In this document: positions 1-64,000 of the stretch, piece after piece | Layout: the number at the start of each line of letters is the position of its first letter | Numbering within the stretch: position 1 is the stretch's first letter | Source: an uncultured bacterium | GTDB lineage: Bacteria; Armatimonadota; Abditibacteriia; Abditibacteriales; Abditibacteriaceae | Direction of reading: 5' to 3' | Length of the DNA stretch: 64,000 nt | Assembly: GCA_963843795.1 (NCBI GenBank) | Contig: CAWJLW010000006.1 | Coordinates: forward strand, 930,001-994,000 | Notes under the pieces: model-generated | Told to the model about the DNA's origin: nothing | What the model saw: the letters and a program-made list of their open reading frames with translations, nothing else | Database searches by the model: none | Made by a program: the position numbers and the translations under genes

Positions 1-633
1 GGCGAAATCGCGACACGCAGCGCGTTTGCCCGATGGCTCGATTGAAACGCCGGTATCAATTACCGCGACAATCACACCTTTGCCATGCGAACGTTTCCAT
101 GCGGCTTCGGCGTCGACCATGCGAAAATTCCACTGCTCGTTGTAACGCGGATCGTTGGGAATCCAACTGACACCGCGCCGCGTTTGCGGAACAATAGACG
201 ACTGCGAAACCGAATTTTCAGACGATTCGGGCGTGTTGATTTCCGGTGTCGTGATGCGAAAATCGGCTTCTGCCGATTGCACGCGCGCATCCTGAGCGAG
301 CTTTTTCAGAATCGCGTCGCGGTCGGCGCCGGCGGGCAAAGTCGAGCGATACAATTGATTGGCTTTGGATTGCGGCGAGTTAAATTGTAAGTTCAGACCG
401 AATTGCGCGTTCAATTGCTGCACATCGTCGGGCGTTGCGTCGTCACGCAGATCAACGATGATGTCGCGTGAAGCCAACATCGGTGCGTCGGTGGGCACAC
501 TGGCGGTGCGCGGGGTAGAAATATCGGCGTCGCGCTGGCGCAAAATATTCCAGATCGGAATCGCGGTCGCGCCGATGATTGCCAAAAAAGCGATGATTAA
601 AAAGGTGCGCGTGCGTTGCTGAGAACGGTACAT
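1..633 (-). CDS. S8 subtilisin-family serine peptidase, N-terminal part (runs off the window start)
   Basis: My translation from the ATG at 633 (GGAGG upstream) is open to the window edge. It shows an N-terminal hydrophobic segment, then PNDPRYNEQWNF...AWKRSHGKGVIVAVIDTGV, the subtilase catalytic Asp motif. It is absent from the ORF track because it is truncated. Confidence 0.85.
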   Translation of the reverse strand, partial: MYRSQQRTRTFLIIAFLAIIGATAIPIWNILRQRDADISTPRTASVPTDAPMLASRDIIVDLRDDATPDDVQQLNAQFGLNLQFNSPQSKANQLYRSTLPAGADRDAILKKLAQDARVQSAEADFRITTPEINTPESSENSVSQSSIVPQTRRGVSWIPNDPRYNEQWNFRMVDAEAAWKRSHGKGVIVAVIDTGVSIEPSGKRAACRDFA

Positions 634-668
634 AGTTCCTCCACTTCTGCCTGCAAGTACTTGCCAGT

Positions 669-863
669 CTATTTTTCGCCGCGCAATTCGGGATGGCGCG
701 ACAAAATATATTCGTAGCGGTCTTGCGTTGGCCCGCCGCGCTCGTCGAAACACGGATTGCCGCCCGCGTAGTGCGTGCCTTTGGCATCGCCAAACGGATT
801 CAAGTCGCGCGTTTTGATCCAATTATCAATGCGCTTTTTGGTTTCTTCAGAAATCATACTCAC
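669..863 (-). CDS. Small hypothetical protein (64 aa)
   Basis: Compact, protein-like sequence (LNPFGDAKGTHYAGGNPCFDE...DRYEYIL), GAGG overlapping the start region, co-oriented with its neighbours. Confidence 0.7.
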   Translation of the reverse strand: MSMISEETKKRIDNWIKTRDLNPFGDAKGTHYAGGNPCFDERGGPTQDRYEYILSRHPELRGEK

Positions 864-1148
864 CTCGACCGATATTTTTCAGAAGTTACTTCACTGATAT
901 TATTGTAACGCTTTTCGGCCCCTCCTCATGAAAATAGTGCTGCAAGTACTTGCACGTCATCTTATGTGGCCAAATCTGTGTAATATATTAAACTGTCGGA
1001 GGTGAAACAATGCGACAAACTTTTGAAGAAGTGAGCGATGTGTTATTTTTCTACAAAGAAAAAGTGCGCCGTTTCTGGACACGCAGTGTGCTGCGACGCG
1101 GTGCGCTGAACAAAGCGAGCTATTGAAAATTGTTATTAATGACCAATC

Positions 1149-1194
1149 AAAACAAAAAAGGCTCCGCAAGTACTTGCGGAGCCTTTTTTGTTTT
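1149..1194. terminator. 46-bp perfect palindrome centred on GCAAGTACTTGC; probable intrinsic terminator
   Basis: aaaacaaaaaaggctccGCAAGTACTTGCggagccttttttgtttt, located at the fucosidase stop codon. Confidence 0.8.
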
Positions 1195-2996
1195 ATTGCA
1201 CCGGTTGAATTTTCAGGGCGCGCAGATTGATGGCGTTCCAGTTCGCGCCAGGCTTCAATTGCAGAGTCATTTTTCCGGGCGCGGCGATTTCAATCGTGCC
1301 GAGTGGCATTGATTGAAATTTTTCGTAATCGCCCGTTGCTGCGAGGGCTGAGCGAACGGTTTTGCCGCCGATAATCATATCGAGGTTTGTTGCTGCGGGA
1401 GCGGCGATTTCGGAAGTCACCAGATATTTGCCCGCGCGCACGGCTTGAAAAGTCCACTCGACGAAATCGTTTTTGTCCAACCAAAAACCGAAATTATCTT
1501 TGCCTTCAGCTTTGCGTTCGATGTTGACTGCGCCATGTAAGGTGGCGTCCATCGGTGCGAGCGCCAAACTGCCATCGGCGTTTTGCATGAGGGGCATTTC
1601 TTCGACGACCGGTGCGCCCGCGATTTCCAACAAGATGGTTGAACTCAGGGCATCGGGCGCGACTTTCGGTACGCTAATCGCCACACCATTTGCTCCGTGC
1701 AGTGCGTTCAAGCGTTTTTTGCTGCTAAGCATACGCGCGCCCAAGATCTGGTTTTTCAAGCCCGGCACTACCAGCTCGCCGTTAGCGGGCCAATTCCAAA
1801 CGTGCAGAAATAACTTGGTGTTTTTGCCATCGCGCTTTTGCGTGGCGCGCCCCCAACTGAGCTTTTTGAACGGGCTGGCCTGCGTGTCGTAAATCGCGGT
1901 GCTATTGGTTTTCATCCACGCGCCGATTTGCTGCAAACGTTCGACGCTGGGATTGGGAATTAAGCCTTGCGCCGTCGGGCCGACGTTCAACAAGTAGTTG
2001 CCGCCTTTGCTGGCGCAATCTATCAGGTTGTGAACCAAAGTTTCAGTCGATTTCCAATTGTTATCGTTTTTGTTGTAGCCCCAATGATTGTTCATCGTCA
2101 TGCACGATTCCCAATCGACGCCCGGCCCGAAACCTGTCGCGGGAATTTCCTGTTCGGGCGTGCCGTAATCGCCCACGCCATTGCCTTTATCCATGCCCTG
2201 CATGCCCGAGCGACCTTTGCCAACGCGGTTATTGACGATGATATTTGGCTGCAAAGTGCGCACATAATTGTATAAATCCACGCCGCGCTCGTGCGTCCAG
2301 CTTTCTTCCCATTCGCCATCAAACCACAAAATCCCAATCGGCCCGTAATTGGTCAATAATTCCTTGAGTTGGGCTTTCAGGTATTTCACATACTCGTCCA
2401 TGTCCGGCGTCGGCTCTTTGGCGGATGCGACATCGTTCCACGCTCGGCGCGGCGTGTAATCCTGATGATGCCAATCCATGATCGAATGATAGAAGCACAA
2501 TTTCAATCCGGCCTCTTTACACGCTGAGGCCAATTCTTTCAATGGGTCGCGCTTGGAATGGTGTGCGCTTCAAGCCCCAATCGCCGGTTTGCGAGCGAAA
2601 CATATCGAAGCCATCGTGATGTTTGCTGGTAATGACGATATATTTCATGCCCGCATCTTTGGCTAACTTCACCCACGCTTTGGCGTCGAACTGCGTTGGA
2701 TTGAAACCAACGGCGTATTTTTCATATTGCGAAACCGGCATTTTGGTTTCCTGCAAAAACCACTCGCCGTAATTCGTGTTGCCGTTGTATTCGCCAGCCG
2801 GAACCGCATAAACGCCCCAGTGAACGAACAAGCCGAAACGCGCTTCACGAAACCAGTTCATGCGCGCGTCATGCTGCGCTTGGGTTTCGGCCAGCGGTTT
2901 AAGTTCTTTGACAGCAGTCTTTTGAGCTTGCGCGTGCGCGCTGATACCGGTAAGCAGAGCAGTCGAGAGAAAAGCGGCGGTGATGAAACGATTCAT
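1193..2996 (-). CDS. GH29 alpha-L-fucosidase, secreted, with C-terminal carbohydrate-binding-like domain; frameshift near 2555
   Basis: The 5' ORF has a signal peptide, WFREARFGLFVHWG and ITSKHHDGF. The 3' ORF has FYHSIMDWHH, ILWFDGEW and GGNYLLNVGP. Removing one base at 2555-2556 gives continuous TPFKRDPLKELA. Confidence 0.9.
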
Positions 2997-3142
2997 GAGA
3001 AGTCCTTCGTCGAGGGAAATGGGAGCGCGAATAAGTTGCAAGTACTTGCAGCGCATTTTAACGCACAAAGGGTTCGATAACGATATTGCGGGAAGGTTTC
3101 TTCGCGTTAATAATTCTTTCATGAAATTTCCGGCCCTTAAAT

Positions 3143-3544
3143 TCATTTGCGCTTTTTTCGCATGAACTCTTCGCGTTCGCTGCGGGTAATCCACCAGAAC
3201 ATCAAACGCCAGATTTTCCAGCGTCGCAAAATATGTTTGTTCAAGAGAAAAAAAAGCGCGCCGCTGCCAGTGAGAACGAACATCGTTGCTATGATTTGGA
3301 GTTCTACAGGTAAATCGCTTGGCAACCTTTCATCTAAAAATTTCCTGCCAAAATTTAGCGTTGGAAAAACGACACACAGATAAGAAACTGAGGTTACAGC
3401 TCTGCCCACGCAACCACGCGCGATAATTTCGCCTTTCTCGGGTTGCGCAGATTTGTTCGGTTGTTCATGGACTTGAATATAGTAAATTCCAATCACAAAC
3501 AAAGTCAGCAAAAAACATATCAAAATCCAGAACATTTGACTCAT
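3143..3544 (-). CDS. Small hypothetical membrane protein (about 3 TM), AT-rich
   Basis: Hydrophobic segments; ATG at 3544 preceded by TACAAT 7 nt upstream. Confidence 0.55.
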   Translation of the reverse strand: MSQMFWILICFLLTLFVIGIYYIQVHEQPNKSAQPEKGEIIARGCVGRAVTSVSYLCVVFPTLNFGRKFLDERLPSDLPVELQIIATMFVLTGSGALFFLLNKHILRRWKIWRLMFWWITRSEREEFMRKKRK

Positions 3545-3636
3545 AACTTCTATTGTAAGCGAGCTTTCAACTAAACGCGAAAAGAGTTGGCGGCACTGCG
3601 CTTGCAAAAGAAAGTGACAAAATACTGGAGGCAGAA

Positions 3637-4056
3637 ATGGCACAAGACGACAATCCACAAATCGAGCAATTAGCTCAGCAATTTATCGACGCATTGCACG
3701 CCTTGGAAACCGGTGGCGAAGAACACGTGCAGGACATCGCCGAAATGTTTGCCGAAAACGCGACTTTGTGCAACTCCGCGCTGGATTTGCAGGGCAAAGA
3801 AGCCAATGGCAAAAACGCAGTCGTGCAATTCTGGACGGAATACAAAACTTCTTTGGGGCAGGTAAAATCGGAGTTTCATCACATCACGACTAACGAGCGT
3901 TCGGCAGGTTTGTTTTGGACGACTAAAGGCCAAAATCCTAACGGCGAAGCCGTCGATTATCACGGCGCGACTTTGTTGGAATGGAACGATGCGGGCCTGA
4001 TTCGATTCTTTCGCGGTTATTATGATACGCGCCAATTGGAACTCAAAGCATCTTAA
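3637..4056 (+). CDS. SnoaL-like / NTF2-family protein
   Basis: GGAGG RBS; NTF2-like pattern (IAEMFAENA...G+.AV..FW...GLIRFFRGYYD). Confidence 0.8.
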   Translation: MAQDDNPQIEQLAQQFIDALHALETGGEEHVQDIAEMFAENATLCNSALDLQGKEANGKNAVVQFWTEYKTSLGQVKSEFHHITTNERSAGLFWTTKGQNPNGEAVDYHGATLLEWNDAGLIRFFRGYYDTRQLELKAS

Positions 4057-4071
4057 GTTTCATCGCAACCG

Positions 4072-4107
4072 AAAAAGCGCGCTGCAAGTACTTGCAGCGC
4101 GCTTTTT
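4072..4107. terminator. 36-bp perfect palindrome centred on the motif; bidirectional terminator
   Basis: aaaaagcgcgctGCAAGTACTTGCagcgcgcttttt between convergent genes. Confidence 0.85.
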
Positions 4108-4112
4108 GTAGT

Positions 4113-4901
4113 TTATTTGGCTTGTTTGCGAAACGGCAGCATCCATAAATCGCCAATGGTTAAATCGTGTTCGTGCGGCAGTTCGGGCACGCCTATTTTG
4201 ATTTCCCCTTGTGAAATATCATCGCGGCGGCTGCGGTGAATTTTGTCCCAGAAAGAAAAAATCGTGCCCCAGTTGGAATCCATTTCGTCGCGTTTGACCG
4301 AATGATGAATGCCGTGCAAACGCGGTGTGATAAAACAGCGGCTCAAAGTCGCTTCGATCCACAACGGCAAACGCCAATTGGAATGATGGAACTGCGCGGC
4401 AGTTTCAAACGCGCCTTCGAAAATCAAAACGCCAATCGCAGGCACGCCGCCGATGATAACGACAAGCACACGAAATACAACCGACAAAACCAGTTCGCCA
4501 AAGTGAAAGCGCGCCGCTGTCGAAGAATCCATATCTTCGTCGGCGTGATGCACCAGATGAAATCGCCACAAAAACGGCACGCGGTGCGTCGCGATGTGCC
4601 ACCAATAATACGCGTAATCGGCCCAAACTACGCCCGCAAGTACCTGCAGCGCAAATGGCAGCGGCACATGATGCAAAATGCCGACGTTGTGTTCCTGCGC
4701 CCACAATGCCGCGCCATAAGGAATCGGAATCAAAGCCAAACGCATCACGACAAACGCGGGCAGAGAAAACACTAAATTGCGCATCACGCGCGGCAATTGT
4801 GCATATTTTTGGTGGCGTAACGGCGTCGAAAAACCGCGCCACAGAAAATATGCGAATGCGAGCATTACAAAAGGCGCAATACGAAAATCATAGAAACTCA
4901 T
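4113..4901 (-). CDS. Sterol desaturase / fatty acid hydroxylase family protein
   Basis: His boxes YWWHIATH, FHLVHH, QFHHSN and LHGIHH; NWGTIFSFWDKI; TM segments. Confidence 0.9.
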   Translation of the reverse strand: MSFYDFRIAPFVMLAFAYFLWRGFSTPLRHQKYAQLPRVMRNLVFSLPAFVVMRLALIPIPYGAALWAQEHNVGILHHVPLPFALQVLAGVVWADYAYYWWHIATHRVPFLWRFHLVHHADEDMDSSTAARFHFGELVLSVVFRVLVVIIGGVPAIGVLIFEGAFETAAQFHHSNWRLPLWIEATLSRCFITPRLHGIHHSVKRDEMDSNWGTIFSFWDKIHRSRRDDISQGEIKIGVPELPHEHDLTIGDLWMLPFRKQAK

Positions 4902-4949
4902 GATGAGAGTAGAGTTGAAACCAAAAACGAAAAGATGGGCTTGTTATAA

Positions 4950-6377
<1,428 letters not shown>

Positions 6378-6393
6378 AAATCAGTTGAAAACG

Positions 6394-6425
6394 AAACGGC
6401 CCGCGCAAAATTGCGCGGGCCGTTT
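6394..6425. terminator. Bidirectional intrinsic terminator between thiC and miaA
   Basis: aaacggcccgcgcaa-aa-ttgcgcgggccgttt hairpin. Confidence 0.8.
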
Positions 6426-7301
6426 TTATAAGGACATGTCCAACCGGTGTTGGGGCATATTTAGCGTTTCGCCTTCCAACTGATGACGAAACCAGGTTTC
6501 CTGCCGCTTGGCATAACGTCGCGATTCTTGTTTCCACAACGCAATCGCCTCTACGCGTTGCGATTCATCGTTCAACGCGGGCAACATTTGACGATAGCCG
6601 ACGCTGTTCAATATCGGTGCATCCAGTGGCACGCCGCTTTCGACTAAAGTGCGCAATTCTTGCCATGCTCCTTCGCCTATCATTTGCTCGATGCGAGTTT
6701 CTATGCGTTGATAAAGAATTTCGCGCGGCCATTGCAATTTGTAAACGCGCGCTTTTATCGATTCAATCTCACGGCAAGTACTTGCGGGCGGCGAAAGCGC
6801 GATTTGAAGCGCGCGAATGATACGATAGCGATCATTCAAGTCGATGGAAGCCGCGCGCTGCGGTGCAAGGACTTGCAAGCGTTGATACAAAGATTCCGCG
6901 CCATTTTCGTCCCATTGTTTTTCCAATTCAAAGCGCAAATTTTCATCTGGTTCGCGATTATCGAACAAATGCGGCTGCAACAAAGCGCGCAGATAAAAAC
7001 CCGTTCCGCCACAAATTATCGGCGTTTTATCGCGCGCCTGAATATCGGTGATGCAGTCGCGTGCGCGCGCGGCCCATTGCAAGGCGGAAAACGTTTCGTC
7101 GGGCTCGCAAATATCAATTAAATGATGGCGTGCTTGAAGTTGTTCGGCGCGCGTGGGTTTGGCGGTCACGATGTCGCAGCGCCGATAAATCTGGCGTGAG
7201 TCGGCGGAAATGATTTCTCCGTTCAATCGTTGCGCGAGTTCAATCGAAAGCGCAGTTTTGCCGCTGGCGGTCGGGCCGGCGATGATGATTGCTTCAGTCA
7301 T
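6426..7301 (-). CDS. miaA: tRNA dimethylallyltransferase
   Basis: GPTASGKT, IISADSRQIY, GGTGFY, RIIRAL and RRYAKRQETWFR. Confidence 0.96.
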   Translation of the reverse strand: MTEAIIIAGPTASGKTALSIELAQRLNGEIISADSRQIYRRCDIVTAKPTRAEQLQARHHLIDICEPDETFSALQWAARARDCITDIQARDKTPIICGGTGFYLRALLQPHLFDNREPDENLRFELEKQWDENGAESLYQRLQVLAPQRAASIDLNDRYRIIRALQIALSPPASTCREIESIKARVYKLQWPREILYQRIETRIEQMIGEGAWQELRTLVESGVPLDAPILNSVGYRQMLPALNDESQRVEAIALWKQESRRYAKRQETWFRHQLEGETLNMPQHRLDMSL

Positions 7302-9069
7302 ATTCCACCTGCTGAACATTGAGAATCGTGCTTTGCGAAGTCACGAAGCGATTTCGCTGGTCGTAAATGAAAACTGTGAATTTCTGCGCTCCGGGCGCGA
7401 TGCCGCTCAAATCTAGATTGATTTCGTGTGCGCCGGGACGCGAGCTGGCATAGACGATTTTATCGCCAAGTTTGGCGAAAGTTTTCGTACCTTCCAGTTG
7501 CAAATTGCTCCAAATCGACAAGCGAGCCACACCGCGCACCGTTGCGCTGGCACCGATTGGAAGCGGTAATTGCGGCGTGGTTGAACCGATGGTTTGCCAT
7601 TGCGAAAGAAAATAAGGCGCGCTGGTGACGCGCTGATAGGCTGCAAGTACTTGCGGTAGGTCGCCGAGCGTGTAATCGTTTAGCGTTTTGCCCGGCGAAG
7701 GGTTGGCAATGGTGTTCATGTCGAACCAATCGATCAGTTTCACACGCGGATATTTTCGCGGCAGCGCGCCGTAAACCATTGCGAGCTTTTGAATCGCAAA
7801 TTGCGGACGGTCTTTATTGTCCAACGCAGCACGATGCGAAGCAGCAAATTCGCAAATCGCAATCGGTTTGCGTGATGCATATTTACGATAAATTGGATCG
7901 AGAAGAGCGAGGGGCGAATCGTCGAAAGCCGGACGCTTGCGATTGTTTTGGTAAAACGGCACGGCGTAGAAATTGATGCCGACCCAATCGCAATTTGCGT
8001 CGCCGGGATAATACGCGTCGATGTTGCCCAACGGCGGATTATTAACGCACCAAATTGTCGCGATGCGCGGCGCGCGCCGGTGCAAAACCTTGTGAACCAG
8101 AGCGAACTTCTGGCGATACAAAGCCGGATTATTGTGATACGGCGTCCAATCGCCGTTCATTTCGCTGGCGAAACGGAAGAAAATCGGCCAATCCACGTCG
8201 CGACATTGTTCGGCAAAATCGCGCAAATAAGTATCGTCTTGCACATCGTTGAGATTTTTCGGTTCCCACGCAATTTGTGGGATAGCGCCCTGGGCCTTGA
8301 GTTCTGCGATCCATTGACGCGGGAATTTTTGGCCGTAAGCCAGATACATGAAATGTGAGCCGTGCGGCTTGCCAGCGAATTGCGCCCAATCGCGGGCACG
8401 TCGATGGGTTTGGAAGTTTTCGTCCCGATATGAATCTGTTAAGTCGCTGCTGCGGTCGATGAAGGCGCCCAGATAACAGCCGACGAGTGGTTCCAAAGGT
8501 GCGCTGGAATATAAGGTTTTTAGTTCGCTATCGCTGGCTTTGCGTTCAAGATAAAGCGTGGTCGTCGGGTCGTAACGCGCGGCGCGCTGTTCGTCGATGA
8601 TGGCCGCATCGTTGAGTTTTTTGAGGCGATATTGTGCCGCTTCTGCGCGCAAGGTTTGGGCGGCTTCCTGATACAAACCAGCATCGAGGTAAGAATCGGC
8701 GAGTTCGCGATAAGCGGCGAACAATTTATATTTGGCGATTTTTTCTTTCAACGGTGCCAGTCGTGCCTCGTTAATGCGCGGCTTGATGGCGGGCGCGGGC
8801 AAGCGCAGCGGTAAATCGCTAAGTGAAGCGGCATCAGGTGGCGCAGGAATTGGCGTGGCTTTGTGAAACGACGGATTTTCCTCATCGGATGCATTTTCAT
8901 CGGGTACGTTTTCATCAGCTGCATTTTCATTGGATGCAGCCTCATCGGGTTCAAATTCGTCTGATTTGGATGTGCTGGCGATTGGTTGTGATGATGACGT
9001 GTTTTCGGGAACGTTGGCAGAGCAACCAATGAGCAGAAAAGCAGCGCAGAAAAGCAGATTTCGAGGCAT
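7294..9069 (-). CDS. Lipoprotein with GH26 (beta-mannanase-like) domain
   Basis: Lipobox-like LLIGC; IAWEP, FRFASEMNGDW, YYPGD...DWVG and KPIAICEF motifs; acidic repetitive N-terminal linker. Confidence 0.85.
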   Translation of the reverse strand: MPRNLLFCAAFLLIGCSANVPENTSSSQPIASTSKSDEFEPDEAASNENAADENVPDENASDEENPSFHKATPIPAPPDAASLSDLPLRLPAPAIKPRINEARLAPLKEKIAKYKLFAAYRELADSYLDAGLYQEAAQTLRAEAAQYRLKKLNDAAIIDEQRAARYDPTTTLYLERKASDSELKTLYSSAPLEPLVGCYLGAFIDRSSDLTDSYRDENFQTHRRARDWAQFAGKPHGSHFMYLAYGQKFPRQWIAELKAQGAIPQIAWEPKNLNDVQDDTYLRDFAEQCRDVDWPIFFRFASEMNGDWTPYHNNPALYRQKFALVHKVLHRRAPRIATIWCVNNPPLGNIDAYYPGDANCDWVGINFYAVPFYQNNRKRPAFDDSPLALLDPIYRKYASRKPIAICEFAASHRAALDNKDRPQFAIQKLAMVYGALPRKYPRVKLIDWFDMNTIANPSPGKTLNDYTLGDLPQVLAAYQRVTSAPYFLSQWQTIGSTTPQLPLPIGASATVRGVARLSIWSNLQLEGTKTFAKLGDKIVYASSRPGAHEINLDLSGIAPGAQKFTVFIYDQRNRFVTSQSTILNVQQVEYD

Positions 9070-9153
9070 ATATCAATTGTAGCGTGCTGCAAGTACTTGC
9101 AAGCACCCAAAAACGGCGGCGATTTGTGTTGGAGCCGTTCTATACTGCGAATT

Positions 9154-9828
9154 ATGAAAATTGGTGTTTTGGCGTTGCAGGGCGATTACGAAGCGCACGA
9201 AAGAATTTTAGAACAGTGCGCAGTCGAAATTCCACTTGAAACCGTGCGCGTGCGCGATGCAAAAGCGCTCGAAGTTATCGACGGTTTAATTTTGCCCGGC
9301 GGCGAAAGCACTACGATGAGTCGTTTGTGCGAGCGCTACGAATTATGGCAGCCTCTGCATGACGCCGTCGCGGCAGGTTTGCCGTTATTCGGGACGTGTG
9401 CGGGCATGATTCTGATGGCGCGCAATCTCAGTGGCCAAACGCGCAATTTTACGCAGCGAACATTGGGCGTTCTCGACGTGGATGTGGCGCGCAATGCTTA
9501 CGGCAGTCAGCTCGATTCATTTGAAACCACATTGCAATGGCAAGATAACGAGCCGCCGTTGAACGCGACTTTTATTCGCGCACCGCGCCTCACTCGACTG
9601 GGAAACGCGGTGCAAGTACTTGCCCGTCACGATGGCGAGCCTGTCGCCGTGCATCAGGGTTTATGGTGGGCATGCGCTTTTCATCCCGAAATCGCCGGTG
9701 AAACCCGTTTGCACAGAGCATGGCTGCGTGCCATTATGGAACGAAGTGAGAGCGAAGGAAACGAGAGCCGTCGCAGCGGATTGCGCGCGGGCGCAACAAG
9801 CGCTCAGGCTGGGAAAAACCATGATTGA
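9154..9828 (+). CDS. pdxT: Pyridoxal 5'-phosphate synthase glutaminase subunit
   Basis: MKIGVLALQG, LILPGGESTT, GTCAGMI, RNAYGSQLDSF, FIRAP and FHPE. Confidence 0.96.
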   Translation: MKIGVLALQGDYEAHERILEQCAVEIPLETVRVRDAKALEVIDGLILPGGESTTMSRLCERYELWQPLHDAVAAGLPLFGTCAGMILMARNLSGQTRNFTQRTLGVLDVDVARNAYGSQLDSFETTLQWQDNEPPLNATFIRAPRLTRLGNAVQVLARHDGEPVAVHQGLWWACAFHPEIAGETRLHRAWLRAIMERSESEGNESRRSGLRAGATSAQAGKNHD

Positions 9829-11059
9829 ACGGCCTTCATCGCAAACGCCCACAGAAAAGTTGGCGTTTGACGAAACTAAAGTGCATGAAGCCAAAGCTCT
9901 TGAAGCCAAAGCTCTCGAAGCTAAAGCTCACTCGACGCTGCAAAAGCGCGCGGCTTTGCTGGGGGTCGGCGTTTTAATGTGTGGTTTTGTGGCCGGCTAC
10001 GGTTACGGTGTGGGAGTCAATCGTCAGGAAAAAAATGTGTTGCAACAGCAGCCCAAGCCGCGCCCGTTTGCGCCGATTGTCAAGGGAATGCGGCTGGCGC
10101 CCGATGGAAGGCAACTGGCGTTCGCAGCAGTTTATGATTCTTCGCAGCGTTCGAGCCGTTTTGTAGTCGATGTTGAAAGCGGGCGTTTTAGCGCGCAGGA
10201 AACACCGGTGGGTTGGCAGGATTATGTCGTGGCGTGGAATCGCGCTGGTAATCAATTCCTGGTCAAGCGCGAGCGCATTCCGCGTCCTGTTGCCGAAGCC
10301 AGCGCCGGGTTTTACGAACAGAAAATTCTGCCCGGACAGTGGCCGCGTCTTAGTGGCGATATGGAAGCCATTAAACCCAAATTACCTTCTGGTGAAACTG
10401 TTATCGCCGGCTTTTGGGACGACCGCGACCGCTTTGTGGTGAAAACCAAGCGCGAACCGAAAAAGTTGCTGGTGCCGCAAAACCAGAAGCTCGCGACTTT
10501 CGATAGCTCATCCGATGATTATCTGCAAAATCGTGTCGTGACCGAAAATGGTCGCTCGGTCGCGTATGTTGTGCGCAACGTGGGCGCTATCGGTTCTCCG
10601 CTGGCTTTATTTCGCGTGGAAAATGGCGTCGCCAAAAATCTTAGTGGCGATTTGGCCGATATGGTGTGGGCGTATATCTCCGATGACTCCAAATGGATGA
10701 TCGCGGCGCGCTATGCCGATAATCAGAAAGATTGGCAGTGGAGTTTGTATCATATCACCCCCGCCAAAGCTACCAAAGTGAAAACGGCGCAAATTCCGGG
10801 TGATGTCATCGGCGTTTATTGGTCGCCGGACTTCAAGACCATTCTGGGCGCCAATGGAGAATCGTTGTGGCTGATCGATATTCCTACGCTTAAAGCGCGC
10901 AAATTGGGCGATAAGCGTTTGAGCAACGCCGACGACGCGACGTGGAGCGTGGATTCCAAGAGCGTTTATGTCGCGACCGATGGCAAGCTGTGGCACGTCG
11001 ATGTGAAAAGCGGTGCTATGCGCGTGTTATGGACGTTTCCCGATCAATACTGGCAGTGA
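9821..11059 (+). CDS. Membrane-anchored TolB/WD40-like beta-propeller protein
   Basis: One TM segment followed by PD40-like repeats (LAPDGRQLAF, WSPDFKTI, WSVDSKSVY); start overlaps the pdxT stop. Confidence 0.65.
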   Translation: MIERPSSQTPTEKLAFDETKVHEAKALEAKALEAKAHSTLQKRAALLGVGVLMCGFVAGYGYGVGVNRQEKNVLQQQPKPRPFAPIVKGMRLAPDGRQLAFAAVYDSSQRSSRFVVDVESGRFSAQETPVGWQDYVVAWNRAGNQFLVKRERIPRPVAEASAGFYEQKILPGQWPRLSGDMEAIKPKLPSGETVIAGFWDDRDRFVVKTKREPKKLLVPQNQKLATFDSSSDDYLQNRVVTENGRSVAYVVRNVGAIGSPLALFRVENGVAKNLSGDLADMVWAYISDDSKWMIAARYADNQKDWQWSLYHITPAKATKVKTAQIPGDVIGVYWSPDFKTILGANGESLWLIDIPTLKARKLGDKRLSNADDATWSVDSKSVYVATDGKLWHVDVKSGAMRVLWTFPDQYWQ

Positions 11060-11316
11060 AACTCGCATCCTGTGCGCCGCAAGTACTTGCAACAGACTTT
11101 ATCTATTAATGGTCAATATTTTGTAGCTAAGAAAATGATGTGCGACTGCGAAATGTGTCGCTATGTGTGGTAAATGGTTATAGTGGAAAGTGGTGCTTTT
11201 TGAGCACTCATTTTGCGCTCCAGTGATAGTTGGTAAAGGCATAGCCGATTAAATTCAGGTCGCTTGAAGATCGAAACCAAATTGAATGTGAATTGATTGT
11301 AGATTGATGAGGTATT

Positions 11317-12867
11317 ATGGCACTTTTCCCCGGTGGCGCGCGGCCACGACCCGCAGGTTCGCCCGTCGCAACGCCCGATAAAAATTTGATTCGGCCCCAT
11401 ACCGATAACGGCTCCAACGGCAACGGCACGGCGACTATTGAACGTCCGGCACCTGATACGCCTCGTGTCATCAAGGCACCCGAACGCAACGAGCCGCCAA
11501 GTGCGCCAGCTCCCACTATCGAGATGGATGGCAGCAGTGGCGAGGAAGAATACGATTTTCTCAAAGCCGAAATGGAAATGCCCGTCGATGCCGACGACGT
11601 GGACTTCGATGATGAACTTTTGCGTTTATCGCACAAAATCCATTCGGTTCTGGTCGATGAGTTGGGCGGGCAGCAATTCAAAAACGACGACCGCGAACGT
11701 TTGCGTCCAGTCGCGCAGCAGGTAATGAACGACGTTCTCAAAGACGAAAAACCTCTCGTGCCGCGCCGCAAAGCGGTTTTGATGGAAGAAGTTTTGAACG
11801 AAGTTTTGGGTTTTGGGCCGATTCAGTATTTGCTGAACGACCCGACGATTTCGGAATTGATGATTAACGCGCCCGACATGATTTTCATCGAGCGCAAAGG
11901 CAAAATTTGCCGCAGTCGCCGCAAGTTCATCGACGAACGCCACGTCATGAACATCGTGGATCGTATCGTGCGACCGCTGGGCAAACAAGCCAACGCGCGC
12001 ACGCCGATGGTCGATGGTCGTTTGCCCGACGGTAGCCGCGTCAATATCATTATTCCGCCCCTAGCGCGTTTCGGGCCGAGCATGAGCATTCGTAAATTCA
12101 AACAGGAAAAGCTCACCGGCGACGATTTGGTGAAGTTCGATTCGATCACCGAAGATATGCGCATGTTCATGGAGGCGTGCGTGAAAGCGCGCATGAACAT
12201 GATTATCGCGGGCGGCACCGGTAGCGGAAAAACCACAACGCTGAACATCGTTTCCAACTTCATTCCCAGCGGCGAGCGCGTCATTACCATCGAAGACGCG
12301 GCGGAATTGCAGGTGCGCTTGCCAAACTTGGTTTCTTTGGAAAGCCGCCCGGCCAACATCGAAGGCGAAGGCGAAGTTTCGATTCGCGACTTGGTGAAAA
12401 ACGCGCTGCGTATGCGTCCCGAACGGATTATCGTCGGCGAATGTCGCGGCGGCGAAACGTTGGATATGTTGCAGGCAATGAACACCGGCCACGATGGAAG
12501 TTTGTCAACGGTTCACTCGAACACGCCGCGCGACACGATTTCGCGTTTGGAAACGCTGTGCATGATGAGCGGCTTGGATTTGCCCGTTCGGGTAATTTCC
12601 AAACAGATCGCGAGCGCAGTGCAGATTATTATTCAGCAGTCGCGCCTAAGCGACGGCAGTCGCAAAATCACCCACATCACCGAAGTGCAGGGCATGGAAG
12701 GCGAAACGCTATTGTTGCAGGATATTTTTATTTTCGATCAGAAAGGACGCGGCTCGGATGGCAAAGTGATCGGACGCCATCGCACAACAGGTTTTCGTCC
12801 CAAGTGTGTGAGCGCAATTGAAGCCATGGGTTACAAACTGCCGCGCGATTTGTTCCAGCCCGATTGA
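11317..12867 (+). CDS. tadA: Tad/Flp pilus assembly ATPase CpaF/TadA
   Basis: DGRLPDGSRVN, GGTGSGKTT, IEDAAEL, ALRMRPERIIVGECRG and AMNTGHDGS. Confidence 0.95.
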   Translation: MALFPGGARPRPAGSPVATPDKNLIRPHTDNGSNGNGTATIERPAPDTPRVIKAPERNEPPSAPAPTIEMDGSSGEEEYDFLKAEMEMPVDADDVDFDDELLRLSHKIHSVLVDELGGQQFKNDDRERLRPVAQQVMNDVLKDEKPLVPRRKAVLMEEVLNEVLGFGPIQYLLNDPTISELMINAPDMIFIERKGKICRSRRKFIDERHVMNIVDRIVRPLGKQANARTPMVDGRLPDGSRVNIIIPPLARFGPSMSIRKFKQEKLTGDDLVKFDSITEDMRMFMEACVKARMNMIIAGGTGSGKTTTLNIVSNFIPSGERVITIEDAAELQVRLPNLVSLESRPANIEGEGEVSIRDLVKNALRMRPERIIVGECRGGETLDMLQAMNTGHDGSLSTVHSNTPRDTISRLETLCMMSGLDLPVRVISKQIASAVQIIIQQSRLSDGSRKITHITEVQGMEGETLLLQDIFIFDQKGRGSDGKVIGRHRTTGFRPKCVSAIEAMGYKLPRDLFQPD

Positions 12868-13029
12868 AGCCGCTTGTCGCCAAAAGGCTTGGCGCAAAGC
12901 TGCCAAATGTGGAAAAACAGGTTTGGTCAGGGGCTGGGCTGTCGCCTGCGGAAAGTTAAATCTGCAAGTACTTGCAGTGGCCAAAAACCGAATTTTGTCA
13001 CCGGAAAGTTGTATTGAGGACGCACTGTT

Positions 13030-13978
13030 ATGGAAATTGCGATGTATGGCGTTGGGGCGCTGGTGGTTCTACAGTTCATAGCCGCCGTCGCTATGCGCAA
13101 GAAAAAACCGGCGAAGGAAGATGAAGCGCTGCACGTTTCGACAGGGCAGCCGCAGCGCTTCGCATTTTTGCAGCGCTTTCTCAAAGGTCGGCGCGGCACT
13201 TCCAAAATTGAACGCGATTTGGTCACGGCGGGCCTGCTGGTCAAGCCGACCGAATTTTTGATGATCAATTTGGTTGTGTTCGTGATTTTTTTCCTCATCG
13301 GAACGGTTTATGCCGGAGGAATGCAGTTGGACAGCAGTTTCGCTTCGGTGGTAAAGCGCACTCTTGCGGTCGCGTTTTTTAGTTGGGTCGGTTTTAAACT
13401 GCCCCGTCTGATTTTGGGTTTCATGGCCGGTTCGAGGCGCACCAAGTTGGAATATCAACTGGTCGATGCTTTGGCCATTATTTCATCGGGTCTCAAAGGC
13501 GGTTACTCGTTTGCGCAGGGTATGGACATGGCTGCTACGCAAATGGACGCGCCTATCAAAGACGAATTTGCACGTGTGATGCGTTTGGTGCAACTTGGCT
13601 TGCCAACCGACCGCGCGTTGCAACAAATGGCCGACCGCATCAATTCCTACGACTACGATATGACGGTTGGCGCAACCAACATTCAGTTGGCTGTCGGCGG
13701 TAACTTGTCGCAACTTTTGGAGGGCATTGCGGCCACAATTCGAGACCGCATTCGACTCAGGCGCGACATTTCGGCTCTCACGGCTCAAGGCCGCATTTCG
13801 GGCGGTATTTTAATCGCCCTGCCCAATCGGCATCGCCTTAATGCTGCGCGTAGTGAACCCGGAATATATGGCTTATCTGACCACGACGCAGCTAGGCAAT
13901 AACTTCCTGTATTTCGCATTAGGCCAACAATTGATCGGTATTTACTGGATCAAAAAACTGCTCGACTTTGACAACTAA
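13030..13978 (+). CDS. tadB: Tad pilus platform protein TadB (T2SS F family); frameshift near 13824
   Basis: T2SSF-type domain (GGNLSQLL...LTAQGRISG). Removing one base near 13824 restores the typical tail LPIGIALMLRVVNPEYMAYL...GIYWIKKLLDFDN* ending at 13978. Confidence 0.88.
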
Positions 13979-14019
13979 TTTCGTACTTAATTCCGCTGTA
14001 AACCGCGACGGAGAATTTT

Positions 14020-15045
14020 ATGTATATCGGCAATCGTTTCATTCCCATGGCCACCATCACCATCATGGCTGTGGTGTGGCTGGGCTTTTTGGTTTGTATC
14101 GGTTTGTTGCTTTCGGCGCGTTTTATGAAAGTCAACTTCCAAAAACGTTTACAGCAAACCTTGTCGCCAAGCGATGAAGAACTCGATGATCTCGTCGACG
14201 AAAGCCACGATGAGGAAATGGGCCAATCGGTGGCAACACGCATTCTTTCGCCCATTTTGAAAAGCCTTGGCGGTCGCATGAACAAGGGTGCGCGCGGCGC
14301 GGGCACCGCACAAATTCGTGATATGCTCGAACAAGCCGGCCATCCGCTGGGTATGTATTACCCAGAATTTATGGGACTGAAAGCGTTTTGTTTTTTGCTT
14401 TTTACCGGTCTTGGCATCGTGACCTCGTTCTTCGCCGTGCCGATTCTATTAAACGTCATGGGCTCACCAGGCGACCCCCAACTGACAATGATGGGCCAGC
14501 TTTTGTGGGTTGTTATCTGGATGTATGCCGGTTTTTCCGGCCCCACTTTCTGGCTGCGCCGCGTGCTCAATCAGCGCATCAAGCAAATTCGGAAATCGAT
14601 GGCCGATGTGGTCGATCTAATCGTCCTCGCCATCGAAGCCGGTCTGGGTTTCGATATGGCAGTGGGCGAAGCAGTAAACAAAACCAAAGGCCCTTTGACC
14701 GATGAACTGCGTCGCGTGCTGGACGAAGTGCGCGTTGGCAAACCGCAAGAAGACGCGTTTCGCGACATGGCCGCGCGCTGCCGTATGCCCGAACTTACGC
14801 TTCTGGTCGCTGCCATTGCGCAAGCAATGCGCATGGGAACGGGCCTTGGCGTCGCACTGCGCTTGCAAGCGACCGAAATTCGTGAACGCCGTATGGCTTT
14901 CATCAAAGAACAAGCGGGCAAACTGCCTGTGAAAATGATGCTGCCACTCGTGCTTTTCATCTTCCCCGCCTTATTCGTCGTTATCTTAGGCCCCGCCGCT
15001 GTGCAAATGAGCGAAATGACCGCGCGCGGCGAACTGAACTTCTAA
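14020..15045 (+). CDS. tadC: Tad pilus platform protein TadC
   Basis: DLIVLAIEAGLGFD and AGKLPVKMMLPLVLFIFPALFVVILGPA. Confidence 0.92.
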   Translation: MYIGNRFIPMATITIMAVVWLGFLVCIGLLLSARFMKVNFQKRLQQTLSPSDEELDDLVDESHDEEMGQSVATRILSPILKSLGGRMNKGARGAGTAQIRDMLEQAGHPLGMYYPEFMGLKAFCFLLFTGLGIVTSFFAVPILLNVMGSPGDPQLTMMGQLLWVVIWMYAGFSGPTFWLRRVLNQRIKQIRKSMADVVDLIVLAIEAGLGFDMAVGEAVNKTKGPLTDELRRVLDEVRVGKPQEDAFRDMAARCRMPELTLLVAAIAQAMRMGTGLGVALRLQATEIRERRMAFIKEQAGKLPVKMMLPLVLFIFPALFVVILGPAAVQMSEMTARGELNF

Positions 15046-15058
15046 CCGTCGATTGTAG

Positions 15059-15104
15059 AAGCACAAAAGCGCGCTGCAAGTACTTGCAGCGCGCTTTTGT
15101 GCTT
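15059..15104. terminator. 46-bp perfect palindrome centred on the motif; bidirectional terminator
   Basis: aagcacaaaagcgcgctGCAAGTACTTGCagcgcgcttttgtgctt between convergent tadC and the GH51 gene. Confidence 0.85.
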
Positions 15105-15115
15105 TAAATTTACGT

Positions 15116-17542
15116 CTATTTGCGCGCTTTGAAACGCACTACGGTGACGGAATAAGCGGGAAATTCGTGGATGAAAGTTGGGCCGACGTTGTTCAGCGTC
15201 ACGCTTTGCGGCGCGACTTTGAACGGATTTTCGATGGAGTTCTGGTCAGTTGGCAAACCGGTCAGAACTTGCGCGATGGCGGTTTTGCCAATGCCTTGCG
15301 CGCCATCGAGATTGATTTTCATTGCCTGTGCATTAGGCGAGAAATTCACGGCTTTGAGAATGATGTCGCCGTTTTTCGTGTCGCGGCTCGCGGTGCTGTA
15401 AAACGCCATCGAAGGCGTATCGGTCGCTTCGTTAACCAGTTTGCCATCGGCGAAGGTGCGAATCTGCGCGCCGCGCACTTCAACTTTCAAGTCGTACCAG
15501 CGATTGGGTTCAATCGTCAGCGTGGAATTGGTACCCAGTTCGCCGCCATCGCCGGTCGGACGTTGAATGCGGCTGCGCGAATTCTGCCAGCCGCCGACAT
15601 TCCACCACAGATAATTGTCGTTGTTGCGCACGCGGAACGGAATGATAAAGCCTTCCGCGCCGCCAGTTTTGCGCGCGCGCACTGTCAAATCGTAGTCGGT
15701 CCAGTTGGCATCGCCAACGAACGAAAGCGCTGGCTGCGCGCCCGAACTTTGTGTGTAAACGCCATTTTGCGCTTTCCATGAACCGTCGCGATTGGTGAAA
15801 TTGGGTGCGCCATCCGCAAAATTCTGGCTGTAAAGAACCTTGCCGTCGGGCGCGGTCACTTTCAAATCGTCGAATTCAGCCTGTGTGTTCCAGGTTCCCA
15901 CGCCCACGCGACCATTGAAAGCGCCGCCAGTAACAGCACTGGCCGCGATTTGCGTTGGCAAAACTACATCACCTGTGTTCTGGCCAAACATGGTTTGCAC
16001 GTAATAAGCGGGCGAGCCAAACGAATTCAAAGCGTCGTAGCCGATTAAGTTGGTGCTCCACTGCCATGCCGTCGGGTTCACGTTGGTCAACAGCGGCGCG
16101 TAGGCTTCCATAATGACATGGTCGGAGTTGCGCTCCAGCCCCGCGAGCCACGCAGCATCGCCCAATGCGGCCTGCATGTTGGGCGTCGGCTCGCCTTCTT
16201 TGGAAGCCCATTCACCGACGAAAATCTTCGGAGCGTTGCGGTCGGCAGTTGCATAATGATCGTGGTCGGCGGCCATCGCGCGTCCGGTGCGATAATAATG
16301 GTCGTCGATAATATCTGGCTTGCGGCTGCTCACATCGCCGCGCGTGGCGATGATTTGAATGTCTGGATGTTTAGCTTTAATTGCGTCGTAGAACTTGGCG
16401 AAGCGCGAGTTGTAAGTGGACAACGGATCGAAAAAATCTTCGTTGCCGATCTCGACAAAGCGCAGCGGAAACGGTTTGGGATGGCCGTGCGCCGCCCGCA
16501 AGGCGCCCCATTTTGTGTCGACACTACCCGAAACGTATTCGATTTCGTCCAGTGCATCTTGAATTAAGGGCGCGACATCGCCATCGGCGGGCAGCCACGG
16601 ACGGCCATCGGTCACGCCCAGAACCGGCTCCATGCCCAAATCTTCGCACCAATACAAAAATTCCAAAATACCCAAACCGTAGCTCGAACGATATCCCCAC
16701 GCGCCCGGCCCATCGGGGCGCTGATCAACAGGCCCGATGGTTTGCTTCCATTCGTAATGACCGGGATCGAGATAGTTACCGCCGGGAAAGCGCAGGAATT
16801 TCGGCTTCATGGCCGCCATTTTCTCCATCAAATCAATGCGCAAACCATTGGGCCGATTTTTATACGTCGGTGGAAAAAGCGAAACCTGTGTCAGCCAAAT
16901 CGTGCCGGTTCCATTCGCCTTAATCGTCAAACTATTGCTCATCGATGGCACGATGTTGCCGGTTTTGAGCGTGCCCGAATATTTTTTCCACTGGTTCGTG
17001 AGCGCGGGCACGCGGGTTTGCGCGAAAACTTTCTTATCGACGTTGCTTTCGATGCCGACTTGCAGCGAGCCTTTGAAATTACTATCGGCTTTGGCGTAAA
17101 ACGAAATTTGATAAGTCGTGTTCGGCGTGGCCGGAATGCCCCAGAAACCATCGTTGGCCACACCTTCGCCGGCTTTGCTGATGTTCACTTGCAAACTTTT
17201 ACTCAGCGCCGTGTTGGGTACCGGCTGCGAGCCGTCAATTTGCATCGTGGCAGCCAGCGGATCGGTCAGCGACCAACTCGTTGGCGTGGCGTTGTTTTTG
17301 AAAGCACGATTTTCAATGAGTTCAGCATATAAGCCGCCATCGAATGCGTGGTTGATTTCTTCGGTCATCAAGCCATAAAAAATCGGGCTGATTTTCACAC
17401 CCGGCTTATCGACGCCAATCGTCAATTGCCCCGTCGGTGCGGTTTGTGCGCGAACTGCTGTCAACGGCGCAACACCAGCAAACAGCGCAGCAGCGACCGT
17501 CGCGTGGCGAAGATAAAATTTGTGTGAGTTGCGTTTACTCAT
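15116..17542 (-). CDS. GH51 alpha-L-arabinofuranosidase, secreted
   Basis: Signal peptide; EEINHAFDGGLYAELIENRAF, FLRFPGGN, VEIGNED, VGEWAS and GLERNSD...YAPLL. Confidence 0.93.
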   Translation of the reverse strand: MSKRNSHKFYLRHATVAAALFAGVAPLTAVRAQTAPTGQLTIGVDKPGVKISPIFYGLMTEEINHAFDGGLYAELIENRAFKNNATPTSWSLTDPLAATMQIDGSQPVPNTALSKSLQVNISKAGEGVANDGFWGIPATPNTTYQISFYAKADSNFKGSLQVGIESNVDKKVFAQTRVPALTNQWKKYSGTLKTGNIVPSMSNSLTIKANGTGTIWLTQVSLFPPTYKNRPNGLRIDLMEKMAAMKPKFLRFPGGNYLDPGHYEWKQTIGPVDQRPDGPGAWGYRSSYGLGILEFLYWCEDLGMEPVLGVTDGRPWLPADGDVAPLIQDALDEIEYVSGSVDTKWGALRAAHGHPKPFPLRFVEIGNEDFFDPLSTYNSRFAKFYDAIKAKHPDIQIIATRGDVSSRKPDIIDDHYYRTGRAMAADHDHYATADRNAPKIFVGEWASKEGEPTPNMQAALGDAAWLAGLERNSDHVIMEAYAPLLTNVNPTAWQWSTNLIGYDALNSFGSPAYYVQTMFGQNTGDVVLPTQIAASAVTGGAFNGRVGVGTWNTQAEFDDLKVTAPDGKVLYSQNFADGAPNFTNRDGSWKAQNGVYTQSSGAQPALSFVGDANWTDYDLTVRARKTGGAEGFIIPFRVRNNDNYLWWNVGGWQNSRSRIQRPTGDGGELGTNSTLTIEPNRWYDLKVEVRGAQIRTFADGKLVNEATDTPSMAFYSTASRDTKNGDIILKAVNFSPNAQAMKINLDGAQGIGKTAIAQVLTGLPTDQNSIENPFKVAPQSVTLNNVGPTFIHEFPAYSVTVVRFKARK

Positions 17543-17716
17543 TTATTCTCCAAGTTATTAGAATGTGCCCTGCAAGTACTTGCCGCGTAAAACTTAACCC
17601 GAACGCGACAAAATATGACGTTACGCGCGCGATGTGCGGTGGAAACAATTGATAAAACAGAGCCGGTTAGATATTTTATCTTAAGCTGGTGCTAATATCT
17701 GGAAAATCGTATTAGC

Positions 17717-17764
17717 TGTGACGAAAAGTGCGCTGCAAGTACTTGCAGCGCACTTTTCGTCACA
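17717..17764. terminator. 48-bp perfect palindrome centred on the motif
   Basis: tgtgacgaaaagtgcgctGCAAGTACTTGCagcgcacttttcgtcaca, just downstream of the minus-strand gene ending at 17786. Confidence 0.75.
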
Positions 17765-17785
17765 ATTTTTGGATGTTGCGCTTTC

Positions 17786-18991
17786 TCATCCTAAAGCCGG
17801 TACCGCTTTCAAATAATTTATCGCGGCATCGCGAAATTCCGCTTCATTTGGCGCGCGTTTTTCGCGTGTTTTAAAATCGGCAACAAAAGTTTTGGCCCAG
17901 CGAAAATAATTCTCGTGCAGCGCGTAAACAGGTTGCTTGACGCCATTTTCGTCGATTAAACCCCAGCCGCGATAACCTTTCTCGTCGTGTTCATTGTCAT
18001 ACATTTCCCACCATAACACGAACGGGCAGCCCCAATTGATCGCTGCAATCATGGTTTCCAGCGTGCGCTTTTGCTGCGCGCGCGCAGCGTAATTTCGCGA
18101 AGGATAACCGTATTCGCCGACGAAAACGCGCTTGCCTTTGAGTTCGGGTTTGGGCGGCAAATGCGCTTCGATAAAATTGAGCGCTTTGGGCAAAAGTTCG
18201 GCGCTATTTTCGGGATTGGTGCTGTCATAAGACGAATAGGAAACGAAATCGACGTTGGATTTTGGCAGCACGTCATTTACCAGCGCATGCTCGCCTTTAA
18301 GGGCCTTTTGTACCAGATTGACTTCGGTGTATTGATAAACGTTTACCTTTTGATGTGGTGTGTCGCGTTTGGCCTGTTCGATAGCTTTTTGGCGCGTTTG
18401 TAGCCAGCGAATCATGCCACCGATGGTTTCTGGCGAGGGCGTTTTGCTGGCGTCGTAATTCGGATGCAAATACCAATCGCCTTCCCAGTGGCCCAGATAA
18501 AAAGTTTTGCCGCTGCCGTTGTAAGTGCGTAGCAAATGCGCGGTAAAATCGTAAATTTCACGATACTCTTTGTCCGCTTCGCTATCGGGAAAACCTTTGT
18601 CCCACCACGCGGAGGTGAATGCATAAGTCCAAATCAGATAGTTCGCGAAAGGCATTTCAAAGACGCGCTGCATGGATGGCTCGCCCGCCAATTCGCTGAG
18701 ATTATGAATTTCGGGTGGCGCGGTTTTGGGCGCATTGAGATTACGCAGTTCGTTCAGCGATTTCGGCCCCATCATAAATTTGAGCGTGTTCGATCCTAAA
18801 TCCTGAATTGCAGTCGCGGTTTCCAGTAGCGGGCTTTGAACGCCAAACTGGTAGCGCACACCGAACGTTTGCGTGCCCAGAATTGGGTTGAAATTATCAA
18901 GTTCGGCAGTTTCCTGCGCGTGCGCGCTGCCACAAATCGCCAGGAAAATGGTCAGCAGCAATCGGGTGCACCAAAACGAAAATGTTTTCAT
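17786..18991 (-). CDS. Secreted hypothetical protein, possibly a TIM-barrel (clan GH-A-like) glycoside hydrolase
   Basis: Signal peptide (AHA-Q); GHWEGDW, DFVSYSSY, VFVGEYG and LWWEMYDNE pattern. The family assignment is inference. Confidence 0.65.
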   Translation of the reverse strand: MKTFSFWCTRLLLTIFLAICGSAHAQETAELDNFNPILGTQTFGVRYQFGVQSPLLETATAIQDLGSNTLKFMMGPKSLNELRNLNAPKTAPPEIHNLSELAGEPSMQRVFEMPFANYLIWTYAFTSAWWDKGFPDSEADKEYREIYDFTAHLLRTYNGSGKTFYLGHWEGDWYLHPNYDASKTPSPETIGGMIRWLQTRQKAIEQAKRDTPHQKVNVYQYTEVNLVQKALKGEHALVNDVLPKSNVDFVSYSSYDSTNPENSAELLPKALNFIEAHLPPKPELKGKRVFVGEYGYPSRNYAARAQQKRTLETMIAAINWGCPFVLWWEMYDNEHDEKGYRGWGLIDENGVKQPVYALHENYFRWAKTFVADFKTREKRAPNEAEFRDAAINYLKAVPALG

Positions 18992-19043
18992 AAAAATGCT
19001 TGGCAAGTACTTCAGTACTGCAGTTGAATTTCCCCAAATAGCT

Positions 19044-20399
19044 ATGAGATTCGCGAAATTGATTCGATGCGCTTCGATGTTTATCTGCACATTTTTGATC
19101 GGGTGGAGTATGGCGCTCGCCGCGCCCGACTCGCCAGATGCTGGCCTCAGTTTTCTGGATAACGGCAGATTGAAAATCGGTGTCGATTTGCAGTTGGGCG
19201 GTGCGATTACTTACCTATCGAAAAGCGACAGCGAGAAAAATCTAGTCAATTCTGCCGATTGGGGCCGACAAATTCAAATGTCGCATTATTCCGGTCCGGT
19301 TCCGTTCGCGCCCGCAGGCAAAATGCCAAAGCCGGAATGGGCGAGTTTGGGCTGGAATCCGATTCAGTCGGGCGATGCATTTGGCAACCGTTCGCGAGTG
19401 CTAGACCACAGCAACGACGGCAAAATTCTTTATACCAAATGCGTACCGATGCAGTGGCCTTTGGACAACGTGCCTGGCGATTGTACCTTTGAAACATGGA
19501 TTTCGCTAGATGAAAATGTGGTGAATGTGCGCTCTCGCTTGAATAATAAGCGCGCAGATAAAACTCAGTATCCGGCGCGCGCTCAGGAACTGCCCGCGGT
19601 TTACACCAACGGCGAATGGTATCGTTTGGTGAGTTACATCGGCGACAAGCCATTTACGAATGATGCGCTTACCGATTTGCCGGTCGTGTTTCCGTGGACG
19701 GGCTGGCAAGCGACCGAGAATTGGACGGCTCTGGTTGATAAAACTGGCTTTGGATTGGGCGTGATTTCGCCGAACAATCCAACGACGATTGGCGGTTTCG
19801 CAGGCACGCCGGGCGCGGGCGGCGCGAAAGATTTCGCGACCGGTTATATCGCGCCTTTGCATCAGGAAGTTCTCGATCACGATATTGAATACGAATATCG
19901 TTATCATCTGGTGGTCGGCTCACTGGAAGAAATTCGCCGTCGCGCAGCGACTTTGACCTCGAAACCTGCGCCGCCTCACTATCGTTTCGCGCACGACCGT
20001 CAGCACTGGAGTTATGCCAACGCCGTCGATGGCGGTTGGCCGATTGCGGGCGAATTGAAGGTGAATTTGGAACAAAACGATCCACAACTAATCGGGCCGG
20101 ATAGCTTTTGGCGCGCCAGTGAAGCGCCGAAATTGTATTTGGAAGCGGCATTCCACAGCGGTGAAAACACGGCGCGCATTTTGTGGAAACGCCACGACAC
20201 GCACAATTTTTCTGATGAGCGCAGCTTAAGTTTCGCGGTCGTGCCCGACGGGCAAATGCGGGTTTACGAAGTTGATTTATCAAAGTCGAGCGAATATCGC
20301 GGCGCGATTACCGGTTTGCGCTTTGATCCTTTAGATAGTGGGCGCGCGGGCGATTGGCTGCGCGTGAAAAGTATCGGTTTTGTAAAGCCGAAACAGTGA
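19044..20399 (+). CDS. Secreted hypothetical protein, likely carbohydrate-active beta-sandwich
   Basis: Signal peptide; aromatic- and Gly-rich; C-terminal ITGLRFDP domain; flanked by glycosidase genes. Confidence 0.65.
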   Translation: MRFAKLIRCASMFICTFLIGWSMALAAPDSPDAGLSFLDNGRLKIGVDLQLGGAITYLSKSDSEKNLVNSADWGRQIQMSHYSGPVPFAPAGKMPKPEWASLGWNPIQSGDAFGNRSRVLDHSNDGKILYTKCVPMQWPLDNVPGDCTFETWISLDENVVNVRSRLNNKRADKTQYPARAQELPAVYTNGEWYRLVSYIGDKPFTNDALTDLPVVFPWTGWQATENWTALVDKTGFGLGVISPNNPTTIGGFAGTPGAGGAKDFATGYIAPLHQEVLDHDIEYEYRYHLVVGSLEEIRRRAATLTSKPAPPHYRFAHDRQHWSYANAVDGGWPIAGELKVNLEQNDPQLIGPDSFWRASEAPKLYLEAAFHSGENTARILWKRHDTHNFSDERSLSFAVVPDGQMRVYEVDLSKSSEYRGAITGLRFDPLDSGRAGDWLRVKSIGFVKPKQ

Positions 20400-20403
20400 A
20401 TGC

Positions 20404-20437
20404 AAAAGCGCGCTGCAAGTACTTGCAGCGCGCTTTT
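20404..20437. terminator. 34-bp perfect palindrome centred on the motif; bidirectional terminator
   Basis: aaaagcgcgctGCAAGTACTTGCagcgcgctttt between convergent genes. Confidence 0.85.
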
Positions 20438-20454
20438 TGATAATGGTCGCAGCT

Positions 20455-21240
20455 TTATTTAACTGCGTTGGTTTTGGCTTCGGTTTCGGGCGGCAATTCG
20501 CGGATACGCAGGTTGCGCCAGCGAATTTGCATCGGTTCTTTTTTATCGCCCACGGCGTGAACTTGCAATGCGATAAATCCTTTGAGCGTCATGCCGTCGT
20601 GCAAATCGGCGGCGGGAACGCCGTTGAGCCAAGTTTGAATATGGTCGCCGTGCGTTTCAACGCGACCCTTGTTCCACTCGTTTTGCACGAAAGTGTTTCG
20701 CGCCTGAAACGCTTTTTGGGCTTCGGTCTGATTGGCAGGAGGGAACAGCCAGCCTCGCCGACCTTCGTCGTAAACACCCGCCGACCATTTGCGATCCGAT
20801 GGGTCGATTTCAAATTGATAGCCGTGTACGCGCTTGACTGGAGCCTTGGTGATTTTGCCCTCGTATTCGTAATCGTGCGGCTGGTCGAACCATTGCGAGC
20901 GAAACTGCACACCAGAATTCATTTTAGGATCAACTTTGAACTCGAATTCAAATTCAAAATCGCCATATTCTTTGTCGGTGCACAAAAACGAATTGGACGT
21001 GTTGGGCACCGTTGTGCCAACAATTGTGCCGTCTTCTATTGTATAAATCGCTTTCCCGTCGTGCTGTGTCCAGCCATCGAGATTTTTGCCATTGAATAAA
21101 TCGACCCAACCTGCTTTATCGTCGGCTTTGGCTGTGGTCGCAGTTTCGCCTTCATGATGATCGGCAAAAGCGGCGGGCGCAAAATGAAAAGGAACGGCGA
21201 ATGTCAATAGCAGTGCGCTTAAATAAGTTTTCCGTTGCAT
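20455..21240 (-). CDS. DUF1080 / 3-keto-disaccharide hydrolase family protein
   Basis: LFNGKNLDGW, YGDFEFEFEF, NSGVQFR, EWN and GFIALQVH...WRNLRIREL. Confidence 0.92.
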   Translation of the reverse strand: MQRKTYLSALLLTFAVPFHFAPAAFADHHEGETATTAKADDKAGWVDLFNGKNLDGWTQHDGKAIYTIEDGTIVGTTVPNTSNSFLCTDKEYGDFEFEFEFKVDPKMNSGVQFRSQWFDQPHDYEYEGKITKAPVKRVHGYQFEIDPSDRKWSAGVYDEGRRGWLFPPANQTEAQKAFQARNTFVQNEWNKGRVETHGDHIQTWLNGVPAADLHDGMTLKGFIALQVHAVGDKKEPMQIRWRNLRIRELPPETEAKTNAVK

Positions 21241-21601
21241 AAATCCTGACTCCTGAAATTGGCACCTGCAAGTACTTGCGGCCAGACTTGCGGGCATTTT
21301 GTGGTTAAGTGTTGACGAGTTCTTAGCGTGGCTCTGTCTTTCTTATCACTTTTTGATCGCTGTTACGACAGCCTCGCCCTACAATAGTAGCACGTAGCAA
21401 GTACCTGCAACGCTACTCTCAAGGCACGCGCGCGAGCGGTGCAGACGCGTTATCGTTCGAGCAACGTTGCAAAACGACGGGTGCCATTGCGATAAGCCAC
21501 AGCAAAAATAGCCACCATTCGCTGCGCTTGCGTTTGGTGACGCGCCGCATTTTCGGTTTTTCAGGATTTTTACGTTCGGGCGGCAACATAAATCACAGTA
21601 T

Positions 21602-22993
21602 TTAGCGCGTGTTGCTGGTCGCTGCCGCGCTATTGTTTTTCATCGCGTCTTCGACTTCATGCAACATCGGCTTCCACGCTTCGGCGAGTTCGCCAATATG
21701 ACGTACATCGACGGTGTGCGTGCTGAACGGAATGTTGATGCCCGCATTGGCAAACGCGGTTTTGGTGCGCATAATGCATTCGCTTTGCACGGCGGGTGCA
21801 TCGACATTGGTGGTACTGGTAAAAAACAGCATCCGCAAATCGATTGACGAAGCACCCAGTTTTGAAACCAACACTTGCGGCGCAGGTTCTTCCAACACGC
21901 CCTCGACGCTTTTGATCGCTTCTTCGGCTAGTTTCAGCGCTTTTCTTTCGTCAGCATCGTAATCAATGCCGATAGAAAATTCGCGACGCCGATACAAATT
22001 ATACGTGTTGGTGGTGACTGCAGAGTTGAAAACTTCGCCGTTGGGGATCGTTACGATGCGATTATCGAAAGTGCGCAAACGCAGCGCACGCAAGTCGATG
22101 CTTTCGACCGTGCCTTCAAATTCGCCGACCACGATTTGTCCGCCAATCGCGAACTGGCGACCGGCCAATAACATCAAACCGGCGAAAAAATGCGATAGTA
22201 CGTCTTTAAAAGCGAAGCCCAGCACAAAACCGGACACGCCAACCGCTGCGGCGATGCTGGCGCCATCAATGCCCAGCGCGGAGAGAATTGCTAAAAAGCC
22301 CAGACTCCACGTCCCGTAAAATGACACAGCAATCGCCAGTTGCGCTAAATTGGCATCGAAATGTGGATTTCGCGTGGCCTTGCGCGTCAACCAGCGCGCA
22401 GCTTTGGCGAGTGGCCAAAACAGTAACGCCAATAAAATTGCGCCCATCAAGCGAGGTATCCAGCCGATAATGGAATGCACTAAATCGTAAGTCGAAGTGA
22501 CAATGACGATTAGTGCGTTGCTTAGCGGATTGGTGCGCGCGATGCGTCCGGCCTGCACCACATTGGAGAGTTGCTTGCCCCACGATAGCGCCAATTCTTT
22601 TGCAGGCACCAAGGCATCGGCCACATCGGGATCCGTCACGGTGAGAACCGGTTCGCCTCCCAAAGTAATAAGAGGTTGACCCTCTTCAGTAATTACATCG
22701 CTGGGCGTGAACCTTTCCACATCTTCCTCACGCTCGATTAAACGCTCGACGCGCTTTTCGACGATTTCCGCGCGCCGCGTCGCTTCGTCAGCATCTGCGC
22801 CCGAAAGCGTGAACAGTTCGCGATTATTAATGATGACCGGCGCGCGCGGAATCCCAACTGCCGTGCTGGTTTGTGGTTTGGATTGCGATGTGGGGTTTGA
22901 AGTTTGTGCGCTCGCTGTCCATGTCGTGAAAATACACAATATCACGGCGACTGCGTGAATAGTAAATGAATGGAATGGTTTTCGTTGTTTCAA
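21602..22993 (-). CDS. MscS family mechanosensitive channel with extracytoplasmic N-terminal domain
   Basis: GFAFKDVLSHFFAG, EGTVESIDLR, IPNGEV and AGINIPF. Confidence 0.9.
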   Translation of the reverse strand: MKQRKPFHSFTIHAVAVILCIFTTWTASAQTSNPTSQSKPQTSTAVGIPRAPVIINNRELFTLSGADADEATRRAEIVEKRVERLIEREEDVERFTPSDVITEEGQPLITLGGEPVLTVTDPDVADALVPAKELALSWGKQLSNVVQAGRIARTNPLSNALIVIVTSTYDLVHSIIGWIPRLMGAILLALLFWPLAKAARWLTRKATRNPHFDANLAQLAIAVSFYGTWSLGFLAILSALGIDGASIAAAVGVSGFVLGFAFKDVLSHFFAGLMLLAGRQFAIGGQIVVGEFEGTVESIDLRALRLRTFDNRIVTIPNGEVFNSAVTTNTYNLYRRREFSIGIDYDADERKALKLAEEAIKSVEGVLEEPAPQVLVSKLGASSIDLRMLFFTSTTNVDAPAVQSECIMRTKTAFANAGINIPFSTHTVDVRHIGELAEAWKPMLHEVEDAMKNNSAAATSNTR

Positions 22994-23056
22994 AATGCCT
23001 CCTGCAAATGCTCTGGATTGAGCCGCAATACGCGGCGTTTGTCATAATGGCTCGTG

Positions 23057-23749
23057 ATGAAATATGTGATTGTCTTTATCACTTTTGGTCTGGTCTGCGC
23101 ATGGCTTGCGATGACGTGGCAAGTACTTGCCGCGCGTCTCGTGGCCGCAAGTTTTGCCACGGCGTTTTGCGGCGTCGGTTTGGCCTACGCTTTCATCGGG
23201 CCGCGCGCTTTTCTGAAAAAGTCGAATGGCCAACTCAGTATTTTGAGTACTCTTTTTTACGCGCCATATCATCTGCTCAACTGGCTCAGTCTGGCAGCAT
23301 TTCGGCGCGCGGGCCACGAGAATGCGTTTGACGAAATTGTCGATGGCGTGTTTTTAGGTTGTCGTCTCAACGCGAGCGACCACGCGACGATACAAAAATT
23401 GGACATCAAAAGCGTGCTCGATTTGACCTGCGAATTCAGCGAAACGCCCGCTTTGCGCCGACTCACCTATTTGTGCATTCCGATTTTAGACGCGAGTGCG
23501 CCATCCTTGAAAACGCTGAAAAGTGGAGCCGCATGGATTGAATCCCAAGTCGCGCACGGCCCAGTTTATGTTCACTGCGCGTTGGGACACGGACGCAGCG
23601 CGACCTTTGTCGCGGCTTACCTAATTTTGGCGGGAAAAGCGCGCACGCCACGCGAAGCCATCGACAAAATCAAAACTTTGCGCCCGAAAGTCGGCCTACA
23701 GCCCGATCAACTCGCATTGCTTGAACAGTTTGCAGCCCAGAAATTGTAA
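23057..23749 (+). CDS. Membrane-associated dual-specificity phosphatase family protein
   Basis: VYVHCALGHGRS (HCX5R) motif; N-terminal TM segments. Confidence 0.88.
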   Translation: MKYVIVFITFGLVCAWLAMTWQVLAARLVAASFATAFCGVGLAYAFIGPRAFLKKSNGQLSILSTLFYAPYHLLNWLSLAAFRRAGHENAFDEIVDGVFLGCRLNASDHATIQKLDIKSVLDLTCEFSETPALRRLTYLCIPILDASAPSLKTLKSGAAWIESQVAHGPVYVHCALGHGRSATFVAAYLILAGKARTPREAIDKIKTLRPKVGLQPDQLALLEQFAAQKL

Positions 23750-23961
23750 CTTTGGTCTCGATTTTCCTGTTGCTCCTGCTTCTCACGAGTCGAACACCTT
23801 CCAAGTTGCATTGTGGGCAAACATTTCCGCTAATCGCTGCAACATCAGTGCGAATCAGAAACATCTGGCTCTTGATTTTCTGCGCGCATTGGTGAATGCC
23901 AATGGGCAAAGCTGCGTGATTGAGATACAAATATAAGCACATCGTTCGGCAAAGGAATTTT

Positions 23962-26031
23962 GTGCCTGCTTCAACTACCGCGCCCGCAACTCAATTCGTC
24001 GCAACCGAACGCTTCTGCAAAGGCGTGACTTTTCGCGCGGTGGCGTTGTCGTTGTTCCTCGCGGCGTGGTTCGGCTACATCATTCCCATTATCGACTTGC
24101 AGGTGATGAACACCCATCTCGGTGGCGGGCATTTACCTCTTGGTGGCATCGGTGCGCTGTTGTTTTTCTTGTTGGTTGTCAATCCATTGCTGAGCCGTCT
24201 TCACCGCAATGCACGACTATCGCGCAATGAAATCTTGACGGTTTATATTTCGTGCTTATTTTCCAATCTCTTACCCGGTAACGGTAGCGAAACTTTATTT
24301 GTGTCGCATATCATCGGGCCGTTTTATTTCTCCACGCGCGAAAACGGCTGGTTTTCGATGCTTAGCGAACATTTGCCTTCTTGGTTTTCGCCCGCTTTGG
24401 GCGACAACGGGCAGTATTCAGATTCCATCCGTGGGGTTATCGAAGGTTGGTACACCGGCGTCATACCCGGTGCGAGCGGAGCGCCCATTCCTTGGGCGCT
24501 TTGGATTGTGCCATTAGTCGCATGGAGCGTTTTAATTCTGGCGTCTTACTGGATGCTGGCGTGTTTGAGTGTAATGCTGCGTGCACAGTGGGGCGAAAAC
24601 GAAGCGCTAAGTTTTCCGCTCTTGAAACTGCCTTTAGAAATGACCGAAGACGTTGACCGACCCGATTCTTTAGCGATCATCGGGCGCTTTTTCCGTAATC
24701 CTATCATGTGGATTGGCTTCGCTGTCGCCGTTGCGATTGATGGATTGAACGGTTTAAACGTTTATTTTCCGGATGTGCCAAGCGTACCACTGGGCATCAA
24801 TACTGGCGCGATGTTTACCGAAACGCCATGGAATCAGATGGCACCGATGGGCATGGCAGTGTGGCCAATGTTCATCGGTATCGCGTATTTATTGACCGCA
24901 GAAGTCAGCTTTTCTCTGTGGTTTTTCCTGTGGCTGGTGCAATCGCAGTATATCGTCGCTTATTATCTCGGCTTTCCTTATGGCACGCTGCCCACAGCAA
25001 TTGGCCATTCTTCGGATGGTGGCGCGCGCACTTTCACTGCTTTTCAGCAAATTGGCGCTTATCTTTCTTACAGCGCGATTTTGATGTGGACGGCGCGCGG
25101 CCATCTGCGCCACATTTTCCGCCGCGCACTGGGGCGCGAACGACCCACGGAAACCGAAAAGGGCGAAGCCTTGAGCTATCCGGTTGCTTTTTGGGGCTTT
25201 GTTGGCGGCTTTCTGTTAATGGTCGCGTGGAGTTGGGCGGCGGGTATGAGCATAAGCGTTGCCGTTGCGATTTGGGGATTATATCTCGTAGCGGCGATTG
25301 TCTTGACGCGCGCGGTCGTCGAGGGCGGCATCATGTTCATCAATCAGGGTTGGGTGCCGCTGGGAGTTTTGGGTCAACTGTTCGGCGCGGGCACGGGTTC
25401 ATGGCTCGGCCCCAATTCAATTGTGCCCGGTTCGTTTTTTCAGGTCTCGTTTTTTCAGGACATGCGCGGCTTTCTGATGCCGAGCTTTCTGCAAAGTTTC
25501 AAGCTGGCGCATGATCGCGGCATCCAAGCGCGACGCTTATTCGCATTGATTAGCGGCGTGATTTTAGTTTCGCTCGCGATGAGCATCTGGGTGAAAGTGC
25601 GCATGGGCTATGTCGGCGGCGGCTTGGGCTTGCATCCGTGGTTTTCGACTGTTGCGCCCAAATATCCCGGTCAAGTTTCGCAGGAATTAATTCAAGGCGC
25701 GCGCGATAGCGGCATTGGTAACTGGCTGTGGCTTTCAATTGGCGGACTGGCGACTTATGGAATTGTCCTCGCGCGCGCTCGTTTGGTCTGGTTTCCCTTA
25801 CACCCTTTGGGATATATGCTTGCCTTGACAGCACCGACGCAGCGCGCATGGTTTTCATTTTTTCTGGGCTGGATGTTCAAAACCCTAATCACCAAATTCG
25901 GTGGCCACGAATCGTATCGTAAACTAGTTCCGGGCTTTCTGGGCTTGGTCTTAGGCGAGGCTTCGATGGCGGTTTTCTGGCTGTTGATTGATGCCTGGCA
26001 AGGGCGCGGCTCGCATGGACTTTTGCCTTGA
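23962..26031 (+). CDS. Large polytopic membrane protein (DUF6785/DUF6784-like, putative transporter)
   Basis: Many TM helices; QWGENEALSFPLLKLP, WFPLHPLGY and PGFLGLVLGE motifs recalled for this family. The start is uncertain (GTG 23962). Confidence 0.75.
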   Translation: MPASTTAPATQFVATERFCKGVTFRAVALSLFLAAWFGYIIPIIDLQVMNTHLGGGHLPLGGIGALLFFLLVVNPLLSRLHRNARLSRNEILTVYISCLFSNLLPGNGSETLFVSHIIGPFYFSTRENGWFSMLSEHLPSWFSPALGDNGQYSDSIRGVIEGWYTGVIPGASGAPIPWALWIVPLVAWSVLILASYWMLACLSVMLRAQWGENEALSFPLLKLPLEMTEDVDRPDSLAIIGRFFRNPIMWIGFAVAVAIDGLNGLNVYFPDVPSVPLGINTGAMFTETPWNQMAPMGMAVWPMFIGIAYLLTAEVSFSLWFFLWLVQSQYIVAYYLGFPYGTLPTAIGHSSDGGARTFTAFQQIGAYLSYSAILMWTARGHLRHIFRRALGRERPTETEKGEALSYPVAFWGFVGGFLLMVAWSWAAGMSISVAVAIWGLYLVAAIVLTRAVVEGGIMFINQGWVPLGVLGQLFGAGTGSWLGPNSIVPGSFFQVSFFQDMRGFLMPSFLQSFKLAHDRGIQARRLFALISGVILVSLAMSIWVKVRMGYVGGGLGLHPWFSTVAPKYPGQVSQELIQGARDSGIGNWLWLSIGGLATYGIVLARARLVWFPLHPLGYMLALTAPTQRAWFSFFLGWMFKTLITKFGGHESYRKLVPGFLGLVLGEASMAVFWLLIDAWQGRGSHGLLP

Positions 26032-26062
26032 AGGCGTGCTGCAAGTACTTGCAGCACACTTT

Positions 26063-27961
26063 TCATGCTCCGCGATGGAAAACCCACCATTCCGCCGCCA
26101 TCAGAGCTAAGGCTGCGAGCGCGAAAAACGCCCATAATTCCCGATTGGAGCGCGCGCGACTTTGCGCAGTCAGCGTTTGGCCCGCATCCGATTTAAGAGC
26201 ATCGCGTGGCTGCAAATCGCTTTCGCTTTTGTCCAGCAAGCTCAAGCCAAAACTGTATTTCCAACCTTCCGCGCTCGCTACATAAGCACCTGCGCGCGTG
26301 CCACCGTCGAACGTCACTGGTCGCCGCGTCGCATCCACGCGCTGCGTGCTGCCGTCGGGCAAAATTACCGATACGGTATTAGCGTCTTGCGGCGCGGGCA
26401 GAACGACGGGCGCACCGGCCCTCCGCGCGGCATCGGCGTTGGCGGGCGCATCGGTTCCGGCCAGCCAGCGCACGGCGTTGGTGATGAAAATTGGAAACGC
26501 GACTTTTAAGGGCAAATCGCTATCGCGCACGTCGAAGCCGCACCACACCACGCGCTGCTGCGCATCATTCTGATTATTGGCAGTTATGCGCCGCGTTCCC
26601 GCTACGATCAGCGGCGTGCCGATAGATTCGACAATCGGCACGCCCCAGCTTTTGGTTTTCGCTGCCACGCTTTGTGAAATTTTCAAATCGTTCCACGAAG
26701 CCGCACGCGTGACCGGATGTTCGCGCTGCCATGCTACGACCGTTGGCTGCGCGACCACACTTAATTTCGTGTCGCGCGTGACCGGCATATTTTCATCAAT
26801 AGCGCGAAACACCAGCAAATTGCGCCTGCCCAGGCCTGGCGGCGGCGTCACGCCATCGCACACCACGACATCGAATTTCGCCTCGCTATTGGCTTTAGCA
26901 AAGTCGCTGGCCGCGCCACGCGTCAGTTCGACCGCGCCCGCTAATTCCAAGGCACGCTCCAAAAATCCGTTGCCCGCCGAAAGTAGTAGAACGCGCACTT
27001 TTTGCGGCGCTTCCAAACGTGCGAAGGCGAAATTATCGACCGCCAAATCGTCATTCAAATCAAAACGTGCACGGAATAATCCGTCATTGAAATTCAAGTT
27101 GTCGAACAATTCCGAATGCGTGCCCGGCGCACCCTTTGTCGCTGCAGGAACTGAAATTTTGCGCACCGCGACCAGACGTTCATCGCGCGCCAATTCCAAA
27201 TCGACGCTGCGCGCCTGTTTGCCGAAATTGCTTACCGTGACAAAAACCTGCGGTTTGGCATTACGCGCGTAAGGCCGCGCCGCGTCCATCGCGGTAATCG
27301 CCACGTTCTCGTCGCGCTCGCCCACGCGCACCCATTGCAACGTCGCGCCACCAGTCGGCGGCGCAGTGATCGTGTCCATCGCGCCATCGCTGAGCACCAC
27401 GACTTGCGAAGGTTTTTGGTTGCGCAAAAGCGAAGAAGCCAGCACAATCGCTTCGCGCAAATCGCAGCGTGCATCTTGAACTTGCGCATTTGCTAACGCG
27501 CGTTTGAGCGCATTTTTATCTCCAGTGAGCGGTGCAAGTACTTGCGTGGTGCGTCCAGCCACAATCAGCGCGCCTTGATCGCCATTGCCCAGTTCGTTAA
27601 TCAAACGTCCGGCTTCGGCGCGCGCTTTGTCGAAACGCGAAGGCGTGACATCGCGGGCATTCATCGAAGCCGAAGCGTCCAAAACAATCGCCAGCGTTTG
27701 CCCCCCGCCCGCCAGAACCTGATAGGCCGGACGCGATAAAGCCAACACGGCCAGCGCGACAACGGCCAGTTGCAGCCACATCAACAAACTGGAGCGCAAT
27801 TTTTGCCACGGCGCGTTCGCCTGTAAATCGCGTAAAGATTCGCGCCACAGCATTGTCGAAGCTACGGTGCGCGAAAGGCGCTTCATGCGCAGAATGTACA
27901 GCAGCAAAATTGCGCCCAGCAGAAAGCCGAATGCCAAGTTTTGCGGGGCGATAAAGTTCAT
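26063..27961 (-). CDS. BatA N-terminal + vWA domain membrane protein
   Basis: BatA-like N-terminus (LLYILR...STMLW), MIDAS DASAS, VLSDG, SDLPLKVAFPIF and a C-terminal TM ending EWW. Confidence 0.88.
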   Translation of the reverse strand: MNFIAPQNLAFGFLLGAILLLYILRMKRLSRTVASTMLWRESLRDLQANAPWQKLRSSLLMWLQLAVVALAVLALSRPAYQVLAGGGQTLAIVLDASASMNARDVTPSRFDKARAEAGRLINELGNGDQGALIVAGRTTQVLAPLTGDKNALKRALANAQVQDARCDLREAIVLASSLLRNQKPSQVVVLSDGAMDTITAPPTGGATLQWVRVGERDENVAITAMDAARPYARNAKPQVFVTVSNFGKQARSVDLELARDERLVAVRKISVPAATKGAPGTHSELFDNLNFNDGLFRARFDLNDDLAVDNFAFARLEAPQKVRVLLLSAGNGFLERALELAGAVELTRGAASDFAKANSEAKFDVVVCDGVTPPPGLGRRNLLVFRAIDENMPVTRDTKLSVVAQPTVVAWQREHPVTRAASWNDLKISQSVAAKTKSWGVPIVESIGTPLIVAGTRRITANNQNDAQQRVVWCGFDVRDSDLPLKVAFPIFITNAVRWLAGTDAPANADAARRAGAPVVLPAPQDANTVSVILPDGSTQRVDATRRPVTFDGGTRAGAYVASAEGWKYSFGLSLLDKSESDLQPRDALKSDAGQTLTAQSRARSNRELWAFFALAALALMAAEWWVFHRGA

Positions 27962-27988
27962 AAATTGATGCTGCAAGTACTTGCAGCG

Positions 27989-28981
27989 TTACTGTGCTGC
28001 GACAACTGCGTGTTTATCCAGCAAGCCATCAATCAATTCATCGGTTTCGATTCCATCGGCCTGCCCTTCGAAATTCAAAATCATGCGATGGCGCAACGCG
28101 GGACGCGCGATAAATTCGATGTCTTCCTGCGAAACATGAAAGCGCGTTTCCAACAAGGCCCGCACTTTGGCCGCCAAAATCAAAGCCTGTGCGCCACGCG
28201 GACTGGCGCCATAACGCACGTATTTTTTCACTTCATCCGTCGCCCATTCCGAATCGGGATGCGTGCCTAATGTCAGTTTCACGGCGTGTTCTTGGATATG
28301 CGGCGCAATCGGCACATCGCGCACCAAGCGCCGCAGCATCATAATATCTTCGCGCGCAAGTACTTGCGAGGGCGTAGCGCTGTGAGTTTGCGTGGTGCGA
28401 TTGAGGATTTCCATCAATTCGTCCATTGTTGGAAAAAAAACACGCAATTTGAACAAAAATCTGTCCAATTGCGCTTCGGGGAGTGGATAAGTGCCTTCCA
28501 TTTCCAGCGGGTTTTGCGTCGCTAAAACGATGTAAGGTTCTTCCAATTGAAAAGTTTTGCCCGCGACCGTGACGCTGCGTTCCTGCATCGCTTCCAGAAG
28601 CGCCGATTGAGTTTTGGGCGTGGCGCGATTGATTTCGTCGGCCAAGAGAATGTTGGTGAAAACCGGGCCTTTTTGAAATTGAAATTCGCGCGTGCCATCC
28701 GGCTTTTCCGCGATGATATTGGTGCCAGTCACGTCTGCGGGCATCAAATCGGGCGTGAACTGAATGCGCGAAAATTGCAAACCCAAAGTTTGGGCTAACG
28801 TACGCACCAAAAGCGTTTTGCCAAGCCCCGGCACGCCTTCGAGCAAAACATGGCCTCCGGCGCACAAACACATCAAAACGCCTTCAACGATCATATCCTG
28901 TCCGACGATGACACGGCCCATTTCAGCTTTGAGAGCATCGGCGCGACGGCGAAATTCTTCTACTGCGGCAATTGGTTCCAT
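27989..28981 (-). CDS. moxR: MoxR-family AAA+ ATPase
   Basis: HVLLEGVPGLGKT, RIQFTPDLMPAD, ADEINRATPKTQSALLEAM and GTYPLPEAQLDRF. Confidence 0.95.
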   Translation of the reverse strand: MEPIAAVEEFRRRADALKAEMGRVIVGQDMIVEGVLMCLCAGGHVLLEGVPGLGKTLLVRTLAQTLGLQFSRIQFTPDLMPADVTGTNIIAEKPDGTREFQFQKGPVFTNILLADEINRATPKTQSALLEAMQERSVTVAGKTFQLEEPYIVLATQNPLEMEGTYPLPEAQLDRFLFKLRVFFPTMDELMEILNRTTQTHSATPSQVLAREDIMMLRRLVRDVPIAPHIQEHAVKLTLGTHPDSEWATDEVKKYVRYGASPRGAQALILAAKVRALLETRFHVSQEDIEFIARPALRHRMILNFEGQADGIETDELIDGLLDKHAVVAAQ

Positions 28982-28984
28982 TAT

Positions 28985-30964
28985 TTAATTGGGATTGATA
29001 CTATCGAAATATTCTTTCACCGGCGCTTGATAGGCGGGCGGCACGTCTTCGCGTGAAATCGCGTCTTCGGCGTCGCGACGGTAGCTTTCGTAAACATCGT
29101 AATACGGCGTTTTGGCCGCGCCGCCTTTGGCTTGAGTTTTGGTTTGCAAACGCTCGCTTTCGCCGTCGTTGCCCATTTTACCTTTGACGCGCGTACTTTT
29201 CTTCTGCGTTTCCGGCAAACGGTCGCTCCACACATCTTCCCAGCGACGATCATCATTCGATTTATTCGAGCGCAATTTCGACACACCGCCGCCCGACTGA
29301 TTGCCGCCTTGAACCTTGTTGCGCGGCCCCAGACCAGCGCCGCCTTGAGTGCCCGTTTTCGGATCGGTTGCTTTCAAATCTTTGCCCGGTGTCACACCCG
29401 AACGCCCATCGCCCTGACCTTCGCCGCTGCCGCTTTGCCCATTGCCATTGTTCTTGTTGTTTTTGCCCTGACCTTGTCCCTGTTCTTGTTGGCTTTCGCC
29501 CTGCTGACCTTGTCCGCTTTGACCTTGTTGTCCATCGCCAGGTTGGCCGTTGCCCTCGGCTTCTTGAATTTTCTTCATCATGTCGCGGACAACTTGGTCG
29601 TTGTTGCTGGAGTTGCCGTTATTTCGTAAGCCCTGCGCCATTTTATTCAACGCATCCGACGCACCGCTGCTCGATGAATTCTGGCCGCTTTGCTGTTGGC
29701 CGCTCTGACTTTGGCCGTTCTGCTGTTGTGCGTTTTGTGGCTGGCCATTTTGCGATGGCTGATTTTGATTTTGTTGGCTTTGCTGCTCATTGTTTTGCGA
29801 CTGTGGATTGCGCAAATCTTTCGCAGCCTGCTCCAACTGTTTGGCGGCATTTCGGGCAGTTTGGTTGTTTTGCTGACGCAAAGCGCGCGCAGCTTCTTCC
29901 AGATCGCGCGCGGTTTTTTCTTTTTCTTCGGCGCTCATGCCGTTGGGATTTTGCAATTTTTCGGCAATTTTTTCCATTTGCGCGGCAGCAGCTTCATTGC
30001 GGTTTTGCTGCAATTCCTGCTGCATTTTTTGCGCTTGGTTGCTGGCGAAGTTTCCTTTGCTCAAAGCTTCGCGCATCCGTTGAATGTCGAGTTCCGAAGC
30101 CGTGTTGCTTTGCTGGGAGCCGCCCGCTTTTTGGAGTTCGCGTTTGAGTTCGCCCATGCCGAGCAGCGCTTCTTTGCGCGTCATGCGCCCGCTTTGCATA
30201 CGCTTGGCCAGCGCTTCCAATTTGCGCGCGGCAATCGAGGCTTTAGTGTTGTTGCTCAAGCCCTTTTTCTCCTGCGCTTTTTTGGCGGATTCTTCTAGTT
30301 TTTCGCCTTGCAATTTCAGTTCGGCGTTATCGACGCGGCGTTGTGCGCTCAGGAAACGCGGATTATCTGGCATTAAAGCAAACGCGCCCAAAGCAAGCAG
30401 CGCGATGGCAAGTACTTGCAGTGCGCGGTCAAAGCGAAACGGATACAATTCGCGCGCATCAATCGTCGCCGCGCGTCGGGCCGCTTGTTGAATCAAGGGC
30501 GCCACCATTGGAGTTGAATTCGCGAAGCTTTTCGCCTCCGTTCCGCGCGTGTTGGCTTGCCACCATTTTGCGGACGGCGTTTCGATGGTTTGTGGAAATG
30601 CAAGGGCTAAAGCCGAAGATAATAAATCGTGTAATTTCCATTTGCGGTCGGCTTCACGCGCTGCGACAAAAGGCCCACTACGGCGCATTCGTGCCGTGAA
30701 AATCGTGACAATGCACGAAGCAGCGAACAAAACTTCGAGCATCCACGGCGCGCCATCGAGCAGAAAAAAACGGTAGAGCAGAGTGCCGATGGCGCTGAGA
30801 ATCGCGGCGGGCAATAAGGCGCGCACTAAGGTTTGCAGCGCGACGATACGATTGCGGCGTGCGGCCAAACGCAGCAGGTGCTTTTCCAATTCCGCAGCAG
30901 CAGGCGCGGCGCTTGAATCGGGCGCATCGGAAACGGCGTGACGGGGAAATTCAGCGGTAGCCAT
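28985..30964 (-). CDS. Membrane-anchored coiled-coil protein with Q/N/G-rich region (MoxR operon)
   Basis: N-terminal TMs, a long coiled coil, a low-complexity tract and C-terminal EDVPPAYQAPVKEYF; 3 bp from moxR. Confidence 0.8.
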   Translation of the reverse strand: MATAEFPRHAVSDAPDSSAAPAAAELEKHLLRLAARRNRIVALQTLVRALLPAAILSAIGTLLYRFFLLDGAPWMLEVLFAASCIVTIFTARMRRSGPFVAAREADRKWKLHDLLSSALALAFPQTIETPSAKWWQANTRGTEAKSFANSTPMVAPLIQQAARRAATIDARELYPFRFDRALQVLAIALLALGAFALMPDNPRFLSAQRRVDNAELKLQGEKLEESAKKAQEKKGLSNNTKASIAARKLEALAKRMQSGRMTRKEALLGMGELKRELQKAGGSQQSNTASELDIQRMREALSKGNFASNQAQKMQQELQQNRNEAAAAQMEKIAEKLQNPNGMSAEEKEKTARDLEEAARALRQQNNQTARNAAKQLEQAAKDLRNPQSQNNEQQSQQNQNQPSQNGQPQNAQQQNGQSQSGQQQSGQNSSSSGASDALNKMAQGLRNNGNSSNNDQVVRDMMKKIQEAEGNGQPGDGQQGQSGQGQQGESQQEQGQGQGKNNKNNGNGQSGSGEGQGDGRSGVTPGKDLKATDPKTGTQGGAGLGPRNKVQGGNQSGGGVSKLRSNKSNDDRRWEDVWSDRLPETQKKSTRVKGKMGNDGESERLQTKTQAKGGAAKTPYYDVYESYRRDAEDAISREDVPPAYQAPVKEYFDSINPN

Positions 30965-31089
30965 GTAAGAGTTCCTTCTTTGCGCTCATGGACACGCATA
31001 GTTTAACGCTTTGTTCCCGTTTCGCGCGAAGTGCTGGTCGTGCTAATGCCGGGAAGCGCAAGCAATGTTGCAAGTACTTGCAGCCAAAC

Positions 31090-32106
31090 TTACTCGTCGG
31101 TGCTTTGAACAGCAACAATTTTTTCATCGTTCAAAATCATCGCTTGCACGCTTTGCGGCTGCGCGCCTTCAATCACGATTTGTTGCCAGTTATTGCCTCC
31201 GTCGCGCGAAATCGAAATCGCGCCATCTTGCCAGCCCAGTGCGCACATTTCACCCGCGCACGCGACGGCGCGCAATTCCGATTCGCGCTGCGGATGATCG
31301 CTGATACGCCGCGCCCGTTCGGCATCAGCGCGCCACACCACCGATTTTCCTCTCGTTTGCTGAGGCACTGAGGAAGCGCTGTTTTCGCTGTCGATTCCGT
31401 GGCCAATGAGCCACCATTGCCCTTCATCGTCGCAGTTCGCGCTTTGCCACACGACATCGCTTTGCGACTGTCCACTTTTATCTTCCCAAGACATTTCGCG
31501 CCAACTCCAGCCGCCATCTTGCGACAGAGCCAGCGCGCGCGGCGCGACGGCCAGAACAATGGCAGGATCGTGGCGATGCCATACCAGAGAATGAACGTCT
31601 TTGGGAGCGCCCGGTCGCACATCGTCCCAGCTGAAGCCGCCATCGTTGGAAAACAAAACGCCATGATTTTCCACCGCGCACAACATCCAGTCGGCGTGTT
31701 GCGGGTTGGGCGCGACAACCGTAATGAGCGGTGTTTGCCAGCTTGCTGACGACGTTACCAGCCATAAATTACCCAGTGTTTCCCAAATCAAACCATCGTT
31801 TTGCGAGCGCTGCAACATGCCCGCTTCGCCACCGGCATACAATGCGCCGTCTTCGCCGGTCGCCACGCTCCACACGCGCGAACCTGGCAGGCGCGTCGCG
31901 CCATTGCTCCATCTCACTCCGTCATCGCGCGAACACCATACGCCTTCGCCCAGCGAAGCCGCATATAGAATATTGTTGCCTTCGTGGTGATAGGACGCCA
32001 GACGATGCACGCGCGCGCCTTCGAGATGGCGTGTGCCGTTCCAAAGACCGCCGCTTTCGCGCAGAACAACCACATCGTCGCCGGTGGCGATAGTTAAAAT
32101 GGGCAT
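31090..32106 (-). CDS. BNR/Asp-box repeat beta-propeller protein
   Basis: Repeated SxDxGxxW boxes: SRDDGVRW, SQNDGLIW, SNDGGFSW, SQDGGWSW, SRDGGNNW. Confidence 0.85.
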   Translation of the reverse strand: MPILTIATGDDVVVLRESGGLWNGTRHLEGARVHRLASYHHEGNNILYAASLGEGVWCSRDDGVRWSNGATRLPGSRVWSVATGEDGALYAGGEAGMLQRSQNDGLIWETLGNLWLVTSSASWQTPLITVVAPNPQHADWMLCAVENHGVLFSNDGGFSWDDVRPGAPKDVHSLVWHRHDPAIVLAVAPRALALSQDGGWSWREMSWEDKSGQSQSDVVWQSANCDDEGQWWLIGHGIDSENSASSVPQQTRGKSVVWRADAERARRISDHPQRESELRAVACAGEMCALGWQDGAISISRDGGNNWQQIVIEGAQPQSVQAMILNDEKIVAVQSTDE

Positions 32107-32263
32107 AATGATTTGGAGAAAGCACCGCAAGTACTTGCAGCAACTTTGGCTGCACGAGGTGCTAATTTGAGGATAACTAAAACTCTCCTGCAAGTACTTG
32201 CCTCCCATCGCAAAGCCAAAGCCTCCTGAAATTAAAGTTCCTCAAGTCCAACCTGATCAGCGC

Positions 32264-32299
32264 CAAAAACGCCCCGCAAGCACTTGCGGGGCGTTTTTG
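32264..32299. terminator. Terminator hairpin with a one-mismatch motif (GCAAGCACTTGC) at its apex
   Basis: caaaaacgcccc-GCAAGCACTTGC-ggggcgtttttg, downstream of the GGDEF/HD-GYP gene. Confidence 0.8.
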
Positions 32300-32337
32300 A
32301 TTTCAAGTTGAATTTGATTTTAGGGTCAAAGTGAATT

Positions 32338-35300
32338 TTATTTGTTTTCTGCATCCGCGACCGAGCGCGGACGAAACTGCGAATTGTCGGCATCGGGCGT
32401 GGAAACGGGTTCGCTTTCGGCCATGCTACGGGCGACCTGATTGGCCGCGGCATCATCGAATTCATCGTTGTCGAGATCGATAGCATCGCCCTCATCTAAG
32501 TTCTCGCCACCGACGATGCGAGCCATAACTTCCAGAAAGGCATCGGCCATCGTCGGGTCGAACTGCGTGCCCTTACCTTTTTCGATTTCGCTAAAGGCTT
32601 CGCTCCACGTCAGGGCTTTGCGATAGGGTCGGTCGGTCGTCATCGCGGAAAAACAGTCGGGCACGGCGAGCAAACGACCTAACAAAGGAATAGCTTCGCC
32701 GCGCAACTTGTCGGGGTAACCTTTACCATCGAAACGCTCGTGATGGTGACGAATACCGCCCAGAACTTCGGGCAAATTCGGCACATCTTTTACAATCAGA
32801 GCGCCGAAAACCGGATGTTGCTGCATGATGTTGAACTCGTCGTCGTTGAGGCGTCCCGGCTTGCGCAAAACCGCATCAGGAACGGCGATTTTTCCGACAT
32901 CATGCAGCAAGCCCGCAATGCGCACCGCGCGCAGGGTTTCGCTGGAGTATTCGAGCTGGCGTGCCATCAGCGACGCCCATTTGGTGACATCTTCGGAATG
33001 CTGGCGCGTGTAATGATCTTTGTTATCGATGGCGGTGACCAGTGCATCTAAAACACCAAACGAGCCGCCGGTTCCGGCTTCTTTGAGCTTGCGCAATTCG
33101 CGCGCGTTCTGATCGTTGTCGCGGCGTGTGGGCATCGAGGAACCGCCGCGTTTGGTTTCCTGAAGGCTGGCGTCGGCGGCGGACAAAAGTTCCAGTGCGC
33201 TGTTGCCATCTTGAGCGTAAGACGCCAAGCCAAACGAAAGTGTGATGGGAATGCGCCGCTTTTCGCCGGGCTGCTGATATCCTTCTTCCTCAATGCGCGC
33301 AGCGATGCGCCGACACGATTGCAGAGCGCCTTCTTCGTCGGTATCGACGAGCAGCGCAATGAATTCATCGCCGCCAAAACGCCCGACCACATCACCCATG
33401 CGACACACTTCCACCAGACAGCGCGCCACAATACGCAGCACGCGGTCGCCTTCGGAGTGGCCGTAAGTATCATTGAAAAATTTGAAATTATTCAAATCCA
33501 TCATGATAACTGCCAGGGGAGCTTCCGACCGTTGAGCGCGACTTAAAAGCGAGTTAAGCTGGCCTTGAATGGCACGATGATTATACAAGTCGGTCAGGCT
33601 ATCGCGGTCAACCAGACGACTCATTTCTTGATACAACTGCACGTTTTGCAGTGCACTACCTGCTTCAAACGCGAGCGCGGAAACCATCGCGCGTTCGGAC
33701 TTGTCCAGTGGCGCGCCAGCGCGCGCAATGCCTATGGCACCCAGCACGCGACCTTTAGAGCGAATTTCAGCAATGTGGCCCTGTTGCCAGATGTCCAGAG
33801 TCGAAGCGCTATCAGTGTTCGAATTTTCGGCTGCCTGACCGCTGCGCTGGACGTGCGTGGAATCTTCAACGGTGATCGCGCCGGCTTTTCGGCTCATGAC
33901 GTTGATTGAACGGTTCGTTTCGCTGATTGCCGTCTGAATTTTTTCCGTGTTGTCGCTTTGGGCAAGTTGGGTAAAGCGCTGCAAATCCGTGTTGCTGGCC
34001 AGCGCGCTATGCAAAGCTTTGAGCGCATAACGTCCCTGCGCGCTTTGGTGGCCGCGCGCCACGACCATGCTCCATTGTTTATCGTGAACTTCCATCGCGC
34101 CATTTTGAGTGCCCCTGATGAGATTACTGTTGCGCTCATTGAAGCCCGCGTGCAATGAAGCCAGCGCGCGTCGCTCGTTGCCGCTGCGCTCCAGTTCGCG
34201 CCACACGAAAGTTTCGATCGGCAACGTTACCGACGTAGCGCTGTGAGAAGAATTGCCTTCGGAAACTGACATCTCTGTGAAGCCCAATTCTTCCCTATCC
34301 ACATAAAGCCACACCGCTCCGCATTGCGCATTTAGGGCGGAAAGCGTGCGTTCGATGGCCGTTGTCAGAATATGTTCACAGTTGCGCAAATCCGACAAAT
34401 CGGCGGTTGCCGAATGCAGAGTCGAAATTTGACGTGTGCGCTGGTGCAAAGTCGCCGTCGCTTGCTGCAGGCGCATTCGCAGACGTGAGACTTCGATCCA
34501 ACTTTGCGCACCGATGCGCAGCGAAACTATATGGCGCACCACTGCCAACAACAGCAGCAGTGGCCCCCACCAGAGCGCGCCCACTTCGGCGCCCAAAACT
34601 TTGGCGCGCAAATCCCCATCGCCCAAGCGCCAAGCGCTGCTCAAAACAACCGCGCATGGTAAAAGAATAATCCACAAATCGCGCCACAAGCGCGAAGACC
34701 CCAAAATGAATTCGTGGCCCGGTTCTGCATCACCAGCGCTCGAAACATTGCTTTGATCGTCAAAAGTAACAACTGTTGCTTCGGGAACCGCCGGTCGCAA
34801 AAGCATACTCGCGCCCATCAGCAGCGGAGCCAGCCAACGCAGTAGCACATCCTGAGTGGAAATGGCGCCGCGCGTGCCGACGTTGAGAAATCTTATGTCC
34901 GCCCAGACCCAAAAAAATAGAGCGCACAATAGCAACAGCACCGAAATCCACGAAATGCGCAGGGCGCGCAATTGGTCTTTGCGCACCGAGCTTACTGCGC
35001 CTTTTGTGCCCCACACGTCCACAGCTTTGGCCAGTGTCAGCATTAGTGCGGCGCACACGCCCCATAGTGCGCATAAGCCGTAGATTCCACTTCCGCTGGC
35101 GGGTGCGACAACGGGCAATGGTTTCAACATCATCGGCACGCGCCACAACCACCAGCCCGCCGCTACTAACGCGCCTCCGCCGATAAATCCATCGGCCAGC
35201 CACAAAGCGAATGTTCCACGCCGTTGCGTTTGCAAATTTTGCGAATGCGGCAACGTCCACAGCCCGACCCCGACGGCCAGCGCCAGCGACGACGCGACCA

Positions 35301-35733
35301 GCAGCACATTAGAAAAAACCAAGCGCGGCGCGGGCAGAGCACCGGCGCCCAGATGTAGGCCCGAAAATTCGCTCATCATGCGCAAAACAAGCGCTGCCAG
35401 CAATGCCATTACTCCAGCAGAAAATAAGCTCCAGGGAGCCGTGGATACCCAAGGTGCAGGAGAAGTTGTTGTGCCGTTTTGCGATTGAATGGGAGACAGA
35501 TTTTTTTTGGTGAATAGCACCCAAAGCCATAGCGCAACTGCGGTGGCCAGCAGGCTACCGATCATGGTCAGGCGCGCAGCGGGAAGCGCGCCCCACGCTA
35601 CCGCCCGCGTTCCACCAAGTGCCGCCAGAACTGCCAGCGTGCACAACGAAATCCACGCTGCCAGCACGCGAGGAGCGGCCAACCGCGACGAATCAGAGCG
35701 CGAAGAATTGTCGGAAACTGTGGGGATCTTCAT
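32338..35733 (-). CDS. Membrane-bound GAF-GGDEF-HD-GYP c-di-GMP enzyme
   Basis: About 10 N-terminal TMs, a GAF-like region, DLNNFKFFNDTYGH, RFGGDEF, LLHDVGK and HHERFDGKGYP. Confidence 0.92.
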   Translation of the reverse strand: MKIPTVSDNSSRSDSSRLAAPRVLAAWISLCTLAVLAALGGTRAVAWGALPAARLTMIGSLLATAVALWLWVLFTKKNLSPIQSQNGTTTSPAPWVSTAPWSLFSAGVMALLAALVLRMMSEFSGLHLGAGALPAPRLVFSNVLLVASSLALAVGVGLWTLPHSQNLQTQRRGTFALWLADGFIGGGALVAAGWWLWRVPMMLKPLPVVAPASGSGIYGLCALWGVCAALMLTLAKAVDVWGTKGAVSSVRKDQLRALRISWISVLLLLCALFFWVWADIRFLNVGTRGAISTQDVLLRWLAPLLMGASMLLRPAVPEATVVTFDDQSNVSSAGDAEPGHEFILGSSRLWRDLWIILLPCAVVLSSAWRLGDGDLRAKVLGAEVGALWWGPLLLLLAVVRHIVSLRIGAQSWIEVSRLRMRLQQATATLHQRTRQISTLHSATADLSDLRNCEHILTTAIERTLSALNAQCGAVWLYVDREELGFTEMSVSEGNSSHSATSVTLPIETFVWRELERSGNERRALASLHAGFNERNSNLIRGTQNGAMEVHDKQWSMVVARGHQSAQGRYALKALHSALASNTDLQRFTQLAQSDNTEKIQTAISETNRSINVMSRKAGAITVEDSTHVQRSGQAAENSNTDSASTLDIWQQGHIAEIRSKGRVLGAIGIARAGAPLDKSERAMVSALAFEAGSALQNVQLYQEMSRLVDRDSLTDLYNHRAIQGQLNSLLSRAQRSEAPLAVIMMDLNNFKFFNDTYGHSEGDRVLRIVARCLVEVCRMGDVVGRFGGDEFIALLVDTDEEGALQSCRRIAARIEEEGYQQPGEKRRIPITLSFGLASYAQDGNSALELLSAADASLQETKRGGSSMPTRRDNDQNARELRKLKEAGTGGSFGVLDALVTAIDNKDHYTRQHSEDVTKWASLMARQLEYSSETLRAVRIAGLLHDVGKIAVPDAVLRKPGRLNDDEFNIMQQHPVFGALIVKDVPNLPEVLGGIRHHHERFDGKGYPDKLRGEAIPLLGRLLAVPDCFSAMTTDRPYRKALTWSEAFSEIEKGKGTQFDPTMADAFLEVMARIVGGENLDEGDAIDLDNDEFDDAAANQVARSMAESEPVSTPDADNSQFRPRSVADAENK

Positions 35734-36057
35734 ATCTTAAATCAAACAGGCAGTGCGTAAAAATGTCACGACGACAAATGTACAGCAATGCGTGTTACCA
35801 CAGATGACGGGATTTTGTGAATCATTACGGCATTGCACTGAAATGTCCCCTCTTCTGGTTATTCTACCTTATCACGCGGCGCTTCCATTTCCCGAAAATC
35901 CGGTGTTGCTGTCAATCGGTTGCTATCCATGCTTGCAAATAAGCTCGTTTGAAAGCAGACAGAGGTTTTGATGGCGAATTTGCTTCGAGGCATAAGGTTT
36001 GCAAAAAGGCTGTTCGATTTACTGACGCACAATATTTAGCACTGCGGAGGTGCGACG

Positions 36058-36273
36058 ATGGATGATTTGATGGAAACCGTGGAAAATTTGCCCAGCACTG
36101 TGTATTATGGTGGCGTGTTAGGCTCGATTCTGCTTTCGCTGGCATTATGGTTCAGCGGCAAGCGTTTGGCTGGAATTTTTGTGGGCTTGTGGGCGCCGAC
36201 TATTCTTAATCTTGGTCTGTATAACAAACTGCTCAACCCCAGCCGCGAACTTGAAGGTTCCGACCTAACTTGA
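36058..36273 (+). CDS. Small membrane protein (71 aa)
   Basis: GGAGGT RBS; GIFVGLWAPTIL motif; followed by a terminator. Confidence 0.8.
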   Translation: MDDLMETVENLPSTVYYGGVLGSILLSLALWFSGKRLAGIFVGLWAPTILNLGLYNKLLNPSRELEGSDLT

Positions 36274-36301
36274 GATTTTGCCATTCAAAACTCAACCGAT
36301 T

Positions 36302-36333
36302 AAAAAGCAGCGAATCCTTATTCGCTGCTTTTT
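36302..36333. terminator. Bidirectional intrinsic terminator
   Basis: aaaaagcagcgaat-cctt-attcgctgcttttt. Confidence 0.85.
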
Positions 36334-36385
36334 TGTCGTCAAATTTCGCCCTGCAAGTACTTGCCAGAAAGAAATAACGCCAATT

Positions 36386-37513
36386 TTAGCGCGTCAAGCG
36401 CAATTTGAGCAGGTCGTCATCCAACATTTTGAGATAAGAATCGTAGCGTTCGCGCGCTACGGTTTCTTCCTCGACCGCCGCACGCACGGCGCAACCGGGT
36501 TCGTGAACGTGGCTGCAATCGTTGAAGCGACAGGCGGGCGCCAGACGACGAAATTCGGGAAAACAGTTGGGCAGATTCACTTCCTGCTGTTCTAAAAGTG
36601 TCACGGTTTTAATGCCCGGTGTATCGGCGATATAGCCGCCCTTGTCCAAAGGATGCAGCGAAACTTCGGTCGTGGTATGACGGCCTTTCCCAATCTCCAT
36701 CACTTCGCCCACCCACAACATCAAATCGGTTTGCACCGCCATCGCCAGACTCGATTTTCCCACACCCGAAGAACCGATAAACGCCGAAATTTGATCTTTC
36801 AACAACTTCTTTAGCGGCTTGATGCCCTTGTCTTCATCTGCCGCAACTGGCAAAACCCGATAGCCGATTTTTTCGTAGCGCTCGACTAAAGGATCGACTT
36901 CGGCTTTAATTTCGCGTTTTTTCAGCAGATCGATTTTGTTGAGACAAATAATGGCGTTTAAATCCGAAGCCTCGGCCAAAACCAAAAAGCGATCTAAACG
37001 ATGCGTCGATAAATCGGGTGCGCGCATCGCCATCACGATGACGATTTGATGCAGGTTCGCGACGGCGATTTGTGAAGTTTTGCCATAGCGCGAGCGCCCC
37101 AGAACACTGGTGCGCGGCAGAATTTCTTCTATAAAACCTTCGCGTCGTCGCTCGCCCTGCGCATTGCCGCCCGTATTGAGCGTCGGGCGCACGCGCACTT
37201 TATCGCCCACCGCGACCGGTTGCGCTTGCTTGCGCGGCCCTTTTTTCAAGCGCCCGCCCAGCGTGCACGTTAAAACGACGCCTTTGGAGGTATCTTCTTC
37301 GATGGGCTGAAAATGGGTATCCAACAGTGGCGGCAATTCAGAAACGCGCTTTTTGCGAATATGCACATCGTAGCCGCCTGCCGAAGCGCGCAGCACAGTG
37401 CCTTCCTGCATTGGAAATTCTTCGGTTGGGCGGTCGGGCAAAAGCTCGGGCGAAATTTTTGGGGACGATGGGTTCAAAAGTTCTCCGGTCACAACAATTT
37501 TTCGGACACGCAA
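36386..37513 (-). CDS. rsgA: Ribosome small subunit-dependent GTPase A
   Basis: VAVGDKV, NKID, GSSGVGKSS, GRHTTT, DTPG and the CRFNDCSHVHEPGC zinc finger. The start is uncertain. Confidence 0.95.
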   Translation of the reverse strand: MRVRKIVVTGELLNPSSPKISPELLPDRPTEEFPMQEGTVLRASAGGYDVHIRKKRVSELPPLLDTHFQPIEEDTSKGVVLTCTLGGRLKKGPRKQAQPVAVGDKVRVRPTLNTGGNAQGERRREGFIEEILPRTSVLGRSRYGKTSQIAVANLHQIVIVMAMRAPDLSTHRLDRFLVLAEASDLNAIICLNKIDLLKKREIKAEVDPLVERYEKIGYRVLPVAADEDKGIKPLKKLLKDQISAFIGSSGVGKSSLAMAVQTDLMLWVGEVMEIGKGRHTTTEVSLHPLDKGGYIADTPGIKTVTLLEQQEVNLPNCFPEFRRLAPACRFNDCSHVHEPGCAVRAAVEEETVARERYDSYLKMLDDDLLKLRLTR

Positions 37514-37616
37514 TTCATTGTAGCCAAATCGACGATCTATAGCTGAGGCACTACGACTTTCGTGGCGATAGCGCCGACGAGACGGTTAAAATCTTCAGCG
37601 ATTACAATTTCTTCCT

Positions 37617-38801
37617 ATGTCTCTCCTTGAAAAGCTCCACAGCGAATTTGGCGACGCCGTAACGCTTGGCGCGCCCGAACCTGACGCCACGATTGACCAA
37701 CGCGCTCCGCAAGTACTTGCCGCGCCGCGCGACGAAGCATCCGCAGCGCAACTTTTGCAATGGTGCGGCGCGCACCAGATCGCGTTCGTGCCCGCTGGCG
37801 GACGCACGCGTCTGCACATCGGCGCGCCGCCCGAACGCTACAATTTATTGATTTCCAGCGCCCATTTGCAACAAATTCACGATCATGACGAAGGCAACGC
37901 GACCGTTGAAGCGGGCAGCGGCATCGCGCTTGAAGCGCTAGATAAAACCACGCGTCAGCGCGGGCAATTTGTGCCCCTGAGCGCAAACGACGCGCGTTCG
38001 ACTTTGGGTGGCGCTATCGCTTTGAACCAGATGGGAAGTTGGGCCTTGAAATACGGCACGGCGCGCGATTTAGTGACCGGCGTGCGCATGGTTCTCAGTG
38101 ATGGACGCACCGTGAAGGGCGGCGGAAAAGTCGTGAAAAATGTGTCCGGTTACGATTTGCCCAAACTGTTTATTGGTTCGCGTGGCACATTGGGTTTCAT
38201 CACGCGCGTGACTTTGCGTTTGCGTCCGGTTTCGCCCTGCACGCGGGATTACGAAATTCAAGATAACGCGGAAAATATTGCAGAATTAAATCAGCGCGTG
38301 ACCAATGGTGCCTTCGATACTGTCGGCGTGCGCGCGCGCTTCGATGGACAAAACTGGCTTTGGCAGGCGCGTTTCGAAGGCAGCGAAAGAGCGGTGCAAG
38401 GGCAAATCGCGCAATTGCCCGCGGCAAGTACTTGCGATGCACCCGCAAGTACTTGCGATGCGTTTTCGGCATTCCATAGATGCGCGATTCAACTGCGCGC
38501 TATGTTGCCGCGCGCCGTGGCTTTCGATTGGGCGCGCAACTGTGCACAAAATGGCGCGTCAGCGGTCGAAATCAACGCCACCGGTCTGGTGCGTCTGGGC
38601 TTCGATAAAATCGAATCGCAAGCGGTCGAAACCTTGCGCCAGAGCGCGCGTGAGGCGCACGGTTGGCTCCTTGTTGAACGTGCGCCAGTCGAATGGAAAT
38701 CGGCGAGTTTCGTGTGGGGGCACAGCGGTGGCGAGACGAGTTTAACGCGCGATTTGAAAACCAAATGGGATTCAGCTGATGTGTGTGCGGTTGGACGGTG
38801 A
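37617..38801 (+). CDS. FAD-binding oxidoreductase (GlcE-like)
   Basis: GGKVVKNVSGYDLPKLFIGSRGTLG and TLGG, typical of the FAD-binding PCMH domain. Confidence 0.88.
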   Translation: MSLLEKLHSEFGDAVTLGAPEPDATIDQRAPQVLAAPRDEASAAQLLQWCGAHQIAFVPAGGRTRLHIGAPPERYNLLISSAHLQQIHDHDEGNATVEAGSGIALEALDKTTRQRGQFVPLSANDARSTLGGAIALNQMGSWALKYGTARDLVTGVRMVLSDGRTVKGGGKVVKNVSGYDLPKLFIGSRGTLGFITRVTLRLRPVSPCTRDYEIQDNAENIAELNQRVTNGAFDTVGVRARFDGQNWLWQARFEGSERAVQGQIAQLPAASTCDAPASTCDAFSAFHRCAIQLRAMLPRAVAFDWARNCAQNGASAVEINATGLVRLGFDKIESQAVETLRQSAREAHGWLLVERAPVEWKSASFVWGHSGGETSLTRDLKTKWDSADVCAVGR

Positions 38802-38889
38802 AAATAAACTTGCAGGCTCGGATTGAAGCGTGCAAGTACTTGCTGCACGTTCGCCTTTTCTTGTTTCACTTTCATCTTTTCGCTTTCCT

Positions 38890-38898
38890 TGTTAAAAT
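38890..38898 (+). promoter_or_regulatory. Extended -10 promoter element (TG-T-TAAAAT) for the 6S RNA
   Basis: TGnTAAAAT lies immediately upstream of the predicted RNA 5' end. Confidence 0.55.
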
Positions 38899-38900
38899 AG

Positions 38901-39106
38901 AAAGTCCTGCCGCGTTCGTGACATCTGCAACGTTCTGAGCCTACAATTAACTTTTAGGGAGTCCTCCTTCGGGCCGGGACGCCAATCGTCGATGCCTTAA
39001 CCGGATTTTCTCGCAAGAGATAACGACAGTGGCGCAAGGGCCTGTTGCGGCGCCCACCTGCGTAAGCGGGTTCATTAACTTGCCTTTGCACGGCGTGGCG
39101 GGGTTT
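38901..39106 (+). ncRNA. ssrS: 6S RNA
   Basis: About 200 nt of non-coding sequence. The ends can pair (cctgccgcgttcgtg / cacggcgtggcggg). It contains AAAGTCCTG, GGGAG and CCCACCTGC..AGCGGGTTCA, resembling Firmicutes-type 6S RNA, and lies upstream of rarA. No covariance search was run. Confidence 0.8.
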
Positions 39107-39118
39107 TTCAAACTTTCA

Positions 39119-39152
39119 GCGAAAGACGAATCATTTCTCGTCTTTCGCTTTT
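39119..39152 (+). terminator. Terminator hairpin after the 6S RNA
   Basis: gcgaaagacga-N8-tcgtctttcgc followed by tttt. Confidence 0.7.
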
Positions 39153-39187
39153 CGCGTTTTCTTTAACGCTTTTCAACTCGCGTTTTC

Positions 39188-40589
39188 ATGAATTTGTTTC
39201 AAGATATTCCGACCGAAATCGCCGAAGCCGAATCGTCATCCGGCCCGCTCGCGGCGCGCATGCGTCCGCGCGATTGGGACGAATACGCCGGACAAACTCA
39301 TCTCACCGCTCCCGACGCGCCGCTGCGTCGCGCCATCGACGCCGACCGATTGCCTTCCGCAATTTTTCATGGCCCTGCGGGAACTGGCAAAACCACTCTG
39401 GCGCGCCTGATTGCGGGGAAAACGCGCGCTCATTTCGAGCCGTTTTCCGCCATTACCGGCGGCGTCGCCGATGTGCGTCGCATCGTCGAAGCCGCCAAAC
39501 AACGCAAACGCGCCGCTGCAGCCAGTGCAAGTACTCAGCAGCACGGATTCGTGCGCAAATAACGGGCGTACGATTGTTTTTGTCGATGAAATTCATCGTT
39601 TCAATCGTTCGCAGCAAGATGCATTTCTGCCGCACGTTGAAGACGGCACGATTACGCTCATCGGCGCGACGACCGAAAACCCTCTGGCAACCGTGAATTC
39701 GCCGCTGTTGTCGCGCTGTCGTTTGTTCGCGTTTGAAGCTCTGGACGACGAAGATTTGCTGCCGCTTTTAAAGCGCGCTTTGGTCGATCCGCGCGGTTTG
39801 GGCGAACGCGAAATTCAGGCCGATCCCGAAGCGCTGTTGCACATCGCGCGTTGTGGGTTGGGCGATGCGCGCACGGCATTGAATAGCTTGGAAATGGCGT
39901 GCGATTTGTGTCGTGATAAACATTTGACATTGACCGAAGTTGAGCGTGCGGTCGGGCGGCGCGCGATTGATTACGATCGGCGCGGCGATGCCCATTACGA
40001 TATGATTTCGGCGTATATTAAAAGTTTGCGCGGCGGCGCGCCCGATGCGGCATTGTATTGGATGGCGCGGATGTTGGAAGGCGGCGAAGACCCGATGTTT
40101 TTGGCGCGTCGTTTAGTTATTCAGGCTTCGGAAGACATTGGCAACGCCGATCCGCGCGCTTTGAGTGTGGCGCTTGCGGCATTGAATGCGGTCGAGAAAA
40201 TTGGTTTGCCCGAAGCGGCGATTCCGCTGGCACAAGCGACGATTTACGTGGCGAGCGCGCCCAAAAGCAACGCCAGTTATCGCGCGTTGCAGGGCGCGCA
40301 AAACGCGGCACGCGAAACGCCGCTATTAGCGGTACCAAAAGCCTTGCGTTCGACGGCGCTGCCGGGTTCCAAAAAGCGCAGTGGTGCGGGAAAAGGTTAT
40401 ATTTATCCGCATGATGAGCCGGGTAATTTCGCGCCACAGCAGTATTTGCCCGATGCATTAGTCGGACAAAATTGGTATCAGCCGACCGAAAACGGTTACG
40501 AAGCTCACATCGCCAAACGTTTGCGCGCATGGTGGGACGCAGCCAGCGAAACTGAGCCGAACGAGGAGGAAGCCGAAAGCCAAACGTAA
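39188..40589 (+). CDS. rarA: Replication-associated recombination protein A; frameshift near 39536
   Basis: The 5' ORF has PLAARMRP and GPAGTGKTT. The 3' ORF has FVDEIHRFN, IGATTENP, HYDMISA and ASEDIGNADP. Confidence 0.93.
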
Positions 40590-40635
40590 AATTGCAACGT
40601 CGTATAAAGTTGAGAGATTTGGTTTGCGGCTGGTT

Positions 40636-40995
40636 ATGGATTTACGATTGCGAAGCAGCCAGAATAACGGTACCGACATCGTCGAGGTGGCCGGAGAGTT
40701 GGAAATGCACGCCGCGCCCGAACTGCGCGCCGAATTGCAGCGCGTGTGCAGCACGCAAAGCCCGCGCGTGCTGATAGATTTGTCGCAGGTTTCGTTTATT
40801 GATTCGACCGGAATCGGCGTTTTGGTCGGCGCTTTGAAGCGCGCGCGCGAAGCAGGCGGCGCGCTAGTTCTGGTGTGTCCGGTGCCGCGCCTGCGTCGCA
40901 TTTTCGAAATCACCGGATTGCTGCAAGCGCTGCCGATGTATCAGGCGCGCAGCGAAGCCTTGAGCGCGCTCGACGAAGCCGCGCCGGTGAATTGA
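40636..40995 (+). CDS. STAS anti-sigma factor antagonist (RsbV/SpoIIAA-like)
   Basis: DLSQVSFIDSTGIGVL and IFEITGL. Confidence 0.92.
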   Translation: MDLRLRSSQNNGTDIVEVAGELEMHAAPELRAELQRVCSTQSPRVLIDLSQVSFIDSTGIGVLVGALKRAREAGGALVLVCPVPRLRRIFEITGLLQALPMYQARSEALSALDEAAPVN

Positions 40996-41013
40996 GGGTT
41001 GCGAGGAAACATT

Positions 41014-41697
41014 ATGTCCAATTCGAAATCTCAATCCAACGCGCATGATAATGCCGCCTTGAAAGCCGAACAGTGGAGCGCCGTACAAGCCGCGTCGGCA
41101 CAATCTGATAGCGATCACCAAGACGATCATCAAAATGTGAAGGCGCAGACAGCCAACACGCATGGCGCAAAGGCGCACACGGAAGTCGCGAAGAGCGTTG
41201 CGTCAGAAGCTAACGACCCTCAATCTATCGAGCGCGTGGTAACGGTGGAAATTCCGCCGCAAACCGAGTTCGTGCGTGTGGCTCGATTGGCAGCGACTGG
41301 CGTGGCGAGCCGGATGCGCTTCACTTACGACCAGATCGAAGACATCAAGCTGGCGATTTCCGAAGCGTGCAACAATGCGATTTTGCACGCGCAACCGGCA
41401 GCGAGCGCGGAAAATTCCACGCCATCGTCGATAATCGTGCGATTCTGGCCTTACGACGACCGCTTGGAAATCAGTGTCGCCGATGGCGGTCATCTGCCGC
41501 CGCCCGGCCTGCCGCTGCAGAATTTTGCGACACATGGCGGAGACGATGAAGCTTTGATGACGGAAAATTTGCCCGAAAGTGGCATGGGTTTGATGCTGAT
41601 TCAGGCGCTCATGGACGAAGTGAGCCAGCCCGAATCGGCGGAAAACGCAGCCACTTCCACCACGTTGCACATGACCAAACGTTTGCGTCCGCTGTGA
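41014..41697 (+). CDS. Anti-sigma factor Ser kinase (RsbW-like) with disordered N-terminal extension
   Basis: IEDIKLAISEACNNAILHA, VADGG and GMGLMLIQALMDEV. Confidence 0.9.
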   Translation: MSNSKSQSNAHDNAALKAEQWSAVQAASAQSDSDHQDDHQNVKAQTANTHGAKAHTEVAKSVASEANDPQSIERVVTVEIPPQTEFVRVARLAATGVASRMRFTYDQIEDIKLAISEACNNAILHAQPAASAENSTPSSIIVRFWPYDDRLEISVADGGHLPPPGLPLQNFATHGGDDEALMTENLPESGMGLMLIQALMDEVSQPESAENAATSTTLHMTKRLRPL

Positions 41698-41748
41698 TTT
41701 TGTTGGCTCCTGCAAGTACTTGCACTCTTCATTTCATCACCTTTTTTC

Positions 41749-42720
41749 ATGGCCGCTTCTCAATCTTCCTCGCGCCGCACTCAAACGCCTGCCGCTTCCC
41801 AAAAAGCGTCGGCGTCTGCAGCGTTGCCTCCTCAGGGCGAGGAAACGAATAATGAACATGAAAACGAGCGTGAAACAGACGATCTGGTAGAAAACGAAGC
41901 CATAGAAAACTCGGTTGATCTGGCCGGTGAAAACGAGTCGAAAACGGCTTCGGGCAAAAATTACGGCGACGGCAATTTCGATGAAATTTTCGCATTATGG
42001 CGTCAAAACGGCGACCCGGCTTTGCGCGATCAATTGATTTTGATGCACCGTAATTTGGTGGTTTATCTGGCGCGGCGCTTCGCTGATCGTGGCGAAATTT
42101 ACGAAGACATTGTGCAACAAGGTTTGATCGGCTTAATCAACGCGCTGGACAATTTCGATCCCGCGCGCCGCGTGCGCTTTGCGACCTTTGCCACCCCGAC
42201 CATCATCGGCGAAATTCGACGTTATTTCCGCGACAAAACCTGGAGCGTGCGCGTGCCACGCCGTCTTCAGGAACTGAATCACACCATCAACCGCCGCATC
42301 GAAAGCCTGACCCACGAACTCGACCGCTCGCCGACGTATGCCGAAATCGCGCTCGCATTGGATGTGCAGGAAGAACAAGTTGCCGAAGCTTTAGAAGTGA
42401 CGCATGCCATCGAACCGGCTTCTTTAGACGAAACTTTTTTCAATGATGAAGGCAACTCGGTTCCCATTACCGAACAACTGGGTGCGCAAGACCAAAATCT
42501 GGCCGATGTCGATGAATACGCACAGCTTAATTCCGCGTTGGAGCAGCTCGCACCACGCCAGCGTTTGGTGTTGAAATTGGCTTATTTCGAGGGTTTCAGT
42601 CAGGCCGAAATCGCCGCGAAAATCAAAGTTTCGCCCATGCACGTTTCGCGTCTGCAACGCCACGCTCTGGCGCAGTTGCGCGAAATTTTGGAAGGCGATA
42701 GCGAAGCTTTGGCTTCTTAG
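41749..42720 (+). CDS. SigB/SigF/SigG-family RNA polymerase sigma factor
   Basis: FATFATPTIIGEIRRYFRDKTWSVRVPRRLQE and SQAEIA...SPMHVSRL. Confidence 0.93.
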   Translation: MAASQSSSRRTQTPAASQKASASAALPPQGEETNNEHENERETDDLVENEAIENSVDLAGENESKTASGKNYGDGNFDEIFALWRQNGDPALRDQLILMHRNLVVYLARRFADRGEIYEDIVQQGLIGLINALDNFDPARRVRFATFATPTIIGEIRRYFRDKTWSVRVPRRLQELNHTINRRIESLTHELDRSPTYAEIALALDVQEEQVAEALEVTHAIEPASLDETFFNDEGNSVPITEQLGAQDQNLADVDEYAQLNSALEQLAPRQRLVLKLAYFEGFSQAEIAAKIKVSPMHVSRLQRHALAQLREILEGDSEALAS

Positions 42721-42804
42721 CCAGAAGTCAATTCTACATTTTAAGCTCAAACTTACGCTGCAAGTACTTGCAGCGCGCTTTGCTCATGATATTTTCACGT
42801 TCTC

Positions 42805-43257
42805 ATGAATAACCACTCATTTGCTGACGATGAAGCTGACGAAAACGAATTTTACGACCAGTATGAACGCGCTGCGCAAAATGCGCACGGCACTTTTGGA
42901 GACGAAGATGATTATGGGAGTTGTCCGTTATGCGGTGGTGCGGGCGAAGCCGTAGCTCAGGGCCGCCATCATTGGCTGGTGTGTCATCGCGACCGCGTGA
43001 AGTGGCGCATAGGCACCGGATTATTCGGCAGCGGCTTATTGGGCTGGATTTCGCGCGGTCGTCAGAAATGGGATCGCGTTGGAGATTGGTTTAAAGAATA
43101 TCGCGAAGTCGCGCCCGACATATCTTCTGCGCCAACTCTTTCGCTGCTGCCCGGTTTGCCCAGAAAAAGTTCTTCTGCGCCCACTGAGGCTGAAGCCGAT
43201 GGAGAACGTCCCGACGAAAACGACGAAATTGCGCGCTTGAAACGTATGTTCGATTGA
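42805..43257 (+). CDS. Hypothetical protein, possible Zn-binding (CPLC...CH)
   Basis: The ORF fills the gap between motif-bearing spacers; it has acidic ends and a CxxC. Confidence 0.6.
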   Translation: MNNHSFADDEADENEFYDQYERAAQNAHGTFGDEDDYGSCPLCGGAGEAVAQGRHHWLVCHRDRVKWRIGTGLFGSGLLGWISRGRQKWDRVGDWFKEYREVAPDISSAPTLSLLPGLPRKSSSAPTEAEADGERPDENDEIARLKRMFD

Positions 43258-43393
43258 ATGGAAAAAATTGAACGCCAAATGTGGCAAACAATGGTTTGAA
43301 ATGAGCGGCAATTGCCTTCTGCAAGTACTTGCAGCGATTTTTAAAGCCGTTGTTTTCTCGATTTTCAACGAATAAATTCCCCGCCAGTTTTCT

Positions 43394-46300
43394 ATGAGCC
43401 TTGAATTCTCGCCACCTTCGCAATTTCGCCCGCTTTTGGTTTGGATGTGGACGGGTCATCTCGATCACACATGGTTGTTACGTCAAGTGCGTAAGAGTGC
43501 CGAAGCAGGATTTGGCGGGCTGGTGATCCGCGCGGGTTACGCGATGACGCCAGCGTTTCTGAGCGACGAATGGTTTGTTCTGGTGCGCGCGGTGGCTCAA
43601 GAATGCCACGCTGCGGGCTTGCAATTGTGGCTGGGCGACGAAGGCGCGGGCGCGACGGGAACTTTCAACAGTCAAGACGGCAGCGGGCGTTCGGGTCAGG
43701 GAGCGGGGCGTATCACGCGCGAATCGCCGCAGCTACGGCGCCAAATTCTGAAGTTTTCCAGCGAAACTCTGACGCGCGACGATATTGCGCGCGGCGCGCT
43801 TGATGGGTGGAAGCTCGCACCGCCCGAAGGCGAACTTTTGTATGCGGTCGCGGTACCCAATGCGGGGCGCAAGCTGGATTTCACGCGCGCGGTTCCCCTT
43901 TACCGTTCTGATGCCGAACAGCAAACGCGTTTCATCAAGCGTCTGGGTGGCGACGTGCGCATTCTGACTTTTGCTTTTCAAAGCGCGGATTACGTGGATC
44001 TGCTTAATCCGCAAACTGGAGCGGAGTATCTGCACTCCGTTCACGAACGTTTGCGCGAAGGTCTGGGCGAAGAATGGGATTTGCTGCACGGATTGTGGAC
44101 GCAGTCGCCCGCGTTGCGTCCTCATTTGGGCGCAACTGATGAACTTCCTTGGTCGCCGATTTTGCCTGAAGTTTATGAGCAGCAGCCGGGCTACGAACTG
44201 CTGGAATGGCTGCCCGCGCTTATCGCTGATATCGGCGATGATGCCTCGCGCTTGCGTCAAGATTTCTGGCGCACCGTCAGTGCGATGGAAACCGTGGCGT
44301 TCTGGTCGCCATTGCAGCAGTGGGCGCGCGCGCATAATAAAGAATATGGGGGCTACGCGCCCGGCTGCGAATCCCTGAATGCGGTGGTTGCTTCGCACGG
44401 CGACATCGAGCCGATTTATCGTTTGTGGCCGCGTCCGACTATTGAGGCGGCAGGTTTAAATTGCGGTGATCATCCGCTCGATTTGGGTCGTGCACTGCAC
44501 GCGAAATTGGCGGCTTCGGTTATTGCATTGCATCCGCAGCAAGCGAGCGAAACCCAAAATCAAGTGACGCGCTTGACGGCGGAAGCGTGGCGCGATGGCG
44601 GCTGGGGCGCAACATTGAGCGACCGCATGAGTTCGCTCCATCATTTGTTGCGTCAAGGCGTCAACAGTTTCAGCGCGCATGGCTGGCAAGTGAACGGGCG
44701 CGAAGATATGCCATTTCTGCCCGCGCCCGACGGCCAAAGCCAGCCTTATGTCGCAGGCTGGAAATCGATGAACGCTTATATTGCGCGCTGTTCGTGGCTG
44801 CTTTCGCACGGTCAATCGGGCGCGCGCGTGGCGTTGTTGTGGCCGATTCGTTCGGCTCAGGCGCATCACCATCCGCGCGGCCACCGTTTCACGCGTTGGG
44901 TCGAGGAAGATTTAAACGCGACCGCATTGATGCTGGACGATTTGCATTTTGAATGGCTGTTCGCGACTGAAGACGATATTATGCAGGGCAGCATTGAAAA
45001 CGGCGCGCTGTTTTGTGGCGCGTTACGCCAGCGCTTCGAGTTGATTGTGCTGCCTTCGGTGACAGCATTGGCGCGCGAAACCTGGATGCGTTTGGAAGAA
45101 TTTGTCGAGCAGGGCGGAAAAGTCGCGTGTCTAGGGCTTTTGCCACGCTATTCGCAAAGCGGTCGCGACTTAGCGTTTGAAGAAGAAATTTCACGTTCGA
45201 CAATGGTCACGGTCGATGAACTTTACGCTGCTTACGCGCTGCTTGAAGACAGCGGCGATAGCGCGAGCGCCGCCTCGTTCGCCATGACGCGCGACCACGA
45301 ATCGGGCGGGCGCTTTTCTTCGTATCAACCGCGTCTCAACCCTGATGTGCGCGATGCGCTCTTGCGTGTGCGTCAACTGCTCAAAGAAAGTGTGCTGCCC
45401 GAATTGGAAACTCAAGCCAGCGATATTCTCTATGCGCGCCGTTTGCTCGCCGCCGACGAAATTCTGGGAAACGTGTCCGCCGTCCCTCCGCAAGTACTTG
45501 CGCCCCAGGCCGTGAGCGCGAAAACCGCTGAAGACAAAGACCTCAACACCGAAACTGAAGTCGAGCCAGATCAAGTCACTTTCGCCTGGGATAAGCCTTT
45601 CGACTGGGGCGACAATGCAGCGCAAGATGAGCTTGAAACAACCGACGACGATGATTTTTCCGATGATGAAGACGCGCCACTGCCGATTTTGAACGACCAC
45701 GCTCTCAGCGCGCAGCGCGAACACAAGGGCGGCGATCTGTTCTGGGTTTTTAACGCCAGCGAGCGCGCTCAGAATTGCAATATATTGTTGCGTCCGCGCC
45801 GCGAAGGCGTGCCTTATGAAATCGACGCGTGGACAGGCGAAATGCGCGTTTTGCCCGTCCGCATGAATTTCGATGAATTTGAAGGCGGTGGCCTGAGCCT
45901 GGCTTTGGAAATGGCACCACAACAAGCGCGTTTACTATGGGTTCGCCCCAATGAAGCGGACGAAGCGCAGCAGCCTCACATCGAAGCCGCGACGTGGATG
46001 GTAGAAGGTTGGGACGGGCGGTTGGCGCGCGGTTACGTCACGCACAGTGGTGCGCCGCGCACCGCCATTCGGCGTGGCGAAAGTTTGCAGCGTCACAGCG
46101 GCGAATCGGTCAAAGTGCCTGCGCCTTTGCTGATGCCCGATACGTGGCAGGCCAATCGCGTCGGCCCCAATGTTCTGGTTCCGCCGTTGTGGCAATGGCA
46201 GCGAGGTCGTCATTTGCCCGGCCAACAACGCTTGCTTTTCGGGCGCGAACAATGGCAGTCTTTGCCCGCTCACGACGCCGATTTAGCGCGCGATGCATTC

Positions 46301-47047
46301 GAGCGTTTAGAAGTTTCCGGCATTGTGACATTACGCACACAATTCGAAATCGCCCAGCTTCCCGATGAACTTTTTCTGCCTTTGGCTGCTTTGGATGTGC
46401 CGTATGATTTGTATTTGAATGGCGAATTACTGGACGAGCTGCGCCCCGACTGGAGCGTGCAAACTCCGTTCGAAGGCGCGCAGTGGCACTGGTTCGATCT
46501 CGCGCCCTATGCCAAAATCGGTCAGAACATTCTGTCGTGCGTGGTCGATTGTCGCGAGCGAACTGTGGAAACCAGCCAAAGCCACGTCGTGGCGCGTGTG
46601 CCCGGCCCGCCGCGCTTGCTGGGCGATTTCAGCCTCACGCCCGATGGTGCAATCACCGCGCCGCAATCGTTGGTTTTGCACGGCGAATCGTGGCACGAAC
46701 AAGGCTTGCCCTTTTATGCCGGAGCCATCGATTATCGTCAGTGGATTAAAACGCCCGACGATTGGCAGCGCTGTCGCATTTTTCTGGAATTGTCGCGCTG
46801 TCGCGATGTCACCGGTTTATGGCTCAACGGTCGTTTCATCGACCAAAAAATTTGCGTGCCTTATCGTTTCGATGTCACGCGCCAGATTATCAAAGGCGCA
46901 TCAAACGAAGTGCGCCTGCGCGTGTGGAATACGGCGCAGGCGTTGTTTGAAGCGCACGATGCGCCGCCTGCGCCTTCGGGTTTGTTGGGGCCGGTGCGCT
47001 TAGTCGCATATCCGCTGATAACGCCGCTAATAGAGAATGAACGATAA
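43394..47047 (+). CDS. Large glycoside hydrolase-like protein (GH106 alpha-L-rhamnosidase-like) with GH2-type sugar-binding C-terminus
   Basis: FRPLLVWMW, FLSDEWF, LWLGDE, VDLLNP, LPWS, RQDFWR, SWHEQGLPFYAG and SGLLGPVRL. Several motifs look divergent. Confidence 0.75.
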   Translation: MSLEFSPPSQFRPLLVWMWTGHLDHTWLLRQVRKSAEAGFGGLVIRAGYAMTPAFLSDEWFVLVRAVAQECHAAGLQLWLGDEGAGATGTFNSQDGSGRSGQGAGRITRESPQLRRQILKFSSETLTRDDIARGALDGWKLAPPEGELLYAVAVPNAGRKLDFTRAVPLYRSDAEQQTRFIKRLGGDVRILTFAFQSADYVDLLNPQTGAEYLHSVHERLREGLGEEWDLLHGLWTQSPALRPHLGATDELPWSPILPEVYEQQPGYELLEWLPALIADIGDDASRLRQDFWRTVSAMETVAFWSPLQQWARAHNKEYGGYAPGCESLNAVVASHGDIEPIYRLWPRPTIEAAGLNCGDHPLDLGRALHAKLAASVIALHPQQASETQNQVTRLTAEAWRDGGWGATLSDRMSSLHHLLRQGVNSFSAHGWQVNGREDMPFLPAPDGQSQPYVAGWKSMNAYIARCSWLLSHGQSGARVALLWPIRSAQAHHHPRGHRFTRWVEEDLNATALMLDDLHFEWLFATEDDIMQGSIENGALFCGALRQRFELIVLPSVTALARETWMRLEEFVEQGGKVACLGLLPRYSQSGRDLAFEEEISRSTMVTVDELYAAYALLEDSGDSASAASFAMTRDHESGGRFSSYQPRLNPDVRDALLRVRQLLKESVLPELETQASDILYARRLLAADEILGNVSAVPPQVLAPQAVSAKTAEDKDLNTETEVEPDQVTFAWDKPFDWGDNAAQDELETTDDDDFSDDEDAPLPILNDHALSAQREHKGGDLFWVFNASERAQNCNILLRPRREGVPYEIDAWTGEMRVLPVRMNFDEFEGGGLSLALEMAPQQARLLWVRPNEADEAQQPHIEAATWMVEGWDGRLARGYVTHSGAPRTAIRRGESLQRHSGESVKVPAPLLMPDTWQANRVGPNVLVPPLWQWQRGRHLPGQQRLLFGREQWQSLPAHDADLARDAFERLEVSGIVTLRTQFEIAQLPDELFLPLAALDVPYDLYLNGELLDELRPDWSVQTPFEGAQWHWFDLAPYAKIGQNILSCVVDCRERTVETSQSHVVARVPGPPRLLGDFSLTPDGAITAPQSLVLHGESWHEQGLPFYAGAIDYRQWIKTPDDWQRCRIFLELSRCRDVTGLWLNGRFIDQKICVPYRFDVTRQIIKGASNEVRLRVWNTAQALFEAHDAPPAPSGLLGPVRLVAYPLITPLIENER

Positions 47048-47056
47048 AATCAAGAA

Positions 47057-47090
47057 AAAAGCGCCCTGCAAGTACTTGCAGGGCGCTTTT
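47057..47090. terminator. 34-bp perfect palindrome centred on the motif; bidirectional terminator
   Basis: aaaagcgccctGCAAGTACTTGCagggcgctttt between convergent genes. Confidence 0.85.
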
Positions 47091-47107
47091 CTACCGAGTA
47101 ACGGGGT

Positions 47108-47884
47108 TCAACTCACATCAGCGTTGAAAGTTGGGTTGTTGCCAGATGTCGAGCCTGGAGTAACCCAGTTGTAAATGGCAGCGCTCATCGAAGGCGTTTG
47201 GCCGCGATACGCTTTGACGTGTCCATCGCAAAACAAGACGTTTTGGGTTTCTAAATGGCGTTGCGCCGACTTGCCATCGCCATAAGAAAAAGTGGCGAGA
47301 CCGGGACTGGCGCAAGGAAACGCACCGCCATCGCAACCCATCGTCCAAGCATCGGCGAAAGCCGCACTGTGATCGACAATCATCACCGTCGTGGAAACAC
47401 GATTCACTGCAGCGACTGATAAACCGCGATTGGTGTAGGTGGGAATATCGTATCCCAACACCAAATTATAAGAATAGTCAGTGCAGCCAGCCGTGTAGGA
47501 ATTGGTGCAATCGCGTGGTGGAGTGGGTTCGCTGGGGCATTGAAGCACTTGAATGCTTTTTAGATAAGGTTGAATCACCAACCATGTTCCGCCAAAGCCA
47601 TTGCCTCCGCCGCCAGCGGCGTTGCCGTTATTGCGCAAAAGTGGAAACTTTTCGTCGTAATCCTGTTGATACTGAATCACACCCAAGCCAATTTGCTTCA
47701 AGTTGCTGGAACAGCTGGCACGACGCGCGTTTTCGCGCGCCCGCGCAAAAACCGGAAACAAAATAGCAGCCAGAATGGCAATAATTGCTATCACGACTAA
47801 AAGCTCGATCAGCGTGAAAGCATTGAGACGCTTTTGTTGCATTGTGTAGATTGTGGCTTTGCGACGAAAATTCAATTTCGACAT
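47108..47884 (-). CDS. Prepilin-type N-terminal cleavage/methylation protein (DUF1559, H-X9-DG motif)
   Basis: [44 protein letters not shown] and [16 protein letters not shown]. The start may be at 47842. Confidence 0.93.
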
Positions 47885-48055
47885 CACTTAAGCGACCTCC
47901 TGCACATTTGAATCAGAGTTTGACAGGGAATAAAATTTGTCAAACGATTCCGTAATTTAGCTGTGCATGGTAAAAGATATGACCCCTACCGGAAATTAAC
48001 TAACTGCTATTTCCGGCATTATAGGATATTACCGACACCAAAATTGAATTCGGCT

Positions 48056-48502
48056 TCATTTCACCAGCTTCCAGCCAAAGGCCTGTGCGAAAACCTGCAG
48101 TTCTTCGCGCACGCGAAACATTTGAGGCCTTTGAGCACCGCGCGGCGCTTTAATTTCAAAAGCGCTGACTTGCTTATTGAATTTCAACATCGCGTCTTGC
48201 CATTGTTGCAACAGGGGAGAAATTTCTTCGTTGCGACTGCGAATATCGTGCGCTTTGGTGAACACGCGCTCGCGCAGTGCAAGTACTTGCAGGCGATGTT
48301 CGTCGATTTCGCGACGTTCATCAATCCAGGGTGGCGTCACGTTCGCATCGCGCAGAACTTTGTTGGCCAAGCGCAGATGTTCGGGCACGTCGCTGTCATC
48401 TTCCAAATGCAGCGGTTTGCCTTTGCCGGGCAAATCGTCCCACTCACCGGAACGAATTGCCTCGTCGATTTTGTTGCGCGCCATTTCTCGCCAGAAATCC
48501 AT
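48056..48502 (-). CDS. DUF1992 domain protein
   Basis: KIDEAIRSGEWDDLPGKGKPL and PPWI. Confidence 0.88.
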   Translation of the reverse strand: MDFWREMARNKIDEAIRSGEWDDLPGKGKPLHLEDDSDVPEHLRLANKVLRDANVTPPWIDERREIDEHRLQVLALRERVFTKAHDIRSRNEEISPLLQQWQDAMLKFNKQVSAFEIKAPRGAQRPQMFRVREELQVFAQAFGWKLVK

Positions 48503-48534
48503 AAGTCTGATGGAAGTAAAATTCTATCTTTTGC

Positions 48535-49383
48535 TTAATCGTCTTTCATCAAGCGCTCGAACTGCTTGCGTCGACGGCGTTTGGCGATCATTTCGATGGG
48601 ATTATAATCGCGCCACGTTTTGCGATCATCGGGCGGTGTCGAAATTTTGCTGCGTGGGTTATTAAGTGGGTTGTTGAGTGGCGATGCGCGGCGCGCTTGC
48701 GCTTTGGGCTTCGGGCCGCGCGTGAAGCTATCGTAGCGCGGCGGTGCGGCATAGGCAGCAGTATAAGCGCTGCTTTCCCAGCGCCTTGAGCGTGCCCACC
48801 AAAAAGCGAAGGCGCAGCCGCCCAGAGCGAACAAGCCCAGCAGCGGATGAATCGACATGTGTACGAAGAAAATAATCAGGACTTCGCCCAGCGCAATCCA
48901 TTTCGCCAGAATGGGAATGATGCCATAAAGCAAAATGCTTTGCTCGGGATTTAACATACACCACGCCAGCACCATTGCGCCCAACGGTAACCACGAAGCG
49001 ACAGGGACACTTTGACCGATAATTGACGCGCCCAACGAAAAAGAAAGAACTGTAACCAGCGACACTAAAACCCAGAAAATCGCAAAGGTGCGAGTGCCCC
49101 AACTGCGCTCTAGTGAGCCGCCAAACCACCACAACATCAGGCCACCAAACAACAAGCCGAGAATATTCGGAAATAAATTGAGAATCGGATAAGTCAGGAT
49201 GCGCCAAGGCTGCATCAAAGACATTGGTGCGATAAAAAAGCCGTTCTGTGCCATCAGTTGCGCGAGACCAGCGCTCATAGAAAGCAGAAAAGTTAAAACG
49301 CTCAGACCGAGCAGCGTCCATGTGAAAGGTGTATTGGTACTTCGAAGATTGTCGGAGGCGCGGTTCAAAAAAGGTGTTTGCAT
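48535..49383 (-). CDS. Rhomboid-like membrane protein
   Basis: QPWRILTYP and LWWFGGSLERSWG; about 6 TMs; catalytic residues not evident. Confidence 0.7.
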   Translation of the reverse strand: MQTPFLNRASDNLRSTNTPFTWTLLGLSVLTFLLSMSAGLAQLMAQNGFFIAPMSLMQPWRILTYPILNLFPNILGLLFGGLMLWWFGGSLERSWGTRTFAIFWVLVSLVTVLSFSLGASIIGQSVPVASWLPLGAMVLAWCMLNPEQSILLYGIIPILAKWIALGEVLIIFFVHMSIHPLLGLFALGGCAFAFWWARSRRWESSAYTAAYAAPPRYDSFTRGPKPKAQARRASPLNNPLNNPRSKISTPPDDRKTWRDYNPIEMIAKRRRRKQFERLMKDD

Positions 49384-49591
49384 AAATTCACACAAAGCTA
49401 ACTGACAAGCAAAATTTGCACGGCGAAATCGCGTTTACAGGCTGCAAGTACTTGCAGTGATGATTCACATAATGGAGCGATATTCAAGATTGTGCGTTTG
49501 CAACGCATAGTTTAACGATGTTTACTGTGCGTTTCGCGTTCTCAAAATTCAATTGTCAAAAATTTGCACTGCCACCATTCTTCTGATTCTT

Positions 49592-50422
49592 ATGACGACA
49601 ACCGCTTCCCAATCGACTGCCACGCGTCCGCGCCTGAGTGAAGAACAAGTCGCATTTTACAATCACGAAGGCTATCTGATTCCCGATCAGCCGGTTTTTG
49701 CACCGCAGAAATTTGCCGCTCTCAAAGCGCATTTCGAGGAAAAGCTGCTCACATTGCCCGAAGATTTTCGCCCCGAAGCGATGGACGTGCCGCACTTTGC
49801 CGATCCGAAACTGTTCGACTGGCTTTTCGATGACGATGTGTTGGATTTAATTGAGCCAATTATTGGGCCAAATATTGCGTTGTGGAGCAGCCATTTTATT
49901 TCCAAGCCCCAAGGTGATGGCAGGCGCGTTCCATGGCACGAAGATTCGTCCTACTGGCGTGGCCGTTTGAACCCGATGCAAGTGATTACAGTCTGGCTCG
50001 CAATCGATCCCTCCAGCCCGGAAAACGGTGGAATGTCGGTCATTCCTCGTACGCACAATACCGGGCGCGCCGGCTTTTCCGATTATGCTGCGGTCGATGC
50101 CGGGAGCAATGTATTTGCGACCGAGATATTGGAAAACCAACGGCCCGAAGCTCGCGCCGTGCCTTGCATTTTGCAGCCCAACTATTGTTCGTTGCACGAT
50201 GGCCGCTTGATGCACGGTAGCCCACCCAATACCAGCACGCAACGCCGCTGCGGCTATACCATGCGCTATATTCCTACCAGCGTAAAATGGACAGCGGAAA
50301 GTGGTCATCAATTATATTTGGCGCGCGGCCATGACATCGCCGGAAACCAATACGCCGACGCGGGCAAAGCCTATCCTGAACTGGCGCGCTGGCGCGAAGT
50401 TCACAAACGCGGCGGACACTGA
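49592..50422 (+). CDS. Phytanoyl-CoA dioxygenase (PhyH) family Fe/2OG enzyme
   Basis: PWHEDSSYW, TVWLAID, ENGGM and HGSPPNTS. Confidence 0.9.
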   Translation: MTTTASQSTATRPRLSEEQVAFYNHEGYLIPDQPVFAPQKFAALKAHFEEKLLTLPEDFRPEAMDVPHFADPKLFDWLFDDDVLDLIEPIIGPNIALWSSHFISKPQGDGRRVPWHEDSSYWRGRLNPMQVITVWLAIDPSSPENGGMSVIPRTHNTGRAGFSDYAAVDAGSNVFATEILENQRPEARAVPCILQPNYCSLHDGRLMHGSPPNTSTQRRCGYTMRYIPTSVKWTAESGHQLYLARGHDIAGNQYADAGKAYPELARWREVHKRGGH

Positions 50423-50442
50423 AACGTTATTAACGAGACGTT

Positions 50443-51900
50443 ATGAAGAAATATAAAAACCAAGTTGAAGAACAAGAACAATTGCGCCTTGATCGCAACA
50501 ATTCCGAGCGCCAAAGTGACGCGCGCGAAGTTTCCAACGCGCTTCTCAAAACTTACGGGCGCGGCGTGGTTTTGTCGGAAATCGAGGCCGGTTCCATCGC
50601 CGAAGAATTGGGTTTGCAGCCCGGCGACCGTTTGGTCCAGATCAACGAAGAACCCGCGCGCGATGCAATTCAGTGGAAAATGGCCGATTCAACCGAGCAA
50701 CTTTCTATCACCATCATTTCAAAAAATGAAGAAGTGCAACTTTTTGAAATTGAAAAAGACGCTTTCGAGCCGGTCGGAATCGGTATTGATTCCGAACTGT
50801 TCGACGGCGTAAAACGTTGCACCAATAAATGTCCTTTCTGCTTCGTCGATCAATTGCCGCCGCGCGTCAAAAATAGCTTTGGTGCCAAAGACAAATTTAA
50901 AAACCTGCGCCGCACGTTGTATGTGCGCGATGATGATTATCGTCTGAGTTTTCTTCATGGTCATTACATCACGCTCACCAATCTCAAAGACGCCGATTAC
51001 GAGCGCATTATTCGTGAAAAACTGACGCCTCTGTGCGTTTCGGTTCACGCGACCGACCCTGAAACGCGCATCAAAATGGTTGGCAATAAAAGCGCCGGCA
51101 ACATTATGGAGCGTTTAGAATTTCTGATAGACAACGGAATTCAGGTCAATACGCAAATTGTGCTCTGTCCCGAAGTGAATGACGGCGCAATTTTAGAGCG
51201 TTCAATCGAAGATTTGATGAGCTTATGGCCGGGTGTTGAGTCGATGGCAATTGTGCCCGCTGGCCTCACCAAATGGCTGCCGCCCGAGCGTGGTTTGCGC
51301 ACCGTGCGACCCGCTGAAGCCGCGCGCATTCTGGAACAAATCAAACCGTTTCAGCGCCGCGCCAAGGAAAAATTTGGAGCACGCTTCGTTTACGCTTCCG
51401 ATGAAATGTATCTTTTGGCCAATCAGCCGGTTCCGGGTGCGAGCTATTACGATGGCTTTCCACAGTATGCTAACGGCGTCGGCACGATTCGCAATTTTCT
51501 CGATGAAGTTACTAAATTGAAGCGCAAAAAGGCGCAGCAAGTACTTGCACAGAAGAAAATCACGCTCGTGACCGGAACTTTGGCCTCCGATGCATTGCAA
51601 GAATTAGCGAACGTGGTTAATGAGCGCGGTCTCGCGCAAGCGCAAGTGATTACCATTCAAAACACTTTCTGGGGTGGCAATGTCGGTTGCGCGGGTTTGA
51701 TTATGGGCGAAGAACTGCTGGCCCAACTCAAAGGCGTCGATTGCGGCGAAATGATTTTCCTACCGCCGGATGCCGTCGATAACCAGAATCGAATGCTCGA
51801 CGACATCACGCTGGATGAACTGAGCGCGCAACTGGGAACCCAAGTGCGCTGCGACGCCAGCGGCCCGATGGAACTCGCGCAGATTTTAGCGGCGAGCTGA
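50443..51900 (+). CDS. PDZ + DUF512 radical-SAM-like Fe-S protein
   Basis: CTNKCPFCFVDQLP, DDDYRLSFLHG and QIVLCP; upstream of der. Confidence 0.92.
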   Translation: MKKYKNQVEEQEQLRLDRNNSERQSDAREVSNALLKTYGRGVVLSEIEAGSIAEELGLQPGDRLVQINEEPARDAIQWKMADSTEQLSITIISKNEEVQLFEIEKDAFEPVGIGIDSELFDGVKRCTNKCPFCFVDQLPPRVKNSFGAKDKFKNLRRTLYVRDDDYRLSFLHGHYITLTNLKDADYERIIREKLTPLCVSVHATDPETRIKMVGNKSAGNIMERLEFLIDNGIQVNTQIVLCPEVNDGAILERSIEDLMSLWPGVESMAIVPAGLTKWLPPERGLRTVRPAEAARILEQIKPFQRRAKEKFGARFVYASDEMYLLANQPVPGASYYDGFPQYANGVGTIRNFLDEVTKLKRKKAQQVLAQKKITLVTGTLASDALQELANVVNERGLAQAQVITIQNTFWGGNVGCAGLIMGEELLAQLKGVDCGEMIFLPPDAVDNQNRMLDDITLDELSAQLGTQVRCDASGPMELAQILAAS

Positions 51901-51906
51901 AAATTA

Positions 51907-51968
51907 AATTTTAAAACAACAACAGCGCGCTGCAAGTACTTGCAGCGCGCTGTTGTTGTTTTAAAATT
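51907..51968. repeat. 62-bp perfect palindrome centred on the motif (possible terminator or cruciform)
   Basis: aattttaaaacaacaacagcgcgctGCAAGTACTTGCagcgcgctgttgttgttttaaaatt. Confidence 0.9.
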
Positions 51969-52169
51969 GCAGGATATATGCGTTTTGTAAACAACAAAAT
52001 CTAACTGTATAATACGTGAAGTATTCCCAAAACGTTGAAGTTCAACATCTTCGCTATGGGAATTAGTGGTTTTAATCGCGTAAATTTGCTTCTTAATTAC
52101 GAATATCACATAGCCTCGTAAGTCGTTGCTTCGTGCCATGCCGCCCAAACCGGTAAACTACGCGGTCTT

Positions 52170-53732
52170 ATGCCCAAACCATTAATTGCCATTGTAGGCC
52201 GACCCAATGTCGGCAAAAGCACACTTTTTAACCGATTGGCGCGCAAACGCATCGCCATTACCGAAGATCTCGCGGGAACCACGCGTGACCGTTTATACGC
52301 CGACTGCGACATCTGGGGGCGCACTTGCACCCTTATTGATACCGGCGGATTTGACGTTTACGAGAAAGAAGGCTATGCGCCGATGATTGTCGATCAGGCG
52401 CAGTTGGCCATCGACGAAGCCGATATTATTGTTTTTCTCTTGGATGGACGCGAAGAGCCGACTTCATTGGATTATGAAGTTGCCGATGTTTTGCGCCGCA
52501 CACGCAAGCCCGTGATTGTCGCGGCCAACAAAGTCGATAACCCGAATATGCCGGTCTCGCATCTCAACGATTTGCGCTTGGGAAATCCGGTTTCGGTGTC
52601 GGCATTGGCCGGAAACGGCGTCGCGGAATTGACCGAGATGATCGAAGATTTGCTGCCGCCCGCGCCCAAAGATTTTGGCGACGACGAAGAAAATAAAAGT
52701 CTGAAAGTCGCGTTTATCGGGCGTCCCAATGTCGGCAAAAGTTCGCTGACCAACCATGTTTTAGGCTTCGAGCGCTCGATGGTGAGCGAAGTTCCGGGCA
52801 CCACGCGAGACGCGATTGACACGCATCTGGAATGGAAAAACCAAGAAGTGACGCTGATTGACACAGCAGGAATGCGCCGCAAATCGCGGGTTAAAAGAGA
52901 TGAGACCAGCGTAGAATATCACATGGTTTTGCGCGCCTTGCGCGCCGTAGATCGCGCCGATGTAGCGATTTTGGTGTGCGATAGCGGCGGCATTACCGAC
53001 CAGGACACGAAAATCGCTGGTTACGCGCACGAAGCCGGAAAAGCGGTTTTGATTTGTGTCAATAAATGGGACACGATGGAAGTCGTGCAAGGCAAGCCGA
53101 ACAAAGAAGGTCGTTCGCAAGCGCAAAGCGATTATCTTAAGCAATTGGAAACTTATCTGCCGTTCGTTTCTTATGCGCCCGTGCATTTCACTTCGGCGCA
53201 GAAGGGTTTCGGCGTGGAAAAGATGTTCGATGATGCCTTAGAAATCGCGCGGAATTTGTATGAACGCGTGCCGACCGGAACGCTCAACGATGTGTTGCGC
53301 CGTGCAATTGCCGATCATCCACCGGCGAGTGTTAAAGGCCGCGCGGTGAAGATTCGCTATGCGACGCAGGCCGAAGTCGCGCCTCCGTTGATTATTATCT
53401 TTTCCAATCGGCCAGAAGACGTACATTTTTCGTATGTGCGCTTTTTGGAAAATCGTATTCGCGCCCGTTTTCCGTTCCGTGGTGTGCCCTTAAAGCTCGA
53501 AATGAAGCGCGGTTCGGGCACGCAAACCAAAGAAGAACGCTTGCAGGCACGACGCGAAGCTGGATTGGCGGCGACGGCTCAATCGGACGCCGAACGCGCG
53601 GCACGACGCAAGCGCGGAACAGAAGTGATGGGCGAAGATTGGAGCGACGATTTCGACGATGAAGAAGACGTTGAAATGGTGCAAGTTTACGAAGCGGGCG
53701 ATGACGATCTTGATGACGAAGACGAGGAATAA
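52170..53732 (+). CDS. der: Ribosome biogenesis GTPase Der with acidic C-terminal tail
   Basis: Two GRPNVGKS domains, DTGG/DTAG, NKVD/NKWD and a KH-like domain. Confidence 0.97.
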   Translation: MPKPLIAIVGRPNVGKSTLFNRLARKRIAITEDLAGTTRDRLYADCDIWGRTCTLIDTGGFDVYEKEGYAPMIVDQAQLAIDEADIIVFLLDGREEPTSLDYEVADVLRRTRKPVIVAANKVDNPNMPVSHLNDLRLGNPVSVSALAGNGVAELTEMIEDLLPPAPKDFGDDEENKSLKVAFIGRPNVGKSSLTNHVLGFERSMVSEVPGTTRDAIDTHLEWKNQEVTLIDTAGMRRKSRVKRDETSVEYHMVLRALRAVDRADVAILVCDSGGITDQDTKIAGYAHEAGKAVLICVNKWDTMEVVQGKPNKEGRSQAQSDYLKQLETYLPFVSYAPVHFTSAQKGFGVEKMFDDALEIARNLYERVPTGTLNDVLRRAIADHPPASVKGRAVKIRYATQAEVAPPLIIIFSNRPEDVHFSYVRFLENRIRARFPFRGVPLKLEMKRGSGTQTKEERLQARREAGLAATAQSDAERAARRKRGTEVMGEDWSDDFDDEEDVEMVQVYEAGDDDLDDEDEE

Positions 53733-53795
53733 AGCGTGACACAGGATGCAAGTACTTGCACCGCGCTTTAGTCGGGTTCACTATAATCAAAAGCT

Positions 53796-54428
53796 ATGAA
53801 TTTTTCGGTTATTTTCGCCATCGTTTTGTCTTATCTTTTCGGCGCGATTCCGTTTGGCGTTCTGGTGGGCCGCGCGCGTGGCGTCGATGTGCGCGCAGTC
53901 GGTAGCGGCAATATCGGCACGACGAACGTGTGGCGCACCTTGGGGCCGCTGGCGGGCAGCGTGGTATTTTTGTTGGATGTGGCCAAAGGTTGGGCCGGGC
54001 CGCTATTCGCGCACGCTCTGGCTGGCGATGAGGCCAATATCAAAGCGGTTTGCGCTGTGGTCGCGGTGCTGGGCCACACTTTTTCGATTTTTCTGCGCGG
54101 TGGTGGTGGCAAAGGTATCGCGACAGCGTTTGGCGCTTTGCTGGGCTTGTCGCCGATTGTCGGCGTGACGGTCGGCGCGACGTGGGCGATTGTGCTGGCA
54201 TTGACCAAATATGTTTCGGTGGCTTCGATTGTCGCGGCGATTTTAGTTCTGGTTTTACCGCTGTTGTTGAAGCTGCCGACAGCGTATGTCATCGTAATGA
54301 TGATAATGGGCGTGCTGGCGATTGTAAAGCACAAGAGCAACCTCGAGCGTTTGCGACGGGGCACCGAGCCGAAAATTGGCGGCAAAAAAGCCGATACGCC
54401 CAGCAGCAAAGCCAATGCGCGCTGGTGA
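53796..54428 (+). CDS. plsY: Glycerol-3-phosphate acyltransferase PlsY
   Basis: GSGNIGTTN, GGKGIAT and HKSNLERL. Confidence 0.96.
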   Translation: MNFSVIFAIVLSYLFGAIPFGVLVGRARGVDVRAVGSGNIGTTNVWRTLGPLAGSVVFLLDVAKGWAGPLFAHALAGDEANIKAVCAVVAVLGHTFSIFLRGGGGKGIATAFGALLGLSPIVGVTVGATWAIVLALTKYVSVASIVAAILVLVLPLLLKLPTAYVIVMMIMGVLAIVKHKSNLERLRRGTEPKIGGKKADTPSSKANARW

Positions 54429-54491
54429 AATGACGAAAAACCACTTGGCAAGTACTTGCCAGGCAATTCGAGCGATAAAGCGGAAGTTTTG

Positions 54492-55487
54492 ATGAGTGAA
54501 ATTGTGGCGGTTTTGGGTGCGGGCAGTTGGGGCACAGCGCTGGCTGATTTGAGTCGCAGGCGCGGTTTGGAAACCCGTTTATGGGCTCGCGATGCCAATC
54601 TTGTGGCCGATCTTCATCACGACGGTCGTAACCAGAAATATTTGCCGGGTGCGGCGCTGGACGAAGTGCTAATTTCATCGTCGCTCAAAGAAATTCTACG
54701 CGACGCGCGTTTCGTGATGTGCGCGGTTCCGTGTGCAGGCGTGGCCGATTTGGCGCGCGAAGTGGCACCGCTTTTAGAAAAAAATGCCTTGATTATTAGC
54801 GGCACCAAAGGTTTAGCGCCCGATGATGGTGCGCGTGGTGAACAATTGTGGGTGCGCCACGCCGACTTGCCATCACAGCGCTATACGGCATTGAGCGGGC
54901 CAAATTTGGCCCGCGAAATGGTAGCTGGCGTGCCGACTTCGAGTGTCATCGCTTCGACTGCCATTGAAAGCGCCCAAGCGGCGCAGGAAGCGTTTTCCAG
55001 CGAAACCTTTCGTATTTATACCAACGATGATTTGGTTGGTGTGGAAATGGGTGGTGCTTTGAAAAATATCGTGGCGATTGCAGCGGGAATTTGCGATGGA
55101 TTGGGCTTTGGTGACAATTCCAAAGCCGCGCTAATGACGCGTGCGTGGCACGAAATGACGCGGCTCAGCGTGGCTCTGGGCGCGCGCGAAAGTACTTTAT
55201 ATGGCTTAAGCGGTGTCGGCGATTTGATGGCGACGTGTATGTCGCCGCATTCGCGTAACCACAAGCTGGGCTGTTATCTGGGGCGCGGAGAAAATTTGCT
55301 CGATGCGCAGCACGAAGTATCGCAAGTCGCTGAAGGCGTTCACACAACGCGTGCGGCATTGCAGTTGGCGATTGCGACCGGCGTCGAACTGCCGGTCACG
55401 CAGCAGTTGGCGAAAGTTTTGTTTGAAGGTCACGAAGTGAAACGCGCGGTAAACGAGCTAATGAATCGACAGTGGCGTGGCGAATGA
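54492..55487 (+). CDS. gpsA: NAD(P)H-dependent glycerol-3-phosphate dehydrogenase
   Basis: GAGSWGTALA, SGPNLA, GGALKNIVAIAAG and GDLMATC...SRN. Confidence 0.96.
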   Translation: MSEIVAVLGAGSWGTALADLSRRRGLETRLWARDANLVADLHHDGRNQKYLPGAALDEVLISSSLKEILRDARFVMCAVPCAGVADLAREVAPLLEKNALIISGTKGLAPDDGARGEQLWVRHADLPSQRYTALSGPNLAREMVAGVPTSSVIASTAIESAQAAQEAFSSETFRIYTNDDLVGVEMGGALKNIVAIAAGICDGLGFGDNSKAALMTRAWHEMTRLSVALGARESTLYGLSGVGDLMATCMSPHSRNHKLGCYLGRGENLLDAQHEVSQVAEGVHTTRAALQLAIATGVELPVTQQLAKVLFEGHEVKRAVNELMNRQWRGE

Positions 55488-55653
55488 AAGATTTTGCCGA
55501 AGAAAATTGCCGAAATCGCGAAAAAACGTGGAAAAATCGTTGTGGAGCGTGCTTTTCTGGCAAAAACGTGCCATAATTTAGCCGTTCCCCAAAGTGTTGG
55601 TTTAGTTTTGGTTGTTGTATTTAGCCGTTACTCTCAGGAGGGTTTTCAACGTT

Positions 55654-56061
55654 ATGGCTACACAGGAAAAAGCAGGGCCGATGACACGCGCCGATATTGC
55701 CGGAGCGGTGGCTGCCAAAATGTCCGTCACGCTCAAGCAGGCCGATGAAATGGTGCGCGAATACGAAGCCGCGATTGTGCGCGCGCTGGTTTCAGGCCAG
55801 GAAGTGCGCTTGAATGGATTCGGCGTTTTCAAGTTGCAGCATCGCGAAGCGCGCATGGCGCGCAACCCGCGCACCGGCGAGCAACAGCCCGTCGATGCCA
55901 AAACTGTCCCCAAATTTCAGCCGTCCAAAACCATGAAGGATGCGCTGATCCAAGACGATGGCGCCAAAGCCAAGCCTAAAGCTGCCGCAGCCAAAGCCAA
56001 GCCTGCTGCCAAAGCCAAAGCGCCCGCTAAAACCGCTGCTAAAGCCAAAAAAACCAAATAA
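55654..56061 (+). CDS. hup: HU-family DNA-binding protein with Lys/Ala/Pro-rich tail
   Basis: GFGVF and ARNPRTGE; C-terminal AKAKPKAAAAKAKPAAKAK; AGGAGG upstream. Confidence 0.93.
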   Translation: MATQEKAGPMTRADIAGAVAAKMSVTLKQADEMVREYEAAIVRALVSGQEVRLNGFGVFKLQHREARMARNPRTGEQQPVDAKTVPKFQPSKTMKDALIQDDGAKAKPKAAAAKAKPAAKAKAPAKTAAKAKKTK

Positions 56062-56085
56062 TCCACGAGCAAAAATGCCAAGAAT

Positions 56086-56117
56086 AAAAAGCCGCAGCGG
56101 AATCGCTGCGGCTTTTT
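56086..56117. terminator. Bidirectional intrinsic terminator
   Basis: aaaaagccgcagcg-gaat-cgctgcggcttttt. Confidence 0.85.
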
Positions 56118-56158
56118 GTTTTGCTTGATTTGAGGCCGCAAGTACTTGCGGCCTGTTT

Positions 56159-56983
56159 TTAATGTCCATGAGGCGCTAAAAAGCGCACCGCAAGTGCAAA
56201 GGCATAGCCGACAATTGTCGCTGCGGTGATTTTCCAGCCCTCATCGTCGGCGTGGGCTTCTGGCAACAAATCGCACGCGGCGACATATAAAAAGCTGCCG
56301 CCTGCCACGCCCAAAACAACGCCTTGTGTCGCTTCATCGACCGGTAAAACCCAGTGATAAAACAAAACGCCAATCACGATGAACGAGGCTGAAATCAAAG
56401 TCGAAACCAAAACGCGCGAGCGTTCGCGGCCCGCGCGCAGCATGATCGCGCCCAAACTTAAGCCCACTGCCATTTGGTGCAGCACAATCGCCAGAACCAC
56501 TACTAAACCCACGGTTTGCGAAACTGTGAACGCAGCGGCAGTTGTCAGACCGTCGGCGAAATTATGCACGCTCATACCAGCCAATGCTACCGTATCGGCA
56601 TGACCGTGTGATGTGGCGTGAATGTGAGAATGCGCATGTGAATGCTCCGAAGGTTCGGGTTCGGGATGCAGATGCGCAGCGGGTGAATCGCTGTCATCAA
56701 TTTCGCAATTGCGATGGCGACAGGTGTGAAAATGCGTTAAACGTTCGGCTAAATACAACGCCAGAAATCCCAATCCCGCGCCGCTCATGGCGCGCGTCGC
56801 GTTCTTCTCCAGCGCTTCGGGCAGCAGTTCGTGCAGCGCGGTCGCCAGCATCAAACCCGCCGAAAAACCGATCAACAAGCCCAAACGCGAGGCGAATAAG
56901 CGAGAACGCAAAACCGGCAGCGTCGGTAACGCCGCGCCCAGCACAAGGGAAAACATCGCAAATAAAGCCAGCCAGAATGCCAT
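56159..56983 (-). CDS. ZIP family metal transporter
   Basis: His-rich loop, HNFADG and GSFLYVAACDLLPE. Confidence 0.92.
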   Translation of the reverse strand: MAFWLALFAMFSLVLGAALPTLPVLRSRLFASRLGLLIGFSAGLMLATALHELLPEALEKNATRAMSGAGLGFLALYLAERLTHFHTCRHRNCEIDDSDSPAAHLHPEPEPSEHSHAHSHIHATSHGHADTVALAGMSVHNFADGLTTAAAFTVSQTVGLVVVLAIVLHQMAVGLSLGAIMLRAGRERSRVLVSTLISASFIVIGVLFYHWVLPVDEATQGVVLGVAGGSFLYVAACDLLPEAHADDEGWKITAATIVGYAFALAVRFLAPHGH

Positions 56984-57094
56984 AGAAAATTAAAACGAAA
57001 CAAGAAAACGGGCCTGCAAGTACTTGCAGGCCCGAATAGTATCCAAAATTACCGACTTCTTTATACCGCAAGTTAGTTGCAGCAGACAGTTTGA

Positions 57095-57880
57095 TCAAGC
57101 TGCAGGTATGACATTCGCGCTCAAAACATCTTCGCTCGCCAGCGCTTCGCGCTGTGCCTGCGCCAGCGAGGGCCCGACGACAATGCCGCGATCTTTTTGA
57201 ATCGAGTAGGTATATTCGACTAGATCCGTTGGCGTACCGCGCATTTTGCGTACGAACATCGTGCGCGCGTGCTGTCCATCGGCCAGCTTGTTCAAGCGCA
57301 GCGCAATCACGCCCGAAACCATAAATTCCTCGACGCCCATTTCGCTGCCCGGCAAAGTCCACGGTGAAGAATGCGAGTTCATAATCGTGGTCACACCCAA
57401 GTTGTCATCGATGCCAAAAATCAATTTGCGAATATATTCCTGCACATCATACATGCGGTCGGAATGCAAAACCAGAGGCACAATCGGGTCAATGACGACG
57501 CGCTTGGCACCAATGCGGCGCACTTGTTTCGACAAATCTTGAAGGACTTCGTTGGCATCGACGGCATTAGTTTTCGAGTTGCGCACCCAGTTGAAGTAAG
57601 GCGAAACGTCCAGCAACATCAAGCGCCCTTCATCGGCAGGCGTGCGCAAATCCCAGCCAAGCGTTTCGATGTCCTCGATCATGTGGCTGGGCTTTTCGTC
57701 AATGGAAATGAAGATGCCATTTTCGCCGCGCTTCAAGCCTTCCTGAATGAACTGCGCACCGAAGGTGGTCTTACCGGTTCCAGGCGGGCCGGAAACCAGA
57801 TAACTTTTGCCTTGTGGCAAACCGCCTTGCAGCATTTCGTCCAATTTTTCGATGCCGGTCGGCACCCGTTCTCGGGCCAT
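57095..57880 (-). CDS. Single-domain KaiC/RAD55-like RecA-superfamily ATPase
   Basis: TGIEKLDEMLQGG, GPPGTGKT, RVVID and RKMRGT. Confidence 0.9.
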   Translation of the reverse strand: MARERVPTGIEKLDEMLQGGLPQGKSYLVSGPPGTGKTTFGAQFIQEGLKRGENGIFISIDEKPSHMIEDIETLGWDLRTPADEGRLMLLDVSPYFNWVRNSKTNAVDANEVLQDLSKQVRRIGAKRVVIDPIVPLVLHSDRMYDVQEYIRKLIFGIDDNLGVTTIMNSHSSPWTLPGSEMGVEEFMVSGVIALRLNKLADGQHARTMFVRKMRGTPTDLVEYTYSIQKDRGIVVGPSLAQAQREALASEDVLSANVIPAA

Positions 57881-58014
57881 AATTCAATTCCTTTTGTCTT
57901 CCATTTCGCGCTAAATCTTCAAAACTTCTTAAAAATGTAGAGGATTTTGCAAATAAACCACCCTGCAAGTACTTGCAGGTCTTTGCGCTGAATTTCTACA
58001 GCTCTATGCGAACT

Positions 58015-60306
58015 TTAAATTTTCTCCAACGGCGCGAAGGAAACCGCCAGCTTTTTCTTGCCGACATCAGCGCTCAAAAACGCGACTTCGGCCCATTCGC
58101 TTGCTCCGCCGCTGGGCGAAGTGGCTGTTACAACGCCTTCGCCAAACGTCGGATGTTTCACCCGATCACCCACGCGGAACTTGGTTTCTACTTCGACACG
58201 TGCCGAGGAAGAGCCGTTGGAAACTGGAGTGTTGCCGCTGGTCGAGCGCGGCCCATAACGGCTGCGTTCGGGCGCGTCCCAACGTGTGGCGTAACTTTGC
58301 ACGCTACCACCACGAGCCAGTCCGCTTTTGTCCAGCAGATGTTGAGGCAATTCGTCCATGAACTGCGAGGGCTGTGTCGATTCCGTCCGTCCGTGCAGCG
58401 TGCGCTGCGTGGCATAAGTCAAAATCGCCTGCGATTGCGCTCGGGTTAACCCAACATAGCACAAACGGCGCTCTTCTTCTAAGTCGTCAGCGCTGGCATT
58501 TTCGCCCCACAGAGCGCGCGCGTGTGGAAGCAACCCTTGCTCCATGCCGACCATGAATACAACCGGAAATTCCAGCCCTTTGGCCGAATGCAAAGTCATC
58601 AGCGAAGCTGCGTCGTCGGCATCGCTGCCACTTTCGCGTCCGCTTTCCAATGCCGAAGATTCCAAAAACAAGCCCAGATAGGGCGCTTTTTCCATCGCGC
58701 TGCCGCCTTCGGCTTCCAACTGAGTCCAATCTTCTGCGCTCATGCGTTCGTCGAAATCATTGGCGGCGGCGATGAATTCTTCAACGTTCGCGATGCGATC
58801 ATTGCCGTTGCCGGTTTTCTCGCCGCGCAGAAATTCGTAGTAGTCAGTCAAGTAAACCACGCTTTCCAAAATCTCGACGACCGTGGTTGCCTTCCCCAAA
58901 CGCTCTTGTAATTGTTCCATTAAACGCCGCAACGATTCCAATTTCGCATCGATCACGCGCCCAAGTACTTCTGGTCCGCTGTGCATAATGGTTTCCAAAA
59001 GCGACAGCCCGCTTTCGCGCGCAATAGAACGCAATTTCTCAACTGTTGTCGCGCCGATACCGCGCGGCGGAACGTTGATAATGCGCGCCATCGCCAGATC
59101 ATCGTTGGGGTTGTAAAGAACTTTGAGATAGGAAACGATGTCGCGGATTTCTTTGCGGTCGTAAAACCGCTGAGTGCCAACCAATTTTAACGGCAAACGC
59201 GCGCGCATAAACGCTTCTTCAAAGGGCCGACTTTGCGCATTGACGCGGCACAAAATCGCAAAATCGCTGGCTTTTAAACCACGCTCGCGCTGCAATAATT
59301 CGATTTGCCGCACCACCCAAAGGGCTTCTTCCTGTGCATTGGCCGCACCATGCACTAAAACTTGCGCGCCGCCAGAAGTGTCCGTCCATAAACGTTTGGC
59401 CTTGCGCCCAAAATTGTTGGAAATTACGCCATAAGCCGCGTCCAAAATGTTCTGCGTCGAACGATAATTTTGCTCTAAACGAATCACTTCGGCATCGGGA
59501 TATTGATGCTCGAAATCCAAAATTATCTTGACGTCGGCTCCGCGCCAGGCGTATATTGACTGATCGTCGTCGCCCACGACACAAATATTGCGGTGTTTGG
59601 CGGCCAGCATTTTCGCCCACTCGAATTGCGCCTGGTTCACGTCTTGGAATTCGTCGATCAAAACGTGCAAAAAGCGGTCGCTCCAATAAGTGCGCGATTC
59701 TTCGCTTTCGCGCAAAAGCCGCACGGCTTGCCCGATCAAATCATCGAAGTCGAGGGCGTGCGCGGCTTGCAAACGTTTTTGGTAATGCTCGTAAACGCGC
59801 GCGGTGGTTTTTTGCAGCGGCCCAGCGGCACTTTGGGCGAACTGTTCGGGGGTTTGCAGATTATTTTTCGCATCAGAAATGCGACCCAGCAGTCGCGCGG
59901 GCGGGTAGCGGTCGGAACTAAGATCGAGTTCTTTGGCGATTTCTTTGATCAAACGCAATTGGTCGTCGCTGTCGAAAATGACGAAGCGCGGGTCGAGGCC
60001 AATGTGGTGGCCGTGAATGCGCAGCAGTTGGGCGCTCATGGCGTGGAAAGTGCCGACCCACAAGCGACCGGCTTCTTTGCCGATGAGTTCTTGCAAACGC
60101 TCGCGCATTTCTCGCGCGGCTTTGTTGGTGAAGGTGACGGCGAGAATGCGGCCCGCATTGACACCACGTTCGAGCACGAGATGGGCAATGCGATGAGTGA
60201 GAGTGCGGGTTTTGCCGGAACCGGCACCGGCGAAAATGAGAAGCGGGCCGTTTTCGTGTTCGACGGCGGCGCGTTGCGGCTCGTTGAGACCGGACAAAAG
60301 ATTCAT
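58015..60306 (-). CDS. pcrA: ATP-dependent DNA helicase PcrA/UvrD
   Basis: AGAGSGKT, DEFQD, VGDDDQSIY, QNYRS, TLHSAKGLEF, EEERRLCYVG and a C-terminal Tudor-like domain. Confidence 0.96.
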   Translation of the reverse strand: MNLLSGLNEPQRAAVEHENGPLLIFAGAGSGKTRTLTHRIAHLVLERGVNAGRILAVTFTNKAAREMRERLQELIGKEAGRLWVGTFHAMSAQLLRIHGHHIGLDPRFVIFDSDDQLRLIKEIAKELDLSSDRYPPARLLGRISDAKNNLQTPEQFAQSAAGPLQKTTARVYEHYQKRLQAAHALDFDDLIGQAVRLLRESEESRTYWSDRFLHVLIDEFQDVNQAQFEWAKMLAAKHRNICVVGDDDQSIYAWRGADVKIILDFEHQYPDAEVIRLEQNYRSTQNILDAAYGVISNNFGRKAKRLWTDTSGGAQVLVHGAANAQEEALWVVRQIELLQRERGLKASDFAILCRVNAQSRPFEEAFMRARLPLKLVGTQRFYDRKEIRDIVSYLKVLYNPNDDLAMARIINVPPRGIGATTVEKLRSIARESGLSLLETIMHSGPEVLGRVIDAKLESLRRLMEQLQERLGKATTVVEILESVVYLTDYYEFLRGEKTGNGNDRIANVEEFIAAANDFDERMSAEDWTQLEAEGGSAMEKAPYLGLFLESSALESGRESGSDADDAASLMTLHSAKGLEFPVVFMVGMEQGLLPHARALWGENASADDLEEERRLCYVGLTRAQSQAILTYATQRTLHGRTESTQPSQFMDELPQHLLDKSGLARGGSVQSYATRWDAPERSRYGPRSTSGNTPVSNGSSSARVEVETKFRVGDRVKHPTFGEGVVTATSPSGGASEWAEVAFLSADVGKKKLAVSFAPLEKI

Positions 60307-60429
60307 GAAAACAAAATCGTAGGGCTAAAACTGGATGTGCAAGTACTTGCTATGTGCCTCAGCACTGGCAAACAAATTCGCGGCAGGAAGGCTGGTGCCC
60401 TTCTGCCGCGAATCGACGCTGTGCGAATG

Positions 60430-61296
60430 TTATTCGGGGCGCGGAATTGGCGATTCTCCGCCACCGCTGCTCCCGCTGCTGCGTTCGGGACGTGGAATCG
60501 GCGATTCACTCGTGCTGCGTTCGGGACGTGGCGCACTGCGCACTGGCGGTCGCGACCCCGAACTGGAAGAAGATGAACGGCTGGCACGGTCGCCCGAACT
60601 GGAACTCGAGCTACCTGAACCCGAACCACTCGACGAACTATCGCCAGAAGACGATGCGCTGCGCGTCGAACGCGATGGCGTATCGCTTGAACTGGAAGCG
60701 TAACCGCTCGAATCGTCGCTGGACGAGCTGTCGGTGCGGCTGGGCGTGTCGGACGAAGTTGTGGCCGTGCTGGGTGGCGATGCGCTTGTCGTACGCGTGC
60801 GGCGTCGGCGTCGGCGACGTGTAGGCTCGGCGCGGGCATTATCGCGCGAACGCATACCCGAAGAATCATCGAATTCACGCTCGCCCAGCGGTCCGGAGGC
60901 GGAACTGTTATCGGAATCGTTGCTATCGGAGTTGCTGCCCGAGCTATTGCTATCGTTGCGACTGCGCGAGGCCGAAAGCGAAGAAGTCGGAACGCTGGGC
61001 TTAGGATTAATTTCGCGCGCGCGTTCTTTGAGCACTTCGGTCGGCGGCGGCGGCGGCCCGGCACCCGCTGATTCGGCGGGCAGAACCTCGACATCGACGC
61101 GCGGCGGCCCTTCTTTGATGCTGTTCTGGCGCGTCACACTGGTGTTGATAGAGGCGGTGGTGGCTTTGTTGTCCTTGTCACTCAAACTGGAGCCGAACAA
61201 TTTGCTGCTGAGAATATAACGCCCGAAAGCGTAGGAACCGTAACCTAAAGTGCCCAGCAAAGCCAACACAATAACGAGGCGTTTGAGAAACTTCAT
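60430..61296 (-). CDS. Membrane-anchored Ser/Arg-rich intrinsically disordered protein
   Basis: N-terminal signal anchor, a poly-Pro run, a poly-Arg run, Ser-rich tracts and a duplicated ESPIPRPE. Confidence 0.7.
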   Translation of the reverse strand: MKFLKRLVIVLALLGTLGYGSYAFGRYILSSKLFGSSLSDKDNKATTASINTSVTRQNSIKEGPPRVDVEVLPAESAGAGPPPPPTEVLKERAREINPKPSVPTSSLSASRSRNDSNSSGSNSDSNDSDNSSASGPLGEREFDDSSGMRSRDNARAEPTRRRRRRRTRTTSASPPSTATTSSDTPSRTDSSSSDDSSGYASSSSDTPSRSTRSASSSGDSSSSGSGSGSSSSSSGDRASRSSSSSSGSRPPVRSAPRPERSTSESPIPRPERSSGSSGGGESPIPRPE

Positions 61297-61473
61297 ACAT
61301 ATAAGCGTAGCACGACTGCGCTTAATCGCCCACAACATCACCTGCAAATACTTGCCGCTACTTGCCACCAAAATCCGTCGGCAATTTCGCACTCATCGAA
61401 AGCGACCCATTAGAAAATTAGGTTCTCTATCGGGTCGTTTTCACAAATTACGCGGCAAGTACTTGCAAACGGT

Positions 61474-64000
61474 TTAGCGCGCAATCAAATTGAACGTGCC
61501 GCTTGCTAACACCTTTCCACTCGCATCCCGTAAACCGGCAATTTGCAGTTCGATTTTATCTCCTGCACGCAAATTCAAACCGCTCAACGTCACGACATTG
61601 TTGGCGTAAGTGGCCGCCCCGATTTGCATCGCGGCACCATTGATGGCCAGCTTGTAATTCTTCGTGTCACGCGCTGAAATCACATCAAGCGCGCCGCTGA
61701 AATTCAGGGCAATCGCGTTCTGTGCCGTAGACGCATTGGCCGAGGACAGGCGCACATTCGATGGTTGCGGCGCGGTCTCCGCGACAATAATGCGATTGGT
61801 CACGCGATTGATGTTATCGCTGTTGTCGGTTGCTGTGATGCGCAAATCGTAGCGGCCCGCCAATAAATCGGTCGTGGCATTCGCGCCCAGTTTGGGTAAC
61901 GGTCCCTTGTAACTCCAATCGATGCCTTGCATCATGAGCGGCAGTTCGGTCGGAGCAGCAACCCAGCTTTTACCGTTCCAAAACTTGCCGTCGAAACGTT
62001 GCCACAACAGCGTCACGATTTTCAAACCGGCATTGCGGTCGCGCACACGACCGGCGATTTTGCTGAATTGACTCACAGTTTCTCGGTCGCGCGGTGTGTC
62101 GAAAGCTAATTCGGGCGCGCGCTGGTCGATAACGTTCAAACGCACGCGCGCGGTTGCCGTGGTTTTGCCATCGCTGATGGCGTAGGTGAACTCATCGACA
62201 CCGATTTTTCCGGTGCTGGGCAGGTAAAACAAGGTTCCGTCGTTGCGCAATTGAAAGCGGCCCTTGCTGGGATTATTAAGCGCACGCACTGTCGGTTTGC
62301 GACCTGCTGGAAAACTATCGTTGCGCAAAACGCCGGGCGCTTGAATTTGAAAAACGCCGCTGCTGAGCAGCACGATGCCGCTCGCTTGTGCTTGGCCTGG
62401 TGCACCCAGAATCAGGCTGAAATCGTCATCGGTCGCGCTCACCGCCGCATCGCCACCGACGGCGATTTCAACGCTGGCCTGCGCGCTTGCTACGCCATCG
62501 CTGACGCGGAACGTAAATGCATCCTTGCCAAGAAAACCTGCTTTTGCGCTATAAATCAAGTTCGGAATGTTGCCGGAAAGCGTGCCGTTTTGCGGATTGG
62601 CAATGATGTCGAAACTCAGCGTGTCGTTATCAACATCAGTCGCGCCGAGCGTAATTCGCAGTGGTGTCGCGTTATCGGCTGTGAGTTGCTGCCTAATGGC
62701 GACCGGCGCATCGTTGACAGCAAGTACTTGCAGCTCGATTGTCGCGAGGTTGGAATCCAGGGCGCCATCGTTGGCGGTGAAAGTGAAGCGATCCGCGCCG
62801 TTGAAATTCACATCGGGCGTATAAATCAGGTTTGGCGCTGTTCCCGAAAGCGTGCCATGTTCCGGTGCAGCGACGATGCGCAAATTCAAATTTGCGACCG
62901 GAGTCTCAATATCGCTCGCGCTCAACACGATATTCAAGGGCGTATCTTCGTCCGTCGAAAGCTGTTGCGCGTGGGCGATGGGAGCATCGTTGATGGCAAG
63001 TACTTGCAGCGCGATTTGAGCGATGTTGCTATCGGATGCGCCGTCGCTGGCAACGAAGCTGAAAGCGTCCGCTCCATTGAAGTTTGCGCTTGGCGTATAA
63101 ATTAAACTCGGTGCTGTGCCCGACAATGTGCCGTGTGCGGGCGGCGTCACGAGGCGGAAAGTTAAATTGGCAATTGGCGTATCAACATCAGTCGCGCCCA
63201 GAAGGATGTTAAACGGTGTATCTTCGTTCGTCGAAAGGTTTTGAGGTGACGCGACTGGCGCGTCATCAATCGCGTTTACGGTCAAAGTTGCGGTCGCATT
63301 CGCGCTATTTTCGCCCGAGTTGACCGCAAAGACGAGCGTGCGATTGGTGGTGTTGGGCGTGTCGCTGAGGTTGTTGTAACGAACGCTGGCAAGTACTTGC
63401 TGGTAATGCGCGATGCTATCGTTTCCGTTTAAATTCAGAGTGCGCGTCTGGGCGTTGTAATTCGCACTGATTTGCGTGCCGCTGACATTAGCGTTTAAAA
63501 TTTCGCTCGCGTTATCGGGGTTTTGGTTCAGTTGGACGGTCGCGCTACTCAATTCCGCGTTATTGGTGAGGACGATATTGGGCGCGATAACGATTGGCGT
63601 TTGTTCGCTGAAAGCTGTCGTCACATCCTTGCCTTCGGGACTGCCATTCAGGTCGATAGCAAGTGTGCTCACTGGAATTTGTACTTCAAAAGAGCCCGCA
63701 TCGTTATGGCTGCTGGCCGAGCGCGGAAATCCGCGTTGATCGGTCGTGATGGCGGCGAGCGGTGTCGCCAAATTCAAAGCCGGACTATCGGCCATTAAAG
63801 CGTGCGTCAATGTCGGTCCGTCGTTATTGGCCAGCACTTCCAGCCGCGCATCCAGCGGCGCGGCCACAGTTCCGACGCGGTCGTTGGCACCAAAGCCCGT
63901 TGCGCTGCCGACTTTGCCGATGACATTGAAGCCACCCGAAACGTAAGCACCGCGCAAATCGGGATTGCTGTTGGCGCTATTTCCGGCGACTATAGAGCGC
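61474..64000 (-). CDS. Large surface protein, C-terminal part (choice-of-anchor-Q-like region plus tandem Ig/cadherin-like repeats)
   Basis: The frame stays open to the window end (RSIVAGN...). It has NNDGPTLTHAL...DQRG...DAGSFE and 92-aa DAP.A...EDTP repeats. Confidence 0.88.
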   Translation of the reverse strand, partial: RSIVAGNSANSNPDLRGAYVSGGFNVIGKVGSATGFGANDRVGTVAAPLDARLEVLANNDGPTLTHALMADSPALNLATPLAAITTDQRGFPRSASSHNDAGSFEVQIPVSTLAIDLNGSPEGKDVTTAFSEQTPIVIAPNIVLTNNAELSSATVQLNQNPDNASEILNANVSGTQISANYNAQTRTLNLNGNDSIAHYQQVLASVRYNNLSDTPNTTNRTLVFAVNSGENSANATATLTVNAIDDAPVASPQNLSTNEDTPFNILLGATDVDTPIANLTFRLVTPPAHGTLSGTAPSLIYTPSANFNGADAFSFVASDGASDSNIAQIALQVLAINDAPIAHAQQLSTDEDTPLNIVLSASDIETPVANLNLRIVAAPEHGTLSGTAPNLIYTPDVNFNGADRFTFTANDGALDSNLATIELQVLAVNDAPVAIRQQLTADNATPLRITLGATDVDNDTLSFDIIANPQNGTLSGNIPNLIYSAKAGFLGKDAFTFRVSDGVASAQASVEIAVGGDAAVSATDDDFSLILGAPGQAQASGIVLLSSGVFQIQAPGVLRNDSFPAGRKPTVRALNNPSKGRFQLRNDGTLFYLPSTGKIGVDEFTYAISDGKTTATARVRLNVIDQRAPELAFDTPRDRETVSQFSKIAGRVRDRNAGLKIVTLLWQRFDGKFWNGKSWVAAPTELPLMMQGIDWSYKGPLPKLGANATTDLLAGRYDLRITATDNSDNINRVTNRIIVAETAPQPSNVRLSSANASTAQNAIALNFSGALDVISARDTKNYKLAINGAAMQIGAATYANNVVTLSGLNLRAGDKIELQIAGLRDASGKVLASGTFNLIAR

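Follow-up and report, generated by a model that had tools for sequence, protein, structure and literature searches.

Which process fills a bacterial chromosome with copies of one 12-bp palindrome? The words known to be hyper-abundant across whole genomes are chiefly those of two uptake-sequence families and cyanobacterial HIP1, whose driver is debated. The 64-kb stretch of DNA analysed here (the window) comes from the genome of a member of the Abditibacteriaceae (Armatimonadota; genome G000) and contains 49 exact copies of GCAAGTACTTGC, spanning 653-63400. A literature search found no description of this palindrome system, and the palindrome appears to be a third, so far undescribed, example of a self-tag that marks a whole genome.

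Abundance and placement of the palindrome

The recount agrees with the 49 copies of the original prediction, a number reached by none of 100 dinucleotide shuffles (mean 0.00). The 4.3-Mb genome contains 2,567 exact copies, against 0.2-1.9 expected under a Markov null, together with 506 sites with one mismatch and 371 with two. The enrichment is not limited to the window, as exact copies are present on 11 of 11 contigs, and it is not an assembly artefact. A short-read contig, from a run that may be the source sample, matches 62466-62836 with zero differences and spans the copy at 62720; in independent assemblies the identical 12-mer is carried by two other species. The density in motif-positive species is about one per 1-2 kb. 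Overlapping metagenome pairs, compared for strain-level polymorphism, are 100% identical. A 14-mer scan across all genomes gave at least 80 matches, and among the matches listed all are single except one duplicated segment, while a first-pass viral scan for the motif gave six single matches. The copies and selected features of the window are as follows (no strand assigned).

Exact GCAAGTACTTGC starts, 1-17: 653, 942, 1166, 3038, 4084, 6774, 7643, 9089, 9612, 11079, 12964, 15076, 17572, 17735, 20415, 21268, 23119
Exact GCAAGTACTTGC starts, 18-34: 26041, 27534, 27973, 28356, 30408, 31070, 32127, 32190, 36353, 37709, 38424, 38445, 38832, 41712, 42760, 43321, 45490
Exact GCAAGTACTTGC starts, 35-49: 47068, 48279, 49444, 51537, 51932, 53748, 54448, 56138, 57016, 57965, 60339, 61455, 62720, 62996, 63389
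1149..1194: terminator-type copy, apex of a perfect 46-bp palindrome (arm 23) with A/T tails, convergent gap
4072..4107: terminator-type copy, perfect 36-bp palindrome; RNA fold with GUAC loop, -26.9 kcal/mol, z=-5.7
6774..6785: genic copy, tRNA isopentenyltransferase (IPPT) gene
15059..15104: terminator-type copy, perfect 46-bp palindrome with convergent genes on either side; -39.9 kcal/mol, z=-9.1
17717..17764: terminator-type copy, perfect 48-bp palindrome
20404..20437: terminator-type copy, 34-bp palindrome, convergent gap
28356..28367: genic copy, MoxR AAA ATPase gene, QVLA frame
38424..38456: genic pair 21 bp apart with similar right flanks, FAD-binding oxidoreductase gene
45490..45501: genic copy, GH106-like gene, in a variable loop; gap at this place in the G001 orthologue
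47057..47090: terminator-type copy, 34-bp palindrome, convergent gap
51537..51548: genic copy, DUF512 gene; the orthologues in G001 and G012 have their own dialects a few bases away
51907..51968: perfect 62-bp palindrome, longest hairpin copy of the window; -46.6 kcal/mol, z=-11.1
57009..57034: hairpin copy, short (26 bp), with a kaiC-like gene and a zip gene on either side
62720..63400: three genic copies (62720, 62996, 63389) in a single long Ig-repeat gene, a fill-in of a long coding stretch

By the gene calls made here, 33 copies are intergenic and 16 genic, the latter matching the number first reported and including one, at 9612, in a doubtful ORF. The statement that roughly two thirds of gaps are occupied also agrees (31 of the 45 gaps that are 20 bp or longer). 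Copies do occur in gaps of all orientations (tandem 19/27, convergent 8/9, divergent 4/9), with the correction that orientation matters somewhat. Among gaps of 60-200 bp in the whole genome, 155 of 218 convergent ones are occupied versus 75 of 147 divergent ones (p=1e-4). Genome-wide, 71% of the copies are intergenic and 26% lie deep inside genes, with convergent gaps and positions just after stop codons being preferred. About 80% of the predicted terminators are tipped by the motif, and long perfect hairpins hold 551 of the 1,820 intergenic copies.

The copies are evenly spaced, with a variance/mean of 0.43-0.63 versus 0.98-1.18 for five control words. Genes shorter than 1.2 kb have 0.376 sites per kb if the gaps on either side lack a copy, and 0.065 if each of these gaps is filled, a difference of about sixfold. 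Density is uniform on both replichores, without ori or ter bias. A search for periodicity at 5-120 kb, by a test simpler than the published one, found none (maximum power 5.2, interval-shuffled null maximum 5.5). Two 26-kb islands and a GC-rich T4SS tract lack the motif, and it is rare in highly expressed genes, at 0.04 copies per kb versus 0.37. The original view, that the system works genome-wide at the level of DNA and is no ordinary regulon, is supported.

Origin of the copies, flanks and dialects

The copies arise by substitution rather than insertion, and the constraint on them acts at the DNA level. In orthologue comparisons at genic sites, 32 of 52 are gapless, and amino-acid identity at the motif site is 22% versus a background of 58%. 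Motif codons encode 499 of the 560 QVLA peptides and 547 of the 920 QVL peptides in the proteome, where about 0.4% is expected, and the reading-frame bias comprises 920 QVL versus 272 LVQ and 149 STC versus 22 CTS. Of 69 genic sites that align gapless between species with 62-65% amino-acid identity, 38 are conserved within two mismatches (background 23%). Mismatches at orthologous sites are bimodal, with six or more at 22 of the 31 non-conserved sites and about 13 expected from the flank-matched background. No conclusion is drawn on en-bloc writing of the motif, because a largely similar pattern is expected if sites are gained gradually in variable regions. Hairpin-templated creation within genes was rejected, as 505 genic copies have no left-right symmetry excess.

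The flanks, first described as variable, are not free: the full consensus is CTGCAAGTACTTGCAG, and phased A/T continues to about 70 bp. W-dinucleotides are phased at 10.5 bp on both sides with an amplitude of 0.103, versus at most 0.019 for five unrelated control words. The amplitude is 0.097 in genic copies and 0.001 in peptide-matched controls. The dialect sets tested have a similar phase (4.3-6.5) and amplitudes of 0.015-0.075, weak in K and M. Close motif pairs are in helical phase (n=231 after duplicate removal, Rayleigh Z=23), which may simply follow from the long flank phasing.

Within the family, AGTACT is present at 2,813-4,733 copies in six of 27 genomes versus 1-285 in the other 21, and it is nearly purged from many of these members (1-33 copies). 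Six relatives have other dialects built on the (A)GTAC(T) core at similar density, close to one per kb wherever the dialect contains AGTACT, and the family contains at least five spellings of the core, all dialects being dyad-symmetric. The form in G006 is a 26-bp palindrome, whose right half lies within one mismatch for 57 of 80 left halves. The motif-negative genome G017 is a probable loss. The members of a phage-plasmid family have the dialect of their respective hosts, which is compatible with any force at work within the cell. The long phased flanks, the fill-in spacing rule, the co-option as terminator apices, the dialects and the purge of the core in sister lineages all go beyond the original prediction.

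Proposed biased uptake and the competing explanations

The three mechanisms proposed originally, namely methylation- or repair-driven creation, biased uptake and sites for a nucleoid protein, are all still live. The best guess, a tentative one that falls somewhat short of even, is a palindromic self-DNA tag spread by biased uptake and/or recombination. The density, spacing, absence from islands, scarcity in highly expressed genes and proteome imprint match the properties of uptake sequences as given in excerpts of PMC7811141 and PMC2817400. The tag would be a dyad-symmetric site of about 16 bp, with the core AGTACT and species-specific outer bases, read by a duplex-bending protein. Sites would be created from existing sequence by substitution, with one favoured per 1-1.6 kb, and an extra site near an existing one would gain little. 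The driver would most likely be the preferential uptake and/or recombination of site-bearing fragments, a molecular drive known for uptake sequences, and symmetric curvature at the site could help the DNA to double back during uptake. The spelling of such a self-tag would drift between species, and many copies would have been secondarily co-opted as terminator apices. We infer that a protein reads and bends the site; that this reader acts in DNA uptake is a guess, as is any role of methylation at the sites.

ComEA, ComEC and DprA are present in G000. ComEA and ComEC also occur in motif-negative relatives, so competence genes do not track the motif, and DprA is missing in G017, a genome that is 84% complete. 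A ComP-type receptor pilin profile matched none of five genomes, the controls being unmatched too. A wrapping protein inside the cell would explain the two-sided phasing to about 70 bp and the in-phase neighbours no less well than uptake does, and uptake drive by itself does not explain the purge of the core in sister lineages.

The main rival, possible though clearly less probable than its opposite, is a lattice of sites for an abundant intracellular dimeric protein, which would bend or wrap about 100-140 bp and organise the chromosome, selection keeping one site per 1-1.6 kb. The strong 10.5-bp phasing, also found in genic copies and absent from peptide-matched controls, argues for it, together with the similar phase across the dialect sets tested, the in-phase close pairs, the uniformity along both replichores and the chromosome-organising role proposed for HIP1 (excerpts of PMC5861425). 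However, no protein candidate tracked the motif, the pair phasing may merely reflect the long flanks, the 5-120 kb periodicity was not detected, and amino-acid changes must be repaid at each of 2,500 sites. It is very improbable that the lattice consists of strong DNA gyrase sites, in which the central GTAC would be the 4-bp staggered cut and the phased arms would wrap the GyrA C-terminal domains. The motif of E. coli gyrase is symmetric, spans about 130 bp and has 10.75-bp periodic arms (excerpts of PMC6379681), G000 has a single gyrA with no parC paralogue found, and convergent gaps and positions just after stop codons are favoured; gyrase nevertheless reads shape, not an exact 12-mer. In the E. 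coli consensus (supplement sheet DS10), A/T-rich positions lie about 18.5, 38.5, 49.5 and 61 bp away from the dyad and G-rich ones at 10-15, and the palindrome flanks have G+C minima at about 15, 25, 36, 47 and 57 bp, a phase offset of about 3-4 bp in a by-hand comparison with E. coli only. A REP- or MITE-type miniature element spread by a transposase is already largely refuted and has hardly any probability left. The intergenic majority, the 551 copies in long hairpins, the 26-bp form in G006 and the excess of gaps near genic copies (20 of 52 versus a background of 10%) would suit it, but most genic copies align gapless (17 of 113 were gapped in a further comparison), left-right symmetry is not in excess, and insertion does not predict the fill-in spacing. 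The absence of target-site duplications was confirmed, without a 3- or 5-bp excess beyond shuffled pairing, and even-length excesses are ascribed to the self-complementarity of hairpin arms. The one RAYT-like gene, from a pattern search only, is broken, and the repeat on its flanks is another one, a GTAG-foot REP.

A methylation-directed repair ratchet, after Elhai's HIP1 model, is rather unlikely. The family's orphan beta-class methyltransferase (MTase) would mark (A)GTAC(T), and strand-directed repair would fix those mutations by which sites arise or are completed, up to a density of about one per kb. Saturation near one per kb with fill-in is a prediction of that model (excerpts of PMC4390886). 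The sole N6/N4 MTase found in G000 is restricted to the family (18 of 251 phylum genomes), and the orphan enzyme occurs in 7/7 motif-positive genomes, but also in 14/20 motif-negative ones, one copy being broken. Its closest solved relative is M.RsrI, an enzyme that recognises GAATTC. GTAC is anomalous across the family and near-normal in three MTase-less genomes (O/E 0.70-0.96), but these form one clade, and G013 and G016 lack the MTase and yet have GTAC purged. Nuclease-like genes adjoin the MTase in 6/12 motif-negative loci and 0/7 motif-positive loci. One of them, P0122, has a PD-(D/E)XK-like fold (best Z 7.2) and one strong viral match, and its relatives were not found among plasmids or viral contigs. 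Against the model, the genome region of a cyanophage relative of one partner nuclease is as depleted in RGCY-type words (O/E 0.13-0.42) as in GTAC (0.29), C5 MTase and Vsr were not found in G000, and a 4-6 bp methyl mark does not account for 12-26 bp specificity or 70-bp phased flanks. A domesticated restriction-modification target is still improbable, but less so than the ratchet. In this reading, an ancestral (A)GTAC(T) system would have lost its nuclease in one branch, and a longer self-tag, specific to each species, would have formed around the methylated core. This tag would be read by a DNA-bending protein and would fill the chromosome as well as resident phage-plasmids at a density near one site per kb. 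Most relatives would then have purged (A)GTAC(T) because the ancestral family system acted on that word.

Several other proteins were rejected as the reader. HU, ScpA and core ParB are present in 5/5 genomes each, including G017, with one HU per genome and no core ParB beyond the usual one in the genomes searched; the HNH-repeat protein is likewise present in 5/5. The histone fold and Lrp/AsnC were found in 0/5 genomes and PabI glycosylase in 0/27. TetR (2/5), C5 methyltransferase (2/5), RHH_1 (13/27) and Vsr (4/27) all have no match in G000. A tandem-AP2 protein occurs in 18/27 genomes of both classes (11/20 motif-negative) as two paralogue groups. In addition, 179 small basic proteins were shortlisted and judged by eye; Pfam scans covered 7 of them, and searches in relatives 2.

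Relation to known systems and meaning

SlmA, Noc, ParB/parS and MatP sites are dyad-symmetric, 12-16 bp long and number in the tens. The palindrome has the AGTACT core in common with the E. coli SlmA site, and differs from this whole group in its thousands of copies and lack of ori/ter bias. The suggested SlmA resemblance is not supported, as G000 lacks a TetR_N match and the terminus is not depleted: contig C6 has 47-83 copies per 100 kb outside its ends, with no dip near the GC-skew maximum. The exclusion of SlmA, parS, matS and Chi sites is upheld. GTAG-foot REP elements with RAYT are palindromic, abundant between genes and often just downstream of stop codons. The palindrome shares all three features; in contrast, it lacks the foot-plus-stem architecture, lies deep in genes in 26% of cases, is made by substitution and has no intact associated transposase that could be found. 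It is not the end of a REP or MITE, as substitution and the missing target-site duplications indicate.

Uptake sequences are also used in terminators. The palindrome resembles the DUS of Neisseriaceae and the USS of Pasteurellaceae in its density of about 1/kb, even spread, scarcity in acquired DNA and constrained genes, tripeptide proteome imprint, reading-frame bias and species dialects, and the USS in its A/T-rich flanks (excerpts of PMC7811141 and PMC2817400). Known USS/DUS cores are non-palindromic (excerpts of PMC2817400) and 9-12 bp long, unlike the palindromic core here, which also has flanks phased on both sides to about 70 bp, occurs in another phylum and is purged in sisters. It is neither the Neisseria DUS nor the Pasteurellaceae USS, as first stated.

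Like HIP1 (GCGATCGC) and alternate HIPs, it is a hyper-abundant palindrome, conserved within and between genes, with lineage-specific variants and an orphan methyltransferase as candidate partner (excerpts of PMC4390886, PMC5861425 and PMC13756078). HIP1 is reported to raise transformation, an effect that depends on methylation (excerpts of PMC13756078). The differences are its length of 12-16 bp (26 bp in G006), AGTACT core, mostly intergenic location, tipping of terminators and strong phased flanks; the 10-90 kb periodicity was not detected in it. The excerpted text of PMC4390886 has no GTAC word. With this core and an Abditibacteriaceae host, to which the labels of homologues point, it is not cyanobacterial HIP1, as predicted. 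The palindrome works like uptake sequences or HIP1, but is neither.

The palindrome adds an independent instance from a different phylum, and a comparison comes with it: one core in at least five spellings, sister genomes purged of that core and, in G017, a probable loss. Dialect swaps could separate uptake drive from chromosome architecture, a question left open for HIP1. If the domestication reading is true, there would be a direct evolutionary path from an avoided to a hyper-abundant palindrome, and a template for how HIP1 arose. The dialects are natural donor labels for gene transfer and binning markers in metagenomes.

Abundance of the motif and its origin by substitution

The 12-bp palindrome GCAAGTACTTGC, with its AGTACT core, has 49 exact copies within the window, and 0 of 100 shuffles come anywhere near that number. 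The hyper-abundance claimed in the original prediction is thus confirmed, with the copies at the positions reported. The enrichment also extends beyond the window, as the whole genome (G000; 4.30 Mb, 11 contigs) contains 2,567 exact copies, against a Markov expectation of 0.2–1.9 (orders 2–5, motif masked). This makes the motif the commonest 12-mer of G000. Per 10 kb, the main contig has 6.3 copies and the other contigs have 0.7–5.6. The consensus is sharp, since only 506 one-mismatch and 371 two-mismatch sites accompany the exact copies. The family name Abditibacteriaceae is used for G000 because homologues of one of its genes carry the labels Abditibacterium utsteinense, Abditibacteriaceae, and Armatimonadota.

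When genes carrying a copy are aligned with their orthologues from relatives, the alignment is gapless near the site in 32 of 52 comparisons, in which some genes are matched against several relatives. No target-site duplication was found around motif copies. Both results argue against a MITE- or REP-like insertion. Alignment gaps are more frequent near genic copies than in the background (38% versus 10%), and amino-acid identity at the site is 22% versus 58%. The motif dictates codons: 499 of 560 QVLA and 113 of 131 ASTC peptides, encoded in two of its three genic frames, use it in G000. Left-right symmetry in genic copies shows no excess beyond permutation (n=505).

An 18-mer metagenome search returned at least 132 loci. 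Among the matches listed, most long ones come from two further species, K (GC ~0.67) and M (GC ~0.63), with median amino-acid identities to G000 of 64.5% and 61.6%. The K and M loci listed contain 93 and 61 more copies beyond the queried form, with looser outer bases. Among the matches listed, 12 of 69 gapless orthologous sites are identical and 38 of 69 have at most two mismatches (background 23%). Such conservation fits selection and a restoring bias alike, and does not discriminate between them.

Flanking DNA, placement, and spacing

The consensus widens to CTGCAAGTACTTGCAG, followed by a GC-rich stretch and then by A/T-rich bands. Counted from the dyad, G+C minima fall at ~15, 25, 36, 47, and 57 bp. 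The 10.5-bp amplitude of W-dinucleotides (W being A or T) is 0.103 at exact sites, 0.082 at one-mismatch sites, and 0.060 at other AGTACT sites, with controls of 0.002 at other GTAC and at most 0.019 at four unrelated hexamers. It is 0.097 inside genes (n=439 genic copies) and 0.001 for similar peptides encoded without AGTACT (n=532). As the phasing is present in genic copies and absent from such peptides, neither protein helices nor terminators account for it. In bent protein-DNA complexes, a phased A/T signature of this kind accompanies DNA curved one way around the dyad. By analogy, the flanks of the motif may mark DNA curved in one direction. Motif pairs 16–130 bp apart bunch near multiples of 10.5 (n=231, Z=23, once 32 of the 263 pairs had been set aside for their similar flanks). 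The phased flanks may themselves produce this bunching, so it does not count as independent evidence. The flank phase is alike across all sets of dialects, the spellings of other species around (A)GTAC(T), though weak in K and M.

By a simple in-house gene caller rather than curated annotation, 1,820 copies in G000 are intergenic, 662 lie deep within genes (439 in the QVLA, 128 in the KYL, and 95 in the ASTC frame), and 85 lie at gene edges. Genic density falls from 0.37 per kb in the lowest expression-bias decile to 0.04 per kb in the highest. Along contig C6, the density of all copies is 47–83 per 100 kb, excluding the island-rich first 100 kb and the foreign last 23 kb, and has no relation to GC-skew origin or terminus. 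No long-range periodicity was found along the G000 chromosome. The end of C6 (~3,600,000–3,623,414) has 67% GC, type IV secretion genes, and no motif, and is foreign or mis-joined. Contig C3 carries a phage-tail-like gene cluster and just 3 copies. The two longest motif-free stretches (~26 kb each) contain insertion sequences and restriction remnants.

Motif counts are sub-Poisson, with a variance/mean of 0.43–0.63 in 2–50 kb windows versus 0.98–1.18 for five control words. Gene starts are equally regular (0.47–0.54). The regularity of the motif exceeds what gene structure gives: 38 intervals exceed 5 kb, versus 85 ± 6 with gap occupancy permuted. Internal sites also depend on whether the flanking gaps of a gene are occupied. 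For 0, 1, and 2 occupied gaps there are 0.376, 0.220, and 0.065 sites/kb in genes <1.2 kb, 0.333, 0.211, and 0.127 in genes of 1.2–2.4 kb, and 0.346, 0.243, and 0.250 in longer genes (>2.4 kb). The permutation and this dependence together indicate that the force on the motif saturates over ~1–1.5 kb.

Perfect palindromes with arms of at least 12 bp enclose 551 intergenic copies. On RNA folding, three hairpin copies give z of −5.7 to −11.1, and the one genic copy tested does not fold. Hairpin-plus-T-run matches 3′ of stop codons contain the motif in 632 of 793 cases, in a scan that counts convergent terminators twice and is biased towards the motif, six paired bases of which come with the palindrome itself. 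Head-to-tail doublets at hairpin centres (~50 pairs genome-wide including one-mismatch sites, spacing 10–13 bp) suggest slippage at hairpin apices.

Dialects, purged relatives, and candidate readers

The exact 12-mer occurs 0–3 times per genome in each of 40 relatives. Sampled stretches of motif-positive relatives are spelled as follows:

G001: CAAAGTACTTTG
G009, G015, and G019: TCGAGTACTCGA
G012: the shorter (C)GAGTACTC(G)
G006: the 26-bp AAGTACGGTCGA-WW-TCGACCGTACTT

Six family genomes contain 2,813–4,733 AGTACT (0.75–1.2 per kb) and the other 21 contain 1–285; 13 of these 21 have at most 33, versus 418–1,172 for the reversed control. A RAGTACK-to-control ratio of at least 3.5 is reached in only 5 of 251 phylum genomes, all five in the family; the top value outside it is ~2.4, and G006, at 2.0, is inconspicuous by this measure. 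In pooled motif-negative loci, observed/expected counts are 0.06 for GTAC, 0.07 for CTAG, and 1.66 for GTAG/CTAC, so the avoidance is aimed specifically at palindromes. Most family members have purged CTAG along with GTAC; the exceptions for CTAG are G010, G021, and G023.

Seven motif-positive genomes group together in an EngA tree (support 94; a quick search leaving out G017) and in a short concatenate (0.978). When added, G017 is placed among them, exclusivity is lost, and the position of G003 is unstable. One origin with later losses is likely.

Isolated copies of several dialects, including one full hairpin, occur in motif-negative genomes (loci L078, L268, and L041 of G017, L042 of G003, and L287 of G024), some of these loci having been picked for containing a match. 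One 7.8-kb contig of a motif-negative genome holds 9 of its 18 AGTACT. Such copies represent either transfer from motif-positive donors or mis-binning. Contig C4 of G000, which resembles a 100-kb phage-plasmid (related loci L436–L438, L441, L442, and L445), has 24 copies of the G000 dialect, and a related 58-kb viral contig is dense in the G006 dialect. This indicates that the element family adopts the spelling of its host. An unrelated low-GC phage (38–43% GC; L471, L472, L514, L453, and L478) has GTGCAAGTACTTGCAC-like palindromes, mostly directly upstream of genes, which are probably an operator or promoter element converging on the same word.

No protein that reads the motif was identified among the candidates checked in G000 and relatives. 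The best lead is an orphan beta-class methyltransferase of 256 residues (C6:2517365–2518135), the sole N6/N4 methyltransferase detected in G000, with M.RsrI closest among solved structures. Within the family, 21 of 27 genomes encode it; across 251 phylum genomes, it was seen in no other family. A nuclease-like gene adjoins it in 6 of 12 motif-negative loci, being type II restriction-enzyme-like in G003, G017, and G020 and HARE-HTH-Mrr in G005, G014, and G041. No nuclease neighbour was seen in seven motif-positive loci, some reaching contig ends, in a comparison based on shared neighbours and N-termini; G000 has no homologue of the type II-like protein. The lead should not be over-read, because GTAC is purged in two genomes without the methyltransferase, and, judging from the cyanophage relative of the type II-like nuclease, RGCY-type words are as plausible a target as GTAC. 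This nuclease matches no Pfam family, some copies have an N-terminal signal-like segment, and relatives occur in Verrucomicrobiota and cyanophages. In three genomes its gene is a neighbour of the methyltransferase, and in a fourth of comEA; the loci concerned are L252 and L286 of G008, L097, L095, and L105.

Other features of the window and genome are:

Window 55654–56061: the single HU gene of the genome, with a Lys/Ala-rich tail
Window 57095–57880: a KaiC-like ATPase near the HU gene
Window 38901–39108: 6S/SsrS RNA gene, the sole Rfam match in the window
Window 1193–3032 and 39188–40589: alpha-L-fucosidase as two ORFs, which cover successive stretches of a single Pfam model, and a seemingly split RarA/MgsA, either frameshifts or long-read errors
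C6:2124483–2125031 and 1248447–1248965: two paralogous basic tandem-AP2 proteins, patchy across the family
C6:1261880–1264426: the only gyrA-type gene in G000, a parC paralogue not being found by tblastn
C6:751600–752500: a broken RAYT-like gene between its own GTAG-foot REP repeats, with no relation to the motif

Explanations and standing of the system

The motif combines a protein-like recognition signature, upkeep at the DNA level, and saturating density. Biased uptake or recombination is tentatively ranked first as the driving force, because it is the sole established process giving the whole set of properties with no need for each site to raise fitness (PMC7811141), competence genes are present in G000, and HIP1, the cyanobacterial palindrome, has been tied to transformation (PMC13756078). 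A lattice of an intracellular DNA-bending protein is a possible explanation and accounts for the symmetric flanks as well as uptake does. A ratchet of methylation and repair fits less well than either and is unlikely. The same poorer fit makes a mobile element very improbable, and DNA gyrase sites are equally so; other causes share a similarly slight remainder.

No earlier description of the motif or its dialects was found in the literature covered, which mostly lies outside subscription journals, and a mention in a k-mer survey is possible. The system is real, clade-wide, and apparently undescribed so far. It is very probably a substitution-built, HIP/DUS-like system with dialects. It belongs to the HIP and uptake-sequence kind, and is set apart by the comparative handle that its dialects and purged relatives provide.

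Follow-up and report, generated by a model that had tools for sequence, protein, structure and literature searches.

The window, a stretch of 64,000 nucleotides from the genome of an uncultured Abditibacteriota bacterium (G000), contains 49 exact copies of the perfect 12-letter palindrome GCAAGTACTTGC, where shuffling predicts 0.00, and in many of its genes the word is read as the peptide QVLA. How did such a word come to lie inside so many proteins, and does the pressure that keeps it there act on the peptide or on the DNA?

Results

The word is hyper-abundant and restricted to a single genus. The genome, of 4.3 Mb, contains 2567 copies, or one per 1675 bp, and the 16-mer CTGCAAGTACTTGCAG occurs 879 times, while the 40 relatives searched have 0–3 copies of GCAAGTACTTGC each. 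By our own ORF call, 729 copies are inside genes, 1398 are between genes and 131 straddle a gene edge. The spacing is even (mean of 12.6 copies per 20-kb bin, variance/mean 0.77). Two 26-kb deserts, one an insertion-sequence (transposase) island and the other a type I R-M/integrase island, are mobile islands that lack the word. One-mismatch copies number 506 and differ mainly by transitions (T9>C 68, A4>G 59, C12>T 37, G1>A 33).

Table 1. Copies of GCAAGTACTTGC and one-mismatch copies in the window, placed by our own ORF call, Pfam matches and PDB alignments
Position	Strand	Copy	Context
653..664	-	QVLA, coding	ORF 1..822(-), running past the window; no Pfam match
942..61466	.	28 intergenic or gene-edge copies	starts 942, 1166, 4084, 9089, 11079, 12964, 15076, 17572, 17735, 20415, 26041, 27973, 31070, 36353, 38832, 41712, 42760, 43321, 47068, 49444, 51932, 53748, 54448, 56138, 57016, 57965, 60339, 61455
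3038..3049	-	KYL frame	5' part of ORF 2517..3194(-), alpha-L-fucosidase N-terminal piece; upstream of the Pfam match, hence coding status doubtful
4636..4647	-	one mismatch, GCAAGTACCTGC; CAG GTA CTT GC, QVLA	FA_hydroxylase ORF 4113..4901(-)
6774..6785	-	ASTC, coding	MiaA (IPPT) ORF 6426..7319(-)
6865..6876	-	one mismatch, GCAAGGACTTGC; CAA GTC CTT GC, QVLA	MiaA
7643..7654	-	QVLA, coding	GH26-like ORF 7294..9069(-)
9612..9623	+	(V)QVLA, coding	PdxT ORF 9097..9828(+)
21268..21279	-	ASTC frame	residues 7-10 of longest ORF 20455..21297(-), 3-keto-disaccharide hydrolase; may therefore be upstream of true start
23119..23130	+	QVLA	residues 22-26 of DSP-phosphatase ORF 23054..23749(+); start codon uncertain
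27534..27545	-	QVLA, coding	BatA/vWA ORF 26063..27976(-); aligned site in G001 TKVLSP (AAAGTACTTTC)
28356..28367	-	QVLA, coding	MoxR ORF 27989..28981(-); G001 EVLS (GAAGTACTTTC)
30408..30419	-	QVLA, coding	ORF 28985..30964(-); no Pfam match
32127..32138	-	KYL frame	70 nt into longest ORF 31090..32208(-); probably 5' of true start
32190..32201	-	KYL frame	7 nt into longest ORF 31090..32208(-); probably upstream of true start
37709..37720	+	QVLA, coding	FAD_binding_4 (GlcE-like) ORF 37617..38801(+)
38424..38435	+	ASTC, coding	FAD_binding_4 (GlcE-like) ORF 37617..38801(+)
38445..38456	+	ASTC, coding	ORF 37617..38801(+); starts 21 nt after start of copy 38424
45490..45501	+	QVLA, coding	1217-aa ORF 43394..47047(+), weak GH106/GH2_N matches
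48279..48290	-	QVLA, coding	DUF1992 (PF09350) ORF 48056..48502(-)
51537..51548	+	QVLA, coding	DUF512/radical-SAM ORF 50443..51900(+)
62720..62731	-	QVLA, coding	Big_9/cadherin-like surface protein ORF 61474..63999(-)
62996..63007	-	QVLA, coding	Big_9/cadherin-like ORF 61474..63999(-)
63389..63400	-	QVLA, coding	Big_9/cadherin-like ORF 61474..63999(-)

The first-pass annotation had counted 13 QVLA and three ASTC readings among 16 coding copies between positions 7643 and 63400, and our ORF call and Pfam matches gave the same result, the ASTC copies being 38424, 38445 and 21268. Outside this range, copy 653 is a 14th QVLA copy and copy 6774, in MiaA, a further ASTC copy. The codons of the one-mismatch copies at 4636 and 6865 also encode QVLA, as had been proposed. 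The remark that no copy reads KYL in a confident coding sequence is correct for the window, where the copies at 3038, 32127 and 32190 are each near the 5' end of a longest ORF and so are not in a confident one, but it does not extend to the genome, where KYL accounts for 20% of the coding copies; the observation in the window is a small-sample effect.

The strong frame bias described for the window is real, but it is weaker genome-wide than 13 of 16. The 729 coding copies comprise 451 QVLA (62%), 148 KYL (20%) and 130 ASTC (18%; chi-square 268 against equal frames), and the absolute numbers of KYL and ASTC copies may be too high, because the gene calls are crude dicodon-scored ORFs with starts set by the longest ORF. 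As residue abundance alone predicts 73/17/10%, no special explanation of the bias is needed: Q, V, L and A are common in proteins and readily accepted there, which makes QVLA the most frequent reading. At the 67 conserved sites, those aligned with the sister species, the frames are 50/10/7 (p=0.90 against the residue-abundance prediction). Codon preference is not the cause, since the favoured frame is built from rarer codons (GTA, 7.1% of Val codons; CTT, 8.4% of Leu codons) than the KYL frame (AAG 26%, TAC 42%, TTG 38%).

QVLA is the commonest tetrapeptide of the proteome, with 520 occurrences against 34.5 expected (25.9 with the motif codons masked); its reversal ALVQ, taken as a control, reaches 25. 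The single spelling CAAGTACTT encodes 459 of the 520 (88%), far from ordinary usage, as synonymous codon usage predicts a fraction of 0.0034. Once these copies are removed QVLA is not enriched: 61 remain against approximately 26–35 expected, and 22 of the 61 have the one-mismatch spelling CAGGTACTT. No excess was seen in samples of a same-genus sister species (G001; 4 against 4.7 expected) and an outgroup (G002; 3 against 6.9). The occurrence of the same word in the other two frames, and of the 1398 copies between genes, supports the proposal that a DNA-level force is shaping the proteome.

To distinguish substitution from insertion, coding copies were aligned with 100 of the 560 contigs of the sister species and with 0.4 of the 3.5 Mb of the outgroup. 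At 45 of the 67 sites aligned with the sister species there was no gap within 8 residues, at 16 there was a gap nearby, and at six the gap was in the motif; the corresponding values for 1213 control sites were 85%, 11% and 3.6%, so that gaps near motif sites were about twice as frequent as near control sites. No clean 4-residue (12-base) insertion was found among the six gapped cases. A 4-residue insertion may explain one case (L040), and this and the excess of gaps count against substitution as the only route. In the outgroup, 24 of 39 sites were ungapped. All 80 homologues were ungapped at the MoxR site (V in 65, L in 32, Q in 2, A in 5), and so were the four solved PdxT homologues, in which VEIL, VDVL, VDVL and VEVL stand opposite VQVLA, in line with the VEVL that had been given as typical. 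Flank identity was lower at motif sites than at control sites (48.9% vs 63.8% in the sister species; 38.8% vs 53.8% in the outgroup). With 61 of the 67 sister-species sites, the 80 MoxR homologues and the four PdxT structures ungapped in the motif, the suggestion that the word arises by point substitution is supported: in coding copies residues are exchanged with no indel, at weakly conserved positions where V-L was mostly present beforehand.

Two features had not been described in the first-pass annotation: most copies are intergenic and terminator-like, and the dialect of the sister species is a different one. Genome-wide, about 60% of the copies are intergenic, in terminator-like hairpins, with the consensus AAAA.cGCgCTGCAAGTACTTGCAGcGCg.TTTT. 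Many intergenic copies of the window are directly 3' of genes, within longer palindromes flanked by an A-tract and a T-tract, and these resemble bidirectional terminators; 6 of the 11 intergenic copies between 40001 and 60000 were classed as terminator-like, among them 47055-47092 with 17 pairs. Copies are denser in convergent than in divergent spacers (3.4 vs 1.4 per kb), and the mean palindrome arm is 10.9 nt for intergenic and 6.8 nt for coding copies. From these features we infer that the intergenic copies function as terminators. Intergenic copies do not keep their positions between G000 and the sister species: of 30 spacers with the motif in G000, 13 have the core in the sister species, as do 8 of 19 spacers without it. 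Clear terminator flanks were not found at the non-coding copies of the sister species, and both observations count against the uptake reading discussed below.

The sister species carries AAAGTACTTT and CAAAGTACTTTG, and its 3.1 Mb contain 2725 copies of the core AAGTACTT. In its genes, 70 of 99 12-mers read QSTL, which is its top tetrapeptide (93 against 2.2 expected). At 15 of the 67 orthologous sites it retains the exact core between flanks of its own dialect, which turn Q into K and A into S, and where its V-L stands opposite QVLA it is spelled GTACTT in 11 of 18 cases, against 8.5% of all V-L in that genome. Among the 17 sites listed as within one mismatch of the core, 13 are in the same QVLA frame, and among these Q is replaced by K in nine and A by S in six. 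The two species differ in flank dialect, favoured frame and top tetrapeptide, and at shared sites their amino acids differ in exactly the way the dialects dictate.

Discussion

Uptake sequences are DNA words whose copies are reused in terminators and which occur as variant "dialects" in related lineages. GCAAGTACTTGC enters genes by point substitution, mostly as QVLA, and the pressure spreading and keeping it acts at the level of the DNA word. We consider it likely that this pressure is an uptake-signal-type molecular drive, in which fragments bearing the word would be taken up and recombined in preference to others. The even spacing, the mobile-island deserts, the co-option in terminator-like hairpins and the competence genes match USS and DUS. 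ComEC, DprA and eight secretin matches are present, but they do not discriminate, since the competence genes found are equally present in relatives without the motif. To our knowledge, no competence has been described in the Abditibacteriota.

As in the USS of Haemophilus/Actinobacillus and the DUS of Neisseria, there are thousands of copies, roughly one per 1–2 kb. Findlay and Redfield (2009; PMC2817400) describe for those systems frame bias, enriched peptides, a preference for positions of low conservation and a lack of copies in genes that have no homologues, and GCAAGTACTTGC likewise has a large, strongly frame-biased share of copies in genes, enriches the peptide it encodes, lies at poorly conserved positions and is absent from genes without homologues. 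Unlike those described there, where tripeptides are enriched about 2-fold and frame use follows preferred codons, its effect is far larger (a tetrapeptide at about 15–20 times expectation, the commonest in the proteome) and rare codons make up its favoured frame. That paper tabulates three uptake sequences, all asymmetric, whereas the word here is a perfect 12–16-nt palindrome, which resembles HIP1 more and counts against the uptake reading.

The main rival, possible but in our view less likely, is modelled on HIP1 (GCGATCGC), the highly iterated palindrome of cyanobacteria (Xu et al. 2018, PMC5861425; Elhai 2015, PMC4390886). The palindrome would be bound or modified by a dimeric chromosomal protein (a nucleoid organiser, a self-marking or defence-related reader, or a methyltransferase), kept by per-site selection and not by uptake bias, with coding copies arising by the same substitutions and passing the same protein-level filter. 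As in HIP1, a hyper-abundant short palindrome occurs within and between genes, has lineage variants and is conserved at orthologous sites beyond codon expectation, here at 15 of 67 sites between species with about 62% amino-acid identity; Xu et al. argue likewise for HIP1. Perfect symmetry and even spacing also fit. The word differs from HIP1 in sequence, phylum, length (12–16 vs 8) and how strongly it is co-opted in terminator-like hairpins. The two species share one beta-class N6/N4 methyltransferase (74% identity), but it has counterparts at 65% and 58% identity in genera without the motif and so is not lineage-specific; in contrast to HIP1, no lineage-specific methyltransferase was found when the two species were compared with these genera. 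A 39%-GC virus-like contig (IMG/VR) has 20 exact, operator-like copies just upstream of ribosome-binding sites, an arrangement that suits the site of a DNA-binding protein no less than it suits an uptake signal; no sequence link between this contig and the genome was found, however, and its copies could be coincidence. Against the HIP1-like reading, selection on about 2500 individual sites of tiny effect each is hard to sustain.

We judge it improbable that biased mutation or very-short-patch-type repair creates the word out of near-matches in any DNA present in the cell, with no benefit. The common, mainly transitional one-mismatch copies (506 vs 2567 perfect) and the lack of the word in recently acquired islands would agree with this, and a changed repair specificity would give the dialect shift, but the enrichment at 3' ends (3.4 vs 1.4 copies per kb) is unexplained, and we know of no 12–16-nt repair specificity of this kind.

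REP elements with RAYT transposases and MITEs are short palindromic repeats concentrated downstream of genes, as are the repeats here. That the copies are insertions of such a tiny element, happening to stay in frame, is nevertheless very improbable. Most copies are intergenic, in longer palindromes, and gaps near motif sites are doubled; the ungapped alignments, with no clean 4-residue insertion, largely refute insertion, however. The 729 in-gene, in-frame copies, unlike REP elements and MITEs, arose without indels and lack long arms, and V and L are already present in outgroups. No convincing RAYT was found in the genome, whose only Y1 transposase match is partial and weak (31.8 bits), against up to six matches in relatives without the motif. 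Two further readings, selection on the QVLA peptide as such and an artefact of assembly or sequencing, have nothing beyond the raw QVLA excess in their favour and can be dismissed, given the single rare-codon spelling, the same word in other frames and spacers, the relatives without excess, the preserved reading frames and a related word at orthologous sites of an independently assembled sister genome.

An uptake-sequence-like drive is favoured over a HIP1-like function, and the word may be read by a receptor for uptake, by some other DNA-binding protein or through biased repair. Whichever it is, point substitutions putting a palindrome into hundreds of genes have made QVLA the commonest four-residue word of this proteome.

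Abundance and genomic distribution of the palindrome

The perfect 12-nt palindrome GCAAGTACTTGC was found in 49 copies in the 64-kb window, and 100 dinucleotide-preserving shuffles of the window yielded none. In the whole assembly of this uncultured Abditibacteriaceae bacterium (G000; 4.30 Mb in 11 contigs, the window being C6:930001-994000) there are 2567 copies, or one per 1675 bp, which makes it by far the commonest 12-mer. Longer palindromes around it are also frequent, namely TGCAAGTACTTGCA (n = 1290) and CTGCAAGTACTTGCAG (n = 879). Copies are evenly spaced along contig C6, with a mean of 12.6 per 20-kb bin (sd 3.1, variance/mean 0.77). At short range, 85 successive copies on this contig lie less than 50 nt apart, and two close pairs in the window are listed in the table. 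The nearest named relatives of the MoxR gene of the window are Abditibacteriota/Abditibacteriaceae MAGs.

Two long gaps interrupt this distribution (see the table), the next largest being 9.4 kb. One carries IS21, Mutator, IS4/5 and IS110 transposases, with at least five insertion-sequence families and GH39 and GH9 genes, and the other, at 49% GC, has HsdR and HsdM of a type I restriction-modification system, together with an integrase, an HNH endonuclease and ParA-like genes. Because these are an insertion-sequence nest and a restriction-modification/integrase island, DNA that is mobile or was acquired recently evidently lacks the word. Motif density is also two- to eightfold below that of the main contig on the small contigs C1-C4 and C11 (C3, for example, has three copies in 40.6 kb, and C2 is 58.7% GC), which may be plasmids, mobile DNA or mis-binned DNA.

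Coordinates of motif-free islands, close motif pairs and a putatively interrupted gene
Feature	Sequence	Coordinates	Strand	Remark
Motif-free island	contig C6	56011-82496		about 26 kb
Motif-free island	contig C6	517681-543430		about 26 kb
Close pair in the GlcE-like gene	window	38424-38456		starts 21 nt apart
Close pair upstream of ORF 31090..32208	window	32127-32201		starts 63 nt apart
Alpha-L-fucosidase ORF pair	window	1193-3194	-	ORFs 1193..2542 and 2517..3194

A single spelling dominates the commonest tetrapeptide

The word can be read as QVLA, KYL or ASTC, depending on the frame. No tetrapeptide is commoner than QVLA in the predicted G000 proteome: it is found 520 times, where residue frequencies predict 34.5 (25.9 when the motif codons are masked), whereas ALVQ, its reversal and the control, is found 25 times. 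The codons used are not those of ordinary usage: 459 of the 520 QVLA are encoded as CAAGTACTT, a spelling for which synonymous usage predicts a fraction of just 0.0034, since GTA and CTT are rare codons (7.1% of Val and 8.4% of Leu, respectively). Among the other 61, 22 carry the one-mismatch spelling CAGGTACTT. No QVLA excess was detected in a sample of 155,359 residues from the same-genus sister species G001 (4 versus 4.7 expected), nor in crude ORFs from 400 kb of the outgroup G002 (3 versus 6.9 expected). The abundance of QVLA is thus driven by the DNA word.

In the window itself, the 13 QVLA copies listed by the first-pass annotation were all recovered by ORF calls, Pfam matches and PDB alignments, in the proteins that it had named; the one label that did not stand was that of the supposed coiled-coil protein, which has the QVLA copy and simply lacks a Pfam match. 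The two one-mismatch copies that it gave (4636 and 6865) also encode QVLA, by synonymous codons. Of its three ASTC copies, those at 38424 and 38445 are sound and that at 21268 is doubtful. Further coding copies lie just beyond the range that it covered, at 653 (QVLA) and at 6774 (ASTC, in MiaA). Elsewhere in the window, the alpha-L-fucosidase Pfam match in one ORF of the pair in the table (2517..3194) spans positions 6-134 of the 345-position profile, and the adjacent ORF overlaps it; a frameshift, a split gene or a sequencing error may account for the pair.

Coding copies arise by substitution, and the frame follows residue abundance

To follow the word in orthologues, all 573 motif-bearing G000 proteins were aligned by tblastn to 100 of the 560 G001 contigs and to 400 kb of the closed G002 genome. 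Among the 67 motif sites aligned to G001, 45 were ungapped within eight residues, while a gap lay nearby in 16 and inside the motif in six, compared with 85% ungapped, 11% with a nearby gap and 3.6% with a gap within at 1213 random control sites of the same alignments. The six motif-gapped cases run in both directions and include no clean four-residue insertion, one of them (L040) being ambiguous. In the G002 alignments, 24 of 39 motif sites were ungapped. All 80 fetched MoxR homologues are ungapped at the motif site, where V is found in 65, L in 32, A in five and Q in two. PdxT, which reads VQVLA here, has VEIL, VDVL, VDVL and VEVL in four solved structures. Residue identity in the flanks was lower at motif sites than at control sites, both in G001 (48.9% versus 63.8%) and in G002 (38.8% versus 53.8%). 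These alignments and the low flank identity bear out the earlier proposal of substitution rather than insertion: coding copies arise by point changes at variable positions, most of which already had V-L. The same behaviour of uptake sequences has been reported (Findlay and Redfield, PMC2817400).

Genes were called crudely, by dicodon log-odds on the longest ORFs, and the 3068 ORFs so obtained take up 84.7% of the genome. By these calls, 1398 copies are intergenic, 131 lie across a gene edge and 1038 are inside ORFs; removing those less than 90 nt from a possibly over-extended ORF start left 729 coding copies, read as QVLA in 451, KYL in 148 and ASTC in 130. Residue abundance predicts 73% QVLA, 17% KYL and 10% ASTC, and the 67 copies in confidently coding segments aligned to G001 fit this prediction (50, 10 and 7, respectively; p = 0.90). 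The codon-usage expectation was discarded, because it puts KYL first (0.108 copies, versus 0.032 for QVLA and 0.007 for ASTC), the reverse of the order observed. The strong frame bias noted from the window is therefore real, yet residue abundance predicts it and no special mechanism is called for: it is a frame-blind DNA pressure filtered by the residues that proteins tolerate. That no copy reads KYL in a confident coding sequence holds for the window, where each of the three KYL-frame copies lies at the 5' margin of a longest ORF; as a general rule it was an effect of the small sample.

A second dialect in the sister species

The G001 genome has no copy of GCAAGTACTTGC. A palindrome of its own, AAAGTACTTT or CAAAGTACTTTG, is iterated there instead, and the two species have in common the 8-nt core AAGTACTT, present in 2725 copies in G001 (3.1 Mb) and 2965 in G000, and in 0-90 copies in each of 59 other relatives searched. 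The G001 flanks turn the ASTC frame of G000 into QSTL, and the QVLA frame would require a Cys or a Trp; accordingly, QSTL is read in 70 of 99 coding 12-mers of G001 and is its commonest tetrapeptide (93 versus 2.2 expected). Residue abundance (61/24/15%) gives the right direction for the G001 frames, with an imperfect fit (p = 0.005).

Of the 67 aligned G000 sites, 15 have the exact core in G001, with G001 flanks. Where G001 has V-L opposite a G000 QVLA site, it is written GTACTT in 11 of 18 cases, as against 8.5% of all V-L in G001. Seventeen listed G001 sites are at most one mismatch from the core, and in the 13 of these that are in the QVLA frame, Q in G000 is replaced by K in nine and A by S in six, which is exactly what the AAA..TTT-C flanks of G001 impose. 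As these sites are shared despite a protein identity of about 62% between the two species, something that reads DNA must have preserved them or recreated them again and again.

Intergenic copies resemble terminators

The intergenic consensus is AAAA.cGCgCTGCAAGTACTTGCAGcGCg.TTTT, laid out as AAAA-stem-GCAAGTACTTGC-stem-TTTT, often with perfect palindrome arms of 16-18 nt. Copies are richest in convergent spacers (3.4 per kb, versus 2.4 in tandem and 1.4 in divergent ones), 66% of which hold at least one, and a simple terminator scan of positions 40001-60000 of the window flagged six of 11 intergenic copies, including that with its second-longest stem. With this consensus of A- and T-tracts, the richness of convergent spacers and the flags of the scan, most copies look like putative bidirectional terminator hairpins. 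Such a role cannot apply to the coding copies, whose arms average 6.8 nt, versus 10.9 nt for intergenic ones.

What reads the word

On sequence features, an uptake-signal type of drive is favoured, because every sequence-level trait fits that class. Like USS and DUS, the G000 word is a single short hyper-abundant one, at about one copy per 1-2 kb, its coding copies have a frame bias and poorly conserved positions, it is absent from recent acquisitions, and there are lineage-specific dialects in G000 and G001. To our knowledge, no competence has been described in Abditibacteriota. ComEC, DprA and secretins are encoded in G000; they were set aside as discriminators, being present also in the motif-less G002, G005 and G006.

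A serious rival is a HIP1-like function, in which a protein would bind the palindrome. Its palindromic symmetry speaks for this, and so does G063, a virus-like IMG/VR contig (67.8 kb, 39% GC) in which the 12-mer has 20 perfect matches, within GTGCAAGTACTTGCACTA. In many cases the copy directly precedes the AAAGGAG ribosome-binding site of a minus-strand gene, a placement that resembles that of operators or promoters. As with HIP1, the G000 word is a short perfect palindrome, hyper-abundant in coding and non-coding DNA, and its coding sites are kept between genomes beyond neutral expectation, as seen in the shared cores and GTACTT spellings. Intergenic sites, by contrast, are not conserved in position between G000 and G001, G001 having the core in 13 of 30 spacers that bear the motif in G000 versus eight of 19 that do not. 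A second IMG/VR entry, G064 (101 kb, complete and with terminal repeats), has four copies. No host link to G000 emerged for either contig, as neither had a blastn match and only four to five weak protein matches were found; they may be phages of this host, or the motif in them may be a chance match to a phage operator, since there are only 16384 possible 14-nt palindromes for 2.9 million contigs.

A methyltransferase is a further candidate reader, but none specific to the lineage emerged from a search with PF01555. It matched a single beta-class N6/N4 enzyme in G000, which is conserved not only in G001 (74% identity) but also in the motif-less G006 (65%) and G005 (58%); the two ORFs upstream of it had no NCBIfam match. 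GTAC is nearly absent from sister genera (one in 70.5 kb of G005, versus 72 expected under a Markov model), a depletion that looks like restriction-type avoidance, in contrast to the genus of G000, which amplified a GTAC-centred palindrome. AGTACT, the ScaI site, occurs 1, 5 and 48 times in G005, G008 and G021 (6.0, 6.1 and 8.0 Mb), versus 654-1389 for the reversed control; this was dismissed as a sign of a shared reader, because the word avoided is GTAC in any context. A mobile repeat of the REP/RAYT or MITE kind was rejected, as spread by insertion was not seen in the alignments to orthologues, and the cognate transposase is essentially absent from G000, where the search for RAYT (Y1) gave only a partial match of 31.8 bits.

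Significance

The kind of phenomenon is already known from USS, DUS and HIP1. None of the 15 top-ranked of 765 matching papers has this 12-mer, and no listed paper treats iterated palindromes in Abditibacteriota, the two that combine the taxon with palindromes being unrelated; the novelty lies in the word itself, its phylum, how large its effect on peptides is and the pairing of two dialects. As an example of pressure at the DNA level that overrides codon usage and alters protein sequence, it is unusually clean and extreme, to the point that a non-coding signal sets which tetrapeptide is commonest in a proteome. In practice, the word skews the peptide statistics and codon models of these genomes, as well as the prediction of their repeats and terminators, and it distinguishes native from recently acquired DNA in this lineage.

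A tentative reading, somewhat more doubtful than not, is that the palindrome may be a genus-specific 'own-kind' DNA tag, read by a protein, whose preferred flanks shifted between the two sister species, dragging sites and residues along. If so, thousands of genomic sites and hundreds of protein residues would have been moved (Q to K, A to S; QVLA versus QSTL), and a molecular drive would be visibly rewriting two proteomes. The sister species, which differs in dialect, frame and peptide, serves as a natural control, and the genome pair makes a long-standing question testable, namely whether iterated motifs such as uptake sequences and HIP1 are kept by drive or by selection, and at what cost to proteins.
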